Source: Solirubrobacterales bacterium (GTDB taxonomy: Bacteria > Actinomycetota > Thermoleophilia > Solirubrobacterales > 70-9). Taken from it: DNA of 64,000 bases. Below the pieces are notes generated by a model. It made no database searches. It saw only the letters and a program-made list of their open reading frames with translations, and was not told where the DNA came from. The stretch covers positions 3,374-67,373 of the forward strand of contig JAOPZF010000188.1 of assembly GCA_025964255.1 (NCBI GenBank), written 5' to 3'. Of the stretch, positions 1 through 64,000 are shown piece after piece; within the stretch, counting starts at the first letter, position 1, and each line of letters begins with the position of its first letter. A program made the translations under genes and the position numbers.

Positions 1-83
1 CAGACGAGCGCCAGGGATGTCGCGAGGAGCGCGAGCCACAGCGGACGCCGGGCGGCGATGCGGCGGGCAAGGCCGGGGCGCAT
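1..83 (-). CDS. 5' end of a gene that runs off the window (N-terminus MRPGLARRIAARRPLWLALLATSLALV, signal/TM-like)
   Basis: ATG at 83..81, five nt downstream of the stop of the 88..1038 gene. Hydrophobic N-terminus. Only 27 codons are visible. Confidence 0.25.
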   Translation of the reverse strand, partial: MRPGLARRIAARRPLWLALLATSLALV

Positions 84-87
84 CCGT

Positions 88-1038
88 CTAGGCGCTGGCG
101 AGGACATCACGCATCCTTCGCGGCTCGACCCCGAGGGCCTGCGCGTCGGCGGTCCCACGCTCGCTGACCATCGCCACCTCCATCAGCTCGGCCTCCTCGT
201 AGGTCGCGAAGACGGCCTCGCCGAAGACCGCCCGCAGCGCGCCGAGGCTCGCCTTCACCGCCGGCAACGGCACGTGGACGAGCGGGCGAGGGCGACCGGC
301 GAGGCGGCTGACCAGGTCTGACATCTCGTCGTAGGTCAGCGTCTCCGGCCCGGCGAGCTCGTAGCGGGGCGCCAGCTTCTCGCCGTCGAGCGCCGCGGCC
401 ACGCAGCGCGCCACGTCCTCCGACCAGATCGGCTGGAAGGCGGCGCGCCCCTCCCCGGACACCGGCAGCACGGGCAGGAAGGAGAAGCGGCGCAGCAGGG
501 TGATCCAAGGGTCGCCACGGTCATAGACGATCGACGGGGCGAAGACGGTCGTCTCCAGCGGCGAGGACTCGACCGCCCGCTCCGCCACCCACTTGGCGCG
601 GAAGAAGCGGGTCCGCTGGGCGGCGCCGGTGTCGAGCGCGCTGAAGAAGACGAAGCGCCGCACCCCGGCCCGCTCGGCCGCCTGCAGCAGCCGCACCGTC
701 GCCAGGCCGTTCAGCTCCTCGAGCCGCCGCGGCGGCTGGTCGCGGATCGACGCCGCGAGGTGGACGACGGTGTCCACGCCGCGCAGGCTCTGGCGCATCG
801 TGTGGCGGTCGGAGAGGTCACCGAGGTCGCCGAGCGCGATCTGGACATCGACCCGCCGCGCCCCCAATCGGCGGGGGTCGCGGACCAGGCAGCGGACGTC
901 CTCGCCGCGCTCCAGCAGCAGCGGCAGCAGCCGCGAGCCGACGTTTCCGGTCGCCCCGGTCAGCAGCAGCACGTGGTCCCCACCTTTCGTTCGACCCCCA
1001 TCGACGCCTGGAAGCCTAGGGCGGCGGCGCGCCGGCAC
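88..1038 (-). CDS. NAD(P)-binding NmrA/atypical SDR (epimerase/dehydratase-like) protein
   Basis: Rossmann motif LLLTGATGNVGSRLLPLLL near the N-terminus. The true start may be the GTG at 972. Confidence 0.8.
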   Translation of the reverse strand: MPARRRPRLPGVDGGRTKGGDHVLLLTGATGNVGSRLLPLLLERGEDVRCLVRDPRRLGARRVDVQIALGDLGDLSDRHTMRQSLRGVDTVVHLAASIRDQPPRRLEELNGLATVRLLQAAERAGVRRFVFFSALDTGAAQRTRFFRAKWVAERAVESSPLETTVFAPSIVYDRGDPWITLLRRFSFLPVLPVSGEGRAAFQPIWSEDVARCVAAALDGEKLAPRYELAGPETLTYDEMSDLVSRLAGRPRPLVHVPLPAVKASLGALRAVFGEAVFATYEEAELMEVAMVSERGTADAQALGVEPRRMRDVLASA

Positions 1039-1136
1039 CCAGGCCGACGCATATCTCTAAAATGGGCATCCGCTCTTTGCAGGGGCCGCCCGGCACCTGT
1101 CGGGCAAAACCGACAACGATCTAGGAGACTTCCCGT

Positions 1137-1406
1137 ATGAGCTATGTGATCGCCGAGCCGTGCATCGGCCAAAAGGACAACTCGTGCGTCGAGGTTTGCC
1201 CCGTCGACTGCATCCATCCGACTCCTGACGAGGCTGATTACGAGTCCGTCACCCAGCTGTTCATCGATCCGGACGAGTGCATCGACTGCGACGCCTGCGT
1301 CGAGGCATGCCCGGTCGACGCCTGCTTCGCCGAGGATCAGCTGCCGTCCGAGTGGGCCAAATACGCCGAGATCAACGCGAACTACTTCAAGCCGACCCCT
1401 GCCTAG
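1137..1406 (+). CDS. fdxA: ferredoxin (FdxA-like, 3Fe-4S/4Fe-4S type)
   Basis: SYVIAEPCIGQKDNSCVEVCPVDCIH and DECIDCDACVEACPVDA cysteine cluster motifs. Confidence 0.9.
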   Translation: MSYVIAEPCIGQKDNSCVEVCPVDCIHPTPDEADYESVTQLFIDPDECIDCDACVEACPVDACFAEDQLPSEWAKYAEINANYFKPTPA

Positions 1407-1431
1407 GGATCGCGCTCTCGCAGCAGATGTG

Positions 1432-1460
1432 AAAAGGGCCGCCCTGAGGCGGCCCTTTTT
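1432..1460. terminator. bidirectional rho-independent terminator between convergent genes
   Basis: aaaa-GGGCCGCC-ctga-GGCGGCCC-ttttt. An 8-bp GC stem flanked by an A-tract and a T-tract, between the ferredoxin (+) and NlpC/P60 (-) gene ends. Confidence 0.8.
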
Positions 1461-1484
1461 CGTGGCTCGGATGATGAGCTGGCC

Positions 1485-2141
1485 TCAGTAGCCGACCGGG
1501 TGGCGGACGACGTAGCTGCCCGCGGCCGCCGCGGCGGTGGTCGGGTGCCAGCGGGGCCCGGTCCCGCTTTCGTCACCGGCGGTGTCGAACCGCAGCCCGG
1601 CGACGACCATGTAGGTGTGCTCGGCGTTGGCGTAGATCGTGATCCACCGGCCCGGGCCGGCTTCGCCGAAGGTCTCGAGCGAGCCCGAGGTCAGCGGCGT
1701 GCTCAGCAATTTGCCGCCGTGCAGCGCGTAGGAGACCGCGCCGGAGCAGTCGTAGCCCGTGCTGGTGAAGCTGCCGTGCCCGCCGCCCCAGACATAAGGG
1801 GTCGCGCGGATGTGGTTGGCGGCGGCGATGACCCGTTTGACCATCGCGGGCGCGTTCAGCGGCGCGATCGCGCGGCCGCCGACGAGGGCCGCCTTGCCGG
1901 CCTGGGTGACTTCGCCTTCGATTTCGCCGGTTTCCGTTTCCACCGGCACTTCTTCGGTCGATTCGGGGATTTCGGCTTCGAGCCCGGAGCGGGCGCTGAT
2001 GCCGCCGGGGAGAACCTTCGCTGAGGCCGCGGGAGCGGCGATGAGGGTCGCGCCGATCGCGGCGAACAATGCTGCCAGGGAGAGCGCTGCTATGAGACTG
2101 CGACGGGCGACACTTGGGGCCACCCCGGGGACAAACGGCAT
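1485..2141 (-). CDS. secreted NlpC/P60 (C40) cell-wall hydrolase
   Basis: Signal peptide. YVWGGGHG...GYDCSGAVSYAL catalytic Cys motif, with a downstream His (EHTYMV). Confidence 0.8.
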   Translation of the reverse strand: MPFVPGVAPSVARRSLIAALSLAALFAAIGATLIAAPAASAKVLPGGISARSGLEAEIPESTEEVPVETETGEIEGEVTQAGKAALVGGRAIAPLNAPAMVKRVIAAANHIRATPYVWGGGHGSFTSTGYDCSGAVSYALHGGKLLSTPLTSGSLETFGEAGPGRWITIYANAEHTYMVVAGLRFDTAGDESGTGPRWHPTTAAAAAGSYVVRHPVGY

Positions 2142-2157
2142 TCACTACCTCCTCCGT

Positions 2158-2290
2158 GAGCCTGCGGGGTTAGCTGTCGGGCTGGCGCTGAAGGACCTGC
2201 GCCTCCACCGGTTGGTGGATTAGCCCCAAAAACTTGGTTCCCCCGCTCCCGCCCTCTCGAAGGACGGGACTCGGCGTATGTGTGTAAGCG
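2158..2290 (-). promoter_or_regulatory. probable cyclic-di-AMP (ydaO/yuaA-type) riboswitch in the 5' leader of the NlpC/P60 gene
   Basis: The minus-strand leader contains GAGCGGGGGAACCAAG (2248..2233), GGGGCUAAUCC (2227..2217) and CCCGACAGCUAACCCCGCAGG (2181..2161), immediately before the SD GGAGGAGG. These match conserved blocks of the ydaO motif as I recall them. This riboswitch class is known upstream of actinobacterial cell-wall hydrolase genes. Confidence 0.65.
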
Positions 2291-2294
2291 CTAA

Positions 2295-2332
2295 CGCGCG
2301 GCCGCAAGCATAGTTGCGCTTGCGGCCGCGCG
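2295..2332 (-). terminator. 15-bp perfect GC-rich hairpin downstream of mrp (probable terminator or insulator)
   Basis: cgcgcggccgcaagc (2295..2309) / gcttgcggccgcgcg (2318..2332) with an 8-nt loop, 17 nt after the mrp stop. No clear T-tract. Confidence 0.5.
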
Positions 2333-2348
2333 CCTTCCTAAATGTTCG

Positions 2349-3512
2349 TCAGGCGCTCTGGCCGACCTGCACGACCGGCAGCGGGGTGCCGCTGATCGTC
2401 GGCATCTCGGCCATCGCGGGCGTCGCCTGCAGGACGGGCAGCTCCTGCGGGGTCATCGCGATGATCCCGCGCGCGGCCTGGCGGATCGCCTGCGACGCGG
2501 GCGCGTTCGGGTCCGAGAGGACCAGAGGCGTGCCGTCGTCGGAGTGTTCCCGGAGCGGCTCGGAGATCGGCACCTTGCCGAGCAGCGGCACGTCGAGGTC
2601 GTTCGCCAGTTCCTGGCCGCCGCCCTCACCGAAGATCGTGAAGCGCTCGCCGTCGGGCGTGGTGAAGCCCGACATGTTCTCGATCACGCCGATGATCTCG
2701 AGGTCGTATTTGTGCGCCATCTCGGCCCCGCGGCGGGCCACCGACTGGGCGGCCGGCTGCGGCGTGGTGACGACGATGAACTTCGCCTGCGGCAGTAGCT
2801 GGGCGAGCGACATCGCGATGTCGCCGGTCCCCGGGGGCAGGTCGAGGAGCAGGTACTCGAGCTCATCCCAGGCGACGTCCTCAAGGAACTGCTGCAGCGC
2901 TTTGTGGAGCATCGGGCCGCGCCAGACGACCGCCGCGTTCTCCTCGACGAAGAAGCCGATCGACATGACCTTGACCCCGCTCGGCGAATCCAGCGGCAGG
3001 ATTTTGCGCTCCCCGTTGACCTCCGGTTTGGCGTTGATGCCGAGCATGCGGGGGATCGAGTAGCCGTAGACGTCGCAGTCGAGGGCGCCCGCCGAGTGAC
3101 CTTCGGCGTTCAGCGCCGCGGCCAGGTTCGCGGTCATCGTCGACTTGCCGACGCCGCCCTTGCCCGACGACACGCAGATCACGTTCTTGACCTTGGCGAG
3201 CGCGCCCTGCGGCAGCTTGCCGCGCCCCAGCGTCTGCTGGAGGGTGCCTTTCTCGTCGTCGGTGAGCACGTCGAAGCCGACGCCGACCCCGGTCACCCCG
3301 TCCAGCTCGCCGACCCGTTGGGCGACCGCCTGTTCGAAGTGCGAGCGGATCGGGCAGCCTGCCGTCGTCAGCGAGACGATCACCTCGACGCGTCCACTGG
3401 GCTGGATCTCGATCGAGCGGACCATTCCGAGCTCGACGATCGAGCGGCGCAGCTCGGGATCGATCACACCGCGGAGCGCCTCGTTCACCTGGTCATTCGT
3501 GGGGAGTGCCAT
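2349..3512 (-). CDS. mrp: Mrp/ApbC Fe-S cluster carrier ATPase with N-terminal DUF59-like domain
   Basis: VICVSSGKGGVGKST deviant Walker A. DUF59-like N-terminus (ALRGVIDPELRRSIVELGMV). Start taken at MALPTND (3512); the upstream ORF extension is Arg/Pro-rich and looks non-coding. Confidence 0.9.
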   Translation of the reverse strand: MALPTNDQVNEALRGVIDPELRRSIVELGMVRSIEIQPSGRVEVIVSLTTAGCPIRSHFEQAVAQRVGELDGVTGVGVGFDVLTDDEKGTLQQTLGRGKLPQGALAKVKNVICVSSGKGGVGKSTMTANLAAALNAEGHSAGALDCDVYGYSIPRMLGINAKPEVNGERKILPLDSPSGVKVMSIGFFVEENAAVVWRGPMLHKALQQFLEDVAWDELEYLLLDLPPGTGDIAMSLAQLLPQAKFIVVTTPQPAAQSVARRGAEMAHKYDLEIIGVIENMSGFTTPDGERFTIFGEGGGQELANDLDVPLLGKVPISEPLREHSDDGTPLVLSDPNAPASQAIRQAARGIIAMTPQELPVLQATPAMAEMPTISGTPLPVVQVGQSA

Positions 3513-3633
3513 GGCGGCATTTTCGCAAAGCGCGGGGTCCGGCCGGGTTTCGGCCTCGATCTGGGCAGCGGAAGGGGGGAGAGAACGGCCCCGCCAGGGC
3601 CTTGAGCACCCATAAAGGCGACGACTGGCGGAG

Positions 3634-5727
3634 GTGGTTGGGATGGGTGTGACGCGGAGTAGATGGACGGCGGGGACGCGAGTCGGCGGGCGACGAGGGC
3701 CGGGGATGCGTGGCATGCGGGCGGCGGGAACGCACGGCGCCGGGCGGTTGGTGGCGATGGTGCTCGCCCTGGCCGTGCTCGCCTTCCTGCTGCTGGCTGG
3801 GGAGGCGCGGGCGGGGACCTACCGGGTGGCCCAGTGCGGCTGGGGACTGGGCGTCGAACTCGATCCGACCCTTCCGGTGACGACGGGGACGGCGTTCACC
3901 CTCGACGCCCGGTCCTGCCCGTTGCCGGTGGGATCCGGGCCGACGGGAATGGCGTTCGAAGGGGCCGTGGCGCCCGACGGCGCGGTCGGCCGGGCGCGGG
4001 CGCGGTGGATCGCGCCGTCGGGCACGCGCTTCGCCGGGGTCCACCTGGTCTGGCGGGGCACGGCCCTCCCGGGCAACTGGCTGGGCCTCGGGATCGACGT
4101 CGGCGCCGAATACCACCTCCTCGCCTACTCCTTCACGAGCGTCGCGCCGGAAGTGTTCGACCGGCCGATCGAAGGCCAGGCCTGGGCCTTCGAAGCGTTC
4201 CTCCAGTGCCTGACGAGCGGGCCGGCGGTCGATTGCACCCGTTCGACCCCGTCGACGATGAGCGTAGGCGGCATCACCTTCACGCTCGAAGACACCCAGC
4301 CGCCCCGGGCGCAGCTCGGCGGCGCGCTGGTGGCGCCGGGCTGGCATCGGGGGCCGGTGCCGCTCGAAATCGCCGCGTCCGACATCGGCGCCGGCGTCGC
4401 GGGGGAGACGGCGTCGATCGACGGGGCGGCGGTCCTCGGTGACGCGCCCGCCTGCGCCACGCAGCTGATCGAAAACGAAACGCGTGGGACGAAGATGCAG
4501 CCCTGCCCGTCGACCGCCTCGCGGTCGGTCGAAGTCGACACGACCGGGCTCGCCGACGGCGCCCACACCGTCGGCGGCTGCGCGACCGACTTCGCCGGCG
4601 ACGGAGGCTGCGCCCCCGAAGCGCGGATAGAGGTCGATAACTCGCCGCCCGCGATCGCCTTCGGCGCGGCCACGGAAGGCGAGGTAGAGGCGACGGTGAG
4701 CGACCGCTATTCCGGGGTCGCGACGGGGACGATCTCGGTCCGCCGTGCCGACGCGGAAGGGTGGACCGACCTGCCAACCGACCTCGATCGCGAAGGCCCC
4801 GGGACGGCGACGCCGAGCGCGCGCCTACCTGACCTCGGCGCCGGGACCTACTTTCTCCGCGTCCTCGCGACCGACGTCGCCGGGAACGCGTCCTCGGCCC
4901 AGACGCGGATTGCGGGCGGCTCCACGGAAGCGCACGGGGGTGCCGCCGCTCCGGGCGGCAAGGCCGCCCGTCCCGGCGGAAAGAGTCCAGGGGGAACGGG
5001 AAAGGCTCCGTCATCCGGCACCGACGCGCGCTCGTCGGCTTCGGACCAGGCGACCCACCTCCGCGTCCGTCTGGTGGCGAGCGGTGGGAGAGAGCGCGGG
5101 ACGCCCAAGGGTGCGGGCCACGCGTCGGGCTTGACCGTCGACTACGGGACCGCGGTCGAGGTCCGAGGCCGTCTGACGGACGCGCGGGGCGGCGGGGTCG
5201 GAGGGCGGCCGGTGACGGTCGTTGTGCGTGCTGCGGCGGGCATCGGCGGCGCCCCTGAACGCCGCCGGGTCCTCGCCGACCACGGTGGTCGCTTCAGCCT
5301 GCGGCTACCGGCCGGGACCTCGCGCCGCGTCGCCGTCTCATTCCACGGCGGTGGCGGGCTCGCGGCCGCCCCCCGGCGCTCGCTTGCACTGCGGGTCCGC
5401 GCCGCGGTCAGCCTCGCGGCCGAACCGACCGAGCTCGACACCGGGGAATCGGTACGCCTCCACGGCCACGTCCTCCTCGGCCCCGCCCGGGTCTCGCGCC
5501 GTGGCAAGCTCGTCGCGATCCAATACCTTGAGCGGGCGACCGGCCGCTGGCGACCGGCGCTCGTCGTCCGCACCGACTCCAAGGGTCGCTTCGACACGAA
5601 ATACCGCTTCCGCTACGTCACCGGCCTCGCCGAGATTCGCCTGCGCGCGACGGCTCCCGCCGAAGGCGGCTGGCCCTTCGCCCGGGGCTCCTCCGCACCG
5701 GTCACGGTCGAAGTCCACGGTCGTTAG
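3634..5727 (+). CDS. large secreted hypothetical protein (signal peptide, Ig-like/beta-sandwich-looking repeats)
   Basis: [22 protein letters not shown] signal sequence. Consistent coding frame over about 2 kb. The start is more likely at 3706 or 3715. No recognisable catalytic motif. Confidence 0.6.
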
Positions 5728-5737
5728 GCTTCGAAAT

Positions 5738-6196
5738 ATGTCGAAAGCCACTCTTCAGACCAATGCCGGGCCGATCACCGTCGAGTTCTTCGACGAGGAC
5801 GCGCCGAAAACCGTCGAGAACTTCCGCAAACTGGCGGCCGATGGGTTCTACGACGGACTGATCTTCCATCGGGTCATCCCTGACTTCATGGTCCAGGGCG
5901 GTTGCCCGCAGGGCACCGGGACCGGCGGCCCCGGCTACACGTTCGAGGACGAGTTCAACGACCACAAGGTGGTCCGCGGCGCGCTGGCGATGGCCAACGC
6001 CGGGCCGAACACGAACGGCTCGCAGTTCTTCATCGTCACCACCGGCGCGGCACCGTGGCTCGACGGGAAGCACACCGTCTTCGGCGAGATCACCGACGGG
6101 ATGGACGTGGTCGACGCGATCGAGGCCTCGGAGACCGACGGCCGCGACAAGCCGCTCGAGGAGAAGAAGATCGACAAGGTGGAACTCGCCGACTAA
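5738..6196 (+). CDS. peptidyl-prolyl cis-trans isomerase, cyclophilin type
   Basis: [39 protein letters not shown] and HTVFGE motifs. Confidence 0.95.
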
Positions 6197-6963
6197 TCGG
6201 CGAGCGCATCGGGCTCGGCCGGGCCGGCCGGCCTCGAGCCCATTTCCGCGGCGGCGCGTTCTTCGCGTCGCCGTTTCAGGCCGGAGCCCGGTCGCCACAG
6301 CGCGACCAGGCCGGCCACCAGCGTGACCAGGAAGATCTGGCCGATCATCATCTCCAGCCCGGCCAACATCCGCCCGGGCTGCCCGCCCGGCACGAGGTCC
6401 CCGTACCCGGTCGTGGTCAGCGTCGTGTAGCTGAAGAAGAGGTAGTCGCTGTGGTGCAGGACCGGGTGGCCTTCGAAGAAGGGCGCGTTACCGAGCCGTC
6501 CGATCGCCTCGAAGCAGAAGGCGAAGAGCAGCCCCAGCACGGTGTAGACGCTGATCGCGCCGAGGATCGTGCGGGCGTTGACTTCGGCGGTGCCGACGAC
6601 GCGGATCAGGACCGCGACCATCGCCGCCGTAAGTAGCCCGACCTGGACGAGGCCGCCGATCCCGAGCCAGTCCTTGTCGCCGCTGATCGCCGCGATCACC
6701 GCCAGCACCAGCCCGAGCAGGCTCACGTAGATCGCGATGTGGACCCAGTGCGGTTTGACGTGCGAGCTGGTCAGCGCGACGACCGAGGTGGTCGAGACGC
6801 AGAGCATCACCAGCACCGCCTCCCAACCGGTGTCGCCGACCAGTGAGGTGACGACGTAGGTGATCACCACCAGGCCGAAGACGAGCCCGAACGCGTCGTT
6901 GACCCGTTCGGCGCGTTTGAGCCAGCGTTCCCCGCCCGGGGCGCGGATGGCAGTCGGGTCCAT
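6193..6963 (-). CDS. two-TM-type potassium channel (ion_trans_2)
   Basis: Selectivity filter [12 protein letters not shown] and multiple TM helices. The ORF is open to 7020; ATG 6963 is preferred as the start. Confidence 0.8.
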
Positions 6964-7060
6964 GTTCGGTCGGTTCGGCCGGCGGGGGCGCTTTCCTGCC
7001 GCTGGGCGCTCCGGCCCCAAGTTGCCGCCGTGGCCGAGCGGCCGCTCTCGAAACCACCCG

Positions 7061-8008
7061 CTAACCGGGGATGATGTTGATCGACTCCTGGCGGAGGACC
7101 GCTTCGAGGTTGCTCCCCGCCAGGTCGAACTTCGTGCCGTCAGGGAATTCGACGCCGAGTTCCCCGGTCAAGGTGCCTTTGGATTCGTTGGTGTGTTCGA
7201 GCGTCGCCGCGCCTTCGAACGTCGCCTCGCCGTAGAAGGGCGCGGGAGGGTTGATCGTCGCCGTCGTCGCTCCGTTCGTCGCCGTCACCGTCAGTGAATG
7301 CGTCGCCCCTTCGGCGTAGGCGCGACGAGAGATCTTGATGCGTCCTTCCGCTGCTTCGGAGTGGGCGCCGTATTCGACCTTCGCTCCCGTATGGGGCCGG
7401 TAGACGGAGAGGTGGACCGGGGTCGACATGTGGCCGGGCTCTCCCGCGTTGATGACCACCCCCGCCCCCGGTTCCCCGGTGCTGAGGGAGTATCCGCAGG
7501 CGCTCAGATCGGAGTACCACGATCGACGCCAGGTAACTCGGTGCAGATGGACGGAGGTAAAGCCGCCACCGCCCCGGAATCGCAGCGTGCCCACGTAGGA
7601 GCCGGCGTCGTAGAAATGCCTCCTGACTCCTTTGTAGCGGCACTTCACCCGCTTCTCGCTCACCTTTCCGCTCGGCACCCAGCGCATGTCGATCCGCCCG
7701 TACTTCCCGAGATTCGCGTGAATCCCGGCTTCCGAGACGCTTCCCGGAGCGGTGTAGGCCACCGACCCTTCGGCCCCTGACGCTTCGACTTCTACGCGGT
7801 GACCCTGTCGCGAATTGACCGTCAGCCAGTAGCCATGGGACGAGCGGGCCACCAACCCGAAAGGTGACGCGTACGGGTCGGCCGCGGTGCTCCCCACTTC
7901 TTCACCTGGCGGCACTTCCGGGGCGGGCGCCCCGGCGGATGCCCCGGCCGAGAAGGCAAAGAAGATGCCGATGAAGATCACCGCGAGGATGGTCAACCGT
8001 TTGAGCAT
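7061..8008 (-). CDS. secreted hypothetical protein
   Basis: MLKRLTILAVIFIGIFFAFSAGASAG signal peptide. It is the C-terminal part of the artefactual 774-aa track ORF. Confidence 0.6.
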   Translation of the reverse strand: MLKRLTILAVIFIGIFFAFSAGASAGAPAPEVPPGEEVGSTAADPYASPFGLVARSSHGYWLTVNSRQGHRVEVEASGAEGSVAYTAPGSVSEAGIHANLGKYGRIDMRWVPSGKVSEKRVKCRYKGVRRHFYDAGSYVGTLRFRGGGGFTSVHLHRVTWRRSWYSDLSACGYSLSTGEPGAGVVINAGEPGHMSTPVHLSVYRPHTGAKVEYGAHSEAAEGRIKISRRAYAEGATHSLTVTATNGATTATINPPAPFYGEATFEGAATLEHTNESKGTLTGELGVEFPDGTKFDLAGSNLEAVLRQESINIIPG

Positions 8009-8079
8009 CGCCTGAGCGCCTACCCGTCGTGGCGGATTTCTACGGCACCGGCCGCGATCGGCTCGTCGAGAAGGCGGAG

Positions 8080-8167
8080 CGGAGGGACTGGGATTCGAAC
8101 CCAGGAGACGCCTAAGACGCCCAACGGCTTTCAAGGCCGCCGCATTCAACCGCTCTGCCATCCCTCC
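8080..8167 (-). tRNA. tRNA-Ser (anticodon UGA)
   Basis: GGAGGGA...TCCCTCC acceptor stem, anticodon loop CUUGAAA, long variable arm, GGTTCGAATCC T-loop. Confidence 0.9.
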
Positions 8168-8176
8168 GAGGGCTGA

Positions 8177-9358
8177 TTGGATGGTGCCATGCGTCGCGTC
8201 CTCTTGCTCGCCTCGGCGATGGTCTTCCTCGACCTCACCTTCTTCACGGCCATCGCGCCGCTGCTCCCGACTTACAAGCACGACCTCGGTCTGAGCACCG
8301 CGCAGGCCGGCATTCTGACCGCCGCCTACGCCGCCGGGACGCTCGCCTTCTCGCTCCCCGGCGGCTACATCGCCAGCCGTTTCGGCCCGCGCCGCACGGT
8401 GATCAGCGGCCTCTTCGTCTTCGCCCTCGCCACGCTGCTCTTCGGCTTCCTCAAGTCGGCCTGGCCGCTCGACGCGGCGCGGTTCATCCAGGGCATCGCC
8501 AGCGCGCTGATCTGGTCCGGCGCTCTCACCTGGCTGATCAACAGCTACCCCGAGGACAAACGCGGCCAGGTGATCGGCAGCGCGCTGGGGACGGCGGTCG
8601 CGGGGTCGCTGCTCGGGCCGGTGCTCGGCTCGCTCGCCGCCTCGATCGGCACCGAAATCATCTTCGGCGGCGTCTGCGTCATCGCCCTCGGCCTCGCCTT
8701 CCTCGCCTGGCGTGAGCCCGACACGGTCGTCACCGAGAACCAGCCACTGCGCGAGGTCCTCCACTGCATGGTCGACCGCGATCTGATCGAGGCGGCGATC
8801 TTCGTCAGCTCGCCGTCGCTGATGTTCGGCGCGATCGACGTGCTGCTGCCGCTGCGGATCAACAACCTCGGCGGCGGGCACGCGCTGATCGCGGGCGCCT
8901 TCGTCGGCGGCGCGGCGATCGAGTCGGTGCTCTCGCCGATCGCCGGTCGACTCTCCGACAAGGTCGGCCGGCGCGCGCCCTACGTCCTGGGGATGGCGAT
9001 CTGCGCGGTCGCGATGCTGGTCTTCGCGGCCGCCGATTCGCTGGTGGTCGTGGTGCTCGCGTTGCTGATCACCTCGCTCGGCTCGGGCCTTTGCTTCGCC
9101 CCCGCGATGACGCTGATCTCCGATGCCGCCGAGGCGAGCGGCCTCCACCAGGGCTACGCGGTCGGGGTGACGAACATGGCTTGGGCGGCGGCTCAGGTGG
9201 TGGGCAGCGTCACCGGCGCGGCGATCGCCGGGGTGACCGGGGACGCGGCCCCGAGCATCGCGATCGCCGGCGTCCTGGTGCTGACGATCGTCTACGCCTT
9301 CCGCGCGCTGACCCCCCGCGCGGAGAGTGAACGCGAGCCAGTGCCGGCGGAGGTCTGA
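8177..9358 (+). CDS. MFS transporter
   Basis: About 12 predicted TM segments. MFS-like loop GGYIASRFGPRRTV between TM2 and TM3. Confidence 0.8.
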   Translation: MDGAMRRVLLLASAMVFLDLTFFTAIAPLLPTYKHDLGLSTAQAGILTAAYAAGTLAFSLPGGYIASRFGPRRTVISGLFVFALATLLFGFLKSAWPLDAARFIQGIASALIWSGALTWLINSYPEDKRGQVIGSALGTAVAGSLLGPVLGSLAASIGTEIIFGGVCVIALGLAFLAWREPDTVVTENQPLREVLHCMVDRDLIEAAIFVSSPSLMFGAIDVLLPLRINNLGGGHALIAGAFVGGAAIESVLSPIAGRLSDKVGRRAPYVLGMAICAVAMLVFAAADSLVVVVLALLITSLGSGLCFAPAMTLISDAAEASGLHQGYAVGVTNMAWAAAQVVGSVTGAAIAGVTGDAAPSIAIAGVLVLTIVYAFRALTPRAESEREPVPAEV

Positions 9359-9359
9359 G

Positions 9360-10661
9360 GTGGCCCAGCTCGGCGAATGGTCCAACTGGGCGGGCGATCA
9401 GCGCTGCCGGCCGGCGCGGGTGGCGGCGCCGCGGACGGTCGAGGAGCTCGCCGAGGCGATCGGCGGCGCTGCGGCGGCCGGGCAGAAGGTCTCGATCGCG
9501 GGCTCCGGCCACTCGTTCACCGAGACGGCGATGACCGACGGGACGATGGTCGAGGTCGAGGCCCTGCGCGGCGTCCTCGACGCCGACCCGGAGAGCGGCC
9601 TGGTCCGGGTCGGTGGCGGCACCGTGCTGCGCGAGCTGAACACGGCGCTCGCCGGGCTCGGCCTGGCGCTGGAGAACCTCGGCGACATCGACGCGCAGAC
9701 CGTCGCCGGCGCGATCTCGACCGGCACCCATGGGACCGGCGCGACCTACGCCAACATCTCCTCGCGGGTCGAGGCGATCGAGCTGGTGCTCGCCGACGGC
9801 AGCGTGCGCGAGCTGACCGCAGCGGGTGAGCCGGAGCTGCTGCGCGCGGCCCGGATCGGCGTCGGCGCGCTCGGCGCGATCAGCGCCGTCACCCTCCGCT
9901 GCTTCCCCGCCTTCGTCCTCGAGCGGGTCGACGAGCCGCGCCCACGCGAGGAGGTGTTGGGCCGCTTCGAGGAGCTCGCCGAGGCCAACGACCACTTCGA
10001 GTTCTTCACCTTCCCCTACTCCGATCGGGCGCTGGTGCTGGAGCGCAACCGGGTCGACTCACCGCCGAGGCCCCGTGGGGTCGCCGCCTTCCTCAACGAC
10101 ATCGTGCTGGAGAACTGGACGCTCGAGGCGCTCGCCGCGACCGGCAAGGCGATCCCGCGGACGATCCCGTCCCTCGCCCGCTTCGCCGGTTGGGTCGCGA
10201 GCGGCGGCCGCACCGTCGACCACAGCCACCGCGTCTTCGTCAACCAGCGCAAAGTCCGCTTCACCGAGATGGAGTACGGGGTGCCGCTCGAGCACGGCCC
10301 GACCGCGGTCCGGCGAGTGATCGAGTGGATCCGCCAGAACCGCTTCCCCGTCTTCTTCCCGATCGAGGTCCGCGTAACGGCCGGCGACGACGCCGACCTC
10401 AGCGCCGCCCACGAACGCCCGACCGCCTACATCGCCGTCCATCAGTACCGCGGCATGGAGTGGCGCCCCTACTTCGAGGCCGTCGAGTCGATCATGAACG
10501 ACTACGGTGGCCGCCCCCACTGGGGCAAGCGCCATTTCCAGACGGCGGCGACTCTGGCACCTCGGTACCCGAAGTGGGCCGAGTTCCAGAAAGCCCGCGA
10601 CGAGCTCGACCCGCAGCGCGTCTTCACCAACGAGTACGCCGCCCGCGTCCTCGGTCCTTAG
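9360..10661 (+). CDS. FAD-linked L-gulono-1,4-lactone / D-arabinono-1,4-lactone oxidase-dehydrogenase family protein
   Basis: NWAGDQRCRP...VSIAGSGHSFT FAD_binding_4 N-terminus. ALO-type C-terminus (GGRPHWGKRH, DPQRVFTNEY). GTG start with GGAGG SD. Confidence 0.85.
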   Translation: MAQLGEWSNWAGDQRCRPARVAAPRTVEELAEAIGGAAAAGQKVSIAGSGHSFTETAMTDGTMVEVEALRGVLDADPESGLVRVGGGTVLRELNTALAGLGLALENLGDIDAQTVAGAISTGTHGTGATYANISSRVEAIELVLADGSVRELTAAGEPELLRAARIGVGALGAISAVTLRCFPAFVLERVDEPRPREEVLGRFEELAEANDHFEFFTFPYSDRALVLERNRVDSPPRPRGVAAFLNDIVLENWTLEALAATGKAIPRTIPSLARFAGWVASGGRTVDHSHRVFVNQRKVRFTEMEYGVPLEHGPTAVRRVIEWIRQNRFPVFFPIEVRVTAGDDADLSAAHERPTAYIAVHQYRGMEWRPYFEAVESIMNDYGGRPHWGKRHFQTAATLAPRYPKWAEFQKARDELDPQRVFTNEYAARVLGP

Positions 10662-10777
10662 GCGAGCGAAAACCAAGCCCGGCAAGGACGCAGGGAGGAC
10701 GACGAGGGGAACGCACTCCGGTGCGTGACCCGAAGGTGTCCGACCGAGGACACCGCCAGGCGCCGGTTTGCAGCCGC

Positions 10778-11989
10778 CTAGAGGAAGGTTTTGCCCTCGC
10801 CGCGATAGGTAGGGACGACGTCGACGATCTCGTCGCCTTCGACGAGATGCAGGAAGTTGAAGCGTTCGCACAGCTCGCCCGCCTTGGCGTGCCTCATGTA
10901 GACGCGGTCGCCAACCTGCAGGTCCGCGGCCGGAGGTCCCAGGAGCGGGGTCTGGACCTCACCGGCGCCCTCCTCGGGGTCCAGCTTCAAACCTTTCGGC
11001 AGCCACGGGGACGGGACGCGGGAGGGATCGCCCGGGCCCGAGGCGACGTAGCCGCCGCCAAGCGCGGTCGCCATCTCCGGCGTCGGCTTGCGGACGATCG
11101 GCAGGGCGAAGCCTGCGGCCGGGGTCGGCGTGAAGCGGTCGTAGTGGTCGAAGAGGGTGGGGGCGTAGAAGCCGGAGCCGGCGGTCACCTCGGTGACGGC
11201 CTCCTCGGCGCCGGTCGTCTCGAGGCTGCCGGTGCCGCCGCCGTTGACGATCGGCAGCTCGCAGAACTCGCCGATCGCGGCGACGATCGCCGCCCGCCGC
11301 TCGGCCAGCTCCTTCGCCGAGCGCTTCTGCATGAAGCGGATCGCGGCGCCGCGCAGGCGGCGGCCCGGGGGCCGGTCGGGGACGCCGGCGATCTGGCCCT
11401 CGTAGGACATCAGCGCGTCGAGTTCGATCTGCGGCCGGCGTTCGATCTCGCGCCCCAGCGCGACCGCCTGCTCGACCGTGTGGACCGGCGAGCGCTTCGG
11501 CCCGACTTTGATCCGCCCACCGAGCGCCCACCAGCTGGCGTCGATGTCGATGCAGACGCGGATCGGCGGCGCGTCGGCGCCGAGCACCGACTCGATCGCC
11601 TCCAGGTGCTCGACGCAATCGACCATCACCAGCGGCGACCGTTCGGGATCGCCGGCCGACCGCAGCGCCAGCTCCCGCAGCGCCGACGAGTCGGCGGTCG
11701 GGTAGGCGAGCAGCAGGTCGGTGTGGCCGCTTTCGGCGAGCCAGAGGGTCTCGGGCAGCGTGTAGGTCATCAGCCCGGTGAAGCGCGCGTCGCGGCCGAG
11801 GATCTCCTCGATCAGCGCCCGGCAGCGGATCGACTTGGTCGCCACGCGGACCGGCTTGCGCCCCGCACGGTCGAGCAGCGCGTCCGCGTTGGCCCACATT
11901 GCGTCGAGGTCGACGAAGGCAAACGGCGCCTCGACCGCCTCGAAGATTCGCTCGTAGCGTTGGTGCGACTGCGGGGGCGGACTCGACAC
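10778..11989 (-). CDS. PLP-dependent alanine-racemase-fold amino-acid deaminase/aldolase (DSD1-like)
   Basis: VRVATKSIRC PLP-lysine context. Overall resemblance to the D-serine dehydratase-like / D-threonine aldolase family. Confidence 0.65.
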   Translation of the reverse strand: MSSPPPQSHQRYERIFEAVEAPFAFVDLDAMWANADALLDRAGRKPVRVATKSIRCRALIEEILGRDARFTGLMTYTLPETLWLAESGHTDLLLAYPTADSSALRELALRSAGDPERSPLVMVDCVEHLEAIESVLGADAPPIRVCIDIDASWWALGGRIKVGPKRSPVHTVEQAVALGREIERRPQIELDALMSYEGQIAGVPDRPPGRRLRGAAIRFMQKRSAKELAERRAAIVAAIGEFCELPIVNGGGTGSLETTGAEEAVTEVTAGSGFYAPTLFDHYDRFTPTPAAGFALPIVRKPTPEMATALGGGYVASGPGDPSRVPSPWLPKGLKLDPEEGAGEVQTPLLGPPAADLQVGDRVYMRHAKAGELCERFNFLHLVEGDEIVDVVPTYRGEGKTFL

Positions 11990-12071
11990 CCGCCCCAGCC
12001 TATCCCCGCGATCCCCGGTCAGTACCTACAATCCCATCTCGCGACGGCCGCGAAAGGTCGCCGCGCGGTCC

Positions 12072-12160
12072 GGAGAGGTGGCCGAGTGGCTGAAGGCACT
12101 CGCCTGCTAAGCGAGTAGGGGGCGCAAGCTCTCTCGAGGGTTCGAATCCCTCCCTCTCCG
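12072..12160 (+). tRNA. tRNA-Ser (anticodon GCU)
   Basis: GGAGAGG...CCTCTCC acceptor stem, anticodon loop CUGCUAA, long variable arm, GGTTCGAATCC T-loop. Confidence 0.9.
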
Positions 12161-12207
12161 TTTGCGCTCCGCGGTGCCCGGCGAAGACTCCTCGGCCGCG
12201 GGGCCGT

Positions 12208-12930
12208 TCAGTTGCCGTTCGGCTCGCCCGGCTGTCCGTCGACGCCAGCCGACGTGTCGGTGGTCTTTGTGGGGTTCCCGTTCGACGGCGGCGGCGATGG
12301 CGCGCTCGTATCGCCTTCGATGACCCCGACCTGGGCGGCGTTGTTCTGAAGTTCTTCGACCTTGGCGCGGAAGGCGGCCGAGGCACCGTCACCAGCGTAG
12401 TCGCCGGCCTTGAAGACATATCGCCAGCCCTGTGCCCGGAGGCTGACGGCCAGGGCACGGCGCTGGTTGGCTCTGACGCCGAACCGGAACTGCTGTGAGA
12501 TGCCGCCGACCACTGCGACGATGAGGCCGATGGCGAAGATGATCCAAGCGGCGGCGCTGCCTTTGCTGGCGCCTGCGGCCGCGGTGATGCCCGAGGTGGC
12601 AAAGCCCCCACCGATCACCAATAGGCTGAGGCCGAGAAAGGTGAACGAGTTCCAGTTGGCTTTGATCAGCCAACTGCGCAGCGGATAGCGGAATTGCGAC
12701 GCGACCCATGCCTTGTTCCCGCCGGCGGGCGCCGCAGCGTCGTCCTTGTCCATCCGCTCGAGGACGAGGTTGGAGAGCTGGGCGATCTCGATCAGTTCGA
12801 ACTCCTGAACCCTCCCGAGGCGCTGGAGCAGCGTGGGCTTGTGGTCTTCAAAAGTCTTCTCGTGAGTCACCGGAGTGGCAGTGGTCTGCGCGATTGAAGA
12901 GGGCATGGCGCGATGACTATCACGCTTCAA
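12208..12930 (-). CDS. two-TM membrane protein, possibly SLATT/DUF4231-like
   Basis: Two adjacent TM helices (FTFLGLSLLVIGGGF, AAWIIFAIGLIVAVVGG) followed by ISQQFRFG..RANQRRALAVSLRAQGWRYV, then a low-complexity P/G/T tail. The family assignment is from pattern memory only. Confidence 0.4.
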   Translation of the reverse strand: MKRDSHRAMPSSIAQTTATPVTHEKTFEDHKPTLLQRLGRVQEFELIEIAQLSNLVLERMDKDDAAAPAGGNKAWVASQFRYPLRSWLIKANWNSFTFLGLSLLVIGGGFATSGITAAAGASKGSAAAWIIFAIGLIVAVVGGISQQFRFGVRANQRRALAVSLRAQGWRYVFKAGDYAGDGASAAFRAKVEELQNNAAQVGVIEGDTSAPSPPPSNGNPTKTTDTSAGVDGQPGEPNGN

Positions 12931-13000
12931 ACGAACTTGCCTGTTTGTTCAGAGAGAACTGCAGAGACGGGAGCGAGCGGCGCGCCCGCGAGGAGCCAGT

Positions 13001-14482
13001 TCAGTGCTTTGCGGCGATGACGACTCTCGCGCCCTTGGCGGGGATCATCGTCACGTTGCGGTGCATGGCTCGCTCGGGGGCCGGGGTCTCGGCTTCGAGG
13101 TCGAGGCGGCGGGCCATGGTGGTGAGGACTACTCGTTGCTCGGCCATCGCGAGAGCGGCGCCGAGGCAGCGGCGTATTCCTCCTCCGAAGGGGATCCAGT
13201 CGTAGGTGCCGGGCTTGCGGCCGAGGAAGCGCTCGGGGCGGAAGGCGAAGGGGTCGGGGTAGACGTCCTCGCGGTGGTGGACGAGGAGGATCGACATCGC
13301 GATCGCGGTGCCGGGCTCGATCGCGTAGTCGCCGAGGCGCCAGGGGACCTGGACGCGGCGGCCGATGATCGGGATCACCGGGCGGGAGCGCATGGTCTCG
13401 ACGATCGTCGCCTCGACCCGCTCCTCGGTGGACTCGCCGTCGGGGCCGACGCCGCCGCGGACCGCCGCCAGGAGCGCCTCGTGCGGTCCCGGATTGCGCA
13501 CGAGGCGCTCCCACGCCCAGGCCAGAGAATTGGCCGTCGTCTCGTGGCCCGCGAGCACCAGGGTCAGGAGCTCGTCGCGGAGTTCTTTGTCGTCGAGCGC
13601 CTCGCCCTCCTCGGTCCGCGCCTGCAGCAGCAGCGAGAGGATGTCCTGGCGCTCCTCGAGGTCGGTCGCCGCGCGCCGCTCGCGAATCACCGCGTAGGTC
13701 GGACGGTCGATCATCCCGAGCGCGAACTTCAGGAGGCCCATCGGCTCCTCGCGGCCGACGTGCATCAGTTCGGTCAGCTGCGCGGTCGGCCAGGTCGATG
13801 ACGCGACCGTCTTGCGGATCGCGAGCCGCAGTGCCGCCTCCGGCGTCCCCGGCGCGGGCTTGCCCTCGACGCCGAAGATCCCGGCCATGATCACGTCGAG
13901 GGTGATCGCCTGCATCCGCGGCGCCAGCGCGAAGGCCTCGCCGACCGGCCAGCGGTCGATCTCCCGTTCGGCCGCCTCGGTGATCATCTCGACGTACTGC
14001 GCGATCGCCTCGCCGTGGAAGGGCGGCAGCAGCAGTTTGCGCTGGCGCATGTGGCGGGGGCCGACCGCGGTCAGCACCGAGTTCGGGCCGAGGATCGGCC
14101 GCAGCGGCGACTCGCCGGTCAGCGACGGCGCCAGCTCGGGTTTCGCCGTGAAGAGGGATTTGACGTGGTCCGGGTGGCTGGTGATGACGGGGCCGTCGGG
14201 GATCACGCCGCGCATCCGGAACGTCTCGCCGAGCTCACGCCGGTAACGGAAGACGAACTCGATCTGGCGGATGCTGAAGCGCATCGTCTGGGACAGCTGC
14301 GGAAGCGGGATATCGGGAGGGGTGGCGAGCGTCGCCGCCTCAGCCGCGTCGATCGGCCCGGCGGGGGAGGGCGGCGCGGCGCCGACGAGCTCCGGGTAGA
14401 GCGGCGCGGTCACCTCGGCGGCGCGCTCCGGCTGGGAGGGCGCCTCGCGGCCGGGCTCGACTGCGCTGGGGGTTGAGGCCAT
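13001..14482 (-). CDS. cytochrome P450
   Basis: Heme-ligand loop FGGGIRRCLGAALA, EXXR (ETMR) and AGHETT I-helix motif. Start taken at MASTPS. Confidence 0.9.
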   Translation of the reverse strand: MASTPSAVEPGREAPSQPERAAEVTAPLYPELVGAAPPSPAGPIDAAEAATLATPPDIPLPQLSQTMRFSIRQIEFVFRYRRELGETFRMRGVIPDGPVITSHPDHVKSLFTAKPELAPSLTGESPLRPILGPNSVLTAVGPRHMRQRKLLLPPFHGEAIAQYVEMITEAAEREIDRWPVGEAFALAPRMQAITLDVIMAGIFGVEGKPAPGTPEAALRLAIRKTVASSTWPTAQLTELMHVGREEPMGLLKFALGMIDRPTYAVIRERRAATDLEERQDILSLLLQARTEEGEALDDKELRDELLTLVLAGHETTANSLAWAWERLVRNPGPHEALLAAVRGGVGPDGESTEERVEATIVETMRSRPVIPIIGRRVQVPWRLGDYAIEPGTAIAMSILLVHHREDVYPDPFAFRPERFLGRKPGTYDWIPFGGGIRRCLGAALAMAEQRVVLTTMARRLDLEAETPAPERAMHRNVTMIPAKGARVVIAAKH

Positions 14483-14657
14483 GTCGGGAAAGTGACATAG
14501 ATCGATGTCACGGTCAACCGGAGCCATCTCACACACGGTGGCGTGCGGACGACGGGAGCGAGCGCGGTCGACCTGCGTTCCGCGCACCACCCATCCGTAC
14601 GCCCCGGTCACTGCCCGTTCACCGGCGGTCGCCGTCGCTCACTACTCTGGGACGCGA

Positions 14658-16106
14658 ATGTCCAGCTATCCCCTCGCCCAGCCCACCGCCCACCTCGAGC
14701 GGCGCACCAAGATCATCGCCACGGTCGGCCCGGCCTCGTGGGATCTCGGCGTGCTCGAGCAGCTGATCGCCGCCGGCGCCGACGTCTTCCGCCTCAACTT
14801 CTCCCACGCCGGCCCCGACAAACACGCGCAGACGATCGAGACGATCCGCAAGGCGTCCGCCACGCTCGGCCGCGAGGTGGCGATCCTCGGCGACCTGCCC
14901 GGTCCGAAGCTCCGCATCGGCAACCTCCGCGATGACTACGCCGAGCTCGAGACCGGCATGCACGTCACCCTGACCCCGCAGGATCTGCTCGGCGACCGCG
15001 ACACGATCCCGGTCTCCTGGCCCGGCGTCACCGACCTGCAGGAGAACCAGCTCGTCTACCTCGCCGACGGCGCGATCCGGCTGCGCGTCGCCGACCGCCT
15101 CGATGGCGCCGTCGACGCCGAGGTCGAGGTCGGCGGCACGCTCAGCTCACATAAGGGGATGAACATCCCTGGCGGCGCCGAACTGCCCGCCGCGACCGAG
15201 AGCGACCTCGGCTGGGTCGACTTCGCGGTCAAGGAAGGGATCGACCTGATCGCCGTCTCCTTCGTCTCCTCGGCCGCCGACCTGATCCCTGTCAACGAGC
15301 GCCTGCGCAGCCTCGGCTCCGACATTCCGTTGATCGCGAAGATCGAGCGCGCCCAGGCGGCAGTCAACGTCGAGGAGATCGTCGAGGCGGCGACCGGCGG
15401 GATCATGGTCGCCCGCGGCGATCTCGGCATCGAAGTGCCGCTGGCCGAGGTGCCGGTCCTGCAGAAGCGCCTGATCCGGACCGCCGGGCGCCAGTCGAAG
15501 CCGGTCGTGACGGCGACGCAGATGCTCGCCTCGATGGTGACCGCGCGCCGCCCGACCCGCGCCGAGGTGACCGACGTCGCCAACGCGATCTACGACGGCA
15601 CCGACGCGATCATGCTCTCCGAGGAGACCGCGGTCGGCGAGAACCCGGTCGAGGCGGTCCGCGTGATGGACCGGATCGCACGCGCGACCGAGCCCGACCT
15701 GCGCTACGGCGAGTGGCTCTTCAGCCGCACCGATCAGGCGACCCAGGACGTCGCCGACTCGGTCGCCCAGAGCGCCGTCGGTGCGGTCTACCGGCTCGGG
15801 CTGAAAGCGCTGGTCGTGCCGACGACGAGCGGGCGGACGGCGCGGATCCTCTCCGCCCATCGGCCCAACGTGCCGGTGCTGGCGCTCTCGCCACGGCTGG
15901 AGACGGTGCGCCGGCTGTCGCTCCTCTTCGGCGTGACCGCGGTGCAGAGCCCGCCGAACGAGGACATCCGCGCGCTGCTCGAGGACTGCGCCGCGATCGC
16001 CCTCAAACACGGCATCGCCCACTCCGGCGAGCTGATCGGCATCACCGCCGGCCTGCCCGACCAGGAACTGGGCACGAACCTCTTCGAGGTCCACCGGGTC
16101 CCGTAG
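14658..16106 (+). CDS. pyk: pyruvate kinase
   Basis: RRTKIIATVGPAS, FRLNFSHA, MVARGDLGIE and MLSEETAVG motifs. Confidence 0.95.
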   Translation: MSSYPLAQPTAHLERRTKIIATVGPASWDLGVLEQLIAAGADVFRLNFSHAGPDKHAQTIETIRKASATLGREVAILGDLPGPKLRIGNLRDDYAELETGMHVTLTPQDLLGDRDTIPVSWPGVTDLQENQLVYLADGAIRLRVADRLDGAVDAEVEVGGTLSSHKGMNIPGGAELPAATESDLGWVDFAVKEGIDLIAVSFVSSAADLIPVNERLRSLGSDIPLIAKIERAQAAVNVEEIVEAATGGIMVARGDLGIEVPLAEVPVLQKRLIRTAGRQSKPVVTATQMLASMVTARRPTRAEVTDVANAIYDGTDAIMLSEETAVGENPVEAVRVMDRIARATEPDLRYGEWLFSRTDQATQDVADSVAQSAVGAVYRLGLKALVVPTTSGRTARILSAHRPNVPVLALSPRLETVRRLSLLFGVTAVQSPPNEDIRALLEDCAAIALKHGIAHSGELIGITAGLPDQELGTNLFEVHRVP

Positions 16107-16125
16107 CGCTGGGTAGGCTCCCCCC

Positions 16126-16920
16126 ATGGGAGATGACCGACAGCCTGTTGTCCGGGTCGAAGCGGAACCGAACGGCCTCACCGTCCTCACGCTCGACAGC
16201 CCGCCGCTGAACCTCTTCGATCGGGCGATGATCGACGACCTCGGCGTCGCGATCCGGGCGCTGGCCGAGGAGCCGCCGCGGGCGGTCCTGATCAACGCCG
16301 ACGGCCGCGCCGTCTCCGCCGGCGTCGACGTCCACATGTTCGACGGCCTCACCCCGGAGACGGGCGCGGCGCTCTGGACCGAACTGCTGAAGCTGATCGA
16401 CGCGATCGAAGAGCTGCCCGCGCCGGTCGTCTTCGCCGCCCACGCGCTGACCCTGACCGCCGCCTTCGAGCTGGCGCTCGCCTGCGACCTGATCGTCGCC
16501 ACCCCCGGCGCTCGCTTCGGGCTGGTCGAGAAAGTCGTCGGCCTGACCCCGTCGATGGGCGGCACCCAGCGGCTCGCCGAGCGCGCCGGCTCCGGCCGTG
16601 CCCGCCAGTTCGTCATGCGCGGGGACCTCTTCGACGCGGTCGAGCTGGAGCGCTGGGGCGTCGTCAACGAGATTTATCCGGAGGAGGAGTTCGCGGCGCT
16701 CTCGCGGGCGCTCGCCGATGAGCTCGCCGCCGGCCCGACCAAGGCCCACGCGATGACCAAGCGGATCCTGCGGCGCTTCCGCGAAGGCGGCATCCCGGCG
16801 GCCGACGAGGCGGTGCGGACCGAGGCGGCGGAGCTGTTCGCGAGCGAGGATCTGCAGAACGCCGTGCGGACGTTCCTCGAGCACGGCGGCCCGGGGCACG
16901 CGGAGTTCAACGGCCGATAG
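16126..16920 (+). CDS. enoyl-CoA hydratase/isomerase (crotonase) family protein
   Basis: Crotonase-fold pattern (LTLDSPPLNLF, AVSAGVDV, ACDLIVA). Confidence 0.8.
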   Translation: MGDDRQPVVRVEAEPNGLTVLTLDSPPLNLFDRAMIDDLGVAIRALAEEPPRAVLINADGRAVSAGVDVHMFDGLTPETGAALWTELLKLIDAIEELPAPVVFAAHALTLTAAFELALACDLIVATPGARFGLVEKVVGLTPSMGGTQRLAERAGSGRARQFVMRGDLFDAVELERWGVVNEIYPEEEFAALSRALADELAAGPTKAHAMTKRILRRFREGGIPAADEAVRTEAAELFASEDLQNAVRTFLEHGGPGHAEFNGR

Positions 16921-16929
16921 GGTCTCGCG

Positions 16930-17391
16930 ATGGATATCGACTTCGACGCGGTCGCCAAAGGCATGGCGATCGCCGTGCCGTACATCGCCCACATGGGTAT
17001 CGAGGTCACGTCGATGTCGGAGGGCGAGGCGACGGCGGTCCTGCCCGACCGCCCCGAGCTCCACAACCACGTCGGCAGCCAGCACGCCGGGGCGCTCTTC
17101 GGGGTCGCCGAGACGGCGAGCGGGGCGGCCTTCGTCGGCGCCTTCGCCGCGCGGATGGGCGACGTGACGCCGCTCGCGCGCAGCGCCGAGATCGCCTACT
17201 CGAAGGTCGCGCGCGGCCCGATCGAGGCGAAGGCGCGGCTGACGAAGCCCGCCGCCGATGCGCTCGCCACCCTCGACGCCGAGTGCCGCGTCGACTTCTC
17301 GGTCGAGGTTGAGCTGACCGACGCCGAGGGCGCCACCGTCGCCACCGCGACGGTCGACTGGAACGTCAAGCTCAAAGACCCAGAGTCCTGA
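16930..17391 (+). CDS. hotdog-fold thioesterase (PaaI/DUF4442-like)
   Basis: HNHVGSQHAGALFGVAETASG core motif. Size about 150 aa. Confidence 0.65.
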   Translation: MDIDFDAVAKGMAIAVPYIAHMGIEVTSMSEGEATAVLPDRPELHNHVGSQHAGALFGVAETASGAAFVGAFAARMGDVTPLARSAEIAYSKVARGPIEAKARLTKPAADALATLDAECRVDFSVEVELTDAEGATVATATVDWNVKLKDPES

Positions 17392-17408
17392 GCAGCAAAG
17401 GAGGGACG

Positions 17409-18212
17409 ATGGCCGCGATCCGGATGACGGAGGTGGACGTGTGGCGCTGGGTCGCCGCCGAGGAGCGCCGCGCGGTGCTCCTGCGCGGGGTGAACTGGAC
17501 GGTCGAGCGGGGCGAGCACTGGGTGGTCCTCGGCCCGAACGGGGCCGGCAAGACGACGCTGCTCAGCATGGCGGCGGCCTTCTCCCATCCCTCGGAGGGG
17601 ACGGTCGAGGTGCTCGGGCAGACGCTCGGCGCGGTCGACATGCGGACTCTGCGCGAGTCGATCGGGACGCTCGAGCCGGCACTGTCGCGGCGGATCCAGG
17701 GCCGCTACACCGGCTACGAGGTGGTACTGACCGGGGCGACCGGGAGCATCGCGCTCCTCCACGACCGGGTCACCGACGACGACCGCGCCCGGGCCGACCG
17801 CCTGATCGGCGAAATCGGCGTCGAGCACCTGCGCGAGCGCCGCTTCGAGGACTGCTCGCAGGGGGAGCGCCAGCGCCTCCTCCTCGCCCGGTCCCTGATG
17901 GACGAACCCCAGCTGCTCCTCCTCGACGAGCCCACCACTGGCCTCGACCTGCCCTCCCGCGAGCGCCTGATCGCCTCCCTCGACACGATGGCCGAGGCCA
18001 ACCTCGACCTCCCCACGGTGATCGTCACCCACCACCTCGAGGAGATCCCCTCGACCACCACCCACGCCCTTCTCCTCCGCGACGGCGGCATCGTCGCGGC
18101 GGGCCAGATCGGCGCCGTCCTCACCTCCGAGGCGGTCTCCGAGACCTTCGACATCGAGGTCCAAGTCGCCCACAACACCGGCCGCTGGGCCGCGATGGTC
18201 GTCCGTAGCTAG
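17409..18212 (+). CDS. ABC transporter ATP-binding protein
   Basis: Walker A GPNGAGKTTLL, signature SQGERQRLLLAR, Walker B LLLLDEPT. Confidence 0.9.
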   Translation: MAAIRMTEVDVWRWVAAEERRAVLLRGVNWTVERGEHWVVLGPNGAGKTTLLSMAAAFSHPSEGTVEVLGQTLGAVDMRTLRESIGTLEPALSRRIQGRYTGYEVVLTGATGSIALLHDRVTDDDRARADRLIGEIGVEHLRERRFEDCSQGERQRLLLARSLMDEPQLLLLDEPTTGLDLPSRERLIASLDTMAEANLDLPTVIVTHHLEEIPSTTTHALLLRDGGIVAAGQIGAVLTSEAVSETFDIEVQVAHNTGRWAAMVVRS

Positions 18213-18264
18213 AATCTCCGCCTCCCGCGGAGCGGCCGCCCCCGTGCGCCCACTCCGCCGGCAT

Positions 18265-18338
18265 GCGCCCGTAGCTCAGCCGGATAGAGCGTCGGTCTAC
18301 GAAACCGAAGGTCACTGGTTCGAATCCAGTCGGGCGCA
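18265..18338 (+). tRNA. tRNA-Arg (anticodon ACG); integration target of the downstream islets
   Basis: GCGCCCG...CGGGCGC acceptor stem plus discriminator A, anticodon loop CUACGAA, GGTTCGAATCC T-loop. Its 3' half recurs four more times downstream. Confidence 0.9.
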
Positions 18339-18448
18339 TTCGCGCATTCCGCTTGCCTATTGGTTTTGCGGCTTCTCCGGCGCTCAATCTGAGGACGAAA
18401 TGGAGCCGTGGGGCACGGCATGGGGCACGGTGACGTCGAAGGAGTGGC

Positions 18449-18940
18449 TCAATTAGCCTTGAGATCCAGTCCAGCGCCCTGCACTTTTCTGGGATGTTCG
18501 CTTCCGCCCAGAGCCCGCGAAATTCGCTCCACCGCGTCCGTCGACACCTCGTGCTCCCACACCCTGATGACGGTCCACCCGGCGGTGCTCAGCTGGGCCT
18601 CATTCAGGCGGTCTCGCTCGACGTTTCGGCCGATCTTGGCGCGCCAATAACCAGCGTTCGTCTTCGGGCTCGTTCCGTGGTCGGGGCAGCCGTGCCAGAA
18701 GCAGCCGTCCACAAAGACGGCCACCTTCTTACGCGGGAAGACGATGTCCGCTCGGCAGCGGAGCGTTGCGATCGGCCTCGTATCGACTCGATATCGGAAT
18801 CCGCGTCGATGAAGCTCAGAGCGGATGGCCAGCTCAGGGCGAGTGTCCCGCTTGCGGTTCCCCTGCATCGCTGCCCTAACAGCTGGCGACGAAGCTTCGG
18901 GCGCTTTGGGAACGGTGATGATCGGTCGTCTGGCGCTCAT
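18449..18940 (-). CDS. vsr: very short patch repair endonuclease (Vsr)
   Basis: RPELAIRSELHRRGFRYR, DIVFPRKKVAVFVDGCFWHGC and YWRAKI motifs. Confidence 0.9.
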   Translation of the reverse strand: MSARRPIITVPKAPEASSPAVRAAMQGNRKRDTRPELAIRSELHRRGFRYRVDTRPIATLRCRADIVFPRKKVAVFVDGCFWHGCPDHGTSPKTNAGYWRAKIGRNVERDRLNEAQLSTAGWTVIRVWEHEVSTDAVERISRALGGSEHPRKVQGAGLDLKAN

Positions 18941-20102
18941 TCCATCGGGGGCAGATTCTAGGTTGACAGGCGTGGATGCGATTTCTCTCTTCTCGGGAGC
19001 TGGCGGCCTCGACCTCGGTTGCGAGGCGGCGGGTTTCGACACGCTCGCAGCCGTCGAGTGGGATGAGACTGCGCGGAGGACGATGCTCGCTAACCGCTCG
19101 GAGTTCTTCCCGCAGCTGCGGGAAGAGGCGGTGTTCAGCGACATCCTCGAGACGGAGCCGCAGGATCTGCTGGAGCGGAGCGGCCTCGAATCAGGAGAGG
19201 TGTCTCTGTTGCACGGTGGGCCTCCATGCACCCCCTTCTCCAAGTCCGGCTATTGGCTCGCCTACAAGCGCGCGGGAGAAGACCCGCGGGCAAGTCTGCT
19301 CGACGAGTACATCCGCATGCTGCGAGGCGTTCAGCCGAAGGCGTTTCTCATGGAGAACGTTTACGGGTTGGCCTATCGGAACCAGAATCGCGCGGTGCTC
19401 GAGCGATTCCTGCAAGCGGCGCGGGCCGCCGGTTATGTCGTCGAGTTTCGGATCGTCCTCGCCGCGGATCTCGGCATCCCACAGCTTCGGCAGAGGCTCT
19501 TCTGCGTCGGTATCCGTCGTGATCTCATCTCAGGCTCCTCAAGAGGCTGGGAGTTCGAGTGGCCAGAGCCGACGCACTCAGGCCCGCATGAGACGCGAAC
19601 CGGCTGGAACGAGAACTTGCCGGTCCACGTCAGCGCTGGCCAGGCGCTTGCGTCACTGCCCGACGAGATCAATCCGCCCGAGCCGGAGGAGGTCGTCGAC
19701 GGCACCTATGCCGATGCTCTTCACGCAGTTCCTGCCGGCGAGAATTACCTCTTTTGGACTGCCGAGCGCGGGCACAAGGCACCGCAGTTCAAGTGGCGGT
19801 CGCGCTACTGGAGCTTCCTGTTGAAGCTCCACCCGGACAAGCCGTCCCCCACGATCCAAGGGCAACCGGGTCCTTGGGTTGGGCCATTCCATTGGGACAG
19901 CAGGCGCCTGCGAGTCGCTGAGGTCAAGAGGCTGATGACTTTCCCTGACGACTTCACGGTCCTGGGATCTCGACGGGAACAACAACTCCAGCTCGGCAAC
20001 GCAGTCCCCCCAGACCTCGGGCGAGCGATTGCGGCCGCGATCGCCGACGAACTGAGGTGCCTCGATTCTGCGCCCTCACCGGAACTTGCGCTGGCCGCTT
20101 AG
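18918..20102 (+). CDS. dcm: DNA (cytosine-5)-methyltransferase
   Basis: Motif I ISLFSGAGGLDLG, motif IV GGPPCTPFS, motif VI FLMENV, QLRQR, motif X GNAVPP. Start is either ATG 18918 (overlaps the vsr 5' end) or GTG 18972. Confidence 0.9.
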   Translation: MIGRLALIPSGADSRLTGVDAISLFSGAGGLDLGCEAAGFDTLAAVEWDETARRTMLANRSEFFPQLREEAVFSDILETEPQDLLERSGLESGEVSLLHGGPPCTPFSKSGYWLAYKRAGEDPRASLLDEYIRMLRGVQPKAFLMENVYGLAYRNQNRAVLERFLQAARAAGYVVEFRIVLAADLGIPQLRQRLFCVGIRRDLISGSSRGWEFEWPEPTHSGPHETRTGWNENLPVHVSAGQALASLPDEINPPEPEEVVDGTYADALHAVPAGENYLFWTAERGHKAPQFKWRSRYWSFLLKLHPDKPSPTIQGQPGPWVGPFHWDSRRLRVAEVKRLMTFPDDFTVLGSRREQQLQLGNAVPPDLGRAIAAAIADELRCLDSAPSPELALAA

Positions 20103-20163
20103 GTAGCGGCGCGACCTGCCTGGCATCCTGAGTGCCGGAAGGTTGGGTTAGCTTTCCTGCGAC

Positions 20164-21234
20164 ATGGGGATCCGGTTCGAAGACCAGGCGCTACTTCTCG
20201 CTCTCGATGACGCGCTTGCGCTGGCGCGTTCAACCGAGGAGTTGCCTTCTCTCTGGGTCGCCCGCGTTGAACGTCTCGGTGGCCTAGGGATCAAGACCTA
20301 CATCGCGGCACTGGGCGGCGCCATGCTCGCCAAGGCGACCGATGCCCGGATCGACAGTCTCGCCCAGGACGAGGCGGCGGGCCCTCGCGGTTACAGCCTT
20401 CGGAGAGCTGCCGAGTTTCTCGCTCAGCAGAACAACGATCGATACGACTTGGGCGCGAAGGGACGTTGGCCCCTGAACAATCGGCCCTTCCTTGGCGGCC
20501 CGACCCGAATCGACGACTTCACGAAGATCTCGGGGAAAGCACGACCGGCCTACGAAGCCTTCCTCGACGCGCTCCGGGATCTCAATCGAATCGAGGGCGC
20601 CGAAGCTCTCGCGGTTCTGGCGGCGTTCCTTCGTGTGCGCATGGCCGTTCAAGAGGCCGAGCGAGAGGCGGCCCGCGCGGCCAGAAAGCTCGACAGCAAC
20701 GTCGCCCTCGAGGATCTCGTCGGCATGGCCGACCGATTTGTTCGGGCCGACCCGGAAGGCGGGAAACGCGCCCAGGCACTTGCCGCCGCAGTTTTCGACT
20801 GTGCGTTCGACGATGTTGAGCTCCAGCCCGTCAACAGCCCTCATCCGGGCGACGTTCGGGTTCGCTTGGACCAGGCGATCGTTCTCGCGGTGGAGGCAAA
20901 GCAGCTCCCGGTCAGTGAGGATGTGGCGTCCGAGCTTTCACGAGAGGCAGCCGGACTCGGCGCCGATCTGGCGTTGTTATTTGTGATCGCCGACAGACAC
21001 GCGCCTCTTGATCGTGATCGAGTCCAAAGAGATGCACTGCGCGACGACGGCACCCTTCTTCTTGTGTGCGAGAGCGTCCTGGAGCTGATTGCCTCGGCGG
21101 CGGTCCTTTCCGCGACGTCAGCGGCCCAGGTGGAGGCGGACCTTCCCGGCGGATTCGCGGTCCGAATGCGGGAGATCGAGGTCAGCAAGAACGGCCAGGA
21201 CGAGTGGAGACAACTAATCGAGTCACGATCCTGA
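20164..21234 (+). CDS. putative type II restriction endonuclease partner of the methyltransferase
   Basis: Lies immediately downstream of dcm. Possible PD-(D/E)XK core (PGDVRV...LAVEAKQ). No family recognised with certainty. Confidence 0.45.
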   Translation: MGIRFEDQALLLALDDALALARSTEELPSLWVARVERLGGLGIKTYIAALGGAMLAKATDARIDSLAQDEAAGPRGYSLRRAAEFLAQQNNDRYDLGAKGRWPLNNRPFLGGPTRIDDFTKISGKARPAYEAFLDALRDLNRIEGAEALAVLAAFLRVRMAVQEAEREAARAARKLDSNVALEDLVGMADRFVRADPEGGKRAQALAAAVFDCAFDDVELQPVNSPHPGDVRVRLDQAIVLAVEAKQLPVSEDVASELSREAAGLGADLALLFVIADRHAPLDRDRVQRDALRDDGTLLLVCESVLELIASAAVLSATSAAQVEADLPGGFAVRMREIEVSKNGQDEWRQLIESRS

Positions 21235-21367
21235 CGTTGCAGCATTGGCTCCAGTAGCCCGTGGATGATCCTTCTCGGAGGTGACTGCTGCCTTCGGGGC
21301 TGAGTCATGCCAGCGCACGGAGCAACCGGGTCACTCACTTGGAGGTCGCCTGGCTCTCCCAAGCCGC

Positions 21368-23068
21368 TCAAGCGCTCCAGCCTTTTACCGCGAGTCTGGC
21401 AAGTTCGCTGGTACGTCTTTCGATGATGGCCTTCGTCCAACTCTTACGTTTCAATGCTTCGGTGGTAAGGGGCGTTTGTTGCCCAAAGGACCGAATTCGC
21501 TGCTTCTTCATCGCCCACTCCCTATTCGCCAAATCGTCATTGGCTCCAGATGGGCCGTCGACCAAAATAAGATTGCCGAGCATATAGGTGTACGAGGGAA
21601 GATCTTCCGCGGTAAATGCGGTCCATTGCCCTTCGGCCGGGGATCTCGGCAAGACGTGCTCGACCGTAAGCGTATCTCGCGGCTTCAGGCCCGACTTATT
21701 CGCGATCTTCTGGTACTCGAGTGCATAAAGGACTGCACGTGCACGTTTGTGCGAAGTTGGGCGGTCGAATGGGAATCGCTGAAATCGCGCCAAGAACTGT
21801 GCGTCACTGAGCGTAAGCATTTCCGTGTCGACGAAATGGGACTTGAGTTGCGGAACGGTAGTTATTGTCCGGCTCTGTATTCCCAGGGCGCCCCGTATAT
21901 AGGCCCGCTCCGCATCGCCCCCACCCGTCCGATCATCGACGAGCCCGCGCATTGACCATGCCGTAATTTTGAGCACCGCGCTACGTTGTCGGTTGCGTCC
22001 AGACTTCGTCGGTTTCTTGCCCGCAAGGTCTCGCATTACGGCAAGGAGCAAGTACCGAAGCTGTTTAAGTCCCAAGCCGTTGAGTAGCTCTATGGCTTGT
22101 TGCGTGCCAGGACCGATCTGATCCCAAAGCGCACTAGAGTCGCCTGGATCAGCGAGGCCGCGGTAGAGCTTGGCGTTCTCGATGAGTTCTTCGAGGGCCG
22201 CTAACGCATCGGTATTAGCGATAGCTGTTCGATAGTCCGTGAAGAATTCCGCTTTCGTAGTTCGACCGTAGCGAGACCCGAAATAGTGGAGGAGGAAACT
22301 CTCTAGATCGTCCTCGTATCGGCCGCTCGAATCCTTAAGCGCCCCGATGACTTCGTTCCACTTTAGGATCGCCAGGCCAGTGTCGGTTGCTCGCGAAATC
22401 AGGTGGCTCTTAACTAAGTCCCCGTTCGACAGTCGAACTCCGCGCGTATTTAAGGTCTCGAAAATGTTGTGTGCGTCCCTTGCGCGGACACGCAGGACGA
22501 CAACATAAGCCTCCTGACGAAGAAAGGTCCCCCATTGCTTTAGCCGGGCAAGTCGGGCGTCCGGTGAAGGTCTCGATTGAAGGTCCGCTTTCAGGTGGGA
22601 GGACAGGCGAGAGCGTGCGGCAACCAATCGTTTCGATGACTCCAAAGAATCGCCGCGTATTCCCGCGCGATTAAGCAAGACTTCCTGATCTTGGGGGCTG
22701 ATACGCAGCGGCACGGATGGGTTCTGCCGAAGGGCTGGAACGACTGCGGCCATAGCGTCGTTGGCAATCTGCGAATCGTGAGGTCCCGAAGCCTTTGCAT
22801 CCTCGATCTCGCTGAAGATCGACGAGGCGAACAGAAGCGTGGTGGCAAGCCGCTGTTGACCGTCTTGAATCTGGTCGTTGGTGTCGAGCACCACCAAGCC
22901 GAGGAAGTAGTCGTCGGGGGGGCGCGCATCCATGGCCCGCTTCAGGTCGGCCCAGAGCTCATCGATCTGCTGGCGCTTCCAGGCGAACGTGCGCTGGAAG
23001 GCGGGCGTCTCCAGTTCGCTCCCGTGATCGAGTAACTGGAGGATTCCCGTGCGTTCAGGAGAGGCCAA
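21368..23068 (-). CDS. GmrSD-type DUF262/DUF1524 protein (type IV modification-dependent restriction enzyme family)
   Basis: DUF262 motifs PAFQRTFAW and IQDGQQRLAT. C-terminal His-Me/DUF1524 motif TVEHVLPRS...LGNLILV. The ORF is open to 23371; TTG 23068 is preferred because DUF262 starts right after it. Confidence 0.75.
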   Translation of the reverse strand: MASPERTGILQLLDHGSELETPAFQRTFAWKRQQIDELWADLKRAMDARPPDDYFLGLVVLDTNDQIQDGQQRLATTLLFASSIFSEIEDAKASGPHDSQIANDAMAAVVPALRQNPSVPLRISPQDQEVLLNRAGIRGDSLESSKRLVAARSRLSSHLKADLQSRPSPDARLARLKQWGTFLRQEAYVVVLRVRARDAHNIFETLNTRGVRLSNGDLVKSHLISRATDTGLAILKWNEVIGALKDSSGRYEDDLESFLLHYFGSRYGRTTKAEFFTDYRTAIANTDALAALEELIENAKLYRGLADPGDSSALWDQIGPGTQQAIELLNGLGLKQLRYLLLAVMRDLAGKKPTKSGRNRQRSAVLKITAWSMRGLVDDRTGGGDAERAYIRGALGIQSRTITTVPQLKSHFVDTEMLTLSDAQFLARFQRFPFDRPTSHKRARAVLYALEYQKIANKSGLKPRDTLTVEHVLPRSPAEGQWTAFTAEDLPSYTYMLGNLILVDGPSGANDDLANREWAMKKQRIRSFGQQTPLTTEALKRKSWTKAIIERRTSELARLAVKGWSA

Positions 23069-23321
23069 TGTGCGGATCCTAAGGCGCGCTCCAGACGCGT
23101 CCCTCGCGTGCCCTGCCGGTAGTGTCGGGAAATGCCTACGTATATATTTGTAAACAGGTATGGAGACCGCTGGTGCGGAGTTGGGATAATTGTGACCATG
23201 CAGCGATGGAAGAACGAAGTTGCCCAGTCCATCGTCTATTCGGGCGAGAGTGATTGTCAGGGGGATCGCGCCTGCCTCGTGGAGGCAAGAGTTGTCTTGA
23301 AACCATTGCTGGAGGCCGACA

Positions 23322-26300
23322 ATGTCTACGACGCCCAGTCGCCCCCGAAAACCGGTTTCTAGGAAGAGCACAAAGGAGAAGTCAGGGTCGACCCGACTAC
23401 TGGCTGACCGCTACGCGCTGCCTGCTGATTTCCGCGAAGGCGGCATGGCCCGGGTCTACAAAGCTGTCGACCTACGGGCCGACAGCAGGATCGTCGCGGT
23501 CAAGATTCTCGACCGCCAGCCCGACGACGCCGCCGTCGCGATGGCCTTCGAGCGCGAGGCCAAGTCGCTTGAGAAACTGAGCCACCCCAACATCGTCGAG
23601 TTGCTCGACGCTGGGCGCGACGGCGAGGAGCGCTATCTCGTCTTCGAATGGATGGAGCAGACGCTCGCCTCGGCGCTGACCACGCCCCCCGGCTGGGAGG
23701 AGTACTTCCGCCGCTGGGGGATCCCGATCCTGAGCGGGCTCGCCCATGCTCACGGCGAGGCAATCGCCCACCGCGACCTTAAGCCTGCGAACGTCCTCCT
23801 CGACGCCGAGCAGCGCCCGCGGATCTCCGACTTTGGCATCGCCAAGATTGTTACCGGCTTCAACCTCGGGCACACCTTGCGCGCCTGGCACTCCGAGCCC
23901 TACACGCCCCCGGAGGCCGACGACGGCATCCACTACTACCAGCGCGACGTCCACGCCTTCGGCGTCCTCTCGCTCTTGGCCTTGACCGGCATCGACCCCG
24001 GAAGCGAGGAGTTCGCGAGCCCCTATGAGGCGATCGAGCGAGCGCTGGGGGAGCTCCAATGCCCCGAGGAGATCGCCGATCTGCTCGCCCGGTCCGTCGC
24101 CGAGGACTGGCATGAGCGGCCCGAGGACGGGGCGGTAGCCCTCGCATCGCTCGAGCAAATCCTCGGCCGCCGGCGGCGCAGCGAACGCGGACCGGGGCTG
24201 CCTCTCTACCTCGCCATCAGTGACAAGGTAGCCCGCTACCTGACCGAGGAGCGGGACCTGCGCACCGCCGCCGAGCAGGAGCGCCATCTGCTTGAGGAGC
24301 TTGAAGGCGGAGCCGCCGTGGGGGCGTTCCCGCAGGGTCGCTTCGATGACGGCAACTCGACCGAGGATCATTACCTTCTCTTCGTCGCGACGCTGCGGCT
24401 TCACGTGCTCGTTAACGGAGCCCGTGACCGTCTGCACGTGGTCGCCTGCCTGGCGATGCGGCCCTCCTACCTGGAGCGGGAGCGGGAACGCTCCTGCGAT
24501 GTCGAATTCGACTGGCGCTTCGGGTCCGCTCCCGCCGAGGAGGGCGGTGATGCGATAGCCGCCCTGGAACGCGAGGTTGAAGAGCACCGTTCCGCACGGC
24601 GGCTTGGGGGTCGCGACAGTGCCGACAGCCTGATCGGCCGTTGGCGCCGCCAGCTGATCGCAACCCGCGCCCTCGAGATGGAGGCTGTGGTCAGCGCCCG
24701 CTACAGAGAGCGCAGGATCGTCGGCCGCTCGATCGAATTTAGATGCCTCGAGGAAGTCCCAGAAGAGCTGCTCGGTGAGACGGTCGCCGACACGGCCGAG
24801 GGCGGGTTCGTGCGCGGCGAGGTGATCCTGATCGAGAGCCGCCGGGTGGTGATGCGGGTCGACGACGGCGACCCACGTGACGTGGCGGCTCAAGGGGAGC
24901 TCCGCACCGACACTGGGGGGATGACCGCCGCGATCAACCGCCAGCACCGGGCGCTCGACTCTCTGGACGAGGACACTGCCGCCCGCAAGGACCTGAAGAG
25001 TCTGGTGGTCGACCCTGCCCTCGCGCGCGCACCCGAGCCGCGCACGGTCACGGACTGGATCCAGGATGTCGACCAGGCGAAGAAGGAGATCGTCTGCCGG
25101 GCGCTTGGCACCGGCGACATCCTCCATGTCGAAGGGCCGCCCGGCACCGGCAAGACGACGCTGATCACTGAGTTAATTCTGCAGGCGCTGCGCGACGATC
25201 CTGATCGGCGGATCCTCCTGTCCGCGAAGACCAACGCCGCGCTCGACAACGTGCTCGAGCGGGTCGCCCAGAAGAATCCCGAGTTGAATCTGATCCGCGC
25301 CGGGCGGATCGATGACCCGCGGGTGTCGGAGGGCGCGGCCGGTTACCTGATCGAGCGCCAGGTGAGGCGCTGGCGCAAGAATGTTGAACGGCGAGGCCGC
25401 AAATTCCTCGCCGCCTGGGCCAAGGAGCGCTCAATCTCCCAGCGTGCGGTCGAGACCGCGACGCTCCTTGAGGAGCTTGCACGCCTCCTCGAGACCTCCT
25501 CCGAGCTCGAAGGCACGCTCCGGGCTCTCGAGCGCGAGCTGGCCCGCATGCGCGCCAAGGATGCCGGGACCGGAACCACCTCGGTGGAGGTGCTCGAGGG
25601 CTTGGTGGAGACGGAGTCCGAGCTGCGGACCCGCCGTAAAGATCTCCAGCATGACCGTGGCGAGCTGATCGATCGCCTGAGCGAGCTCGGTGCGGGAAGC
25701 AAGCGAGAAATTGGAGCGTCGGACCCCGCCGAGTTGCGCGGGCGGGCCCGCGCCGAGGTTCCGGAGCGAACACCCGAGGTCGAGCAATGCCAGCGCATGA
25801 TCGCGGTCCTGGCCGAGTGGCACGCACGCTTCGGCCGCGGCCAGGGCTTCAGTGGCGCCGCTCTCGGCCGGGCGCAGGTTGTCGCCTCGACCTGTGTCGG
25901 CTATGACGGCATTGACGGCGCGGCCGCGATCTCCTTCGACCTGTGCATCGTTGATGAGGCGTCCCAAGCGACGCCGCCGGAGGTCCTGATCCCGATGACG
26001 CGGGCCCGGTCCTGGGTCCTCGTCGGAGACAGCCGTCAGCTCCCGCCCTTCGCTCACCAGGCGCTGCGCGACCCCGAGGTGCTCGCCGAATACAACCTCA
26101 CCGAGGGCCAGGCGCAGGAAACTCTCTTTTCGCGCTGGGGCGCAGGACTCGGCACGGACTCCCGGGCGGCCCTGCGGCTCCAGCACCGCATGGCCCCGGC
26201 TATCTCGAAGCTGATCAGCCACTGCTTCTATGACGGGACTCTCGAAGATGCCGAGGTCGAGAGCCGCAAGGACGTCTTGAGCGCCCTGCCGGCACCGGTG

Positions 26301-26792
26301 ACCTGGTATTCGACGAGCGCGCTCGAGCACCGCTTCGAGCGCCGCGACGGGACGAGTTGGGTCAACAACCTCGAGACCGAGATCGCCCGCACGTTCCTTG
26401 GCGTGCTCGATCTTGCTGCCCGCTCTCCCCTGTCGGTCGCGGTCCTCAGCGGCTACGCGCCGCAGGTGGGCGCGGTCGAGCGGGCGCTCAGCGCATCGCG
26501 GTGGCGCCGACTGGTGGTGGACTGCAGCACGATCGACGCTTATCAAGGTCGGGAGAGCGACATCGTGGTCTACCTGGTCACTCGTTCGAACCCGGCCGGA
26601 AAGCTGGGCTTCCTAGGCGAGCGGCCACGTCTGAACGTGGCCCTTTCGCGTGCCCGCGAAGGCCTCGTGATCATCGGTGACCAGGAATTCATCGAACTTG
26701 CCCCGGGCGCCAATCCGTTCCGGCCGGTCCTCGCCCACATACGCGGTGCCTCGGACTCCGAATGCGCGATCGTGCCGGCGCCGCAGCCGTGA
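23322..26792 (+). CDS. Hanks-type Ser/Thr protein kinase fused to an SF1 (Upf1/DNA2-like, AAA_11/AAA_12) helicase
   Basis: Kinase: GGMARVYKA, VAVKIL, HRDLKPANVLL, DFGIAK. Helicase: Walker A GPPGTGKTT, motif II CIVDEASQA, VLVGDSRQLPPF, AYQGRESDIVV, LNVALSRAREGL, with a coiled-coil insert between motifs I and II. Confidence 0.85.
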   Translation: MSTTPSRPRKPVSRKSTKEKSGSTRLLADRYALPADFREGGMARVYKAVDLRADSRIVAVKILDRQPDDAAVAMAFEREAKSLEKLSHPNIVELLDAGRDGEERYLVFEWMEQTLASALTTPPGWEEYFRRWGIPILSGLAHAHGEAIAHRDLKPANVLLDAEQRPRISDFGIAKIVTGFNLGHTLRAWHSEPYTPPEADDGIHYYQRDVHAFGVLSLLALTGIDPGSEEFASPYEAIERALGELQCPEEIADLLARSVAEDWHERPEDGAVALASLEQILGRRRRSERGPGLPLYLAISDKVARYLTEERDLRTAAEQERHLLEELEGGAAVGAFPQGRFDDGNSTEDHYLLFVATLRLHVLVNGARDRLHVVACLAMRPSYLERERERSCDVEFDWRFGSAPAEEGGDAIAALEREVEEHRSARRLGGRDSADSLIGRWRRQLIATRALEMEAVVSARYRERRIVGRSIEFRCLEEVPEELLGETVADTAEGGFVRGEVILIESRRVVMRVDDGDPRDVAAQGELRTDTGGMTAAINRQHRALDSLDEDTAARKDLKSLVVDPALARAPEPRTVTDWIQDVDQAKKEIVCRALGTGDILHVEGPPGTGKTTLITELILQALRDDPDRRILLSAKTNAALDNVLERVAQKNPELNLIRAGRIDDPRVSEGAAGYLIERQVRRWRKNVERRGRKFLAAWAKERSISQRAVETATLLEELARLLETSSELEGTLRALERELARMRAKDAGTGTTSVEVLEGLVETESELRTRRKDLQHDRGELIDRLSELGAGSKREIGASDPAELRGRARAEVPERTPEVEQCQRMIAVLAEWHARFGRGQGFSGAALGRAQVVASTCVGYDGIDGAAAISFDLCIVDEASQATPPEVLIPMTRARSWVLVGDSRQLPPFAHQALRDPEVLAEYNLTEGQAQETLFSRWGAGLGTDSRAALRLQHRMAPAISKLISHCFYDGTLEDAEVESRKDVLSALPAPVTWYSTSALEHRFERRDGTSWVNNLETEIARTFLGVLDLAARSPLSVAVLSGYAPQVGAVERALSASRWRRLVVDCSTIDAYQGRESDIVVYLVTRSNPAGKLGFLGERPRLNVALSRAREGLVIIGDQEFIELAPGANPFRPVLAHIRGASDSECAIVPAPQP

Positions 26793-28111
26793 ATACCGCC
26801 GAGGTGGCGCGACGCTTCGCGGGCAGCCGCTCGGGCTTCACGCTGGTCGGGTTCGGCGAGGTCGGCATCCCCTTCTACCGGCTGAGCCTCCGGGCCCAGG
26901 TGCTTGAGAGAAAGCCGGTGCCCCCGATGGAGGAGATCGTGATGCTGGCCCTCGATTCGGGACTCGAGGAGCGCGGGACGATCCGCGGCCTTCTCGGACT
27001 CGATGGCGACCTCTTCGACGTGATCCTCGCCGAACTTCTGCGGAAGGAGGAGATCGCCATCCGCGGTACGGGAGACACGGGAGCGCTGCAGCTCACCCCC
27101 GCCGGGCGCGAGGTCCTCGAGTTGGCGCGGGAGATAGCTCCTGCCGACCGCCCGCTAGAGGTCCATTACGACGCCCTGTTGCGCGAAGTTGTGCCCTACG
27201 TCGCCGGCCTGATCGACGCCCGCAGGGTCGACTCGCTTGGACTACGCGAGATTCCGCCGGCGAGCGCACGACCACCGGAGCTCGGAGCCCTTGACCCCGA
27301 GGCTGTCCAGCGCGCGGTGATGGAAGTCCCGAGGGCGGACGCGGTGAGCGCGGACCTCCTCGCGCTACGGCGGATCGACCGCCGGACTCGTACCTTCCGT
27401 GGGGCGACGCTCCTCGTCTACCGAAGCGACGAGCGCAAGGAAGTTCAGGTGGCGCTCGTGCTTGACGGAGAGATCTCTGAAGCCCACGGCGCTGCCTTCT
27501 CCAGGGCCCGCCTGAACACGAAGTCCGGTGTCCGGGCATCGGCCATGGAGGACCCCGCTGAACTCTTTCGAGCGGCCTTCGGGCGCGACCCGGATCAGGA
27601 GCCAACACCCGGCGGGGACCGGCGATACCGGGATTTCGAGGCTCTCGACTGCTTCGAGCTACCCGGCCGATTGGCGCAGGCGTTGGAGGAGCCTCGCAAA
27701 CGGATCGTCCTAATCTCTCCCCGCCTCACGGAGAAGTCGCTCACCCCCGATCTCCTCGATTCCGTGCGCCATCGACTGGCAGAAGGCACGGAGATATCGA
27801 TCGGCATCGGTCCGGAGGCCCGGGGTCCTGCCGAACGGGACCTCGAACGCAAGCCTTGGCGTCAGCTCGACGAACTCTTCCGGGGATACCCGAACCTGAC
27901 GCTGCGACGGCTTCATCGCCCTGGACCGGCGATGCTGGTCATCGACCGAGAGCAGGCGATCCTTACGAGGCTCAACTGGCTGGGTCACGAGGGTGATCCG
28001 AACCGCAGCTTTGTGGACGAACGTGGCGTACTGCTGAACGATGTCAAGCTCATCGATTGGCTCGCAGCCGAGGCCCTCGCGCGGGTCTCCAGCCGCAGAG
28101 AATCCGCCTGA
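26789..28111 (+). CDS. partner protein: N-terminal domain of unknown function plus C-terminal PLD-like domain with a non-canonical HKD site
   Basis: GTG start overlaps the upstream TGA (GTGA at 26789..26792). The C-terminus RIVLISPRL...LRRLHRPGPAMLVIDREQAILTRLNWLG resembles the PLD-nuclease HxK(x)4D(x)6GSxN block, but H and K are not in the canonical positions. Confidence 0.6.
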   Translation: MNTAEVARRFAGSRSGFTLVGFGEVGIPFYRLSLRAQVLERKPVPPMEEIVMLALDSGLEERGTIRGLLGLDGDLFDVILAELLRKEEIAIRGTGDTGALQLTPAGREVLELAREIAPADRPLEVHYDALLREVVPYVAGLIDARRVDSLGLREIPPASARPPELGALDPEAVQRAVMEVPRADAVSADLLALRRIDRRTRTFRGATLLVYRSDERKEVQVALVLDGEISEAHGAAFSRARLNTKSGVRASAMEDPAELFRAAFGRDPDQEPTPGGDRRYRDFEALDCFELPGRLAQALEEPRKRIVLISPRLTEKSLTPDLLDSVRHRLAEGTEISIGIGPEARGPAERDLERKPWRQLDELFRGYPNLTLRRLHRPGPAMLVIDREQAILTRLNWLGHEGDPNRSFVDERGVLLNDVKLIDWLAAEALARVSSRRESA

Positions 28112-28264
28112 CAGGAAAAGAGAGGTCGGATCTCGGATGTCCTCCTGGATGGGGCACGAAATGGGGCACGGTGCCACGCAGATCCCAGCCGATCTCAGCC
28201 GAGTCCGATCTGCCAGGGATCCGCCAGGAATCCACCTCCACGTAGCCCAGCCGAGTCCCCGGGG

Positions 28265-28309
28265 CGGTCTACGAAACCGAAGGTCACTGGTCGAATCCAG
28301 TCGGGCGCA
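28265..28309 (+). repeat. direct repeat B of the tRNA-Arg 3' half (att-like)
   Basis: cggtctacgaaaccgaaggtcactgg-tcgaatccagtcgggcgca. Identical to 18294..18338 except for a 1-nt deletion. Confidence 0.9.
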
Positions 28310-28518
28310 TCCGCGCAAGCCCGCTTGGGAAGCGGAATGCGTTCCGCGGTGATCATCCGCCGGGACCCGAAAAAGGGTCATGGGGCACGCCCTGGGGCAC
28401 GGTGAGGTCCGCCGCAGGCCTTGAGAAGCCGTGCTCGTTCCACCTATGTACGTCGGGATCGACCATGCGCCGCGTGGCGGACGGGCTGGCGGCGCCCGTC
28501 AGAAGGAGGAACCGTCGC

Positions 28519-28701
28519 ATGGACGAGATCGCCGGCGAGAGGACCAACCAAGCCCGCGACCGACGACACGAGGCATCGGTCCTCGCAGGGGTCCTCTATC
28601 TCCACCCGACTCACATCACCGAACGCGAACTGCTCCTGAGCCTCTTCGCCGAGCGCCCCGAGGTCGACGCCGGTGCCTCGGTCCCATCCAGCTTCGGGTA
28701 A
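28519..28701 (+). CDS. small hypothetical protein (60 aa)
   Basis: Strong SD AAGGAGGA 9 nt upstream of the ATG. No recognisable family. Confidence 0.3.
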   Translation: MDEIAGERTNQARDRRHEASVLAGVLYLHPTHITERELLLSLFAERPEVDAGASVPSSFG

Positions 28702-28754
28702 AGTTCGTCTGGGGAGTGCAGCCCGGTCTCGGGATTCCGGAAAGCCGATGAGAG

Positions 28755-30794
28755 GTGGTCGCGATGGGGCGTGGCGGGCAGTGGTGGCGATCCTTGCGCG
28801 AGGCGTCCGGCCGGTTCGCGATCGGTGTGGCAGCGGCCCTGGTCGGGCTGGCGATCATCGCGACGGGCGCCTCGGCGGCGACCCTCACGGTCAACACGCT
28901 CGCAGACAACCCGGCCACGTCGACCTCGACCGAGTGCTCGGGCGTCGCGTCTGACTGCTCGCTGCGCCAGGCGCTGGACAAGGCCGCGGCGGGCGACACG
29001 ATCACCTTCGACGTCACCGGCACGATCACGCTGAACCAGGCCAACGGCCCGCTGCTGGTCCACACCACCGTCACGATCAACGGCCCGGGAGCCTCGCGGC
29101 TGGCCATCGACGGCGGCGGCAGCACCCGGATCCTGAACGTCTATGGACCCTCTGGGCCATCCTCTGGGCCCTCGCAGCTGAGCATCTCCGGCCTCACGCT
29201 TCAGAACGGCATGGCCACCGAGGGAGGCGCGATCTACGTCTCGGGCAGCGGTGGAGTGGCGGTCGACTCCGCTGCGTTTGCCGACGACACCGCTCAGGGC
29301 GGCGGCTCATACGGTCTCGGCGGCGCGATCGCCACCGGCGCGAGCTCCACCGAAGACAGAGGTTTCGCGTCCGTGTCGGTCAAGGACAGCAGCTTCACGG
29401 GCAACAGTGCAACGGGCGCTACGTACGCCGACGGAGGCGCGATCTACGTCGACGGGAGGCTGAGCATCGAGGGCAGCACGTTTGCGGGCAATACCGCCAC
29501 GTACACCGGCGGTTGCTGCGGCGACCCCGAAGGCGGCGCGGTCTATCTGCTGGACTTGCCGGGATCGATCTCCAACAGCACGTTCACGGGCAACAGCACC
29601 GCCGGTGGCTACGGCGGAGGCGGCGCGCTGTACGTGCCGTACACGACGCTGACCGACGACACGATCGACGGCAACACCGCCACCGGGATCGGCGGGGGAA
29701 TCGCCGGCGAAGGCGTGGTCGCGTACGGGACGATCCTCTCGGGCAACATCGGCTTCACGAACGGGGGCAACGGACAGCCGAACGACTGCAGTCAGGTGCT
29801 GGCCAATGGGGCCTCGACGACGAGCTACTTGCTCGCGGGAGGCTCCTGCATAGGGCGGCCTCTTTCGGTCGATCCGATGCTCGGGGCGCTGACAGACAAC
29901 GGCGGCCCTACGCAGACGCAGGCGATCACCCCGAGCAGCCCCGCCTATGGCGCGGTGCCGGCGGACGTGTGCGACGCGGCGCCGTTCCTGCGGGTCGATC
30001 AAAGGGGCCTCCCGCGCCCGGGGACCGGTGAGGCGAACTGCGACATCGGCGCCTACGAGTACCAGGCCTCGCCCACCTCGATATCGCTCGCGTCCTCCGA
30101 GGACCCTTCGCCGACCGGCGGTCAGGTGAGTTTCACCGCGACGGTCTCCCCGACCCCCGACGGCGGCACGGTGGCGTTCACGGACGGTGGCACCCCGATC
30201 AGCGGATGCGGGACGGTGCCGGTCTCCGCAAGCGGGCAGGCGATCTGCGGGGTGACCTACGCAGCGGCCGGATCGCACTCGATCGCGGCCGGCTATTCGG
30301 GCGACGCGAGCTTCGCCTCCTCGACCTCCCCGACGCTGGACCAAGTGGTGCAGCCGGCACCCGCAACCGAGAGCGGTGGTGGCGGTGGCACCGGCGGCGG
30401 CGGCACGAATTCCGGTGGTGGCGGCAGTCCGAGCCAGACACGGACGCTCACCGCGCGGATCGGCAACCAGCAGATCACGCTCGTGACCTCGCCGACGTCG
30501 ACCTGCGTCGCCAGATCAGGACCGCTGGACGCGACTCTGATCTCATCGGCGATCCCTGGATCTAAGGCCGCCAGATTGAGGTTCACCAAGGCTGCGTTCT
30601 CGTTCGACCGAGGCGTCCCGAACCACACGGTCGGCCGCCTCCCTACGGACGTCTCCTTGAGCCTCGCCGGGCTGAACCGCGGATCGCACACGCTCAGGGT
30701 CAAGCTTTCCTATCTCGACTCGGTCACGCGGAGAGGACACCACCACACCGTGACGGTGTCCAAGACGCTCAGCCTCACGTTCAACGTCTGCTGA
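28755..30794 (+). CDS. secreted CSLREA-domain / right-handed beta-helix repeat protein with C-terminal Ig-like domain
   Basis: Signal/TM segment, then TLTVNTLAD...CSLRQALDKAAAGDTITF (CSLREA motif). Repeated GGAIY/GNSATG beta-helix turns. An Ig-like segment (VSFTATVSP...GSHSIAAGYSGDASF). Confidence 0.75.
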   Translation: MVAMGRGGQWWRSLREASGRFAIGVAAALVGLAIIATGASAATLTVNTLADNPATSTSTECSGVASDCSLRQALDKAAAGDTITFDVTGTITLNQANGPLLVHTTVTINGPGASRLAIDGGGSTRILNVYGPSGPSSGPSQLSISGLTLQNGMATEGGAIYVSGSGGVAVDSAAFADDTAQGGGSYGLGGAIATGASSTEDRGFASVSVKDSSFTGNSATGATYADGGAIYVDGRLSIEGSTFAGNTATYTGGCCGDPEGGAVYLLDLPGSISNSTFTGNSTAGGYGGGGALYVPYTTLTDDTIDGNTATGIGGGIAGEGVVAYGTILSGNIGFTNGGNGQPNDCSQVLANGASTTSYLLAGGSCIGRPLSVDPMLGALTDNGGPTQTQAITPSSPAYGAVPADVCDAAPFLRVDQRGLPRPGTGEANCDIGAYEYQASPTSISLASSEDPSPTGGQVSFTATVSPTPDGGTVAFTDGGTPISGCGTVPVSASGQAICGVTYAAAGSHSIAAGYSGDASFASSTSPTLDQVVQPAPATESGGGGGTGGGGTNSGGGGSPSQTRTLTARIGNQQITLVTSPTSTCVARSGPLDATLISSAIPGSKAARLRFTKAAFSFDRGVPNHTVGRLPTDVSLSLAGLNRGSHTLRVKLSYLDSVTRRGHHHTVTVSKTLSLTFNVC

Positions 30795-31095
30795 GGTCGT
30801 TCCCCGCGCGCGCGGCAGCCGCGCGGAGAGACAGCCGGCCGGCGCTCAGGCGACACGATCGCGTGGCCGAGCGGGCTCGGCACGGCGCCTGAACCGCCGT
30901 GCGCCGAGACGTGCCGGCGGCGGTGTGCCGGGCGGCGGCGAGAGAGGGCTTGGCGGCCACGTTCTGCGCAGTCGATAGGGGGCTGGTTCGCGCCCCGGTC
31001 AAGGCCGGCGGTCCGCCATCCCCGGACTTCGAGGAGATGCTCACACTCCCCGGAGGGTGAGATCGAGTCACCTTCTGCGGGGAAACGATCACGGT

Positions 31096-31133
31096 GAAAC
31101 CGAAGGTCACTGGTTCGAATCCAGTCGGGCGCA
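31096..31133 (+). repeat. direct repeat C of the tRNA-Arg 3' end (att-like)
   Basis: gaaaccgaaggtcactggttcgaatccagtcgggcgca is an exact match to 18301..18338. Confidence 0.9.
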
Positions 31134-31678
31134 TTCCTGCGCGTGCCGTACGACGCCGCGCTTTCCCGGTCCAGAGCCAAACCCTCAGCTCGAGGACTGA
31201 TCAGCGTTCCGGCGGCTCCGGATGCTGGCGATCATCTGCTCCGGCTGCTCGAACTGCCGATGACCGTTGGCGATTGGCTTTGGATCAACGAAACCTATGA
31301 ACGAAAGCGTCGGGGTCCCTGGAGGTCGTCGAGTCGGAGATTCGTTTTCGCGCAAGTCCAGCACCAGGGCAAATCAGTCAACTCTTCGGGGCCGTGGTCA
31401 AAGCGCTTTGGAAACGCGTCGACAGGCGCAGAAAACTAAAGGTTGGAGAGACGAAGCGGCGCTGGGCCGGATCAACAAGCGGCGGAATCGGATCGCTCAC
31501 GCTGGCGATCGTGTCGCAGAGGGAGAGCGACCACTTCTAGCAATGAGGTCAACGCAGATCTCAGCTGCATCGTTGAGCGATACGGTCAGCGACCGACTCT
31601 TCCTGAGAGCAACGGGAGGAGGCGGGCTTGGGGCAACTGCCCGGTGCCGGAGCCCTTAGCGCCACGAATCGACGCCGG

Positions 31679-31990
31679 TCAACCGCAGCTCGTGGCGCTC
31701 GCCAACGCTCGACAGACCGCATCCATCTTCGCCGCGCCCAACTCCGTGATGCGCTTGGTTAGATGGATCTTCTCGGCCGACAGCGTGTTCTCGGCGATGA
31801 GAAAACAGATCGTCGGCATCCCGTCCTCCGGTCCGACTTCGACCTCGGTCAGCCAGTCGTGCGCCGTTCTGCTCGCGGGCATCGCCACGACATCGAGCGC
31901 GCGGGCGGTTACGTCGTCGCGGGTGAGGACGAGGACCGGTCGTGGCTTTTCGTCCGGCGGCTCGTGCCACCAGACCTCGCCCCGCCTCAC
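31679..31990 (-). CDS. type II toxin, PemK/MazF family
   Basis: RRGEVWW...PRPVLVLTRD N-terminal signature. GTG start overlaps the antitoxin stop (GTGA). Confidence 0.75.
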   Translation of the reverse strand: MRRGEVWWHEPPDEKPRPVLVLTRDDVTARALDVVAMPASRTAHDWLTEVEVGPEDGMPTICFLIAENTLSAEKIHLTKRITELGAAKMDAVCRALASATSCG

Positions 31991-32211
31991 TGCGGTCGAA
32001 ACTCCTCCCAGGAGAGACCGGCTTTCGCTTCGTCCTCCGTCATGTGGCGGAGGACGCCGCGCGACGCTCGTGCGCTGAACTGCTCCAGCTCGGCCAAATC
32101 ATCGGGATCCCGCTCGCCCTCAACAGTTTGCTGCAGCCGCTGGTACTCGACTGCCAGCTCTTCCTCGGAGAGCCGATCGAGGAGCTTCTCGACTTTCTCA
32201 CGGGTCGTCAT
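31987..32211 (-). CDS. antitoxin (DUF2281-like N-terminus) of the MazF-family toxin
   Basis: 74 aa, MTTREKVEKLLDRLSEEEL..., acidic. Has a 4-nt overlap with the toxin gene. Confidence 0.6.
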   Translation of the reverse strand: MTTREKVEKLLDRLSEEELAVEYQRLQQTVEGERDPDDLAELEQFSARASRGVLRHMTEDEAKAGLSWEEFRPQ

Positions 32212-32324
32212 CTTGGAACAGGGTACCGGCCAACTCCGTTTCGGGCTGACATTTCGACTGCACTGATCGGGTCGCATTTCGGTCGCATCGAGGCGGCGAG
32301 ACCGCCTGGTGAGCCGAGGTATCC

Positions 32325-32369
32325 CGGTCTACGAACCGAAGGTCACTGGTTCGAATCCAGTCGGGCGCA
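32325..32369 (+). repeat. direct repeat D of the tRNA-Arg 3' half (att-like)
   Basis: cggtctacgaa-ccgaaggtcactggttcgaatccagtcgggcgca. Identical to the tRNA 3' half except for a 1-nt deletion. Confidence 0.9.
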
Positions 32370-32577
32370 TTCCTCTGCGCCCCCGTGGGATGCCTGGCCA
32401 GCGAGATCGACTTCGACTCGACCCTCGTCGGGGCAGCGAGAAGTTGGTGCGTCTCGTCGTCGAAGATCAGCGGCTCGAGGACCCGAGTGAAGCTGGTCTG
32501 ACCTGATCTGGCTCGTCTTCGCGGTGTTCTGGGCGCAGGGCCAAGCTGCGTGAGCGAGAACCTCATAGCCTGGCGGG

Positions 32578-33381
32578 ATGGCTGCCCCCTCCGATCGACC
32601 TCACCCGGACCCCGCCCCGCTCGCCGGCCGGGTCGCCCTCGTCAGCGGCGCCGGCAGCGCCGAGGGCATCGGCTTCTCGATCGCCCGGCGTCTGGCCGGC
32701 GACGGCGCGGCGGTGGCTGTCGGCGCCACGGGCCCGCACGTCCTCGAGCGCGTGCGGGAACTGGTCGCCGAGGGAGCGACGGCGGCCGGCTTCCAGGCCG
32801 ACCTGCGCGACCGCGAAGCGGCGGCGGAAGCCGTCGCCGACATCGTCGCCACGCTCGGCCCTGTCGACGTCCTCGTCAACAACGCCGGCATGGGCACCCG
32901 CGCCGAGCCCGCCCCGGCGGCGCGACTCGTCGACCTCGATCCCGAGGACTGGGATCGCCAGCTGCAGATGACCCTGACCAGCGCCTTCAACGTCACCCGC
33001 CTGCTCCTGCCGGGGATGCTCGAGCGCGGCTGGGGGCGGGTCATCAACATCGGTTCGGTCACCGGGCCGCTGGTCAGCTACGCGGGCCAGTCCGCCTACG
33101 CGGCGGCCAAGGGGGGGCTCGACGGGCTGATGCGCACCGCGGCGATCGAGAGCGCCGCCGGGGGCGTGACCGTCAACACCGTCGCCCCGGGCTGGATCGC
33201 GACCGCGGCGAGCAGCGAGGAGGAGATCGCCGCCGGCGACGCCAGCCCGCTCGGCCGTCCCGGCCGGCCGCGCGAGGTCGCCGCCGCGGTCGCCTTCCTG
33301 GCATCCCCTGACGCCGGCTACATCACCGGCCATTCGTTGGTCGTCGATGGGGGCAACAGCGTGGCGGAGGACCACCGCTGA
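32578..33381 (+). CDS. SDR family oxidoreductase (FabG-like)
   Basis: VALVSGAGSAEGIG, NNAG and YAAAKGG motifs. Confidence 0.85.
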   Translation: MAAPSDRPHPDPAPLAGRVALVSGAGSAEGIGFSIARRLAGDGAAVAVGATGPHVLERVRELVAEGATAAGFQADLRDREAAAEAVADIVATLGPVDVLVNNAGMGTRAEPAPAARLVDLDPEDWDRQLQMTLTSAFNVTRLLLPGMLERGWGRVINIGSVTGPLVSYAGQSAYAAAKGGLDGLMRTAAIESAAGGVTVNTVAPGWIATAASSEEEIAAGDASPLGRPGRPREVAAAVAFLASPDAGYITGHSLVVDGGNSVAEDHR

Positions 33382-33430
33382 GCTTCGACCGCCGCGCTGC
33401 CCTCGGGCCCCGGAACTTCGATCTACCGCT

Positions 33431-34888
33431 CTAGATTGTCTCCCCTTCGGCGATCTCCGCACGCCCGTTTCCGGCCGCCAGCCACTGCTGCAGAAGATGC
33501 GCCGTCATCGGCTGGGCAAACAGGAAGCCTTGGACAGCGTCGCATCCCATGCGCGCCAACTGCTCCAACTCCTCGCGAGTCTCCACACCCTCCGCGGTAA
33601 TTCGAAGATCGAGTTGTCGCCCGAGGTCGATTATCGACCGGACCACTCGCATTGTGCGCTGGTCGGATCCCATCCCGGCGACAAATGAGCGATCGATCTT
33701 GAGCTCGTCCAGAGGCAGCAGGCTGAGGCGACCCAATGAGGAGTAGCCGGTACCGAAGTCATCGATCGAGATGGTGACGCCGAGCTCGCGAAGCTCGGCG
33801 AGCCTGCGAGCCGCGTTCGCTCCCTCGGCGCTCATGAGCCCGCTCTCGGTGACCTCCAAAGTGAGCATGGCCGCCGGGAGCCCGGAACTGTTGAGCGCCC
33901 GGGTCACCTGGTCGACGACGTTATCTCCGGCCAGCGCCGGGGCGGAGATATTGACCGCGACCGGGAGCTCCAGGCCCTCGTCCCGCCAGTGCGCACAGGC
34001 CGCGGTCGCCTGCTCGAGCACCGTGTCGGTGAACTTATCCAGCAGCCGGCTGCCCTCCAGCAACGGGACGAACACGCCGGGTCCGAGAAGTCCTCGCTCG
34101 GGATGGTTCCAGCGCACCAACGCCTCGGCTCCGAGCACCGTGCTCGGCGGGATCGAGAACTGCGGCTGGAACAACAGCTGCAGCTCGTCGCGGTCCATCG
34201 CGACATCCAGGCGGGCCAGCGTGCGCTCCCGCTCGCGGTCCTGTCTCGTCGGCAAGCGCTGGACCATCCAGGTCATCAGCGGCACCAATGCCGCAAAGAG
34301 GAGAACGGCACCGATCCCGACCGCCAGATAAAGCTTCTCCCGAACGTTGTCGAGCTGACTCTCCACTGCCGGGCGTGGCAACGTGATCTCGGCCACGAAG
34401 CGCCGCCCGCTCGTTCCGAATGCCACCGCCGTACGGACATCGAGGATGCCCTGATCGTTGGCGACGACGGCTTGGCCCCGGTTCGTCCGCAAAGCCGTTC
34501 GCGCCAGGGTCGGGAGGGGCGCGGACGAACTCGTGCTCCTGTGGCCCGCCGCGTCGCTGAAGAGAAGACGCCCGGCCGGGTCCCACACGAGGACGCCCTT
34601 CAGGCCCAATATCGACCGAGCGGCGGAGAACTGCGCTTCGGCGGCAACCACGTCGGCATGGCTGAGGCGGCCATCGCTGATCGCCCCCGCGAAGGCGACC
34701 TCCGCGAGGAGTTCGCCGTCGTGGATCGCGCTGCTCCGGCCACTTTCGATCATGCCGTCTTCGGCGATCGAGGTCGCCACGAACGCGCCCCCGGCGCCGA
34801 TCAGCAAGGCGAGCAGAGCGAGCAAGACCACCAGGCGCCGCCTGCCGGTCTTGCTGAGGTGTCGCCGAACGTCAATTGACTCAGTCAA
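33431..34888 (-). CDS. membrane-anchored EAL-domain protein (putative c-di-GMP phosphodiesterase) with a periplasmic-type sensor region
   Basis: Two TM segments flank an approximately 190-aa region. EAL domain motifs: QPQF...GAEALVRW, ELTES-like LEVTESG, DDFGTGYSSL, KIDRSF, EGVET. Start uncertain (TTG 34888, GTG 34831 or TTG 34825). Confidence 0.8.
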   Translation of the reverse strand: MTESIDVRRHLSKTGRRRLVVLLALLALLIGAGGAFVATSIAEDGMIESGRSSAIHDGELLAEVAFAGAISDGRLSHADVVAAEAQFSAARSILGLKGVLVWDPAGRLLFSDAAGHRSTSSSAPLPTLARTALRTNRGQAVVANDQGILDVRTAVAFGTSGRRFVAEITLPRPAVESQLDNVREKLYLAVGIGAVLLFAALVPLMTWMVQRLPTRQDRERERTLARLDVAMDRDELQLLFQPQFSIPPSTVLGAEALVRWNHPERGLLGPGVFVPLLEGSRLLDKFTDTVLEQATAACAHWRDEGLELPVAVNISAPALAGDNVVDQVTRALNSSGLPAAMLTLEVTESGLMSAEGANAARRLAELRELGVTISIDDFGTGYSSLGRLSLLPLDELKIDRSFVAGMGSDQRTMRVVRSIIDLGRQLDLRITAEGVETREELEQLARMGCDAVQGFLFAQPMTAHLLQQWLAAGNGRAEIAEGETI

Positions 34889-34893
34889 TTGAC
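34871..34893. promoter_or_regulatory. tandem palindromic operator GTCAATTGAC-tca-GTCAATTGAC in the divergent EAL / XRE-MEDS intergenic region
   Basis: Two perfect 10-bp palindromes at 34871..34880 and 34884..34893 (13-bp spacing), directly upstream of the HTH regulator gene. Confidence 0.6.
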
Positions 34894-34923
34894 AACACGG
34901 TAACACGTGCCAGAATTCGACAG

Positions 34924-35673
34924 ATGGGGGGTAAACCGGACAATGGGGCAGTCGCGCTTCGGATGAAGGCCGCTCGGGGTCGGGCCGGGATGTCTCGTGA
35001 GGAGCTGGCGGTGCAGAGCGGCTTGAGCTGGTCGGCCATCGCGCAAATCGAGGATGGCCGTCGTCCCCATCCCCGCGCCGACACGCTGGGTGCGCTGGCG
35101 CCAGCCTTGGGGGTGAGCGTCGACTATCTCTTAGGTAACGATGGTACGGCCGCCGCGCTGCTCGACCACCAAGCCCTGATCTACGCCGATGTAGCCGCCT
35201 TCGTCGAGACGGCCGCTCCGTTTCTGCAGGAGGGTGCCGAAACGGGGGAGGCGATCTTGGTGGTCGCCGATCCTGAGAACGTCGAAGGCTTGAGAGAGGC
35301 CCTTGGCCGCCCGGCGGCAAAGATCCACTTCGGCGATTGGCAGACGTGGTATGCCTCACCCCGGAAAGCGCTGCTCGGATACCGGCAGTTCGCAACCGAG
35401 GCGCTGGATGCGGGAGCGCCCTGGGTCCGCATCGTCGGCGAGCCGGTCTGGGCCGACCGGACTCGCGACGAGATCGATACCTGGGTGCGGTACGAGGCGC
35501 TGATCAATCTGGCCTTCGCCGCGCTGCCGATGAGCCTGATCTGTCCCTACAACGAGAGGGTGGTCGACCCAGAGATCCTCCGCAACGCCCGGATGACCCA
35601 TTGCCGCTGCCTCGAGCGCGGCCAGAGCACGGAGAACCCGGACTTCGGGGATCCCTTGGACTTCTGCCTTTAG
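34924..35673 (+). CDS. XRE-family HTH regulator fused to a MEDS (DcmR-like sensory) domain
   Basis: HTH MSREELAVQSGLSWSAIAQIEDGRR. The C-terminal part resembles MEDS (HQALIY..FLQEG...GEAILVVA...RIVGEPVW...EALINLAF). ATG 34924 is preferred over TTG 34876, which lies inside the palindrome. Confidence 0.7.
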   Translation: MGGKPDNGAVALRMKAARGRAGMSREELAVQSGLSWSAIAQIEDGRRPHPRADTLGALAPALGVSVDYLLGNDGTAAALLDHQALIYADVAAFVETAAPFLQEGAETGEAILVVADPENVEGLREALGRPAAKIHFGDWQTWYASPRKALLGYRQFATEALDAGAPWVRIVGEPVWADRTRDEIDTWVRYEALINLAFAALPMSLICPYNERVVDPEILRNARMTHCRCLERGQSTENPDFGDPLDFCL

Positions 35674-35802
35674 CCGGCGTCGCCGGCGCAGCGGTCAGCC
35701 CGACAAAGAGAACACACGGTGAAGGCGTGCCGGCAAGGGGCCGACAACTCGACCGGTTCCAGATGCGAACGCCGTCAATTTCGATAGTTTCCTTGTCAAG
35801 CG

Positions 35803-37410
35803 ATGGCCGATCACCGCGAGATCGAATTCGGCGTCTTCGTTACGCCGTCCAACCAGGAGCCCGAGGGGGTCGTCGCGCTGGCCGAGCTGGCGGAGCGGGT
35901 CGGGCTCGACATCGTCAGCTTCCAGGACCACCCTTACCAGGCGCGGTTCCTCGATACCTGGACGCTGCTCTCCTACGTCGCCGCCCGGACCAGCCGGGTC
36001 AAGTTGGCCCCGAACGTCCTCAACCTGCCGTTGCGGCCTCCCTCGGTCGTCGCCAGGTCGGTGGCGAGCCTCGACCTGCTGAGCGGCGGCCGGGTCGAGC
36101 TGGGGATCGGGTCCGGCGCGTTCTGGGACGCGATCGTGGCGATGGGAGGAACGCGGTTGACCCCTGCCCAGGCCGTCGACGCACTCGACGAGGCGATCGA
36201 GGTGATCCGAATCCTCTGGGACGTCGAGGGCCGCGGCGGCGCTCGTTTCGAGGGCGAGCACTACAGCCTGACGGGCGCCCCGCGGGGGCCGGCGCCGGCG
36301 CATCCGGTCGGCATCTGGGTCGGGGCGTACAAACCGCGGATGCTGGCACTGACCGGGCGCAAGGCGGACGGATGGCTGCCGAGCGTTCCGTATCTCGAGC
36401 GGGCCCAGCTGACCAGCGGCAACGCGGCGATCGACGAAGCCGCCCTCGCCGCGGGGAGGGACCCGGCTGCCGTCAGGCGCCTGCTGAACGTCTCCGGCTC
36501 TTTCGCGGATGGCGAACCGGGACCGCTCGACGGGCCGGTCGAGAGGTGGGTCGAGGAGCTGTCCCGACTCGCGATCGAGGAGCGGATCTCCGCCTTCATC
36601 ATCGGCGGGGACGACGCCGCCACGATCGAGCTCTTCGGCGAGGAGGTGGCGCCCGCTGTCCGCGAGCTGGTCGCCGCGGAGCGCGCCGGCACCGGGGAGG
36701 ACGCCGCCCCGCCACCGGGCGACGGTGCGTCCGGGCCGCCGCCGCCGGAGCGGAAGAGCATCGGGCCCATCTCGGTCCCGTCGGAGGCCTCCGAGTACGA
36801 GCGCCTCGGCGTGACCCCGACGCCTGACGACGGCGTGCGGCTGAGCCCGTCCCTCCCCTGGGATGAGTCGACGCGCCCCTACCGTCAGCCGTCGCCCCCG
36901 GAGGTCACCTACACCGAGCGGGGTCGTCAGGTGGGCCGGCACCTGATCGACGTCCACGACGGGCTGCGCAGCGAGCTGACCGAGCTGCGCGAGGTGGTCG
37001 AGCAGGTCAAGGAGGGGGCGCGCAGCGCCGGCGAAGCCCGCGCGGCCCTGAACGAGATGGCGCTGCGGCAGAACGACTGGACGCTCGGCGCCTTCTGCAG
37101 CCGCTATTGCCGCGCGGTCGCCCAGCATCACGGGCTCGAGGACGAGGCGATCTTCCCCCACCTGCGCCGCGCCGAATCCGAGTTGGAGCCCGTCATCGAC
37201 CGCCTCACCGAGGAGCACCTCGTCATCCACGACGGGATCGAGGCCGTCGACCGCGCCCTCGTCGACCACATGAGCAATCCGACTGATTTCGACCGCCTTC
37301 AGGCCGCGATCGACATGCTCACCGACACCCTGCTCTCGCATCTCTCCTATGAGGAGGTCGAGCTGGTCGAGCCCCTCGCCAGGCTCGGCTTCTACCCAAA
37401 CCAGGTCTGA
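35803..37410 (+). CDS. LLM-class (luciferase-like) flavin/F420-dependent oxidoreductase fused to a C-terminal hemerythrin-like domain
   Basis: LLM N-terminus (FGVFVTP...FQDHPYQ...GRVELGIGSG). Pro-rich linker. Hemerythrin-like HLIDVHDGLRSEL...HHGLEDEAIFPHL...EEHLVIH. Confidence 0.7.
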   Translation: MADHREIEFGVFVTPSNQEPEGVVALAELAERVGLDIVSFQDHPYQARFLDTWTLLSYVAARTSRVKLAPNVLNLPLRPPSVVARSVASLDLLSGGRVELGIGSGAFWDAIVAMGGTRLTPAQAVDALDEAIEVIRILWDVEGRGGARFEGEHYSLTGAPRGPAPAHPVGIWVGAYKPRMLALTGRKADGWLPSVPYLERAQLTSGNAAIDEAALAAGRDPAAVRRLLNVSGSFADGEPGPLDGPVERWVEELSRLAIEERISAFIIGGDDAATIELFGEEVAPAVRELVAAERAGTGEDAAPPPGDGASGPPPPERKSIGPISVPSEASEYERLGVTPTPDDGVRLSPSLPWDESTRPYRQPSPPEVTYTERGRQVGRHLIDVHDGLRSELTELREVVEQVKEGARSAGEARAALNEMALRQNDWTLGAFCSRYCRAVAQHHGLEDEAIFPHLRRAESELEPVIDRLTEEHLVIHDGIEAVDRALVDHMSNPTDFDRLQAAIDMLTDTLLSHLSYEEVELVEPLARLGFYPNQV

Positions 37411-37452
37411 GATCGACCGCGCACGACGAGCATCTGTCGAGTGCGCATTCCT

Positions 37453-37496
37453 GGTCTACGAAACCGAAGGTCGTTGGCTCAAATCCAATCGGGCGG
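37453..37496 (+). repeat. diverged direct repeat E of a tRNA-Arg(ACG) 3' half (probable ancestral chromosomal 3' half)
   Basis: ggtctacgaaaccgaaggtcgttggctcaaatccaatcgggcgg. About 7 substitutions versus the intact tRNA. T-stem changes are compensatory (ACTGG/CCAGT to GTTGG/CCAAT). Confidence 0.75.
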
Positions 37497-37504
37497 GGTC
37501 GTCG

Positions 37505-38482
37505 TCAGCCCTCCCGCAAGGCCTGCGCCTGCACCGCGTCCATCGTCTCCATGATCGTGATCGACTCATCCAGGGGCATCAGTGGGCTTTCGAGGTCGCC
37601 GGCGGCCAGGCGGCGGGCGACCTCGTCGGCTTGGTGGCGTAGGCCGCGGCCTGCGTGGGTCGATTCGATCCGGGTCGGTTGGCCTTCTCTGGGCAGGAGG
37701 GTGACCGTCGAGGGGGCGTAGAAGTCGCCGTCGATCTCGATCCTGGCATCGGTGCCGACGATCGAGGCGCGGGTCGGGCTCTTGGCGCGAAGGGTGCAGG
37801 TGAGTACCGCCTGCGCACCGCTCTCGTAGCCGAACACCATCGACGTCTGCGCGTCGACGCCGGTGAACGCCGGGTCGCTGACCGCGGCGATCCGGTCCGG
37901 GGTGCCGAGGAGCATCGACGCGAACGAGACCGGGTAGATCCCGAGGTCCAGCAGGGCTCCGCCGCCGAGCACGGGGGCGAAGAGGCGGAATTTGGGGTCC
38001 TCGGCGAACCACTGTCCGTGGTCGGCGGTGACGGTCACGATCTCACCGAGCGCCCCCTCCGCCAACCAGTCGCGGATCAAGGCGATGTGAGGGAGGAACC
38101 GCGTCCACATCGCCTCCATCGCGAACAGCTTCTCCTCCCGCGCGACCGCGACGATCTCGGCCGCCTCGGCCGCGTTCATCGCGAACGGCTTCTCGACCAG
38201 TACGGGCTTGCCGGCCCGCAGCGCCAAGATCGCGTTCTCACGATGCGACGGGTGCGGGGTCGCCACGTAGATCACGTCCACCGTGGGGTCGGCGACGAGC
38301 GACTCGTAGCTGGGATGCCGAGCCGGGATGCCGAACTCGTCGGCGAAGCGGTCGGCGGTGTCCTGGCTCCGCGACCCGACAGCCGCCACGACGCCGGAGT
38401 CGGTCAACGACAGATCCTCCGCAAAGGTGTGCGCGATCCCACCGGTCCCGAGGACCCCCCATCGCACCGGGCCGTCGTTCAT
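37505..38482 (-). CDS. Gfo/Idh/MocA family oxidoreductase
   Basis: VRWGVLGTGGIAHTF Rossmann N-terminus and EKPFAMN motif. Confidence 0.85.
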   Translation of the reverse strand: MNDGPVRWGVLGTGGIAHTFAEDLSLTDSGVVAAVGSRSQDTADRFADEFGIPARHPSYESLVADPTVDVIYVATPHPSHRENAILALRAGKPVLVEKPFAMNAAEAAEIVAVAREEKLFAMEAMWTRFLPHIALIRDWLAEGALGEIVTVTADHGQWFAEDPKFRLFAPVLGGGALLDLGIYPVSFASMLLGTPDRIAAVSDPAFTGVDAQTSMVFGYESGAQAVLTCTLRAKSPTRASIVGTDARIEIDGDFYAPSTVTLLPREGQPTRIESTHAGRGLRHQADEVARRLAAGDLESPLMPLDESITIMETMDAVQAQALREG

Positions 38483-38557
38483 CTGTGTGTCCTTTCGTCG
38501 ATCGGATCCTGCTCTTACTGCCGGTGGATCGAAACCTATGGCGAGTGCAGCTTCGCC

Positions 38558-40117
38558 TCAGAAACTCTGCTGGATGATCGTGGCGACCTTGCCGACGTCG
38601 TCGTTGGCGGCGAATGCGCCCTCGATCGAGGAGAAGACGCTGTTGGAGGCGACGATGGTGAAGGCCAGGTGGCGGCCGGACTTGGCGTCGATGTAGCCGC
38701 CCAGTGCCTTGGCGGGGAACAGGATCCGGTTGTTGAACAGATCGGGGGCGGCGAGGGTTCCGGTCTTGGCGAAGACCTTGCCGGTGGCGGGGCCTCCCGG
38801 TTGTACGAGCGCCAGCGATCCGTCGACGCCCATGATCGGCAGCGTCGAGCGCCAGGCGCCGGCATCGGGGCGCTTCGCCATGATCGTCTCCAGTTCGACC
38901 TGGTTGTCGGCGGTGATCAGGTTCCCGGGCAGGCCGGAGCCGTCGATGAATATCGCGCTCTTGGTGTTGAGCCCCGCCTTGCGCCAGATCTTCGCCTCCT
39001 CCGGCAACCCGTCTTCGCATTTCCGGCTTCCGGCCGCGACCGCCAGGAGGCAGACCATCGTCTGCGCGCCGCGGTTGTAGCTGACCTTCAGCACGTAGGT
39101 CGCTTCCTGCTGCAAGGACAGTGACTTCAGGCGGGCGACGGTCGGCAGGCCGGCCACGGTGGCCCTCGACGGGAGGCTCGCTTCGGGATTGGGCGCGGTC
39201 GCGTCCGCAGCCACCTTCACACCGGCGCGGCGCAATGCTTCGATGAAGGCGGTCCGGGCGTACCTGGCCGGATCTTCGAAGGCGTACGTGTTCACGTTGG
39301 GACCGTTGTCGGCGGCGATCGTCCCCGACAGCACGGCCTTCCCGTGGGACGGCGACGTCACTTTGATCTTCGTCGCGCCCCCCGCGGCGACCGTCTTCAC
39401 CTGGCTGGTGACGGTCCACGGTGCGACCTTGGGCCGCATCGCGATCGAGGCCACCTTGCCGACCTTGCCCGGGGTGGTGGTGAAGTCGATCAGGTTGTTG
39501 TTGATGATGATCGGCGTCACCGGCCCGTTGCTGAGCTGGAAGGTCTTGAAGAGGCGGTCGTCGACGATCACGTTGCCGGCGACGGAGCGGATGCCCGAGG
39601 CCCTGACCTGTTCAGCGAGTTCGTTGAGCCCGGTCAGCGGGTTCTCGGGAGTCAGCGTCGCGCCAGGGAGGTCGTTGGCATCGTTGTGGTCGAGGTTGGT
39701 GAAGTCGACCTTGCCGTCGGGTTTCGTGCGACCCCCCATCGTCAGGTCGCCCTCGCCGACCAAAGTCAGATCGCCCTTCAGTTCCCCATTCACCACCTTG
39801 CCCTGCCGCTTGACCGGCGTCACGATCTGGCGGTTGGGACCGAAGTTCAGCCAGCCGGCGCCCATGCTGTACGTCTTCACGACCGAGCCGGGTTCGACCA
39901 GCGAGTCGGCGTTCAGCGAGACCAGCTGCTGCCCCGTTTCGATGTCGCGGACCGAGATGAACCATTGGCCGTTCGCGTACGGAGCCTGGTTCATCACCGC
40001 GAGCGCCGCGGCGGGGAGGCCCGGAACCGGCCCCGTGGTTGCCGACGCGGATGCTGCCGGTACGAGACAGGTGGCGAGGCAGAGCGCCAAGGCGAGGCGC
40101 CGGAGGGTGCGTTTCAT
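38558..40117 (-). CDS. dacB: D-alanyl-D-alanine carboxypeptidase/endopeptidase (PBP4, peptidase S13)
   Basis: Signal peptide MKRTLRRLALALCLATCLV. SxxK (GSVVKT). IDGSGL and KTGTL motifs. Confidence 0.85.
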   Translation of the reverse strand: MKRTLRRLALALCLATCLVPAASASATTGPVPGLPAAALAVMNQAPYANGQWFISVRDIETGQQLVSLNADSLVEPGSVVKTYSMGAGWLNFGPNRQIVTPVKRQGKVVNGELKGDLTLVGEGDLTMGGRTKPDGKVDFTNLDHNDANDLPGATLTPENPLTGLNELAEQVRASGIRSVAGNVIVDDRLFKTFQLSNGPVTPIIINNNLIDFTTTPGKVGKVASIAMRPKVAPWTVTSQVKTVAAGGATKIKVTSPSHGKAVLSGTIAADNGPNVNTYAFEDPARYARTAFIEALRRAGVKVAADATAPNPEASLPSRATVAGLPTVARLKSLSLQQEATYVLKVSYNRGAQTMVCLLAVAAGSRKCEDGLPEEAKIWRKAGLNTKSAIFIDGSGLPGNLITADNQVELETIMAKRPDAGAWRSTLPIMGVDGSLALVQPGGPATGKVFAKTGTLAAPDLFNNRILFPAKALGGYIDAKSGRHLAFTIVASNSVFSSIEGAFAANDDVGKVATIIQQSF

Positions 40118-40234
40118 GACGGGCGACCTCGTCTTTCTTGGGGTGTCCGGTCCACAACGATCGGGCGATCCCGCACCGGTTGGCGCCGATGATAAGGGTT
40201 CCCGTTCGATCGCCCGCGCCTGTAGGTTCGGCCG

Positions 40235-41481
40235 ATGCGATTGAGAAGACTCTCCTATCTGATCATTTCCCTGTGCGCCGTGGCGGCTCTGGCGGCCGGG
40301 TCCGCCACTGCCGAGACCGGCTTCGGCCCCGGCACGGGAATCGAACCGGGGACGTCTTTCACGCCTCTCGCCGCGTCGACGATGACCACGCCGACCGCGG
40401 TGCTCGGGACCGACGGGAAGCAGCACATCGCCTACGAGCTGCTCCTCACCAACGCGACCGCCGCGGCGCCAAGGTCGAAAAGCTCGAAGTGCGCGCCCCG
40501 GGGGTGACGAAGCCGCTGGCAAAGATCGGAGGCTCCCAGCTGATCGCCGACATGACGCGACTCGGCGGACTGCCCGAAGGCGCGCCACCGGCCGAAGCGA
40601 CGACGATCCCCGCGGGCTCGGTCGGCGTCGTCTGGCTCGATGTCACGCTGCCCGCGACGGAAGCCGTGCCGAGCAAGCTCGAGCATCGCGTCACCGCCAC
40701 CCTTCTCGTCCCCAAACCGTTCCACTTCACCGCCGACCTCGACTCGGTCAAGAGCGGGACGCGCGCACCGCTCGTGCTCGGCCCGCCGCTGCGCTCCGGC
40801 ACCTGGGTCGCCGACGAGGGTTGCTGCTCGGAGCCGACCCATCACCGCCGCGGGCTCGCCCCGATCGACGGCAGGCTCCTGGTACCTCAGCGCTTCGCGA
40901 TCGACTGGGCGATGGTCGACTCTCACCACCGGGCCTGGGTCGGTGACCCCAGCAAGCTGAGCAGCTACTTCGGCTTCGGTCAGCCCGAGATCGCCGCCGC
41001 CCCCGGGACCGTCGTCAGCGCGGTCGACGGGATCGCCGAGAACCAGCCTCAAGGCCCACTGACCGAACTCCCACCGATCCAGAACACGGTCGGCAACCAC
41101 GTGATCCTCAAGGTCGCGCCGGGCCGCTTCCTTCTCTACGGGCATATGAAGACGGGCTCGGTCCGGGTCAAGGTGGGGCAGAAGGTGCGCGAGGGCCAAC
41201 TGCTCGGCCAAGTCGGAAACACCGGCAACTCGAGTACCCCGCACCTTCACTTTCAGGTGCTCACGGAGCCGACCTTCTTCCCCTCCGACAGCGTCCCCTT
41301 CACCTTCGCCCACTTCTCGCTGCTGGGACAGGTGACCGACCCGTTCACCGACGAAACGCTGGCCTTGCAGCCGACTGGAACGATCCCGATCGCACCGTCC
41401 AAGGCAGGCGGGCGCTCCCGTCGAGCGGAGATGCCTCTCGACCTGAACGTCATCCGCTTCCAATCCCAAAAGGGAGGATGA
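40235..41481 (+). pseudogene. M23 family metallopeptidase with an apparent single-nt frameshift near 40464..40470
   Basis: Signal peptide and N-domain (to ...YELLLTNATAAA) are in one frame. The continuation AKVEKLEVRAPG... with the catalytic GNHVIL...GNTGNSSTPHLHFQV is in another frame. The upstream extension of the second frame is Arg-rich junk. Confidence 0.55.
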
Positions 41482-41508
41482 CCGAAGGAGCCTGCGAGGC
41501 TTCACGGC

Positions 41509-43320
41509 GTGACCGCCTCGCCGATCGACGCCTACCTCGCGCGGCTGCACCAGGACTGGCTCCCGGACAACTCCGGGGCGGTCGCAGATTACATCCCGCC
41601 GCTCGCGCTCGCCGATCCGAATTCGTTCGGGATCGCGGTCACTACTACCGAGGGGCATAGCTATGAGGTTGGGGACTCGCGGGTCAGCTTCACGATCCAG
41701 TCGATGTCGAAGCCATTTACTTATGGGCTGGCGTTGCAGGACCGGGGGTTCGAGGCGGTAGATGGGAAGGTCGGGGTAGAGCCGAGCGGGGAGGCGTTCA
41801 ACTCGATCAGCCTCGCGCCGGGGAGCGGGCGGCCGCTCAATCCGATGATCAACGCCGGGGCTATCACCTCGACCTCGCTGGTCGCGGGCAGCTCGGCGGC
41901 GGAGCGGGAGGGGCGGGTCGTCGACTTCTATGGGCGCTTCGCGGGACGGTCGCTCGAGGTCGACATGGAGGTCTACGAATCGGAGCGGGACACCGGGCAC
42001 CGCAACCGCGCGATCGGGCACATGCTGCGCGCCTTCGGGGTGCTCGAGGACGATCCGGACGAGGCTCTCGATCTCTACTTCCGACAGTGCTCGGTGAGCG
42101 TCACCTGTCGCGACCTCAGCCTGATGGCGGGGACGCTCGCCAATGGTGGGGTCAATCCGCTGACCGGTGACCGGGTTCTGGAGCGCGACTTGGTCGACCG
42201 GGTGCTGAGCGTGATGACGACCTGCGGGATGTACGACTCGGCGGGGGAGTGGGTTGTCGACGTGGGGATGCCGGCGAAGAGCGGGGTCGGCGGAGGAGTG
42301 CTCGCGGTGCTGCCGGGCCAGCTCGGGATCGCCGTCTTCTCGCCGCCGCTCGATCCCCACGGCAACAGCGTCCGCGGGGTCGAGGTCTGCCGCCAGATCT
42401 CCACCGACCTCAACCTCAACCTCCTCCACGTCGCCCGTTCCTCGCGCTCGGCAGTGCGCCGCACCTACACCGTCGCCGCGGTCCCCTCGCGCCGCCGCCG
42501 GCCCGAGGCCCAGATCGCGGCGCTCGCCGAGGTCGGCGCCCGCTGCGTGGTTCAGATCCTCCACGGCGACCTCGTCTTCGCGGCGATGGAGAGCGTCGTC
42601 CGCGGGGTCGTCGAACGCGCCGCCGGGGTCGACATCGAGGTGCTCGACCTGACCGAGGTGACCGAGGTCGACCTCGGCGCCGGCCGCCTCCTCGTCGGCC
42701 TCGCCGAGGCGATGGCGGCGGAGGGGAGGGCGCTGGCGATCGTCGTCCCCGCGGACGCCGACCTGCTCGACGGCCTGAGCACCGAGGGCCTCGAGGTCTT
42801 CCCCGATCTCGACCGGGCGACGGAGTGGTGCGAGGAGCGCCTGCTCGCCGCCCACGGTCCGGCGTCCGCGCCGCAGCCGCGGATCGGCCTCGCCGAGCAC
42901 CGGCTGGCGCGCGGCCTCGACCCGGCTCAGCTGGCGGCGCTCGAGGAGGCAGTCGTACCGCTCCGCTTCGAGGAGGGCGAGCGGATCTTCGCCGTCGGCG
43001 ACCCGGCCGACGCGGCCTTCCTGCTCGAGGGGGAAGTCACCCTGGAGCTGGAGATCGGGAGCGCCCGCCGCCGCCTCTCCACGCTCACCCCCGGTTTCTC
43101 CTTCGGCGAGTTCGCCTTCGCCGACGCCTCCGCCCGCCCGGTCAGCGTCCGCGCCGAGACGGCCGGCGAGTGCCTCGTCCTCAGCCTCGACGCCTTCGAG
43201 CGGATCGGCGAGCAGACCCCCGCCCTCCAGGCAGCCCTCCTCCGCAACCTCCTCGCCGGCTACTACGAGATCATCGGCCGGACGACGCGCGAGGTCGGCT
43301 CCCTACTCGGCGGCCGCTGA
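41509..43320 (+). CDS. glsA: glutaminase A fused to STAS-like and cyclic-nucleotide-binding-like C-terminal domains
   Basis: Glutaminase motifs FTIQSMSKPFTY, NPMINAGAI and GMPAKSGVGGG. C-terminus with FGEFAF..RPVSVRA cNMP-binding-like signature. Confidence 0.8.
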   Translation: MTASPIDAYLARLHQDWLPDNSGAVADYIPPLALADPNSFGIAVTTTEGHSYEVGDSRVSFTIQSMSKPFTYGLALQDRGFEAVDGKVGVEPSGEAFNSISLAPGSGRPLNPMINAGAITSTSLVAGSSAAEREGRVVDFYGRFAGRSLEVDMEVYESERDTGHRNRAIGHMLRAFGVLEDDPDEALDLYFRQCSVSVTCRDLSLMAGTLANGGVNPLTGDRVLERDLVDRVLSVMTTCGMYDSAGEWVVDVGMPAKSGVGGGVLAVLPGQLGIAVFSPPLDPHGNSVRGVEVCRQISTDLNLNLLHVARSSRSAVRRTYTVAAVPSRRRRPEAQIAALAEVGARCVVQILHGDLVFAAMESVVRGVVERAAGVDIEVLDLTEVTEVDLGAGRLLVGLAEAMAAEGRALAIVVPADADLLDGLSTEGLEVFPDLDRATEWCEERLLAAHGPASAPQPRIGLAEHRLARGLDPAQLAALEEAVVPLRFEEGERIFAVGDPADAAFLLEGEVTLELEIGSARRRLSTLTPGFSFGEFAFADASARPVSVRAETAGECLVLSLDAFERIGEQTPALQAALLRNLLAGYYEIIGRTTREVGSLLGGR

Positions 43321-43350
43321 CCCGCGGGACACGCCCTCCGTCCCATCTAC

Positions 43351-43743
43351 TCAAAGTTCCGCAGGCGTCACCACGAAGCCCAGTCGATCGGTCCCGCGTT
43401 GCAGTCGGGTGTCCAGCGTGACCAGGCGGCAGTCGAGAAGTTTGGCGAGAGCGACGTACTCGGCGTCATAAGTTCGGCCCCAACCGAATTCCTCGGCGAG
43501 TCGCCAGGCTTCTCGACCCAGCTCCGGTGGTTCGACTCGGTCAACCGGGCAGTTCTCGAGGCGGTTGTGGATGATCTCGCCGTCGTCTCGCCCGATTTCG
43601 CCTTTCAAGAGCGCAAGATGCAGGCTCGCTCGCGCCTCGGACCACATCAATGGGACGCTGACGAGTTCATCGCCGAGCACCGCGAAGCCGTCACCTTCTC
43701 CGCCGCACGCCGCTCTAGCGACGTTGGCGTCGATGACGAGCAT
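43351..43743 (-). CDS. PIN-domain toxin (VapC-like)
   Basis: MLVIDANV... N-terminal acidic motif, plus later DAEYVALA and TLD motifs. ATG overlaps the upstream TAA (TAATG). Confidence 0.75.
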   Translation of the reverse strand: MLVIDANVARAACGGEGDGFAVLGDELVSVPLMWSEARASLHLALLKGEIGRDDGEIIHNRLENCPVDRVEPPELGREAWRLAEEFGWGRTYDAEYVALAKLLDCRLVTLDTRLQRGTDRLGFVVTPAEL

Positions 43744-43949
43744 TAACGACCTCGCCGAGCCTCGTCGAGTGCGGCGACCCAGTTGGGTGCAGGGGCTCCG
43801 GAGGGCAGGTGCCGCCAAGACTCGGGCAACTCGGCCATCTCGGGCTCGGCCCGTTCTTCGTGCCGGACCTCCAGTTGCTTGACGACGTCGGCGAGTTCGG
43901 CGTCTGGCAACTCATCGAGGAGCGCGTGGGCTTTCTCCCGGGTGGTCAT
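43743..43949 (-). CDS. antitoxin (DUF2281-like N-terminus) of the PIN toxin
   Basis: 68 aa, MTTREKAHALLDELPDAELADVVKQLE.... Has a 1-nt overlap with the toxin start. Confidence 0.6.
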   Translation of the reverse strand: MTTREKAHALLDELPDAELADVVKQLEVRHEERAEPEMAELPESWRHLPSGAPAPNWVAALDEARRGR

Positions 43950-44040
43950 CACCACAAATTCTACCTGGCAGATTTTGTGGGGCAGAATTTCCCGGACCAA
44001 ATATCTGATCCGCATTTCGTTGCGGGCGAGGCGGCCCCGA

Positions 44041-44072
44041 AAAGACGAAAGCCCCGCGGATGCGGGGCTTTC
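44041..44072 (-). terminator. rho-independent terminator of the cold-shock gene
   Basis: gaaagccccgc-ggat-gcggggctttc hairpin (44047..44072), followed on the minus strand by GTCTTTTCGG. Confidence 0.75.
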
Positions 44073-44112
44073 GTTACAGCGCAGAGGCCCCGCGAGGGGC
44101 TTCCGTGACGAC

Positions 44113-44316
44113 TCAGATCGTCTGGACGTTGACCGCTTTCGGGCCTTTGTCGCCAGGCTCAGAGTCGTAAGAGACTTTGGCGCCTTCTTCGAGGGACTTG
44201 AAACCCTCGCCGCTGATGTCACTGTGATGGACGAAGAGGTCCTTGCCAGCGTCGTCGGGAGTGACGAAGCCGTAGCCCTTGTCGTCGTTGAACCACTTAA
44301 CGGTTCCAGTTGCCAT
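44113..44316 (-). CDS. cspA: cold-shock protein (CspA family)
   Basis: [18 protein letters not shown]...DLFVHHS RNP1/RNP2 motifs. 67 aa. Confidence 0.95.
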
Positions 44317-44623
44317 TTGTTGTACCTCCGGTTTGTGCGTGCTGCGAACGCGGAGGATGCCGTTGAGCAACGACCTACGGGCGCGGGCACATCTTTTTCG
44401 GCCGAGATTCCGACCTGTTCACGATGGAGGCTAACAGCAGAGCGCCTGCGAGCGGGGTTCAGCAGCGCATCGCCGGCGGGAAACCGCCGTCGTAGACCAT
44501 CCGGCCAGCCGCTTGTCGACGCGCTCGAAGTCGTCCCGGCGGCGGTCATACTCCGTCGTTCCCAAAGGAATCCACGTGGGATAGATCCCGGCGGTCCGTC
44601 CGTCATCCAGCAGAGGAGAACAG

Positions 44624-45013
44624 ATGAATGGTGTCTTGTCCGGTCGTCACGGGGTGAAGGCGACGATGCTCGTCCTGGCCTTGGCGGCGATGCTCGCAGG
44701 GGGAGTGCTCGCAGGGTGCGGTGGCGCCAACTCGAGCAGCATCGAAAAGAGCGTCAACAAGCAGATCGAAAAGGGCGACGAACTGGCCGAAGAAACGGTC
44801 AAGTCGGTGAGCAAGCAGGCCGAAGCGGCCCTCCAAGAAGCGAAGACGGAAGCGAAGGGCGAAGACTCAAAGCAGGCCGAAGAAGGGATCGAAGAGGCCG
44901 AAAAGGGGATCGAAGAAGGCAAGGAACAGGCGCAGAAGGGGATCGAAGAAGGCAAGGCCCAGGCCAAGAAGGCCGAGGAAGAAGCCAAGAAGCTGATCGA
45001 AGAAGCCGAATAA
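44624..45013 (+). CDS. lipoprotein with Lys/Glu-rich repeats
   Basis: Lipobox LAGC. Repeated (A/E)EKGIEEGK units. The true start may be the internal Met (MLVLALAAM). Confidence 0.6.
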   Translation: MNGVLSGRHGVKATMLVLALAAMLAGGVLAGCGGANSSSIEKSVNKQIEKGDELAEETVKSVSKQAEAALQEAKTEAKGEDSKQAEEGIEEAEKGIEEGKEQAQKGIEEGKAQAKKAEEEAKKLIEEAE

Positions 45014-45041
45014 CCCGGTCCACGAACGCGAGGAGCAGACG

Positions 45042-45383
45042 ATGGGATTCATGGACAAGCTGAAGGGGACCGCCAAGCAGGCGGTCAGCCCCGGCGGGCA
45101 GATGAAGGAACGCGACAAGATCGCGAAGATCAATTCCTCCGGCGTCGACGCCACCGCGACGGTCGATTCGATGGAGGAGGTCGGGTCGCAGCTCGGCGGC
45201 GGCCATCAGATCGACTTCGAGCTGACCGTCCATCCTGCCGACGGCGGCGCCGACTACAGCGTCGCCACCAGCCAGGCGATGCACGAGGTGTCGCTGAAAG
45301 GCATCGAGCAGGGCGGCACGATCGCGGTGAAGATCGACCCTGACAACCCTCAGTCGCTGCTCGTCTGGGGCGCCGCCGGCTGA
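45042..45383 (+). CDS. hypothetical protein
   Basis: Clean coding frame. No motif recognised. Confidence 0.5.
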   Translation: MGFMDKLKGTAKQAVSPGGQMKERDKIAKINSSGVDATATVDSMEEVGSQLGGGHQIDFELTVHPADGGADYSVATSQAMHEVSLKGIEQGGTIAVKIDPDNPQSLLVWGAAG

Positions 45384-45426
45384 GGCAGCACAGCTCCGGT
45401 GGCAGCCGGGGCGCGATGATGGCCGG

Positions 45427-45801
45427 GTGCACCGCGTCGTCGATGCGATGAACGTGATCGGGTCCCGGCCCGACGGATGGTGGCGCGATCGCGAGCGGGC
45501 GATCGCGCGACTCGTCGGCCAGGTCGACCGCTGGGCCGGACACGGTGACGAGCGGGTCACGGTGATGCTCGAGCACGAGCCGCGCGGGGAGGTCGCCGCC
45601 GAGCGGGTCGAGGTCGCCTGGGCACCGGACGGTGGCGCCGACGCCGCCGACCGCGAGATTCTCCGGCGCCTCCCCGACTGGCTGGCCGAGGACGAGGTGG
45701 TCGTCGTCACCTCCGACCGCGATCTGAGGGCCAAGGCCCGCGCCGCCGGTGCTGAAGTGGCTCCCAGTCGCCCCTTCCGGGCCGAGCTCGACGCGCTCTG
45801 A
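45427..45801 (+). CDS. NYN/YacP-like domain protein (putative RNA-binding/nuclease)
   Basis: VVDAMNVIGSRPDGWW... and VVVVTSDRDL pattern typical of YacP-like NYN proteins. Confidence 0.6.
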   Translation: MHRVVDAMNVIGSRPDGWWRDRERAIARLVGQVDRWAGHGDERVTVMLEHEPRGEVAAERVEVAWAPDGGADAADREILRRLPDWLAEDEVVVVTSDRDLRAKARAAGAEVAPSRPFRAELDAL

Positions 45802-45855
45802 TCCGCGGCGAGACCTTGAGGCCATCTTTAGGGCGATCGCGGCACTATTGCGACC

Positions 45856-46815
45856 TTGAGCCGCCGCCGAGCAGAAATCGTGGTGGCTTGGATCGCCGCG
45901 ATCCCGTTCGCGATCTGGGCGGTGATCCGGCTCTTCGGCCTCGACGGCGGCTACCCGCTCGAGGCGATGATGCCGTTCACCCCTTATGTGGGGGCCGCGG
46001 CGGTGGCGGCGTTCGCGCTGGGGCTCGCGCTGCGGAGTCGGGCGCCGGCGGTCCTCGCCGCCGTCGCTGCGCTGGCCCTCGGCGTTTCGGTCTTGCCGCG
46101 GCAGTTTGGTTCCGACACCGTCAGCGCGACCGGGCACCAGACCCTGAACGTGCTTGCCGCCAACGTCCACAGGGGTCACGCCTACCCGACGGGCATCGTC
46201 CACCTCGTCGATGAACTGCATCCGGACGTCCTCACGATCGAGGAGTACACGCCCCGGTTCGGCCGCGAGCTGACGGCGGCCGGGCTCGACTCACGGCTTC
46301 CGCACCACGTCCTCGACGCGGCCAAATCCTCCTCCGGCACCGCGATCTACTCGCGCTTTCCGCTGCGGCGTCTACCGACCGCCTCCTATCGGTTCCTGAT
46401 GGCGCGCGCGGAAGCGAGTCTGCCCGGCGGACGCCGGCTGCGGATCGTCGCAGTGCATCCGTTCCCACCGGTCAACCCGACCGTCACCGGCGAATGGGAA
46501 GAAGCGCTCTCGACGCTGCCGTCGGGTGGGCACGGGACGCCCTGGCTCCTCGCGGGGGACTTCAACGCCACCTTCGACCAGGCTCCCTTCCGCGACCTGG
46601 TCGGTCGCGGCTATCGCGACGCCGGCGAGACCGCGGGCAAGGGCCTCGACGCCACCTTCCCCGCCGACGGCAGCCTCTTCCCGCCGCCGATCACGATCGA
46701 CCACATCCTCGCCGACGAACGCTTCGGGATCGTCAGTTACGAAGTCGAGCCGCTGCCCAATTCCGACCACCACGCGATCTTCGCCGAGCTCGCGCTCCCC
46801 GGCCCCGCCAGGTGA
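45856..46815 (+). CDS. endonuclease/exonuclease/phosphatase (EEP) family membrane-anchored protein
   Basis: N-terminal TM helices. LNVLAANV, LTIEEY, GDFNAT and SDHHAIFAEL motifs. Confidence 0.8.
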   Translation: MSRRRAEIVVAWIAAIPFAIWAVIRLFGLDGGYPLEAMMPFTPYVGAAAVAAFALGLALRSRAPAVLAAVAALALGVSVLPRQFGSDTVSATGHQTLNVLAANVHRGHAYPTGIVHLVDELHPDVLTIEEYTPRFGRELTAAGLDSRLPHHVLDAAKSSSGTAIYSRFPLRRLPTASYRFLMARAEASLPGGRRLRIVAVHPFPPVNPTVTGEWEEALSTLPSGGHGTPWLLAGDFNATFDQAPFRDLVGRGYRDAGETAGKGLDATFPADGSLFPPPITIDHILADERFGIVSYEVEPLPNSDHHAIFAELALPGPAR

Positions 46816-46854
46816 GTTCGCAGAAACGGCCGCATAGCGAAGGAAACTGCGAAC

Positions 46855-47862
46855 TCACCGGGGGAGGGGAGCGGGGCGCCTCAGCCAGCCCGCCTCCGAC
46901 ACCGCCAGGATCGCCAGCAGCACGGCGACGCCGATCGTCAGGGCCAGCGCCGACATGTCGCCGCCGAGCAGGCCGAGGACGACGAGCGCGACGACGCAGG
47001 CCAGCCGCTTGCGGGCCAGCCGACCGATCATCCGCAGCCGCACCATGCTCTCGCCGAGCAGGTAGACGGCGGGTCCGGCGGTCGCCATCACGACCCCCGT
47101 GGTGGTGAGAGGCTCACTCGGATGGGCGACGAGCAGGTCGTCGGCGATCGCGACCATGATGATCCCGGCGATGATCGGCAGGTGCAGGTAGGTGTAGGCG
47201 TCGCGGGCGAGGCTGCCCGGGTCGTCGGACTCGGCGATCGTGCGCATCGAGCCTTTGGCCATCTCGCCGAAGTAGAGCCAGAAGAGGGCGCCGGTGACGA
47301 AGAACGCGACCCCGAGTGCGAGGACGCTGGAGGCGGTCAGTCCGCGTGAGCTGGCGGTGGCGCCGGTGATCACGATCGACTCGCCGAGGGCGATGATCAC
47401 GAAGGACTGGAAGCGCTCGGCGAAGTGGGCGCCCTCGACGTCCCAGTCGGCGGTCCGCGAGTGGCCGAGGCCGGGGGTGACGTAGCCGATCAGCGGCGCC
47501 ACCACGTCGATCGCCAACGCCGCTCCCCAGATCCACGGGCGGGCCGACTCGTCGACGGCGGCGCCGGCGAGCCACAAGGGGGCAGAGAGGCAGGCCCAGG
47601 CGATCAGTCGCTGGAAGACGCGGCGGAGGTGGTGGTCCCTCTCGATCAGCGTCACCGCGGCGACGTTGCGGCCGACCTGCATGAACACGTAGGCGCCGGC
47701 GAAGAGCCAGGCCTCGCTGCCGAACGCGGTCGGGATCGCCGCCGACATCAGCAGGCTGGCGAGGGTCACGCAGGCGAGGATCAGCCGCACCTTGTTCGAG
47801 CCGGGGTCGAACCAGTTGACCAACCAGGTCACGTAGACCCAGGCCCACCAGACGACCAGCAA
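46855..47862 (-). CDS. low-temperature-requirement protein A (LtrA)-like membrane protein; reading frame stays open upstream to 48066
   Basis: Multi-TM protein. The upstream in-frame codons encode the conserved LtrA N-terminus (TPTELFFDLVYVFAVTQISH) but contain no ATG, GTG or TTG. Confidence 0.7.
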   Translation of the reverse strand: MLVVWWAWVYVTWLVNWFDPGSNKVRLILACVTLASLLMSAAIPTAFGSEAWLFAGAYVFMQVGRNVAAVTLIERDHHLRRVFQRLIAWACLSAPLWLAGAAVDESARPWIWGAALAIDVVAPLIGYVTPGLGHSRTADWDVEGAHFAERFQSFVIIALGESIVITGATASSRGLTASSVLALGVAFFVTGALFWLYFGEMAKGSMRTIAESDDPGSLARDAYTYLHLPIIAGIIMVAIADDLLVAHPSEPLTTTGVVMATAGPAVYLLGESMVRLRMIGRLARKRLACVVALVVLGLLGGDMSALALTIGVAVLLAILAVSEAGWLRRPAPLPR

Positions 47863-48097
47863 GATGAACGCCGCCTGCGCGATCGACGCCCGCGAGAGGT
47901 CGGCGTCGATGACCAGATGGGAGATCTGGGTGACGGCGAAGACGTAGACGAGGTCGAAGAAGAGCTCGGTCGGCGTCGTCTCCTGGCGACTGCCGTCGCG
48001 TGGCCGCAGGTGCCTGGCGCGCGCGGTCGATGGTGACTGTCCGACCGTGGCGGAGATCTGCCGATCCTACGGGGTGCCCCTTCGACGAGGGCTTGGG

Positions 48098-48985
48098 TCA
48101 AGCTCCGCCGGCGGTAAGGACGGTCTCCAAGTTCTGGCGGTGGATGGCCTCGTAGGGCTCGAAGTATTGGAGCGACCCGGACGCGAGCGAGTCGGCGATC
48201 AGCTCGCACAATGGCACCTCGCGCAGCTCCGGCTCGCTCGCCATACGTTGCAGGAGGCGGATGTAGGACTGCGTCGCCTCGTTCAGCCCGGGCGGGTAGC
48301 CACCGCCGGCGATCCGATCGGGGTCGCCGTGGGCGGGGAGGATGCGGTCCGGGTCGAGCTCGCGCAGGCGCTCCAGGTCACGGAGGTGGGCATCGAATTG
48401 GTCCGGCTCGCCGACGTAGGTGACGGTGTCCTCCATCGTGTCCCCGCAGAGAAGGAGGCGGCGCTCGGGGAGCCAGAGCACGGTCGCGTCGTCGCTGTGG
48501 ACGTTGACCGCGATCAGCTCGACCGCCTCGCCGCCGACGCTGAGCGTCTCGCGCTCGGCGAAGGTTCGTGTCGGCATCACCAGAGGGGAGATCGCCGGCG
48601 GTCCCTCGAGCGTCCCGTCTTCGATCGCCGCCCGCTTCTCCCGCAGATGCTCCGCCGTGCGCTCGTTCGAGATCACCGGCGAGTCGACGAACGCTTCGGT
48701 CCCGGCGACGTGGTCGAGGTGCCAGTGACTGAGGACGACGGTGAAACGGCTGACACCACGCCGACCGAGCTCCTCGCGGATCAGCCGTCCGTGCGCAGGC
48801 GTGGTGCCGGTGTCGTAGACGAGCGCCTCCTCGCCGTCAACAATCGCGTAGCTCGCGATGCCCAACCCGAGCGCGCCATCGTCGACCCAGTTCGGTTTCG
48901 CGTCGAACCGATAGCCCTCGACCCGCCCGTCGTAGAAGGCGAGGAGCCCCGGCCCCGGTTCGAGCACCCGCAGGTGATCGGTCAT
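48098..48985 (-). CDS. MBL-fold metallo-hydrolase
   Basis: VVLSHWHLDHVAG (HxHxDH) motif. Confidence 0.85.
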   Translation of the reverse strand: MTDHLRVLEPGPGLLAFYDGRVEGYRFDAKPNWVDDGALGLGIASYAIVDGEEALVYDTGTTPAHGRLIREELGRRGVSRFTVVLSHWHLDHVAGTEAFVDSPVISNERTAEHLREKRAAIEDGTLEGPPAISPLVMPTRTFAERETLSVGGEAVELIAVNVHSDDATVLWLPERRLLLCGDTMEDTVTYVGEPDQFDAHLRDLERLRELDPDRILPAHGDPDRIAGGGYPPGLNEATQSYIRLLQRMASEPELREVPLCELIADSLASGSLQYFEPYEAIHRQNLETVLTAGGA

Positions 48986-49125
48986 CGCCCCGATCCTAGG
49001 GCGCCCCGTGCCGTTCGCTGTTTGTCCCCCTACAGAGGGACAAGCGACGAAGGGCAGGTCGCGGCGCTACTCGGCGAGAGCGGCGGTGACGCCGCGGTCG
49101 AGCCAGATCAGGTCCGAGCCGAGGA

Positions 49126-49794
49126 TCATGAGGTTGGCGCCGGCGTCGCGCTGCCCCAGATCAGCGGCTTGACGATCCCCGGCATGCCCCGCCAGGCGCC
49201 GTGCTCGACCGACTCGATCCGCATCCGGGCCTCGATCGTCGCGAGAGTGTCGCGGTCGCACCGGCAGCCGTCGGCGAACCCCGCCCAGGGGCGCGCCGCC
49301 CGTCGCTGCAGCGTCCGCCGCAAGCCCGGGTCGGCGCGCACGTGCTCGAGGAAGAGCAGGCGCCCTCCCGGACGCAGCACCCGCGCCGCCTCGGCCACCG
49401 CTCGGCGCGGGTCGGCGACGGTGCAGAGGACGAGGGTCGAGACGACGGTGTCGAAGCTCGCGTCGGCGAACGGGAGGTACTCGGCCGGAGCCCGCACCAG
49501 ATCCGTCGGCACTCCGGCCGGGGCGCGGCCAAGGTCGATGTGGCCGCCCATCCGCTCGCCCGGCTCGGCCAGGACGATGCGATCGAGGTCGGCCGGATAG
49601 TGGGGGAGGTTGAGGCCGGTGCCGGCGCCGATCTCGAGCACCGCGCCGCGGGCGCCGGCGAGCAGGTCCCGCCGCAGCCTCGCCATCCCGCGCTTCTCGC
49701 CGAACCAGAGGAAGCGGTCGTAGAGGGCGGCGCCGAGGCGGCTGTCGATCACTTCGACGGGCGGGTGCGTGTGGGGGGCTTCGATGGTCTGCAT
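49126..49794 (-). CDS. class I SAM-dependent methyltransferase
   Basis: Motif I VLEIGAGTGLNL and motif post-I/II FDTVVSTLVLC..LRPGGRLLFLEH. Confidence 0.85.
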   Translation of the reverse strand: MQTIEAPHTHPPVEVIDSRLGAALYDRFLWFGEKRGMARLRRDLLAGARGAVLEIGAGTGLNLPHYPADLDRIVLAEPGERMGGHIDLGRAPAGVPTDLVRAPAEYLPFADASFDTVVSTLVLCTVADPRRAVAEAARVLRPGGRLLFLEHVRADPGLRRTLQRRAARPWAGFADGCRCDRDTLATIEARMRIESVEHGAWRGMPGIVKPLIWGSATPAPTS

Positions 49795-49890
49795 GGCACC
49801 TATTCCACCGACGTCGGGACCGCCTGACTTCGCCCATCCGGGCCATCTCGGTGGCCGGTTCGGGCCATTTCGGTGCTCTAGCCTTGCCCT

Positions 49891-50952
49891 GTGGAAGAGC
49901 AGGCGATCCGCTTCACCATCGCGGGAGGGCGTCGGATCGCCTGGGCGAGCAGCGGCTCGGGGCCGCCGCTGGTGCTCTCCGGATGGTGGATGGCGAACCT
50001 CGAGCTGAACTGGCGCGAGCCCCGCTTCCGCGCCTTCGTCGAAGCGCAAGGCCGGCATCGGACCGTGATCCGCTACGACCCGCCCGGGACCGGCCTCTCG
50101 GTCGATGGCGCCGCGCGGGTCGCCGACCTCGACGTGGAAGCCGGGGCGCTCGGCGCCGTGGTCGAGGTGGCGGGCGGCGGCCCGGTCGATCTCTTCGCCG
50201 GCTCCTCCGGCGCCCCGGTCGGGATCGCCTACGCGGCCGACCACCCGGACCGGGTCGGGCGACTGGTGCTCTACGGCGGCTACGCCTGCGGCTCGGAGAT
50301 CGCCGACGAGCGTTCTCGCCGGGCGATCGTCGGCCTGGTCCGCGAGCACTGGGGCCTCGGATCCCGCGCCCTCGCCGATGTCTTCATGCCCGGTGCCTCG
50401 GCGCCGGAGCGCGAGCGATTCGTCGAGTTCCAGCGCCAGGCGGCCGGCGCCGACGAGGCCGCCGCCTCGCTCGAGGCGATCTACGGCTTCGACGTCTCGG
50501 AGCGCCTCGCCGACGTACGCCCGGGGGCGATCGTCCTGCATCGCCGCGAGGACCGCGCGATCCCGTTCGGGCTGGGCCAGAACCTCGCCGCCGCGCTCCC
50601 CCACGCGACCTTCGTCGCGCTCGACGGCGACGATCACTTCCCCTGGTTCGGCGACTCCGATCAGTTCCTGGCCGTCGCCTTCGAGGCACTCGGGATCGAG
50701 GAGCGACCCTCGCCCGCGCCGCGCACGCGGCCCGCGCCGGGGACGACGCCGACCGCCGCCGGCGACCTCACCGCACGCGAGACCGAGATCCTGACCCTGG
50801 TCGCAACCGGCCTCTCCGACCGCGAGATCGCGGAGCGCCTGGTCCTGAGCCCCCATACCGTCCATCGCCACGTCGCCAACGTCCGAACCAAGCTCGGCCT
50901 GCCCACCCGCGCCGCGGCGGTCGCCGCAGCCACCCAGCGCGGCCTGCTCTAG
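49891..50952 (+). CDS. alpha/beta-hydrolase-fold domain fused to a LuxR-type HTH (transcriptional regulator)
   Basis: C-terminal LTARETEILTLVATGLSDREIAERLVLSPHTVHRHVANVRTKLG. N-terminal alpha/beta-hydrolase-like region. Confidence 0.75.
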   Translation: MEEQAIRFTIAGGRRIAWASSGSGPPLVLSGWWMANLELNWREPRFRAFVEAQGRHRTVIRYDPPGTGLSVDGAARVADLDVEAGALGAVVEVAGGGPVDLFAGSSGAPVGIAYAADHPDRVGRLVLYGGYACGSEIADERSRRAIVGLVREHWGLGSRALADVFMPGASAPERERFVEFQRQAAGADEAAASLEAIYGFDVSERLADVRPGAIVLHRREDRAIPFGLGQNLAAALPHATFVALDGDDHFPWFGDSDQFLAVAFEALGIEERPSPAPRTRPAPGTTPTAAGDLTARETEILTLVATGLSDREIAERLVLSPHTVHRHVANVRTKLGLPTRAAAVAAATQRGLL

Positions 50953-50999
50953 GTTCATGATCAGGGGATGAGGACGAGCTTTTTCAACGGGGGATTGCG

Positions 51000-52532
51000 A
51001 TGACGGTCGAACTGACCGAGGTCGGGCTCTCGCGCGACGAGGTCGTAGCGGTCGCTCGTGGCGGAGATGAGGTGAGCGTCGGTCCGGCGGCGGTGACGGC
51101 GATGGAGCGGGGGGCCGCGATCGTCGCCGAGCATGTCGCTTCGGATGAGCCCGTATATGGAGTGTCGACCGGGTTTGGGGCGCTCGCCAATACTTCGATC
51201 CCTCCGGAGAAGCGGGCGTTGATGCAGAAGTCGCTGGTGCGGTCGCACGCGGCGGGGATGGGGCCGGAGGTGGAGACCGAGGTCGTGCGGGCGATGATGG
51301 TGTTGCGGGCACGGTCGCTTTCGATGGGCTACTCGGGGGTGCGGCCACTCGTCGCCGAGGGGATCGTCGGGCTGCTCAATGCATCGCTGACTCCCGTCGT
51401 GCCGGAGTACGGGTCGCTCGGGGCAAGTGGGGACTTGGCGCCGCTCGCTCACGCGGCGCTCCCGCTGCTCGGCGAGGGGGTCGTTCGCGACAGCTCCGGG
51501 GAGTTGCTTGACGCGGGCGATGCGCTCGCCGCCGCCGGGCTCGCGCCGATCGAGCTGATGGCGAAGGAGGGGCTCGCACTGATCAACGGGACCGACGGGA
51601 TCCTCGGGATGCTGGTGCTCGCGCTGCGGGACTTCGGGTTGCTCCTCAAGGCCGCCGACCTCTCGGCCGCGCTCAGCGTCGAGGCCCTGCTCGGCACCGA
51701 CCGCGCCTTCGCCGAGGACCTCGTCGCGCTGCGCCCGCAGCCCGGCCAGCAGGTCAGCGCGGCGAATCTGCGCCGCCTGCTCGCCGACTCCGCCGTCGTC
51801 GCCAGCCACCGTTTCGGCGACACGCGGGTACAGGATGCCTACTCGCTGCGCTGCGCGCCACAGGTCAACGGCGCCGCCCGCGACGCGCTCGACCACGCCA
51901 GGCGGACCGCCGACTACGAGCTCGAATCGGCGATCGACAACCCGATGGTGATGCCCGACGGGCGGGTCGAATCGTGCGGGAACTTCCACGGCGCGCCGCT
52001 CGGGCTCGCCTGCGACCTGCTCGCGATCGCCTCCGCCGACGTCGGCGCGATCGCCGAGCGGCGCACCGACCGGCTGCTCGACAAAGTCCGCTCCGAGGGC
52101 CTGCCGCCGTTCCTCGCCGACGACGCCGGGGTCAACTCGGGGCTGATGATCGGCCACTACACGCAGGCGGCGATGGTCGCCGAGAACCGCCGGCTCGCGG
52201 TCCCGGCCAGCTCCGACACGCTCTCGACCAGCGCCTCGCAGGAGGACCACGTGTCGATGGCCTGGGGCGCCGCCCGCAAGCTGCGCACCTCGCTGGCGAA
52301 CCTGCGCCGCATCCTCGCGGTCGAGATCACCTGCGGCGTTCGCGGGCTGGAGCTGCGCGAGCCGCTCGCCCCCGCCCCCGGCACCGCCGCCGCCCGCGAC
52401 CGCCTGCGCGTCGACGTCCCCGGCTTCGGCGCTGACCGCTGGCTCTCGCCGGAGCTCGCCGCCGCGGAGGAGCTGGTCGGGTCCGGGGCGCTGGTCGCCG
52501 CGGTCGAGGAGAAGATCGGGGAGCTCGAATGA
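51000..52532 (+). CDS. hutH: histidine ammonia-lyase
   Basis: MIO-forming [14 protein letters not shown] motif. Overall HAL/PAL family pattern. Confidence 0.95.
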
Positions 52533-52560
52533 ACGCCGGTCCCGAAATCGGAGGTATGAA

Positions 52561-54216
52561 GTGAGCCGCGAGATCCACGCGCCGCACGGGTCGCAGCTGT
52601 CCTGCAAGGGCTGGCCGCAGGAGGCCGCGATGCGGATGCTGATGAACAACCTCGACCCGGCCGTCGCCGAGCGCCCCGAGGACCTCGTCGTCTACGGCGG
52701 CACCGGCCGCGCGGCGCGCTCCTGGGAGGCCTACGACGCGATCATCCGCTCGCTCAAGACGCTCGAGGGCGACGAGACGCTGCTCGTCCAGTCGGGCAAG
52801 CCGGTCGGCGTGATGCGCACCCACGAGTGGTCGCCGCGCGTGCTGATCGCCAACTCGAACCTGGTCGGCGACTGGGACAACTGGGACGAGTTCCGCAAGC
52901 TCGAAGCCGAGGGGCTGACGATGTACGGGCAGATGACCGCCGGCTCCTGGATCTACATCGGCAGCCAGGGCATCGTCCAGGGGACCTACGAGTGCTTCGC
53001 TGAGATCGCGCGGCGGCGCCACGGCGGTTCGCTGGCCGGGACGATCACCGTCACCGCCGGGCTCGGCGGCATGGGCGGCGCGCAGCCGCTGGCGATCACG
53101 ATGAACGGCGGCGTCGCGCTCTGCGTCGAGGTAGACCGCGAGCGAATCGCCCGCCGTCTGGAGACCGGCTACCTCGACAAGGAAGCCGACGATCTCGAGG
53201 ACGCGATCCGCCGCTGCATGGAGGCGAAGCGGGACGGCCGCGCGCTCAGCGTCGGCCTCTGTGCCAACGCCGTCGACGCCCTGCCCGCCCTGCTGGCCCG
53301 CAACTTCGAGGCTGACATCGTCACCGACCAGACCAGCGCCCACGACCCGCTGAACGGCTACGTGCCGAACCTGATGAGCCTGGAGGAGGCCGACCGGCTG
53401 CGGGTCGACGATCCCGGCGAGTACGTCAAACGTTCGCGCGCGGCGATCGCGGCGCACTGCGCGGCGATGGTCGAATTCCTCGACCGCGGCGCCGAGGTAT
53501 TCGACTACGGCAACAGCCTCCGCGCCGAGGCGCGGCTGGGCGGCTTCGAGCGCGCCTTCGACTACCCCGGCTTCGTCCCCGCCTACGTGCGGCCACTGTT
53601 CTGCGAGGGCAAAGGGCCGTTCCGCTGGGTCGCGCTGTCCGGGGACCCGGCCGACATCGCCGCCACCGACGCCGCGGTGCTCGACGAGCTCGCCGGCGAC
53701 GAGGCGCTCGAACGCTGGATCCGCCTGGCGGGCGAGCGCATCGCCTTCCAGGGATTGCCGGCGCGGATCTGCTGGGCGGGGTACGGCGAGCGCCACCGGC
53801 TCGGGCTGCGCTTCAACGAGATGGTGCGGAGCGGCGAGCTGAAGGGCCCGATCGTGATCGGCCGCGACCACCTCGACTCGGGCTCGGTTGCCTCTCCATA
53901 TAGAGAGACCGAGGCGATGGCCGACGGCTCCGACGCGATCGCCGACTGGCCGCTCCTGAACGCGCTCGTCAACACCAGCTGCGGCGCCTCCTGGGTGTCG
54001 ATCCACGACGGCGGCGGCGTCGGCATCGGCCGCTCCGTCCATGCCGGGATGGTCTGCGTCGCCGACGGCACCGACCTCGCCGCGGAAAAGCTCGAACGGG
54101 TCCTGCAGGCAGACCCCGGGATGGGCGTGATCCGCCACGCCGACGCGGGCTACGACCGCGCGATCGAGGTCGCCGCCGAGCGCGGCGTGCGGGTGCCGAT
54201 GCGCGAGGGCGAGTAG
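52561..54216 (+). CDS. hutU: urocanate hydratase
   Basis: [31 protein letters not shown] and [12 protein letters not shown] motifs. Confidence 0.95.
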
Positions 54217-54219
54217 CCG

Positions 54220-54798
54220 GTGGCGGTGCTCGAGATCCGTGAGATGGGGGACCCGGTGCTGCGCGAACGTGCGGCCGAGGTGAGCGCCGAGGAGCTGGCG
54301 AGCGCCGAGACGCAGCGACTGATCGAGGACATGATCGAGACGATGCGGGCGGCGAACGGGGCCGGGCTGGCGGCGCCGCAGGTCGGCGTGGCGAAGCGGA
54401 TCGCGGTGATCGAGGTGCGCGAGGGCAATCCCCGCTACCCCTACAAGCCGCTGATCCCGCTGACCGTGATCGTCAATCCCGAGCTGACACCGCTCGACGA
54501 TGCGACCTTCGCCACCAACGAGGGGTGCCTGTCGATGCCGAATGTGCGCGGCGACCTCGAACGCTTCGAGAACGTCGGGGTGCGCTACCTCGACCGCGAC
54601 GGCACCCCGCACGAGTCGACGCGGCGCGGCCTCACCGCCGGCACCTTCCAGCACGAGGTCGACCACCTCGACGGGATCCTCTTCGTCGACCGGATGGCCG
54701 ACATGTCGAGCCTCTCGACCTGGGCCGAGTTCGAGCGCCACGGCAAGGACGAGTTTGTCGCCCGCGTCGAAGCACTGGTCGAGCGGGTCGGCTCGTGA
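54220..54798 (+). CDS. def: peptide deformylase family protein embedded in the hut operon
   Basis: All three PDF motifs are intact: GAGLAAPQVG, EGCLSMP, QHEVDHLDG. GTG start 3 nt after the hutU stop. Confidence 0.85.
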   Translation: MAVLEIREMGDPVLRERAAEVSAEELASAETQRLIEDMIETMRAANGAGLAAPQVGVAKRIAVIEVREGNPRYPYKPLIPLTVIVNPELTPLDDATFATNEGCLSMPNVRGDLERFENVGVRYLDRDGTPHESTRRGLTAGTFQHEVDHLDGILFVDRMADMSSLSTWAEFERHGKDEFVARVEALVERVGS

Positions 54799-54822
54799 GG
54801 TCTTGTTAATGAGGATGGGTTC

Positions 54823-56181
54823 GTGACCGATTTCTGGTGCGAGTACGCCTGGCTCGGCGGTGAGGAGGCGACGCCCGGCGTGCTGGTCGGGGTCGAGGGG
54901 GAACGGATCGTCACCGTCCGCATCGGCGTCGCCGAGGCGCCGCAGGGCGCCGTCGCCCTCTCCGGCTACACGCTGCCCGGCCTCGCCAACGCCCACTCGC
55001 ACGCCTTCCAGCGCGCCTTCCGCGGCAAGACCGAGGTCGGCCCGGGGACCTTCTGGACCTGGCGCGAGGAGATGTACGCGGCGGCGGCGCGGCTCGATCC
55101 GGACCTCTACTTCGCGCTCGCGCGGGCGACCTTCGGCGAGATGGCGCTCGCCGGGGTCACCAGCGTCGGCGAGTTCCACTACGTCCACCACGCCCCCGAT
55201 GGCTCTCCTTATGAGGACCCCAACGCGATGGGCGTGGCGGTGATCGCGGCGGCGCGCGAGGCGGGAATCCGGATCACGCTGCTCGACACTTGCTATCTGC
55301 ACGGCGGGATCGGCCTGGACCCGACCGAGGGGCAGCGGCGCTTCTCCGACGGGACGGCGGAGCGCTGGGCCGAGCGGGTCGGGGCGCTGGAGGGTGGGCC
55401 GACGGTGCGGATCGGCGCCGCGATCCACAGCGTGCGCGCGGTCGCGCCGGAGGAGGCGGCGGTGGTCGCCGCGTGGGCTCGCGAGCGCGAGGTGCCGTTG
55501 CACGCCCACGTCTCCGAGCAGCCCGACGAGAACGCCGCGTCCATCGCCGCCTACGGGCGCACACCGACCGAGGTGCTGGCCGAGGCCGGCGCCCTCGGCG
55601 AGCGCTTCACCGCGGTCCACGTCACCCACCCGAGCGAGCGCGACCGCGAGCTGCTCGGCGCGGCCGGCGCCACCGCCTGCTTCTGCCCGACCACCGAGCG
55701 CAACCTCGCCGACGGGATCGGGCCCGCGTCTGGCTTGCGAGCGGCCGGGGCGCGCCTCGCGGTCGGCAGCGACTCGCAGGCGGTCATCGACCTCTTCGAG
55801 GAGTGCCGCGCGATCGAGCTCGACGAGCGCCTGGCCCGACTCGAGCGCGGCAACCAGGACGCCGCTGCTCTGCTCACGGCGGCGACGGCGGATGTCCAGC
55901 GGGCGATCGGCTGGCCCGAGGCGGGAGCGATCGAACGCGGGCGGCTCGCCGACCTCGTCAACCTCTCCGGCGACGGCGTCCGCCTCGCCGGGATCACTCC
56001 GGAGACCGCAGCGCCGTCGATCGTCTTCGCGGCTGCCGCGGCCGACGTCACCAACGTCATCGTCGGCGGCGAGTTCGTCGTCCGCGACGGCGCGCACGTC
56101 ACGCTCGACGTCGCGAGCGAGCTGAACGAATCGATCGCGGCGCTCAGCGGGGACGACGTGAGCGACGGAGGTGCCTGGTGA
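54823..56181 (+). CDS. hutF: formimidoylglutamate deiminase
   Basis: [29 protein letters not shown] and EGQRRFSDG closely match HutF signatures as I recall them. Confidence 0.85.
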
Positions 56182-57356
56182 GCTCGCTCGCGATCGACAA
56201 CATCGGCCTGCTGATCACCAACGAGCCGAGCCTCGGTGGCGACGGGCCCCTTGGTGAGCTTCGTGACGCCGCCGTCGTATTCGAGGACGGGGTGGTGGTC
56301 GCGGTCGAGCGGGCCGGGGTCGACGCCGACGATCGGGTCGACGCCGGCGGCTGCTGCGTCATGCCCGGCTTCGTCGACAGCCACACGCACCTGGTCTTCG
56401 CCGGCGACCGCTCCGCCGAGTTCGCCGCGCGGATGGCGGGCGCCCCCTACGAGGCTGGCGGCATCCGGGTGACCTCGGAGGCGACGCGCGCCGCCGGCGC
56501 GGCGGAGCTCGAGCGCCTCGCCCGAGCGCGCCGGGCCGAGGGAGTCCGCGCCGGGATCACCCACGTCGAGATCAAGTCCGGCTACGGCCTCGACGTCGCC
56601 GCCGAAGCGAAGTCCTGCGAGGTGGCGGCGAAGATCACCGACGACGTCACCTTCCTCGGTGCCCACGTCGTCCCGGCCGAGTTCGAGTCGGACCCCGACG
56701 CATATGTGGCGCTCGTCTGCGGCGAGATGCTCGCCGCCTGCGCGCCGCTCTGCCGCTGGATCGACGCCTTCTGCGAGACCGGCGCCTTCACCGCTGAGCA
56801 GTGCCGCGCGGTGCTCGAGGCGGGCCGCGCCGCCGGACTCGGCCTGCGCCTGCACGGCAACCAGCTCGGGCCGGGGGAGGGCGTCCGGCTCGCGGTCGAG
56901 CTCGGCGCCGCCTCGGTCGACCACTGCACCTACCTCACCGACGACGACATCGAGGCGCTGGCCGGCTCCCGCACCGTCGCGACCTTCCTGCCGGCGACCG
57001 ACTTCTCGACCCGCCAGCCCTACCCGGACGCTCGCCGCGTCATCGACGCCGGCGCCACCGTCGCGCTCGCCACGAACACCAACCCTGGCTCGAGCAACAC
57101 CACCTCGATGGCGTTCTGCATCGCCATCGCCGTCCGCGACATGGGGATGACGGTCGCCGAGGCGGTCCGCGCCGCCACCCTCGGCGGCGCCGAAGCCCTC
57201 CAGCGCACCGATATTGGCCGCCTCGCCCCCGGCTGCCGCGCCGACGCGATCGTCCTCGACGCCGCCTCACCCACCGACTTCGTCTACCGCCCCGGCGTGC
57301 CGCTGGTCCGCGAAGTCTTCGCCGCCGGCCGCACCGCCTGGTCGGCCGCCGACTGA
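56178..57356 (+). CDS. hutI: imidazolonepropionase
   Basis: [15 protein letters not shown] and TNPGSS motifs. GTG start overlaps the hutF stop (GTGA). Confidence 0.9.
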
Positions 57357-57424
57357 GCCCCCAGGTATCGCCGCCGCGGGCCGGCCGGTAACAACCGCCG
57401 CGGTGCCGAACATCTAACTGTCAG

Positions 57425-58006
57425 ATGCGCCCGTTGGAGGATCGATTGCAGCCGGAACCCGATATCTACCGGGGTCGCTTCGAGCGCTGCTTCGACGAGC
57501 ACTACGTGCGGATCTTCGCCTTCGCCACGCGGCGGGTCTCCGGGCGCGAGAGCGCCGAGGACGTCGTCGCCGACACCTTCGCGATCGCCTGGCGGCGGCG
57601 CGACCGGATCCCGGAGGAGGCGTTGCCGTGGCTGTACGCGATCGCCGCCAACGTGATCGCCAACCAGTACCGGTCGAGCCATCGGCGCCACAACTTGGGG
57701 GAGCGGCTGGCGCGAGAGGCGAGCGTCGCCGCCCCGGGGACCGATCCCGCCGATTCGCTGGGCGGCCGCGACGAGCTCGCCGCCGCGCTGGCGCGGCTCG
57801 ACGAGGCCGAGCGGGAGGTGCTGCGGCTGGTTGCCTGGGAGGGGCTCTCGACCGGCGACGGCGCCCGCGTCGTCGGCTGCTCGCCGGGCGCGTTCCGGGT
57901 GCGGCTGCATCGCGCCCGCCGCAAGCTCGCCAAGGAGCTGAAGACCACTGGACAACGACCCCGCGAGAATTGCCGACCGTCGCGGACGGTCGAGGAGGGA
58001 TCATGA
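57425..58006 (+). CDS. ECF-type RNA polymerase sigma factor
   Basis: Region 2 (AEDVVADTFAIAWRR) and region 4 (EREVLRLVAWEGLS...RVRLHRARRKL). Confidence 0.85.
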   Translation: MRPLEDRLQPEPDIYRGRFERCFDEHYVRIFAFATRRVSGRESAEDVVADTFAIAWRRRDRIPEEALPWLYAIAANVIANQYRSSHRRHNLGERLAREASVAAPGTDPADSLGGRDELAAALARLDEAEREVLRLVAWEGLSTGDGARVVGCSPGAFRVRLHRARRKLAKELKTTGQRPRENCRPSRTVEEGS

Positions 58007-59244
58007 GCGACACCGTCCGAGACGACGACCTGCTGGGCCGGCTGCGGCTGGCGGATCCGGTCGACCTGGCCGAGCTGGAGCCGGCGGTCGCGCCGCTGCG
58101 TGACCGGATCAAGACGCGGGCGATCGCCCAGGGCAGCACGCCGAGCGAGCCGATCCCGGCCGGCGACCGCGTCGCGATCGAGACGGGCGCGGCCGGCCGG
58201 GGCGGATTCCGTGGCCGGCGCCGCTGGCTCCCGCTCGGCTTCGCCTCGCTGACCGCTGCCGTCGTCCTCGCCGCCGTGCTCGTCTTCTCCGGCAGCTCGA
58301 TCGACTCGGGCCCGGGGGCGAACCCCGGCTTCGCCGACGCCGCGGTCAAGGTCGCCGAAGCCAACCCGCGGCTGCTGATCACCGCGCCGGGCTGGCGGAT
58401 CGAAGAAGCGCGTAGCTTCAAGCCCCAGAGGGGGCAGCTGGAACTCGGCGACGGCTCCCACCAGGTCCACCTCGCCTGGGGCCCCGCCGTCGACCGGAGC
58501 GCGTCGCTCTACAACACTGGCGGCGAAGGGCGGGTGGCGGGGACCTGGAACGAAACGATCGCGGGGCGGAAGGCGATCGTCTTCCACCTCGAAGCGGGCC
58601 CGACCGGCAGCTACTTCACGACGATCTTTCCGGCCGAAGGCGGCGTCTTCGTGTCGCTCGGCGGCGCCTTCGCGAAGCGGAGCGAATGGGAGGCGCTGAT
58701 GGCGAGCGTGCGGGCGGTCGACGTCGAGGAATGGCTCGAAGCGATGCCCGGCGAGATCCTGCGGCCGGGAGCCTTCAACGCGGAAGTGACGCGGATGCTC
58801 CACGGCGTCCCCGTCCCGTCCGGCTTCGACGCCACGGCGGCGATCGAACCGACCGAGCTCACCAACCGCTTCCAGGCGGCGAAGAAGCTGACCCAGGCGG
58901 TCACCTGCGAATGGGTGCGGAGCTGGGACGGCGCCCGCCGGGAAGGCGACGAGGCCGGCGCCCGCGAAGCGGTCGAGGCGATGTCCGGCGCCAGTCACTG
59001 GCCGGTGCTCCTGCGGATGGTCCGCGAAAAGGGCTACCAGGGCGCCTCTCTACCGGCGCCCGGCTACGGCTGGCCGACCTCGATCATCACGATCGGCCAC
59101 CAGATGGCCGCCGGCCGCCTCGAACGCGAACGCGCGTTGACGGAGTCGGGCGGCAAGGTGACCGCGTCCGGCTTCGTGATCCCGAAGGGCGCCTACCCGC
59201 CCGACCGCGTGAGCTGCTTCCCGCCCGGCGGGGGTGCGGGCTAG
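58003..59244 (+). CDS. putative anti-sigma factor / membrane protein co-transcribed with the ECF sigma
   Basis: ATGA overlap with the sigma gene. Single TM helix (WLPLGFASLTAAVVLAAVLVF) and a large extracytoplasmic domain. Confidence 0.55.
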   Translation: MSDTVRDDDLLGRLRLADPVDLAELEPAVAPLRDRIKTRAIAQGSTPSEPIPAGDRVAIETGAAGRGGFRGRRRWLPLGFASLTAAVVLAAVLVFSGSSIDSGPGANPGFADAAVKVAEANPRLLITAPGWRIEEARSFKPQRGQLELGDGSHQVHLAWGPAVDRSASLYNTGGEGRVAGTWNETIAGRKAIVFHLEAGPTGSYFTTIFPAEGGVFVSLGGAFAKRSEWEALMASVRAVDVEEWLEAMPGEILRPGAFNAEVTRMLHGVPVPSGFDATAAIEPTELTNRFQAAKKLTQAVTCEWVRSWDGARREGDEAGAREAVEAMSGASHWPVLLRMVREKGYQGASLPAPGYGWPTSIITIGHQMAAGRLERERALTESGGKVTASGFVIPKGAYPPDRVSCFPPGGGAG

Positions 59245-59552
59245 GCGCGGTCCTTCAGCTCGAGCACGTCGAACGACCAGATCTCGCTGCCCGTCCCGAC
59301 CGGTCCCTGCTCCCGGTGCTGGGAATGACCGGTGGCGAAGTCGGCGCTTTTCAGCCAGCCCTGGAAGTCGTCCTCGGAGCGCCAGCGGGTGAGGACGAGG
59401 CAGATGTCCCGATCGTCGTTGGGTCGCAGCAGCTCGAAGGACTCGAACCCCTCGGCCTCCTCGACTTTCCCGGCGCGGGAGGCGAAGCGCTCGGCGAACT
59501 CCCCGAAGCGCTCGCGGGGGACGGTGATCGCGTTGATCTTGACGATGCTCAT
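59241..59552 (-). CDS. antibiotic-biosynthesis-monooxygenase (ABM) fold protein (IsdG/MhuD-like)
   Basis: 103 aa, MSIVKINAITVPRERFGEFAERF...FESFELLRP...VLTRWRSEDDFQGW. Confidence 0.7.
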   Translation of the reverse strand: MSIVKINAITVPRERFGEFAERFASRAGKVEEAEGFESFELLRPNDDRDICLVLTRWRSEDDFQGWLKSADFATGHSQHREQGPVGTGSEIWSFDVLELKDRA

Positions 59553-59694
59553 ACGCCGGATCCTACGGGTGCCGCCTCTCCGCAAATTTTTAGGTTCCCG
59601 CGTCGCTCGGCTTGAACGCCGCGCGGTCCCGCGACGTACGCCGGGCACATTCACCGGGACCGGCCCATTGGCCACCCCTACAAGGAGGCATGGA

Positions 59695-60276
59695 ATGAAA
59701 CGGTCCTACCTGGCCGTAGGAGCGCTGGCGCTCGTCGCGGCGATGTTGATCGCCGGCTGTGGCGGTGGCGGTTCCTCGTCGAGCACGACCAGCACCGAAG
59801 CGAGCGAAGCAGCGCCGGCCGAAACCGAAGCGAAGGAAGAAAAGCCCACGGCCGAAGAAACGGCGGCGAAGCCCGCCGCGGAAGCTGAAGCCGAACCCGA
59901 AGGGGAACCGACGCCGATCTCCCTCGGCGAAGCCTCCGGGGTGGGGAAGGTCCTCGTCGACTCGGAAGGGATGACCCTCTACTACTTCCAGAAAGATCAG
60001 AAAGGGAGCGGCAAATCCAAGTGCGAAGGCGCCTGCGCAGAAGCCTGGCCGCCACTGATCACCGAAGGCGAACCGGAAGCGATGAAGGGCGTCAAGACGG
60101 CGATGCTGGGGACTATCGAACGCAAAGACGGCTCTACTCAGGTCACCTACGCCGGCTGGCCCCTCTACACCTTCGTCGCGGACAAGAAGCCCGGCGAAGA
60201 CAACGGCACCGACTCGAAGGGCTTCGGCGCCTCCTGGTACCCGCTCCACTCGAACGGCAAGAAGGGTGGCCACTGA
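59695..60276 (+). CDS. lipoprotein with COG4315/Lipoprotein_15-type repeat
   Basis: Lipobox IAGC, low-complexity linker, then LVDSEGMTLYYF..D...C.G.CA..WPP and GWPLYTF..D repeats. Confidence 0.7.
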   Translation: MKRSYLAVGALALVAAMLIAGCGGGGSSSSTTSTEASEAAPAETEAKEEKPTAEETAAKPAAEAEAEPEGEPTPISLGEASGVGKVLVDSEGMTLYYFQKDQKGSGKSKCEGACAEAWPPLITEGEPEAMKGVKTAMLGTIERKDGSTQVTYAGWPLYTFVADKKPGEDNGTDSKGFGASWYPLHSNGKKGGH

Positions 60277-60392
60277 GGTCAGGTTTCGGGACGTCGACCG
60301 ACGGCGGGGCCATCGCGCTTCTTGACTCGGGCCACAAGCCCCTCGACCCTGTCGAGGGGCTTCGTGTCTTTCCTGAGCGCCCGCGTTCCGGG

Positions 60393-61250
60393 TCAGGCTC
60401 GCGCCGCCGCGATCCGGGGCGCGACCGCGGGGAGAAGCAGGGCCGAGAGGCAGACCATCGCGAAGGCGAGGATCTGGAGGGTGATGCCGAGCGGGCTGGG
60501 GGAGAGGGGATCGCCGAAGACGAGGATGCCGCCGACGATCTGCGTGGCGTTGGCGACCAGGCCCATCAGGCCGATCGTCTCGATCGCCCCGCCCGACTGG
60601 AGGGCGGCGACCGCGGCGTATTGGGCGAGGGCGCCGCAGGCGATGACGACGAGGACGAGCGCGGCGTCAAGGGCGATGCTGCCATCGCCGCCGAGGACGG
60701 CCTTGATCGCGATGCCCGCGAGGGCGAAGAGGAGGCCGGCGAGGACCGCGCGGAGGACGCCGTGTCGTGTTGAAAGTCGGTCGGACCGGTGGCCGAGGGC
60801 GATCGCCGCGGCGAGCAGGATGAGGCCGCCCTCGAAGCTGAGGATCCCGGCCAGGGAGAAGGACGAGTCGGAGCCGTGGAAGCGCGGCAGGGTGACGACG
60901 AGGAGGACCAGGCCGACCCCGCCGATCGCCAGCGCCGCCCACTGGCGCCGCCCGACCGGTTGGCCGAAGAAGCGCTGCGAGAGGACCGCCAGGGTGACCG
61001 CGCCGCCGGCGAGGATCGCCTGGACGAGCGAGATCGGGGCGAGCGAGAGGGCGGCGACGTGGGCCAGCCAGGCGACCGCGGCGAGCGCCCAACCGGCGGC
61101 GAACCAGCGCGAGCTCGCGAGGTCGCGCAGGCCCGCGAGCTTCTTGGAACCGGAGACGGAGGCGGTGTCCTGGCAACCGCGATGCTTCAGGAGCGAGGCG
61201 AGATTCGTCGCCACCGCCACCAGCACCGCTAGTCCGATCCCGATCTCCAC
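60393..61250 (-). CDS. multi-pass membrane protein (DMT/EamA-like)
   Basis: About 9-10 hydrophobic helices. No specific motif. Confidence 0.5.
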   Translation of the reverse strand: MEIGIGLAVLVAVATNLASLLKHRGCQDTASVSGSKKLAGLRDLASSRWFAAGWALAAVAWLAHVAALSLAPISLVQAILAGGAVTLAVLSQRFFGQPVGRRQWAALAIGGVGLVLLVVTLPRFHGSDSSFSLAGILSFEGGLILLAAAIALGHRSDRLSTRHGVLRAVLAGLLFALAGIAIKAVLGGDGSIALDAALVLVVIACGALAQYAAVAALQSGGAIETIGLMGLVANATQIVGGILVFGDPLSPSPLGITLQILAFAMVCLSALLLPAVAPRIAAARA

Positions 61251-61256
61251 CGTGGC

Positions 61257-61616
61257 CTAGTTATCGGCCGGTGCCGCGCCGGTACTGAGGGGAATGTCGA
61301 TTTCGTCGCGGACGGCGGCGACGGCCATGGTCGAGGTGCGGCAGGCGCTGGCGATCACACGGTTCGCCGAGTCGGGGCTGCGCGAAATCTCGAACCGGAT
61401 CAGCGCTTTGCGTCGCAGCTTCGCCCGAGCTTCGCCGGTGATCGTCTCCGGCAGCAGCTCCATCGCCTCGTCGGCGGCCCGGGCCCTGCTGCACGACAGG
61501 CAGTAGGCGAGCCCTCCGGAGGTGGTCCAGGTGGGTGGCAGCGGCGAGGGGCGATCGTCGATCTGCCCGGCCGAGACCTCACAGCGGGCGCAACTCCATC
61601 TGACCTCCGAGCGCAC
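61257..61616 (-). CDS. hypothetical protein with CxxC...CxxC zinc-ribbon-like N-terminus
   Basis: SCARCEV...YCLSCS cysteine pairs. Confidence 0.4.
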   Translation of the reverse strand: MRSEVRWSCARCEVSAGQIDDRPSPLPPTWTTSGGLAYCLSCSRARAADEAMELLPETITGEARAKLRRKALIRFEISRSPDSANRVIASACRTSTMAVAAVRDEIDIPLSTGAAPADN

Positions 61617-61863
61617 ATCGTGGGCGTCGACGACCGACGGGGAAGTGCCGAGTTCGGCGAGCGTGGCGATCCTGTGTCTCCTGCCTGTGAACTGCTGGGG
61701 AGATCCTGCGACCCCGAGGCAAGAAAGCGCGTGGAGGAAACGGAACCTCTCGGGCGACGAATCGGCCGCACCGACCTATTCACCGTAGCAGGGGATCGGC
61801 GCCCCGTCACGGGAACAGCCGGCGTCGCAAGTCCGCGAACCGAATTCGTCGCGGGGGGTAAGA

Positions 61864-63063
61864 ATGGGTGTGGGAGTGCGACGGCTATGGCTATGGATCG
61901 GCGTCTGGCTCGGTAGCAGGGCGCTGATTGTCTGGGAGATCGGCTTCTGGGCCGCGGGGCATCCGTGGCTGCAGGATGTCGTCAACTACGAACGGTGGGC
62001 GTTCTTCCTCACCGGGCACGGAGAATTTCCCGGCGGAAACGGGTGGCAATATCCGCCGGGGGCGGGGCTCTTGATGTTGGTCCCGCGGCTGGTCCCGGTC
62101 GGCTACGGGGAAGCTTGGGTCGGGTTGATGCTGGTGGTCGATTTCGCCGGCTTCCTGCTGTTGGCCCGGCTCGCTCGGCGTTCGGGAAAAGAAGGCGGGG
62201 TATGGATCTGGCTGCTCGGGCTCCCGTTGCTCGGCGTGCTCCCGTGGCTGCGGTTCGACCTCGTGCCGACCGTGATCGCGATCGGGGCGCTGGTCGTCAT
62301 CCACCGTCGGCCCGGCTGGTTCGGGGTGCTCGTGGGGCTCGGCGCGGCGATCAAGGTCTGGCCGGTCCTCCTGCTTGTCGGGGAGTGGGATCGGCGGCGC
62401 CTGCTGAGGAGTGCGCTCGCGGCGGCCGCGGTGATCGTGACGGTCTTGCTCGTCTCGGCGATCGCGTTCGGCAACGCGACCCACTTCTTCTCGAATGGCG
62501 GCGGTCGCGGCCTGCAGGAGGAAGCGGTCGCCACCATCCCCTGGCAGGTAGGGAGGATCTTCGGCGATCCCTATTCGCGCCAGGTCCACTTCGGCGCCTG
62601 GCAGATCGTCGCGCCGGGGGCGGCGACCGTCGGGGCCCTGCTCAAGCTGTTGACCTTCGCCGCGCTGGTCGGCGCGGCCGCGTGCTGGTGGTGGCGGAAC
62701 AAGGAGATCCGGACGGGTCGCTCTGAGCTGGCCGAGGACTCCGTCAGTCGCGATCTCATCTTCGCGGTCGTCTTGGCCGTCATCGTGACCAGCCCGGTGC
62801 TCAGTCCCCAGTACATGGTCTGGCTGCTTGGTCTAGCGGCGGTGGTCATCAGCGCCGGACCGACCCGCTTGGGACGTCCGGCCTGGATCGTGGTCGGGGC
62901 GACGGCGTTGTCGGCAACGCACTTCCGTTCTCCCGAGGTGATCCTCGTCCGTGACCTCGCGCTCCTGTTCGCCGCGGTCGACGCGGCGGCGACGATGGGG
63001 CGGCTGTTGCGGCCGCGCGCCGGCCGACAAAGCCCCGGGGTGGGGACGCCGATCGTTATGTGA
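61864..63063 (+). CDS. polytopic membrane glycosyltransferase (GT87/DUF2029-like)
   Basis: Many TM helices. GAAIKVWPVLLL motif typical of DUF2029 mannosyltransferases. Confidence 0.55.
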   Translation: MGVGVRRLWLWIGVWLGSRALIVWEIGFWAAGHPWLQDVVNYERWAFFLTGHGEFPGGNGWQYPPGAGLLMLVPRLVPVGYGEAWVGLMLVVDFAGFLLLARLARRSGKEGGVWIWLLGLPLLGVLPWLRFDLVPTVIAIGALVVIHRRPGWFGVLVGLGAAIKVWPVLLLVGEWDRRRLLRSALAAAAVIVTVLLVSAIAFGNATHFFSNGGGRGLQEEAVATIPWQVGRIFGDPYSRQVHFGAWQIVAPGAATVGALLKLLTFAALVGAAACWWWRNKEIRTGRSELAEDSVSRDLIFAVVLAVIVTSPVLSPQYMVWLLGLAAVVISAGPTRLGRPAWIVVGATALSATHFRSPEVILVRDLALLFAAVDAAATMGRLLRPRAGRQSPGVGTPIVM

Positions 63064-63111
63064 CTTTGGTTCGCGCCGAAAGGAAGGCCGGGGAGGGCGC
63101 GTTCATGTCGT

Positions 63112-63606
63112 GTGTCGACCCGGCTTCATCCCGCCGTCCTTTCCGGGGCCTTCGTGCTCGCCGCGTTCCTCTTCGCCTTCGCCCAGGCGGGTGAGGCGAA
63201 CGCGGAGGCGGCTCCGCCGTCGGAAGGCTGGGGCGCGGCCTACGAACGCGCGGCGGTCGAATACTGGGGAGAGACGGCCACGCGGTGTGAAGGCGGCACC
63301 GTCGACTTCGACTCTTCGTTGCCGCTCGCCCATCGACTCGAACAGGGCGAAGGTCGGGTCCTCGGTCGGGCCACCGTCGCCGAAGCCCCGGGCGGGCACT
63401 GTTATATGTGGATCGCGCCGCTGCCCGGCCGCGGCGTCTACTTCCGCTGCGTCCTCTTCGCCCACGAGTACGGGCACTGGCTCGGCTATCCCGACAGCCC
63501 GAGCGACCCCTCGCGATCGGTGGCGGCCGAACTCCTCGGCGGATACACCGTCGACGCTCCCTGCCATCGCCTCGTCGAAACGGTGCGGTCCGAAAACTCG
63601 GACTGA
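63112..63606 (+). CDS. secreted hypothetical protein with an HExxH-type motif
   Basis: Signal peptide (AVLSGAFVLAAFLFAFAQAGEANA). FAHEYGHWLG motif. Confidence 0.5.
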   Translation: MSTRLHPAVLSGAFVLAAFLFAFAQAGEANAEAAPPSEGWGAAYERAAVEYWGETATRCEGGTVDFDSSLPLAHRLEQGEGRVLGRATVAEAPGGHCYMWIAPLPGRGVYFRCVLFAHEYGHWLGYPDSPSDPSRSVAAELLGGYTVDAPCHRLVETVRSENSD

Positions 63607-63710
63607 GGCCGAGGGCGCGGCGTTCGGCCGCTTCCTCGAAAGTCAAGTTTCGATCCGCACCTAGGGGGTAGCCCTCAGATCGGAGCTAGAACGACCTGGG
63701 GAGGTTCGAA

Positions 63711-64000
63711 GTGGCGATCCGAAAACGGCCGGCGATCCTTGCGCTGGCATTGGTCTTGTCCCTGCTCACCGGCTTGGTCCTGGCCGGAGCAGGAGGCGTC
63801 TTTGCCGGCACCCGGCCGACCGACCGTGGTGTGCCGCGCGGCGGCCATCCCGGCGGCGGTTGGTGGCATGGCGGCCACGGCGGGCACGGCGGTGGTGACA
63901 TCAACGGCAAGGTCAACGCGCTCATCGGGCAGATGACGACGCACGAAAAGCTCGAGCAGCTGACCCTCTCCTCCGACGCCCAGGCGACGACCGAAAGCGC
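63711..64000 (+). CDS. 5' part of a secreted glycoside hydrolase (GH3-like), continuing past the window end
   Basis: GTG start with GGGGAGG SD. Signal/TM segment and a His/Gly-rich tract, then VNALIGQMTTHEKLEQL, which resembles the GH3 N-terminal MTLEEKxGQL motif. Confidence 0.45.
   Translation, partial: MAIRKRPAILALALVLSLLTGLVLAGAGGVFAGTRPTDRGVPRGGHPGGGWWHGGHGGHGGGDINGKVNALIGQMTTHEKLEQLTLSSDAQATTES

What the first reader, a model, noticed from the sequence alone, without database searches (positions are those of the whole stretch)
18265..37496. tRNA-Arg(ACG) used serially as an integration site: five direct copies of its 3' half delimit four integrase-less islets (~19 kb)
Seen in sequence. 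The intact tRNA is at 18265..18338. Its 3' 38-45 nt recur in direct orientation at four further sites:
- 28265..28309, with a 1-nt deletion.
- 31096..31133, an exact match.
- 32325..32369, with a 1-nt deletion.
- 37453..37496, with about 7 substitutions. The T-stem changes in this copy are compensatory, so it derives from a functional but different tRNA-Arg 3' half.
Two further details suggest near-completely deleted junctions. The 10 nt just before the last copy (gcgcattcct, 37443..37452) equal the tRNA end plus the flank found after copies C and D. Directly after the intact tRNA, the 8-mer gcgcattc is tandemly duplicated (18334..18349).
Inference. Elements carrying a tRNA-3'-half attP integrated repeatedly. 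The outermost diverged copy would be the ancestral chromosomal 3' half. I recognise no tyrosine or serine recombinase in any islet, so the islets are either decayed or mobilised in trans.
Basis: partly seen in the sequence, partly recalled or inferred. Interest (0 to 1): 0.75.

Follow-up and report, generated by a model that had tools for sequence, protein, structure and literature searches.

The report
Stacked gene islets behind one tRNA
A soil actinobacterium (Solirubrobacterales) has stacked at least four small mobile-DNA islets, one of them a phage-defence island, behind a single tRNA-Arg gene; this is a clear example of a known process, and all the islets have lost or never had their own integrase.

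Summary
An intact tRNA-Arg(ACG) lies at 18265-18338. Direct copies of its 3' 38-45 nt lie at 28265, 31096, 32325 and 37453.

Relatives in Solirubrobacterales keep the upstream genes (P450, pyruvate kinase, ECH, DUF4442, ABC ATPase, tRNA). What follows the tRNA is never the same, and it is often bounded by the same tRNA fragments.

The junctions carry two kinds of arm:
- Family 1 has paired GGGGCAC sites at 18410, 28151 and 28382. It flanks islet 1, which holds Vsr, a C5 methylase, a SacI-like nuclease, GmrSD and Mokosh MkoA/MkoB.
- Family 2 has a paired GTCGCAT site at 32271 and a conserved arm after copy C. It flanks islet 3, which holds MazEF.

In relatives, family 2 elements carry an excisionase and a tyrosine integrase. 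Family 1 arms are linked to a second integrase type that sits right after the tRNA. Loss of the integrase by deletion is seen directly in two pairs (L182 vs L022, L013 vs L004).

The window holds no trace of either integrase. Copy E matches a natural T-stem variant, which fits an ancestral chromosomal origin.

Verdict: serial site-specific integration, followed by decay into integrase-less, CIME-like islets. This is a new member of a known kind. The recurrent integrase-less family 1 cassettes are the interesting remainder.

The parts
18265..18338 (+). Intact tRNA-Arg(ACG), copy A. It is the integration target and the regenerated attL core.
   Evidence: ARAGORN; Rfam tRNA model, 72.4 bits.
18339..18428 (+). 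Family 1 left (attL) arm. It holds a remnant of the tRNA terminator hairpin, then the paired site GGGGCAC-N5-GGGGCAC at 18410-18428, 71 nt after the tRNA.
   Evidence: The paired motif is found 3 times in the window against 0.03 expected. The arm aligns with 10 arms from other loci.
18449..18994 (-). Vsr very-short-patch repair endonuclease (islet 1).
   Evidence: Pfam PF03852, E = 1.2e-17. It is 86-88% identical to ORFs in L020 and L025.
18825..20102 (+). C5 cytosine DNA methyltransferase (islet 1). The true start is probably downstream of 18825.
   Evidence: Pfam PF00145, E = 8.6e-56. PADLOC type II methyltransferase.
20164..21234 (+). SacI-like type II restriction endonuclease (islet 1).
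   Evidence: Pfam PF09566, E = 3.9e-17. PADLOC REase_II, E = 2.9e-29.
21368..23371 (-). GmrSD-type (type IV, HEC-06-like) restriction enzyme. It lies in a stretch of low G+C (56-59%).
   Evidence: Pfam GmrSD_N and GmrSD_C. PADLOC HEC-06, E = 1.4e-78. Composition profile.
23322..26792 (+). Mokosh MkoA, a kinase fused to a superfamily 1 helicase.
   Evidence: PADLOC MkoA, E = 1e-212. Pfam Pkinase, AAA_11 and AAA_12.
26762..28111 (+). Mokosh MkoB.
   Evidence: PADLOC MkoB, E = 3.1e-55.
28151..28264 (+). Family 1 right (attR) arm. It holds GGGGCACGAAATGGGGCAC (28151-28169), three CAGCCGA repeats and a degenerate tRNA 5' half. It ends at copy B.
   Evidence: It is 80-91% identical to the distal ends of islets in L005, L011, L015, L020, L022 and L025. 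It also matches about 20 metagenome arms.
28265..28309 (+). Copy B of the tRNA 3' part, with a 1-nt deletion in the T-loop.
28310..28400 (+). Second family 1 left arm. It holds the terminator hairpin and the paired GGGGCAC site at 28382-28400, 72 nt after copy B.
   Evidence: It is 80% identical to L020 17292-17542.
28755..30794 (+). Islet 2 cargo: a 679-aa protein with a bacterial Ig-like domain.
   Evidence: Pfam Big_3_5, E = 9.4e-16.
31096..31133 (+). Copy C, an exact match to tRNA positions 37-74. No family 1 right arm precedes it, so the right end of islet 2 is truncated.
31134..31217 (+). Family 2 left arm, partial. The paired GTCRCAT site expected about 120 nt after the core is missing.
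   Evidence: It is 74-83% identical to the sequence directly after the tRNA in L001, L013, L014, L016 and L023, and after a fragment in L011.
31679..32277 (-). Islet 3 cargo: MazF/PemK toxin (31679-31990) and its upstream partner (31987-32277).
   Evidence: Pfam PemK_toxin, E = 7.3e-10. The partner is 44% identical to a stretch at the right end of the L004 islet.
32271..32288 (+). Family 2 right-arm paired site GTCGCAT-N4-GTCGCAT. It lies 60 nt before the CGAAACC of copy D.
   Evidence: It is the only occurrence in the window (shuffle mean 0.115). The spacing is the same as in the integrase-bearing elements of L013 and L023. The same pair follows the integrase stop codon in prophage ends L175 and L177.
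32325..32369 (+). Copy D, with a 1-nt deletion.
32578..37410 (.). Islet 4 cargo: a short-chain dehydrogenase (32578-33381 +), an EAL-domain protein (33431-35395 -), an HTH-MEDS regulator (34876-35673 +) and a luciferase-like monooxygenase fused to hemerythrin (35803-37410 +).
   Evidence: Pfam.
37384..37452 (+). Junction remnant. GCGCATTCCT (37443-37452) is the tRNA end plus the family 2-type flank. A very degenerate sixth copy may lie upstream of it.
   Evidence: The 10-mer is found only at the ends of C and D and here. The local alignment of the upstream 72 nt to the tRNA scores in the top 1.3% of random windows, which is weak.
37453..37496 (+). Copy E, the outermost and most diverged copy. 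It is the probable original chromosomal 3' half.

Best explanation
**What happened**
The 3' part of the tRNA-Arg(ACG) gene, from about position 29 to the end, is the attB of several families of small integrative elements in Solirubrobacterales. Each incoming element carries its own copy of that tRNA part inside an attP of about 250 bp. Integration regenerates the tRNA and pushes the previous 3' half outward. Repeating this built the array: tRNA, islet 1, B, islet 2, C, islet 3, D, islet 4, (remnant), E. The youngest islet is next to the tRNA. Copy E is what remains of the original chromosomal gene end.

**The two element families**
- Family 1 covers islets 1 and 2. Its arms carry paired GGGGCAC sites on both sides of the core.
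- Family 2 covers islet 3, and its 5-nt flank is also seen after D and before E. Its arms carry paired GTCRCAT sites.
- These pairs are most likely the arm-type binding sites of two different tyrosine integrases. One is an L013-type integrase with an HTH_17 excisionase (family 2). The other is an L023b-type integrase that sits directly after the tRNA core (family 1).

**Present state**
- In this genome both integrases are gone.
- Islet 3 is a deletion remnant. It keeps one arm site and its toxin-antitoxin pair.
- Islet 2 has lost its right arm.
- Islet 1, a 9.9-kb phage-defence island, keeps both arms complete. It is therefore a CIME-like element that could still be excised or moved if a matching integrase is supplied from elsewhere.

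**Shown and inferred**
- Shown: the repeats, the arms, the cargo, the integrase-bearing relatives, the deletion derivatives, and the absence of an integrase here.
- Inferred: the order of events, the binding role of the paired motifs, which integrase serves which arm, and any present-day mobility.
For: **Repeats and cargo**
- The repeats and the tRNA are confirmed.
- Islet contents come from Pfam and PADLOC.

**Comparative context**
- About 25 relatives share the upstream synteny, and none shares the downstream DNA.
- Bounded islets occur at the same tRNA in L004, L005, L010, L011, L015, L020, L022-L025 and L182.

**Family 1 arms**
- The boundary is sharp, the 19-mer is invariant in 7 of 7 loci found independently of it, and the spacings are fixed.
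- RNAalifold on 28 arms shows covariation only in the tRNA-derived stems, which points to DNA sites rather than an RNA.

**Family 2 arms**
- The pair sits 60-61 nt before the core in the window, L013 and L023, and about 120 nt after the core in L013, L014 and L023.
- The same pair lies directly after the integrase stop codon and before a tRNA fragment in prophage ends L175 and L177.

**Integrases**
- Pfam Phage_integrase matches L013, L014 and L023 and L023b.
- The family 2 module is xis followed by int.
- Both integrase types are abundant: 1418 and 684 homologues.

**Decay seen directly**
- L004 has an internally deleted family 2 integrase and shares its right-end genes with L013.
- L022 and L072 equal the L182 cassette minus a 1.44-kb stretch that holds the integrase.
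- L064 carries the same integrase with stop codons in it.

**L182 array**
- At the same locus, L182 has the tRNA, a family 2 element with xis and int, a fragment, an L023b-type integrase with a cargo and a family 1 right arm, a fragment, a copper-resistance cassette with family 1 arms, and a last fragment.

**No integrase in the window**
-.

**Copy E**
- It matches a natural T-stem variant. A chimera of the tRNA 5' part with copy E is still called tRNA-Arg by ARAGORN.

**Precedent**
- Successive integrations with leftover partial tRNAs are described for tycheposons (10.1101/2020.12.28.424599).
- CIME and accretion are described in PMC5704250.
Against: - No empty site, and no near-identical strain with a different islet content, was found. 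Recent movement is therefore not shown.
- The methylase and nuclease part of islet 1 is 83-84% identical in nucleotides to L020 and L025. The neighbouring core genes are 86-87% identical. That islet is therefore old or vertically inherited, not a recent arrival.
- Inside islet 1 the right-hand cargo differs between genomes without any att copy in between. Processes other than site-specific integration also reshape the array.
- The link between family 1 arms and the L023b-type integrase rests on one element lineage seen in three contigs, and there the arm next to the integrase is truncated.
- The arms of islet 4 are not recognisable beyond 5-12 nt.
- The genes just beyond copy E (37505-41481) are also absent from all relatives. 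The right limit of the variable region is therefore not established.
Confidence: 0.8

Rival explanations
1. The islets are inert fossils. All four descend from integrase-bearing elements that decayed in place long ago. The conserved arms are leftovers with no present function, and nothing in the array can move any more.
For: - There is no integrase in the window.
- Copies B and D each carry a 1-nt deletion.
- Islets 2 and 3 have lost one arm.
- The methylase and nuclease module has diverged as much as the core genes.
- Deletion derivatives are documented in relatives.
Against: - The non-coding family 1 arms stay 80-91% identical across genomes whose core genes are 85-88% identical. Their boundaries are sharp and their spacing is fixed.
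- The same arms flank about 15 different cargoes, and they are joined to two different tRNA cores. Neutral leftovers would not be expected to do this.
- No shared integrase remnant lies beside these arms.
Confidence: 0.35
2. The region is a hot spot driven by homologous recombination. It is a hypervariable segment exchanged between strains by recombination in the conserved flanks and arms. The tRNA fragments are relics of one or two old integrations, not of four or five separate events.
For: - The right-hand cargo of islet 1 differs between the window, L020 and L025, while the restriction module and both arms are shared and no att copy lies in between.
- The downstream DNA is different in every relative.
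- Arm types and tRNA cores occur in mosaic combinations in L062, L094 and L096.
Against: - Each islet boundary carries its own tRNA copy starting at the same tRNA position, with family-specific arms at fixed distances.
- Arrays of up to five fragments with cassettes of 0.7-2 kb exist, as in L105.
- Integrase-bearing members sit inside such arrays, as in L182 and L023.
Confidence: 0.12
3. The copies arose by tRNA gene duplication and pseudogene decay. No mobile element is involved, and the copies are remnants of a former tandem tRNA-Arg gene array.
For: - The arm just upstream of copy B contains a degenerate tRNA 5' half.
- Arm-plus-fragment units score weakly as whole tRNAs: 23-30.5 bits.
Against: - All copies keep only the 3' part, starting at positions 29-37.
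- The G+C content of the islets is foreign, and the cargo is defence genes and a toxin-antitoxin pair.
- The arms carry paired sites.
- Integrases lie in homologous positions in relatives.
Confidence: 0.02
4. The repeats are an assembly artefact, produced by collapsed or chimeric joins at a repeated tRNA sequence.
For: None was found. The window's own genome could not be located in other assemblies.
Against: - The repeats are 38-45 nt, shorter than reads, and each copy has its own indels or substitutions.
- The same arm-fragment-arm junctions occur in independent assemblies, including long-read ones (L011, L013, L020, L182).
Confidence: 0.01

Closest known systems
tRNA-gene genomic islands in tandem arrays (Islander-type tDNA islands)
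   Same: There is an intact tRNA gene plus displaced 3' fragments in direct orientation. The attP-sized arms are about 250 bp. The site is inferred to be of the anticodon type, so the element supplies the new 3' half. Newer elements push older ones outward (PMC4383910).
   Different: Islander accepts an island only if it holds an integrase, and it counts a tandem only when each member has its own integrase. Under those rules just 4 of 3919 islands were in arrays of three or more. Here four or five successive islets have none.
CIMEs and accretion-mobilisation (ICESt1/ICESt3 of Streptococcus thermophilus; Streptomyces pathogenicity islands)
   Same: [quoted passage not shown] Islet 1 fits this description.
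   Different: No conjugation or relaxase genes are seen in any relative's element. The cassettes are as small as 0.7-2 kb. The same integrase-less arm family recurs with about 15 cargoes and on two tRNA targets. Mobilisation has not been tested.
Tycheposons of Prochlorococcus
   Same: They are tRNA-targeted tyrosine-recombinase elements carrying adaptive or defence cargo. Successive integrations are separated by partial tRNAs. Degenerate integrases and extra partial tRNAs are scattered through the island (10.1101/2020.12.28.424599).
   Different: The phylum is different, and the integrase families are not shown to be related. No replication module (helicase or primase) was seen in the elements inspected. 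Membership was not tested beyond this.
Actinomycete integrative elements of the pSAM2/SLP1 type (from general knowledge)
   Same: They have an int-xis module and an attP that contains the 3' end of a tRNA gene, from the anticodon loop to the end. The hosts are Actinomycetota.
   Different: Those elements carry replication and FtsK-like transfer genes. None was found in the Solirubrobacterales elements inspected.
Integron cassette arrays (analogy only)
   Same: Short cassettes without a recombinase, each ending in a conserved recombination site, are stacked next to a fixed chromosomal anchor.
   Different: There is no IntI, no attI and no attC hairpin. The sites here are double-stranded attP-like units built around a tRNA half, and the recombinases are ordinary phage-type tyrosine integrases.

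Membership tests
tDNA-integrated genomic island (Islander definition) | An intact tRNA gene plus a displaced 3' fragment of the same gene, in the same orientation and downstream. | tested here: met
   There are four fragments, all on the + strand and all downstream.
tDNA-integrated genomic island (Islander definition) | A tyrosine integrase gene inside the candidate island. | tested here: not met
   Pfam on all plausible ORFs. tblastn and HMMs of both cognate integrase families against six frames of 18339-37500 gave a best E-value of 0.19 and HMM scores below 5 bits.
CIME (cis-mobilisable element) | Integration and transfer genes are lost, but attL and attR are retained. | tested here: met
   Islet 1 has a complete family 1 left arm (18339-18428) and right arm (28151-28264), each with its paired sites, and no integrase. 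Islets 2 and 3 each keep only one arm.
CIME (cis-mobilisable element) | It can be excised or transferred when a related integrase-bearing element is supplied. | not testable with these tools
   This needs PCR or long reads for circles, or a recombination assay.
Tycheposon | A hallmark tyrosine recombinase clade plus a replication module, in an element at one of the island tRNAs. | not tested
   There is no integrase in the window. The relatives' integrases were not compared with tycheposon recombinases. No helicase or primase was seen in L013, L179 or L182.
Integron | An IntI integrase with an adjacent attI, and attC sites with imperfect inverted repeats. | tested here: not met
   No integrase is present. 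The junction units contain direct paired repeats and a tRNA half. No conserved hairpin or covariation exists outside the tRNA stems.
Mokosh type I defence system | Adjacent MkoA (kinase-helicase) and MkoB genes. | tested here: met
   PADLOC MkoA, E = 1e-212 over 25-1150 of 1156 aa. PADLOC MkoB, E = 3.1e-55. The genes overlap by 31 nt.
Type II restriction-modification with Vsr | A C5 methyltransferase, a cognate endonuclease and a Vsr repair nuclease, clustered together. | tested here: met
   Pfam DNA_methylase, RE_SacI and Vsr. The trio is conserved in L020 and L025.
Lambda-type attP with arm-type integrase sites | Short repeated sites on both arms, at fixed distances from the core, bound by the integrase N-terminal domain. 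| tested here: inconclusive
   The repeats, spacing and conservation are shown. L175's integrase gives a faint Arm-DNA-bind_3 hit, E = 0.0077. Binding itself cannot be tested here.

The most novel reading that the evidence does not exclude
The family 1 units could define a cassette system anchored on a tRNA, comparable in logic to an integron.

**The unit**
It is about 250 bp long. It holds a GGGGCAC pair, about 95 nt, a tRNA 3' half with a degenerate 5' half, a terminator, about 40 nt, and a second GGGGCAC pair.

**The proposal**
- Integrase-less cassettes of 0.7-10 kb are inserted and shuffled at tRNA-Arg(ACG).
- In other bacteria the same happens at the initiator tRNA-Met.
- A tyrosine integrase acting in trans does the work. 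The candidate is the L023b-type integrase.
- The cassettes often carry defence genes. Others carry copper-resistance or secreted-protein genes.
- The result is an array of up to five or more cassettes.
Probability: 0.3. Interest if true: 0.65.

Novelty: new member of a known kind. Interest (0 to 1): 0.42.

Why it matters
- It gives a clean, dissected example of how a single tRNA gene becomes a long-lived landing pad that collects defence systems in a poorly studied soil lineage. The systems collected here are a restriction-modification module with Vsr, GmrSD and Mokosh.
- It shows the steps of decay side by side in relatives: an intact xis-int element, an integrase pseudogene, a precise integrase deletion, and a bare cassette with arms.
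- The paired motifs are ready-made predictions for the arm-binding specificity of two abundant, uncharacterised integrase families.
- If the family 1 cassettes really are moved in trans, they would be a simple natural system for site-specific cargo delivery at a tRNA gene. They would also explain part of defence-island turnover in Actinomycetota.

Tried and rejected
**Searches for an integrase**
- Elsewhere in the window: the ORFs next to both tRNA-Ser genes and in the low-G+C stretch at 43-45 kb were checked. None is an integrase.
- In about 40 individually scanned ORFs of related family 1 islets: none.
- A pooled Pfam scan of 131 ORFs showed no recombinase among the 25 most frequent families. 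The output lists only those 25, so single hits could be hidden.

**Is the family 1 arm an RNA?**
- Rfam finds only weak whole-tRNA matches.
- RNAalifold on 28 arms shows compensatory changes only in the tRNA-derived stems. The idea was rejected.

**Metagenome scan with the 19-mer GGGGCACGAAATGGGGCAC**
- Most of the 115 hits have no arm similarity and no tRNA, and appear to be unrelated sequence. Read in frame, the 19-mer codes G-H-E-M-G-H, an HExxH zinc-site motif.
- The invariance of the 19-mer in those loci is by construction. Only the 7 genome loci found through a flanking protein are unbiased.

**Viral contig scans with arm patterns**
- There were 0 hits and 3 irrelevant hits. L172 has five GGGGCAC repeats beside an HTH_17 gene but no link to a tRNA.

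**A possible integrase C-terminal remnant in the tail of MkoB (27929-28099)**
- Pairwise BLASTP gives E = 0.012 with 33% identity over 57 aa. Profile comparison gives a probability of 0.8%. The idea was rejected.

**Search for an empty site**
- The genes right of copy E are absent from all relatives. Only the glutaminase gene reappears, in L021, 1.5 kb after the tRNA. No empty site can be defined.

**Exact-protein look-ups to find the source genome or sister strains**
- Nothing useful was found.

**A sixth, very degenerate tRNA copy at 37384-37447**
- The local alignment is in the top 1.3% of random windows. This is suggestive only.

Full report
**1. The observation**

ARAGORN finds three tRNAs in the window. 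One is tRNA-Arg(ACG) at 18264-18339. Rfam places it at 18265-18338 with 72.4 bits.

A short-word BLASTN of the tRNA plus 20 nt of flank against the window finds four further direct copies of the 3' part:
- 28265-28317, with one T missing in the T-loop.
- 31096-31136, exact.
- 32325-32372, with one A missing.
- 37453-37495, with 5 of 43 mismatches. Counting the last two bases, this is 7 of 45.

A 29-mer of the 3' end is expected 0.00 times by chance and is found three times.

**2. What the islets hold**

High G+C produces many spurious ORFs. I therefore selected genes by third-position G+C and scanned them with Pfam and PADLOC.

| Islet | Coordinates | Contents |
|---|---|---|
| 1 | 18339-28264 | Vsr (18449-18994, -); C5 methylase (18825-20102); SacI-like endonuclease (20164-21234); GmrSD/HEC-06 enzyme (21368-23371, -, 56-59% G+C); Mokosh MkoA (23322-26792, E = 1e-212); MkoB (26762-28111) |
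| 2 | 28310-31095 | A 679-aa protein with an Ig-like domain |
| 3 | 31134-32324 | A MazF toxin and its upstream partner |
| 4 | 32370-37452 | A short-chain dehydrogenase; an EAL protein; an HTH-MEDS regulator; a luciferase-like monooxygenase fused to hemerythrin |

Islet 1 is a phage-defence island. No ORF in any islet is a recombinase.

**3. Relatives**

I used the ABC ATPase gene just upstream of the tRNA to fetch 56 loci from species-representative genomes. Loci L001-L037 are orthologous loci of Solirubrobacterales and related Thermoleophilia.

- The upstream genes (P450, pyruvate kinase, enoyl-CoA hydratase, DUF4442, ABC ATPase, tRNA-Arg) are conserved in about 25 of them.
- Nothing downstream of the tRNA is conserved. 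The one exception is a glutaminase gene (window 41509-43320), which lies 1.5 kb after the tRNA in L021.
- Ten loci show the tRNA followed by one or two islets ending in the same tRNA 3' fragment.
- L020 and L025 carry the same Vsr-methylase-nuclease module as the window, directly after the tRNA.

This tRNA is therefore a hot spot across the order. No empty site could be defined.

**4. Two families of junction arms**

*Family 1.*
- The 114 nt before copy B (28151-28264) are 80-91% identical to the DNA before the distal fragment in L005, L011, L015, L020, L022 and L025. The cargo in each of these is different.
- Conservation starts abruptly at GGGGCACGAAATGGGGCAC.
- The pair GGGGCAC-N5-GGGGCAC occurs three times in the window against 0.03 expected. 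It lies 71 nt after the tRNA (18410), 114 nt before copy B (28151) and 72 nt after copy B (28382).
- The left arms of 11 loci align. They share a terminator-like hairpin and the pair at 71-75 nt.
- About half of these left arms contain GCGCA-TTC-GCGCA.

*Family 2.*
- The 84 nt after copy C are 74-83% identical to the DNA directly after the tRNA in L001, L013, L014, L016 and L023, and after a fragment in L011.
- These arms carry a pair GTCRCAT-N(2-6)-GTCNCAT about 120 nt after the core.
- A second pair lies 60-61 nt before the distal fragment in L013 and L023.
- The window has exactly one such pair, at 32271-32288, with the same 60-nt spacing to copy D (shuffles give 0.115).

The resulting assignments are:
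- Islet 1 has both family 1 arms.
- Islet 2 has a family 1 left arm only.
- Islet 3 has a partial family 2 left arm and a family 2 right-arm pair.
- Copy D and the remnant before E are followed by the first 5-12 nt of the family 2 left arm (ttcct...).

**5. The integrases**

*Family 2.*
- Family 2 elements in L013, L014 and L023 encode a Pfam Phage_integrase protein.
- With gene calls from other assemblies, the module reads: several HTH genes, an HTH_17 excisionase, the integrase, cargo, then a toxin-antitoxin pair at the right end.
- This integrase is very common: 1418 database proteins at E <= 1e-20, with the top 120 at least 82% identical.
- Integrases 42-45% identical to it end three prophage-sized viral contigs. 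In two of them the stop codon is followed by GGTCGCAT-N3-GGTCGCAT and then a tRNA 3' fragment of another tRNA. This ties the pair to this integrase family.

*Family 1.*
- A second integrase type (L023 17677-18828; Pfam E = 3.3e-21; 25% identical to the first) lies 33-230 nt after the tRNA or a fragment in L023, L006, L182, L183 and L184. Remnants occur in L064 and L105.
- Locus L182 lies at the same chromosomal site. In order, it shows:
  1. the tRNA;
  2. a family 2 element with xis and int;
  3. a fragment;
  4. the second integrase type, followed after 215 nt by the first 25 nt of the family 1 right arm, then two secreted-protein genes and a full family 1 right arm;
  5. a fragment;
  6. 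a copper-resistance cassette between family 1 arms;
  7. a last fragment.

The second integrase type is therefore the best candidate partner of family 1 arms. This rests on one element lineage seen in L064, L144 and L182.

**6. Decay is seen directly**

- L004 has a family 2 integrase with an internal deletion (residues 1-151 joined to 338-363). It shares its right-end genes, including a Fic toxin, with L013.
- L022 and L072 carry the same two-gene cassette as L182, 92% identical. In them the tRNA plus 11 nt is joined straight to the middle of the GGGGCAC pair, so 1.44 kb holding the integrase is gone.
- L064 has the same integrase with two in-frame stops.
- In the window, tblastn with five integrases found nothing: best E = 0.19. 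HMMs built from 120 members of each family, run on all stop-to-stop ORFs of 18339-37500, scored at most 4 bits.
- A weak match of the MkoB tail to the integrase C-terminus did not survive profile comparison: probability 0.8%.

**7. Family 1 cassettes usually lack an integrase**

- A metagenome scan with the 19-mer returned 115 stretches. Most have no arm similarity and no tRNA, and appear to be unrelated sequence; read in frame, the 19-mer spells G-H-E-M-G-H, an HExxH motif.
- About 30 loci hold true arms.
- Across these and the genome loci I count about 15 bounded cassettes of 0.7-9.9 kb. L105 has five fragments within 5.1 kb.
- Their cargoes include restriction enzymes, NACHT and STAND ATPases, kinases, Schlafen-like and Mrr-like proteins, a Dyp peroxidase, RTX and RHS proteins, copper-resistance genes and dehydrogenases.
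- Only the L182 lineage has an integrase.
- The same arm family is also joined to the 3' half of an initiator-type tRNA-Met. L127 and L162 hold the intact tRNA-Met at the other end.
- Arm subtype and tRNA core occur in mixed combinations in L062, L094 and L096.
- RNAalifold on 28 arms finds compensatory changes only in the anticodon and T stems taken from the tRNAs. The arm most likely acts as DNA.

**8. Copy E and the order of events**

- Fragments begin at tRNA position 29-30 in most cases. I infer this to be Islander's anticodon-type attP class, in which the element supplies the new T-arm and acceptor end. The class itself is listed in PMC4383910.
- Relatives show natural T-stem variants. 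L001, L005 and L013 have ATTGG/CCAAT, and L023 has ACAGG/CCTGT.
- L001 is the closest relative (95% nucleotide identity in the core genes). It has ATTGG/CCAAT in its intact tRNA.
- Copy E (GTTGG/CCAAT) differs from that variant at 5 of 45 positions, and from the window's own tRNA at 7 of 45.
- A chimera of the tRNA's first 29 nt with copy E is still called tRNA-Arg(ACG) by ARAGORN.
- L011 shows the same pattern: an ACTGG tRNA with an outermost ATTGG fragment.

This fits copy E being the original chromosomal 3' half, slightly decayed.

The 10-mer GCGCATTCCT abutting copy E occurs elsewhere only at the ends of C and D. This fits a further junction whose islet was deleted. A very degenerate sixth copy just upstream is possible but weak.

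**9. Limits**

- The methylase-nuclease module is 83-84% identical to L020 and L025. The adjacent core genes are 86-87% identical. Islet 1 is therefore not a recent arrival.
- Inside islet 1 the right-hand cargo differs between genomes with no att copy in between. It is GmrSD plus Mokosh here, a NACHT protein in L020, and a kinase in L025. Other processes therefore also remodel the array.
- No sister strain or empty site was available.
- Whether any islet can still move is not known.

**10. Comparison with known systems**

- The architecture is that of tDNA islands in tandem (PMC4383910).
- The integrase-less islet with both att arms matches the definition of a CIME within the accretion model (PMC5704250).
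- Successive integrations that leave partial tRNAs and degraded integrases have been described for tycheposons in Prochlorococcus (10.1101/2020.12.28.424599).
- The case is therefore a new member of a known kind, in a lineage where I found no paper on such elements. One full-text search combining Solirubrobacterales with island terms gave nothing relevant.
- The part that goes beyond the known picture is the recurrence of integrase-less family 1 cassettes, some of them single-gene sized, on two tRNA targets. I rate that reading at about 0.3.

Noticed in passing
window 12071-12930: A DUF4231/SLATT-domain gene (12208-12930, -) sits directly after tRNA-Ser(GCT) (12071-12161), in a dip of G+C to 64%. 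No tRNA-Ser fragment was found in the window, so it may be a small, old islet or simply a neighbouring gene.
   Followed up: partly
window 37505-43320; L021 12499-14307: The genes just right of copy E are a GFO/IDH/MocA oxidoreductase, an S13 peptidase and an M23 peptidase. They are absent from the 10 kb after the tRNA in all relatives. The next gene, a glutaminase, lies 1.5 kb after the tRNA in L021 at 88% nucleotide identity. The variable region may therefore extend beyond copy E, to about 41.5 kb.
   Followed up: partly
window 21235-28150 compared with L020 13862-17291 and L025 13842-16343: Three genomes share the Vsr-methylase-nuclease module and both family 1 arms. Between the nuclease and the right arm they hold different defence genes: GmrSD plus Mokosh, a NACHT ATPase, or a protein kinase. 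No tRNA copy lies at the swap point.
   Followed up: partly
L012 2787-2829; L018 6134-6177: In two relatives the tRNA-Arg gene matches only up to position 44 and then continues into unrelated sequence. In L012 a 2330-aa ORF follows. This looks like an insertion or rearrangement that did not regenerate the tRNA within the stretch held.
   Followed up: no
L065-L067, L069, L074, L083, L094, L112, L117, L127, L138, L145, L162: The family 1 right arm (about 74% identical) is joined to the 3' half of an initiator-type tRNA-Met instead of tRNA-Arg. L094 has an Arg-type unit and a Met-type unit only 45 nt apart. L096 has an intact tRNA-Met at one end and an Arg-type fragment at the other.
   Followed up: partly
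metagenome loci L057-L171 without arms: Read in frame, the 19-mer GGGGCACGAAATGGGGCAC codes G-H-E-M-G-H, an HExxH zinc-site motif. Most exact matches in metagenomes have no arm similarity and no tRNA, and appear to be unrelated sequence.
   Followed up: yes
L172 9430-9521 (IMG/VR contig of 53.5 kb): A non-coding stretch holds five GGGGCAC-like repeats at a 12-nt period. It lies next to a divergent HTH_17/AlpA-like gene and a 366-aa protein with no Pfam match. No tRNA or fragment is nearby. It may be an unrelated iteron or operator array.
   Followed up: partly
L181 8253-8348 and 16750: A family 2 xis-int element lies at a different locus, upstream of the secE-nusG-rplK genes. It sits next to a 96-nt ARAGORN call of 'tRNA-Pro(agg)' whose first 15 nt equal those of tRNA-Arg. 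A GTCGCAT pair lies near its far end.
   Followed up: no
window 44624-45013: A small secreted protein rich in Lys, Glu and Ala, with repeats, causes an extreme AT skew of up to 0.47 at 44.4-45.4 kb. It is ordinary coding sequence, not a mobile-element feature.
   Followed up: yes
L014 12807-13733; L019 11131-12525; L024 13138-14520: Insertion-sequence transposases have landed inside the islets behind the same tRNA in relatives. L014 and L024 have IS110 family members, and L019 has a DDE group 1 transposase.
   Followed up: no

Follow-up and report, generated by a model that had tools for sequence, protein, structure and literature searches.

Type I Mokosh consists of an STK-helicase and a PLD nuclease (Millman et al. 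2022, preprint 10.1101/2022.05.11.491447). In the Mokosh systems tested, mutation of the PLD active site abolished defence (10.1101/2022.05.11.491447). The mechanism of type I Mokosh is not yet known (10.1101/2025.07.10.664194; PMC13276650). PLD folds also occur as pseudo-PLD domains, such as those of the FAM83 proteins, which anchor CK1 kinases (PMC6008594). The locus described here carries a gene pair of the type I kind, and defence in the lineage to which it belongs probably does not involve the nuclease step regarded as defining Mokosh.

Organization of the locus

Two ORFs, mkoA (1156 aa) and mkoB (440 aa), were found in the window, i.e., the whole 64-kb stretch of DNA that was analysed (Table 1). 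They are adjacent and have the same orientation, in the one-operon arrangement of type I Mokosh. The exact MkoA sequence is present in NCBI nr. The PADLOC model MkoA PDLC03920 matches the first protein from end to end (E=1e-212, aa 25-1150 to profile positions 5-1107 of 1112), and MkoB PDLC03922 matches the second with E=3e-55. The two halves of MkoB are also recognized separately (N-terminal 6.6e-36, C-terminal 3.5e-15), the PLD domain alone covering profile positions 482-597 of 610. Alignment with 20 canonical MkoB by hhalign gave a probability of 100 and E=5e-91 over 434 columns, so the partner is homologous to MkoB. These matches indicate that the pair is a type I Mokosh homologue by descent, composed of the kinase-helicase MkoA and the partner MkoB. 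A preliminary description had called the pair type I Mokosh-like, in agreement with the PADLOC results, and had proposed either a divergent Mokosh or a distinct kinase-helicase system. Divergence within Mokosh holds, as opposed to an unrelated kinase-helicase system. The module is a new Mokosh variant with a pseudo-PLD MkoB.

In the NCBI annotation, mkoB starts from the ATG at 26762 and encodes a 449-aa hypothetical protein (MCW2981116.1). The GTG start was preferred over this in-frame ATG since all homologues start at the aligned MNxAEIARRF and the ATGA/GTGA overlap is identical in six of six related loci. The overlap of this GTG with the mkoA stop, reported previously, was read directly in the sequence and indicates that mkoA and mkoB are translationally coupled. 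A candidate promoter lies 132 nt upstream of mkoA; the consensus scan gave one site against 0.2 expected, which is weak evidence.

The pair lies within a tRNA-Arg island of about 10 kb in a Solirubrobacterales bacterium, which contains Vsr, Dcm, SacI-like REase and GmrSD genes and thus corresponds to the defence island with RM and GmrSD neighbours described earlier. A 41-nt direct repeat has its left copy at 18301-18341; the right-border copy belongs to an almost whole, degenerate tRNA copy; a third copy, 100% identical, is located at 31096-31136. GmrSD is divergently adjacent to mkoA, with an ORF that extends over the mkoA start. The GC content of the island defence genes is 0.60-0.64 vs. about 0.70 in the flanks. 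From homology and the defence-island setting, an anti-phage role is predicted for the pair.

Table 1. Features of the mkoAB locus and of the surrounding island (window positions)
Feature	Position	Strand	Basis or description
Left border: tRNA-Arg(ACG) and left direct-repeat copy	18264..18341	+	ARAGORN; repeat family D1; alignment
Vsr-domain ORF	18449-19243	-	Pfam Vsr 1.8e-17
Dcm C5-methylase	18825-20102	+	Pfam DNA_methylase 8.6e-56
SacI-like REase	20164-21234	+	Pfam RE_SacI 3.9e-17; PADLOC REase_II
GmrSD	21368-23371	-	Pfam GmrSD_N/GmrSD_C; PADLOC HEC-06/Orf5
Sigma-70-like promoter candidate	23161..23190	+	TGGAGA-18-GATAAT, TG extended -10
mkoA	23322..26792	+	Hanks Ser/Thr kinase fused to Upf1-like SF1 helicase, 1156 aa; NCBI MCW2981115.1
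MkoA kinase domain, aa 39-266	23436..24119	+	Pfam Pkinase E=2.9e-32
MkoA middle region, aa 267-583 (~317 aa)	24120..25070	+	Covered by end-to-end PADLOC MkoA profile
MkoA SF1 helicase core, aa 584-1121	25071..26684	+	Pfam AAA_11 and AAA_12
GTGA overlap (mkoB GTG start, mkoA TGA stop)	26789..26792	+	Read directly in the sequence
mkoB	26789..28111	+	MkoB homologue, PLD domain predicted to be catalytically dead; 440 aa from GTG
MkoB winged helix-turn-helix, ~aa 45-115	26921..27133	+	AF2 and Foldseek
MkoB PLD-fold domain, ~aa 290-435, without HKD catalytic residues	27656..28093	+	Foldseek and MkoB profile
Pseudo-HKD P378-G379-P380-A381-M-L-V-I-D386	27920..27946	+	Aligned to canonical T-H-A-K-V-L-I-x-D
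Right border: near-identical repeat copy (one indel) of tRNA-Arg 3' end	28272..28312	+	Repeat family D1; alignment

The kinase-helicase MkoA

The Ser/Thr kinase domain characteristic of type I Mokosh is present in MkoA with the motifs VAVK at aa 58, HRDLKPAN at 150 and DFG at 170, and the residues K61 (VAVK), D152 (HRD) and D170 (DFG) are intact. Its closest solved relatives are StkP and PknB. The helicase part is matched by AAA_11 at aa 584-911 (4e-39) and AAA_12 at aa 933-1121 (3.6e-37) and contains GPPGTGKTT (aa 605), DEASQ (878), GDSRQLPPF (902), YQGRE (1074) and ALSRAR (1107). Walker A K611 and DE878/879 are intact, as in COG1112/Upf1-like SF1 helicases, the closest solved relatives being IGHMBP2, Upf1, Nam7 and DNA2 (about 1e-30 against the PDB for Upf1 and IGHMBP2). 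The AAA_11 match extends over 328 residues but only 252 profile positions; the insert of about 75 aa in RecA1 is therefore real. The middle region gave zero matches in the Pfam search; being part of the canonical MkoA profile, it is a conserved canonical region and not peculiar to the window locus. Canonical cyanobacterial MkoA are equal to window MkoA in length and architecture. Every motif quoted in the preliminary description for the 1156-aa fusion was thus located, and the uncharacterized stretch of about 300 aa between kinase and helicase, as well as the helicase insert, were recovered.

MkoB and the loss of the HKD site

The AF2 model of MkoB has a pLDDT of 82.4. The N-terminal region extends to about aa 285 (pLDDT 81), the part outside the wHTH consisting of long beta-hairpins. 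Foldseek search of this region against the PDB returned MarR-type wHTH matches only (rmsd about 2 Å over 75-80 residues, E about 5e-3); no nuclease fold was among them, and none reached E<=1e-3. The N-terminal domain is covered by the canonical MkoB profile; hence, it is not peculiar to the window locus. The linker of about 45 aa that precedes the PLD domain in canonical MkoB is deleted in the window clade.

As had been proposed for the C-terminus of the partner, a PLD alpha/beta fold was found there by Foldseek, with NucT (6ehi, E=3e-6, TM 0.64 normalised to target), Zucchini (4gem), PLD3/4, vaccinia F13 and FAM83 DUF1669 among the matches (FAM83 structures 5qhm, 5lzk and 4urj at ranks 5, 10 and 38). 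The pLDDT is about 81-96 over most of aa 290-440 and falls locally to 76 and 64.

In a profile-profile alignment with canonical MkoB, RPGPAMLVID falls opposite xTHAKVLIxD. The catalytic His is replaced by Gly379 (codon 27923-27925) and the Lys by Ala381 (codon 27929-27931; GTG numbering). The HKD His nucleophile and the Lys of catalytic PLD-superfamily members, and with them the HxK(x)4D nuclease site of type I Mokosh, are therefore absent from window MkoB, and the alignment indicates that the HKD site is lost, not merely non-canonical. The preliminary description was correct that the site is degenerate, both residues being replaced throughout the clade, and mistaken in its position: H376 of 'LHRPGP', taken for the catalytic His, is non-conserved and lies three positions upstream of the true site Gly379. 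A Pfam search of window MkoB yielded no PLDc or PLDc_2 match, so that among the families named in that description Pkinase, AAA_11 and AAA_12 were matched and PLDc_2 was not. Canonical relatives match PLDc_2 and the PLDc active site motif, the latter lying exactly on HAKVLIxD in P0020, P0022 and P0024; the degenerate P0097 and P0149 match neither. No HxK(x)4D motif was found in any frame of the window, and no invariant His or Lys occurs in the C-terminal 150 residues across the clade. Catalysis in the PLD superfamily proceeds via a covalent phosphohistidine, the HKD His being the nucleophile. Since this nucleophile is required, clade MkoB would be unable to act as the phosphodiesterase effector of canonical Mokosh.

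Conservation of the clade

The window clade comprises 20 members of about 430 aa, including two Solirubrobacterales MAGs, with 49-64% identity to window MkoB. All 20 carry Gly in place of the His, and Ala, Gly or Ser in place of the Lys; RPGP...D...R...L..G...DxR is invariant. The clade is rare, accounting for 1 of 34 evaluable loci in species-representative genomes. The pair is conserved as neighbours, a point raised in the preliminary description: the 4-nt overlap with the upstream mkoA is kept in six of six clade loci examined, one of which (L039) has a frameshifted mkoA. MkoA is unbroken in the other five, window included, with catalytic kinase and helicase motifs. Apart from the window, HRD, DFG and Walker A were found in four of four loci with unbroken mkoA, and Walker B in five of five when L039 is included.

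The flanks vary from EF-G and a HAD hydrolase (L002) to type I RM (L040) and integrase/AbiE/ParE (P0016), and L039 and L041 have none of these. At one locus, a bare mkoAB pair is inserted between housekeeping genes. No third gene conserved beside mkoAB was found across the compared clade loci.

In the least saturated clade pair, the PLD-like domain has a dN/dS of 0.18 and the N-terminal region one of 0.12, which indicates that clade MkoB is under purifying selection. The ratio of PLD-like to N-terminal identity is about 0.75 in the window clade, whereas canonical MkoB of similar divergence reach about 1.2. For such a relatively relaxed PLD-like domain, partial loss of function fits as well as changed function. 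Catalytic loss is recurrent in the MkoB family, affecting 14 of the 149 representatives with high scores and some 9-10 lineages. At least one unrelated lineage, that of the degenerate P0168 (L042), lost the site independently and retains a kinase-helicase MkoA.

Possible mechanism of defence without nuclease

No substitute nuclease was seen in mkoAB, the MkoB N-terminal region giving a wHTH match only and the MkoA architecture being canonical. We infer that MkoB is a sensor or adaptor rather than a nuclease, which would fit all of the data. The MkoA helicase would still, in an ATP-dependent manner, sense or translocate on phage-derived RNA or replication intermediates. MkoB would be a non-catalytic subunit that either binds nucleic acid via the wHTH and an Arg-rich pseudo-PLD pocket or regulates MkoA. 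Infection would then be stopped by the MkoA kinase phosphorylating phage or host proteins, possibly together with helicase-driven remodelling, with no nucleic-acid cleavage; the kinase is placed as effector purely by inference. Taken as a whole, this kinase/helicase-output mechanism with MkoB as a non-catalytic adaptor has an even chance of being correct. The PLD site is essential in the characterised E. coli Mokosh systems, and a nuclease-free Mokosh would therefore be without precedent.

The Upf1-like helicase might itself be the effector, e.g., through recruitment of host RNases or by stripping or stalling RNPs or replication intermediates of the phage, with MkoB as a specificity or loading factor and the kinase only autoregulating the complex without acting on targets. 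The core is closest to Upf1, Nam7 and IGHMBP2, which remodel RNPs, Walker A and B are intact in window MkoA, and MkoB has a wHTH; furthermore, defence by the tested Mokosh systems depends on the helicase ATP-binding site (10.1101/2022.05.11.491447). However, every unbroken MkoA of the dead and canonical clades alike has the catalytic residues of the kinase, which argues for a real catalytic role. Such a division of labour is unlikely. It is slightly less likely still that the module no longer defends after loss of the nuclease site and is drifting towards loss itself. The rarity of the clade, the frameshift in L039 and a PLD-like domain that has diverged more than the N-terminal region, opposite to the pattern in canonical MkoB, would agree with such decay. 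Against it stand the dN/dS of 0.12-0.18 for the pair with unsaturated dS, the motif kept invariant in 20 members with only 49-64% identity to window MkoB, the start/stop coupling in all six loci, the unbroken MkoA with catalytic motifs in five of them, and the retention of the pair in unrelated contexts, including the bare pair between housekeeping genes.

Two further explanations would restore the cleavage step. The PLD-like domain could hydrolyse phosphodiesters via other residues, e.g., clade-specific arginines and D386: the domain retains the HKD Asp, the DERG motif and, where GSxN has its Asn, a polar residue (N, S or D), three clade-specific Arg positions (ISPR, xRPGP, TRF) line the former site, and the local AF2 confidence is high. 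Nevertheless, the invariant Gly at the His position, the Ala, Gly or Ser at the Lys position and the lack of any invariant His or Lys in the clade domain conflict with the need for a covalent phosphohistidine, and the known His-less PLD-fold proteins (FAM83, the TrmB C-domain) are non-catalytic (PMC6008594), so an active non-canonical nuclease is very improbable. Cleavage supplied in trans, whether by GmrSD, by the SacI-like REase or by an HKD protein encoded elsewhere in the genome, would accord with the defence-island location and with the divergently adjacent GmrSD overlapping the mkoA start; but the neighbours differ at every other clade locus, with no third gene conserved, and the HKD motif is absent from the 64-kb window. 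This explanation has hardly any probability.

With somewhat less than an even chance, the kinase/helicase-output mechanism could be extended to the statement that type I Mokosh is not universally dependent on PLD catalysis, the pseudo-PLD MkoB being an adaptor (nucleic-acid-binding or kinase-regulating) and the MkoA STK and helicase the antiviral output. If so, natural 'nuclease-dead' variants would provide a genetic handle for telling apart sensing, scaffolding and effector functions of Mokosh, which could by extension serve the MOV10L1/PLD6-like helicase-PLD partnership.

Comparison with known systems

The window pair resembles type I Mokosh in its full-length homologues, gene order, MkoA size and architecture, and defence-island setting. 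Unlike type I Mokosh, its MkoB has Gly and Ala in place of HxK, is missing the linker that precedes the PLD domain, and is not matched by the Pfam PLD families. Type II Mokosh MkoC, e.g., E. coli YjhR, is a single-protein helicase-PLD fusion that has the Upf1-like helicase in common with MkoA, and the window PLD-like domain shows weak similarity to the PLD part of MkoC (E=1.4e-3 at PDLC03924 positions 997-1103). In contrast to type II, the window has two genes, a kinase domain, an MkoB-specific N-terminal region and an apparently dead PLD site.

The vertebrate FAM83 DUF1669 is likewise a PLD fold without catalysis and binds the Ser/Thr kinase CK1 (PMC6008594). By analogy only, the MkoB pseudo-PLD domain may be likened to it as a kinase-binding module, although the two have no detectable sequence relationship and the FAM83 context is eukaryotic signalling. 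In archaeal TrmB/TrmBL2, as in MkoB, an N-terminal wHTH is followed by a non-catalytic PLD-like domain, and 5bpd aligns over about 392 columns. The rigid-body fit is nevertheless poor (rmsd 17-21 Å, TM about 0.4), an additional beta-rich domain is present in MkoB, and TrmB proteins act as DNA-binding regulators on their own, not as partners of a helicase. Together, FAM83 and the TrmB regulators may be regarded as precedents for reuse of the PLD fold as a binding module. The kinase-based anti-phage systems Stk2, PD-T4-6 and MADS MAD6 provide a precedent for phosphorylation as a defence output. The MkoA kinase matches the PD-T4-6 and mad6 models (1e-34 to 1e-41); the similarity is confined to the kinase domain, and MkoA differs from these kinases in its fusion to an Upf1-like helicase and in its MkoB partner.

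The gene pair and its family assignment

Both genes of the pair lie on the same strand, at the positions assigned to them in the preliminary description, and their proteins (MCW2981115.1 and MCW2981116.1) originate from a Solirubrobacterales MAG. All eight kinase and helicase motifs previously read from the kinase-helicase MkoA were found (aa 58, 150, 170, 605, 878, 902, 1074 and 1107), and Pfam matches to Pkinase, AAA_11 and AAA_12 were obtained over the intervals listed in the table. The nearest solved structures are StkP and PknB for the kinase and IGHMBP2, Upf1, Nam7 and DNA2 for the helicase. NCBIfam gave helicase and kinase matches only below threshold for MkoA and no model for its partner MkoB.

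Two starts are possible for mkoB: ATG 26762, used in the NCBI entry MCW2981116.1, or GTG 26789, which overlaps the mkoA stop as GTGA. The N-termini of MkoB homologues are all located at the residue aligned with GTG 26789, and an ATGA or GTGA start/stop overlap is kept in 6/6 related loci. The ATG is disfavoured on these grounds, and the GTG start, together with the translational coupling earlier deduced from it, is accepted.

Features of the mkoAB module and its surroundings (window coordinates unless marked aa)
Feature	Position	Strand	Details
mkoA (ORF1)	23322-26792	+	1156 aa; NCBI MCW2981115.1
Pkinase (Pfam) in MkoA	aa 39-266
AAA_11 (Pfam) in MkoA	aa 584-911
AAA_12 (Pfam) in MkoA	aa 933-1121
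mkoB (ORF2)	26789-28111	+
Catalytic His position in mkoB	27923-27925	+	Gly379 (GTG numbering)
Catalytic Lys position in mkoB	27929-27931	+	Ala381 (GTG numbering)
HKD segment, canonical MkoB			R-L-G-x-T-H-A-K-V-L-I-x-D
HKD segment, window MkoB			R-L-H-R-P-G-P-A-M-L-V-I-D
tRNA-Arg(ACG)	18264-18339
Almost complete degenerate tRNA copy	28240-28312
Left copy of tRNA-Arg 3' 41 nt	18301-18341
Copy of tRNA-Arg 3' 41 nt	28272-28312		one indel
Third copy of tRNA-Arg 3' 41 nt	31096-31136		100% identical
Vsr/Dcm C5-methylase/SacI-like REase module	18449-21234		Vsr on -
Longest GmrSD ORF	21368-23371	-
Promoter-like site for mkoA	23161-23190
ORF of 679 aa	28755-30794	+	Big_3_5 Ig-like domain (Pfam 9.4e-16)
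EAL-domain protein	33431-35395	-
Glutaminase fusion	41509-43320	+	Glutaminase (Pfam 7e-119), C-terminal cNMP_binding (4.5e-13)
Long ORF	3634-5727	+
Long ORF	7061-9385	-
Long ORF	40432-42900	-
Long ORF	52327-56097	-

Type I Mokosh is defined by an STK-plus-COG1112 helicase gene and a PLD nuclease gene, and its defence is lost when either the helicase ATP site or the PLD active site is mutated (Millman et al., 10.1101/2022.05.11.491447). Both ORFs match the PADLOC type I Mokosh models. MkoA aligns end to end with PDLC03920 (E=1e-212, aa 25-1150 on profile positions 5-1107 of 1112), and MkoB matches PDLC03922 at E=3e-55. Scanned alone, the N-terminal 277 aa of MkoB cover PDLC03922 positions 3-246 (6.6e-36) and the C-terminal 163 aa cover positions 482-597 (3.5e-15). 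In hhalign, the profile of the window's MkoB clade matched that of 20 canonical, HKD-bearing MkoB proteins with probability 100 (E=5e-91, 434 columns). The earlier reading of the pair as type I Mokosh-like, possibly a variant, is thus supported by homology to MkoA and MkoB and by the absence of the HKD site. The middle region of MkoA and the N-terminal domain of MkoB had been flagged as uncharacterised, but both fall inside the canonical profiles and are therefore ordinary type I Mokosh parts, not peculiar to this locus.

Loss of the PLD catalytic site

Pfam gave no match on MkoB and its close relatives. The canonical relatives P0020, P0021, P0022 and P0024 have PLDc_2 matches, and P0020, P0022 and P0024 also match the Pfam PLDc active-site motif, exactly on HAKVLIxD...SFNW. 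MAFFT alignments and hhalign concordantly place the catalytic His and Lys of the canonical segment at Gly379 and Ala381 of the window protein. The first position is Gly in 20/20 members of the clade formed by this protein and its relatives, and the second is Ala, Gly or Ser. The degenerate HKD site of the preliminary description is confirmed as lost, although the residue taken there for its His, H376, was the wrong one. As a shifted catalytic His, H376 was rejected: it is not conserved within the clade, and the position it aligns with, where the canonical consensus RLGxTHAK has Gly, also varies.

Canonical MkoB has a linker of ~45-50 aa, a predicted coiled coil by its look in P0020 and P0021, that is absent from the dead clade (at ~aa 270-285 of the window MkoB). 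Its loss coincides with that of the catalytic site.

The AF2 model of MkoB (pLDDT 82.4, pTM 0.75; ~87-96 around the pseudo-site) matched in the PDB NucT 6ehi (TM 0.64 normalised to target), Zucchini, PLD3/4 and vaccinia F13, as well as the catalytically inactive FAM83 DUF1669 domains. These matches confirm the PLD-like fold claimed for the C-terminus. TrmBL2, with its wHTH and PLD-like C-terminal domain, aligned with the model over ~392 columns, and the MkoB model would combine the same two elements. The N-terminal 283 aa, modelled separately (pLDDT 81), gave in Foldseek only MarR-type winged helices at ~aa 45-115; a substitute nuclease in this region was rejected, as the matches included no nuclease fold and nothing reached E<=1e-3. 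The clade profile had no meaningful match among PDB sequences, so no Mokosh structure is available.

Distribution of the dead variant and frequency of site loss

A search of 5.8 billion proteins yielded 19 relatives of the window MkoB, ~430 aa long and 49-64% identical. Among species-representative genomes, the clade occurs only in another Solirubrobacterales MAG (L002). A kinase-AAA_11-AAA_12 gene of ~1136 aa immediately precedes mkoB both in the window and at five further loci (the P0016 contig L001, L002, L039, L040 and L041). The flanks are unrelated between loci (EF-G and HAD hydrolase; type I RM; integrase, AbiE and ParE), and a conserved third gene was ruled out across the six contexts compared.

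Searched with a profile, 1.84 billion representative proteins contained 3031 MkoB-like clusters. Among the 149 alignable sequences of the best 150, His and Lys were kept in 135 and lost in 14, a share (9.4%) taken from a biased sample because dead-clade sequences made up most of the search profile. The substitutions differ from one to the next of the 14 degenerate representatives. Most of these are nearer a canonical sequence than one another, which implies ~9-10 probably independent losses of the catalytic site. In species-representative genomes, the canonical site was found in 33/34 evaluable loci and a degenerate one in 1/34; the canonical loci are mostly cyanobacterial and have the same MkoA architecture as the window. 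A metagenome scan for the degenerate lineage P0097/P0149/P0168 gave two loci. The usable one, L042 (P0168), is an independent degenerate lineage with an intact kinase-helicase MkoA upstream, and the pairing in other degenerate lineages thus has a generality of n=1.

Genomic island

The RM and GmrSD neighbours noted earlier are present, within an island at tRNA-Arg. The first pair of repeats of the 3' 41 nt of this tRNA delimits ~10 kb carrying a Vsr-domain ORF, a Dcm methylase, a SacI-like REase, GmrSD and mkoAB, with GC of 0.60-0.64 over part of it (~18-24 kb) vs ~0.70. Since the 41 nt are repeated twice downstream, two tandem insertions at the tRNA are suggested, ~10 kb of defence genes and then ~2.8 kb. 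The ORFs scanned in the two segments include no integrase. The sequences just 3' of the first two repeat copies are related (18396-18437 vs 28368-28409, 81%).

The Vsr/Dcm/SacI-like module is compact and directly follows the tRNA. The Vsr domain occupies aa 124-185 of its ORF, and the true Vsr start is probably internal because the listed ORF overlaps the methylase start. In its longest form, the GmrSD ORF shares 50 nt with the start of mkoA. Matches to Pfam and PADLOC models begin only at ~aa 105-117 of this ORF, and the promoter-like site for mkoA lies inside its 5' extension; the real start is therefore probably further downstream, GmrSD and mkoA being divergent rather than overlapping. The 679-aa protein of the second segment, apparently island cargo, has a signal-like hydrophobic N-terminus and Gly/Ser/Thr-rich repeats resembling a beta-helix, and is likely secreted or surface-located. 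Outside the island, the glutaminase fusion and the EAL-domain protein are housekeeping or signalling genes. The four long ORFs (697-1256 aa) without Pfam matches at E<=1e-4 may be spurious antisense ORFs at ~70% GC.

Possible mechanism and alternatives

Mokosh is among the commoner recently found anti-phage systems, and a kinship of this bacterial system with the MOV10L1/PLD6 pair of the piRNA pathway has been proposed. In its current working model, the PLD nuclease is the effector. PLD-superfamily hydrolysis proceeds via a phosphohistidine intermediate (summarised in 10.1101/2025.07.10.664194); since the catalytic His is gone, we infer that the window MkoB cannot be a nuclease effector. The most economical reading would be that MkoB is a non-catalytic adaptor, binding nucleic acid or regulating MkoA, that sensing of phage nucleic acid falls to the MkoA helicase, and that the kinase delivers the output, with or without helicase remodelling.

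Output by the helicase only is a rival explanation. Walker A is present in 5/5 unbroken MkoA genes of the clade and Walker B in 6/6, and the kinase HRD and DFG are likewise present in 5/5. Residual non-canonical catalysis by MkoB is another; the C-terminal 150 residues of the clade hold zero invariant His or Lys. A nuclease might also be supplied in trans, and here a six-frame regex for HxK(x)4D found none in the 64-kb window, excluding a second HKD gene nearby within that stretch.

The module could, finally, be in functional decay. The mkoA of L039 (JGI metagenome 3300046837) is frameshifted into ORFs of 722 and 432 aa (L039 4578-8004) beside an intact mkoB, which reflects either decay of this copy or a fault in the assembly. 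The PLD-like domain of the dead clade is relatively relaxed: the ratio of PLD to N-terminal identity at matched divergence is ~0.75, vs ~1.2 in canonical MkoB. Purifying selection acts on this domain, dN/dS (Nei-Gojobori) being 0.18 there and 0.12 in the N-terminal region for L001 vs L040, the least saturated pair (dS ~0.3). The nuclease-effector model is challenged by a clade whose two-protein architecture stays under purifying selection although the catalytic His and Lys are gone. Such conservation suggests a further, essential role of MkoB that needs no catalysis, and a kinase or helicase able to provide the output.

Comparison with known systems

The type I Mokosh proteins resisted purification in a 2025 survey (10.1101/2025.07.10.664194), and reviews up to 2026 describe Mokosh as incompletely characterised. 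The full-text searches turned up neither a catalytically inactive MkoB nor a mechanism for type I. HMM-based tools of the PADLOC type would call such loci 'Mokosh type I' with no flag for the absent nuclease site. The conserved and recurrent loss of the supposed effector site is surprising and offers a clean experimental handle on the type I mechanism.

Precedents for a PLD fold that has been turned to binding, for MkoB by analogy only, are the FAM83 proteins, whose pseudo-PLD domains anchor CK1 kinases (PMC6008594), and the TrmB regulators. The module itself is a recognisable known system. Compared with type I Mokosh, the window pair is homologous in both proteins, and it is type I Mokosh by descent, but it lacks the HKD nuclease site of MkoB, which is among the features that define the type.
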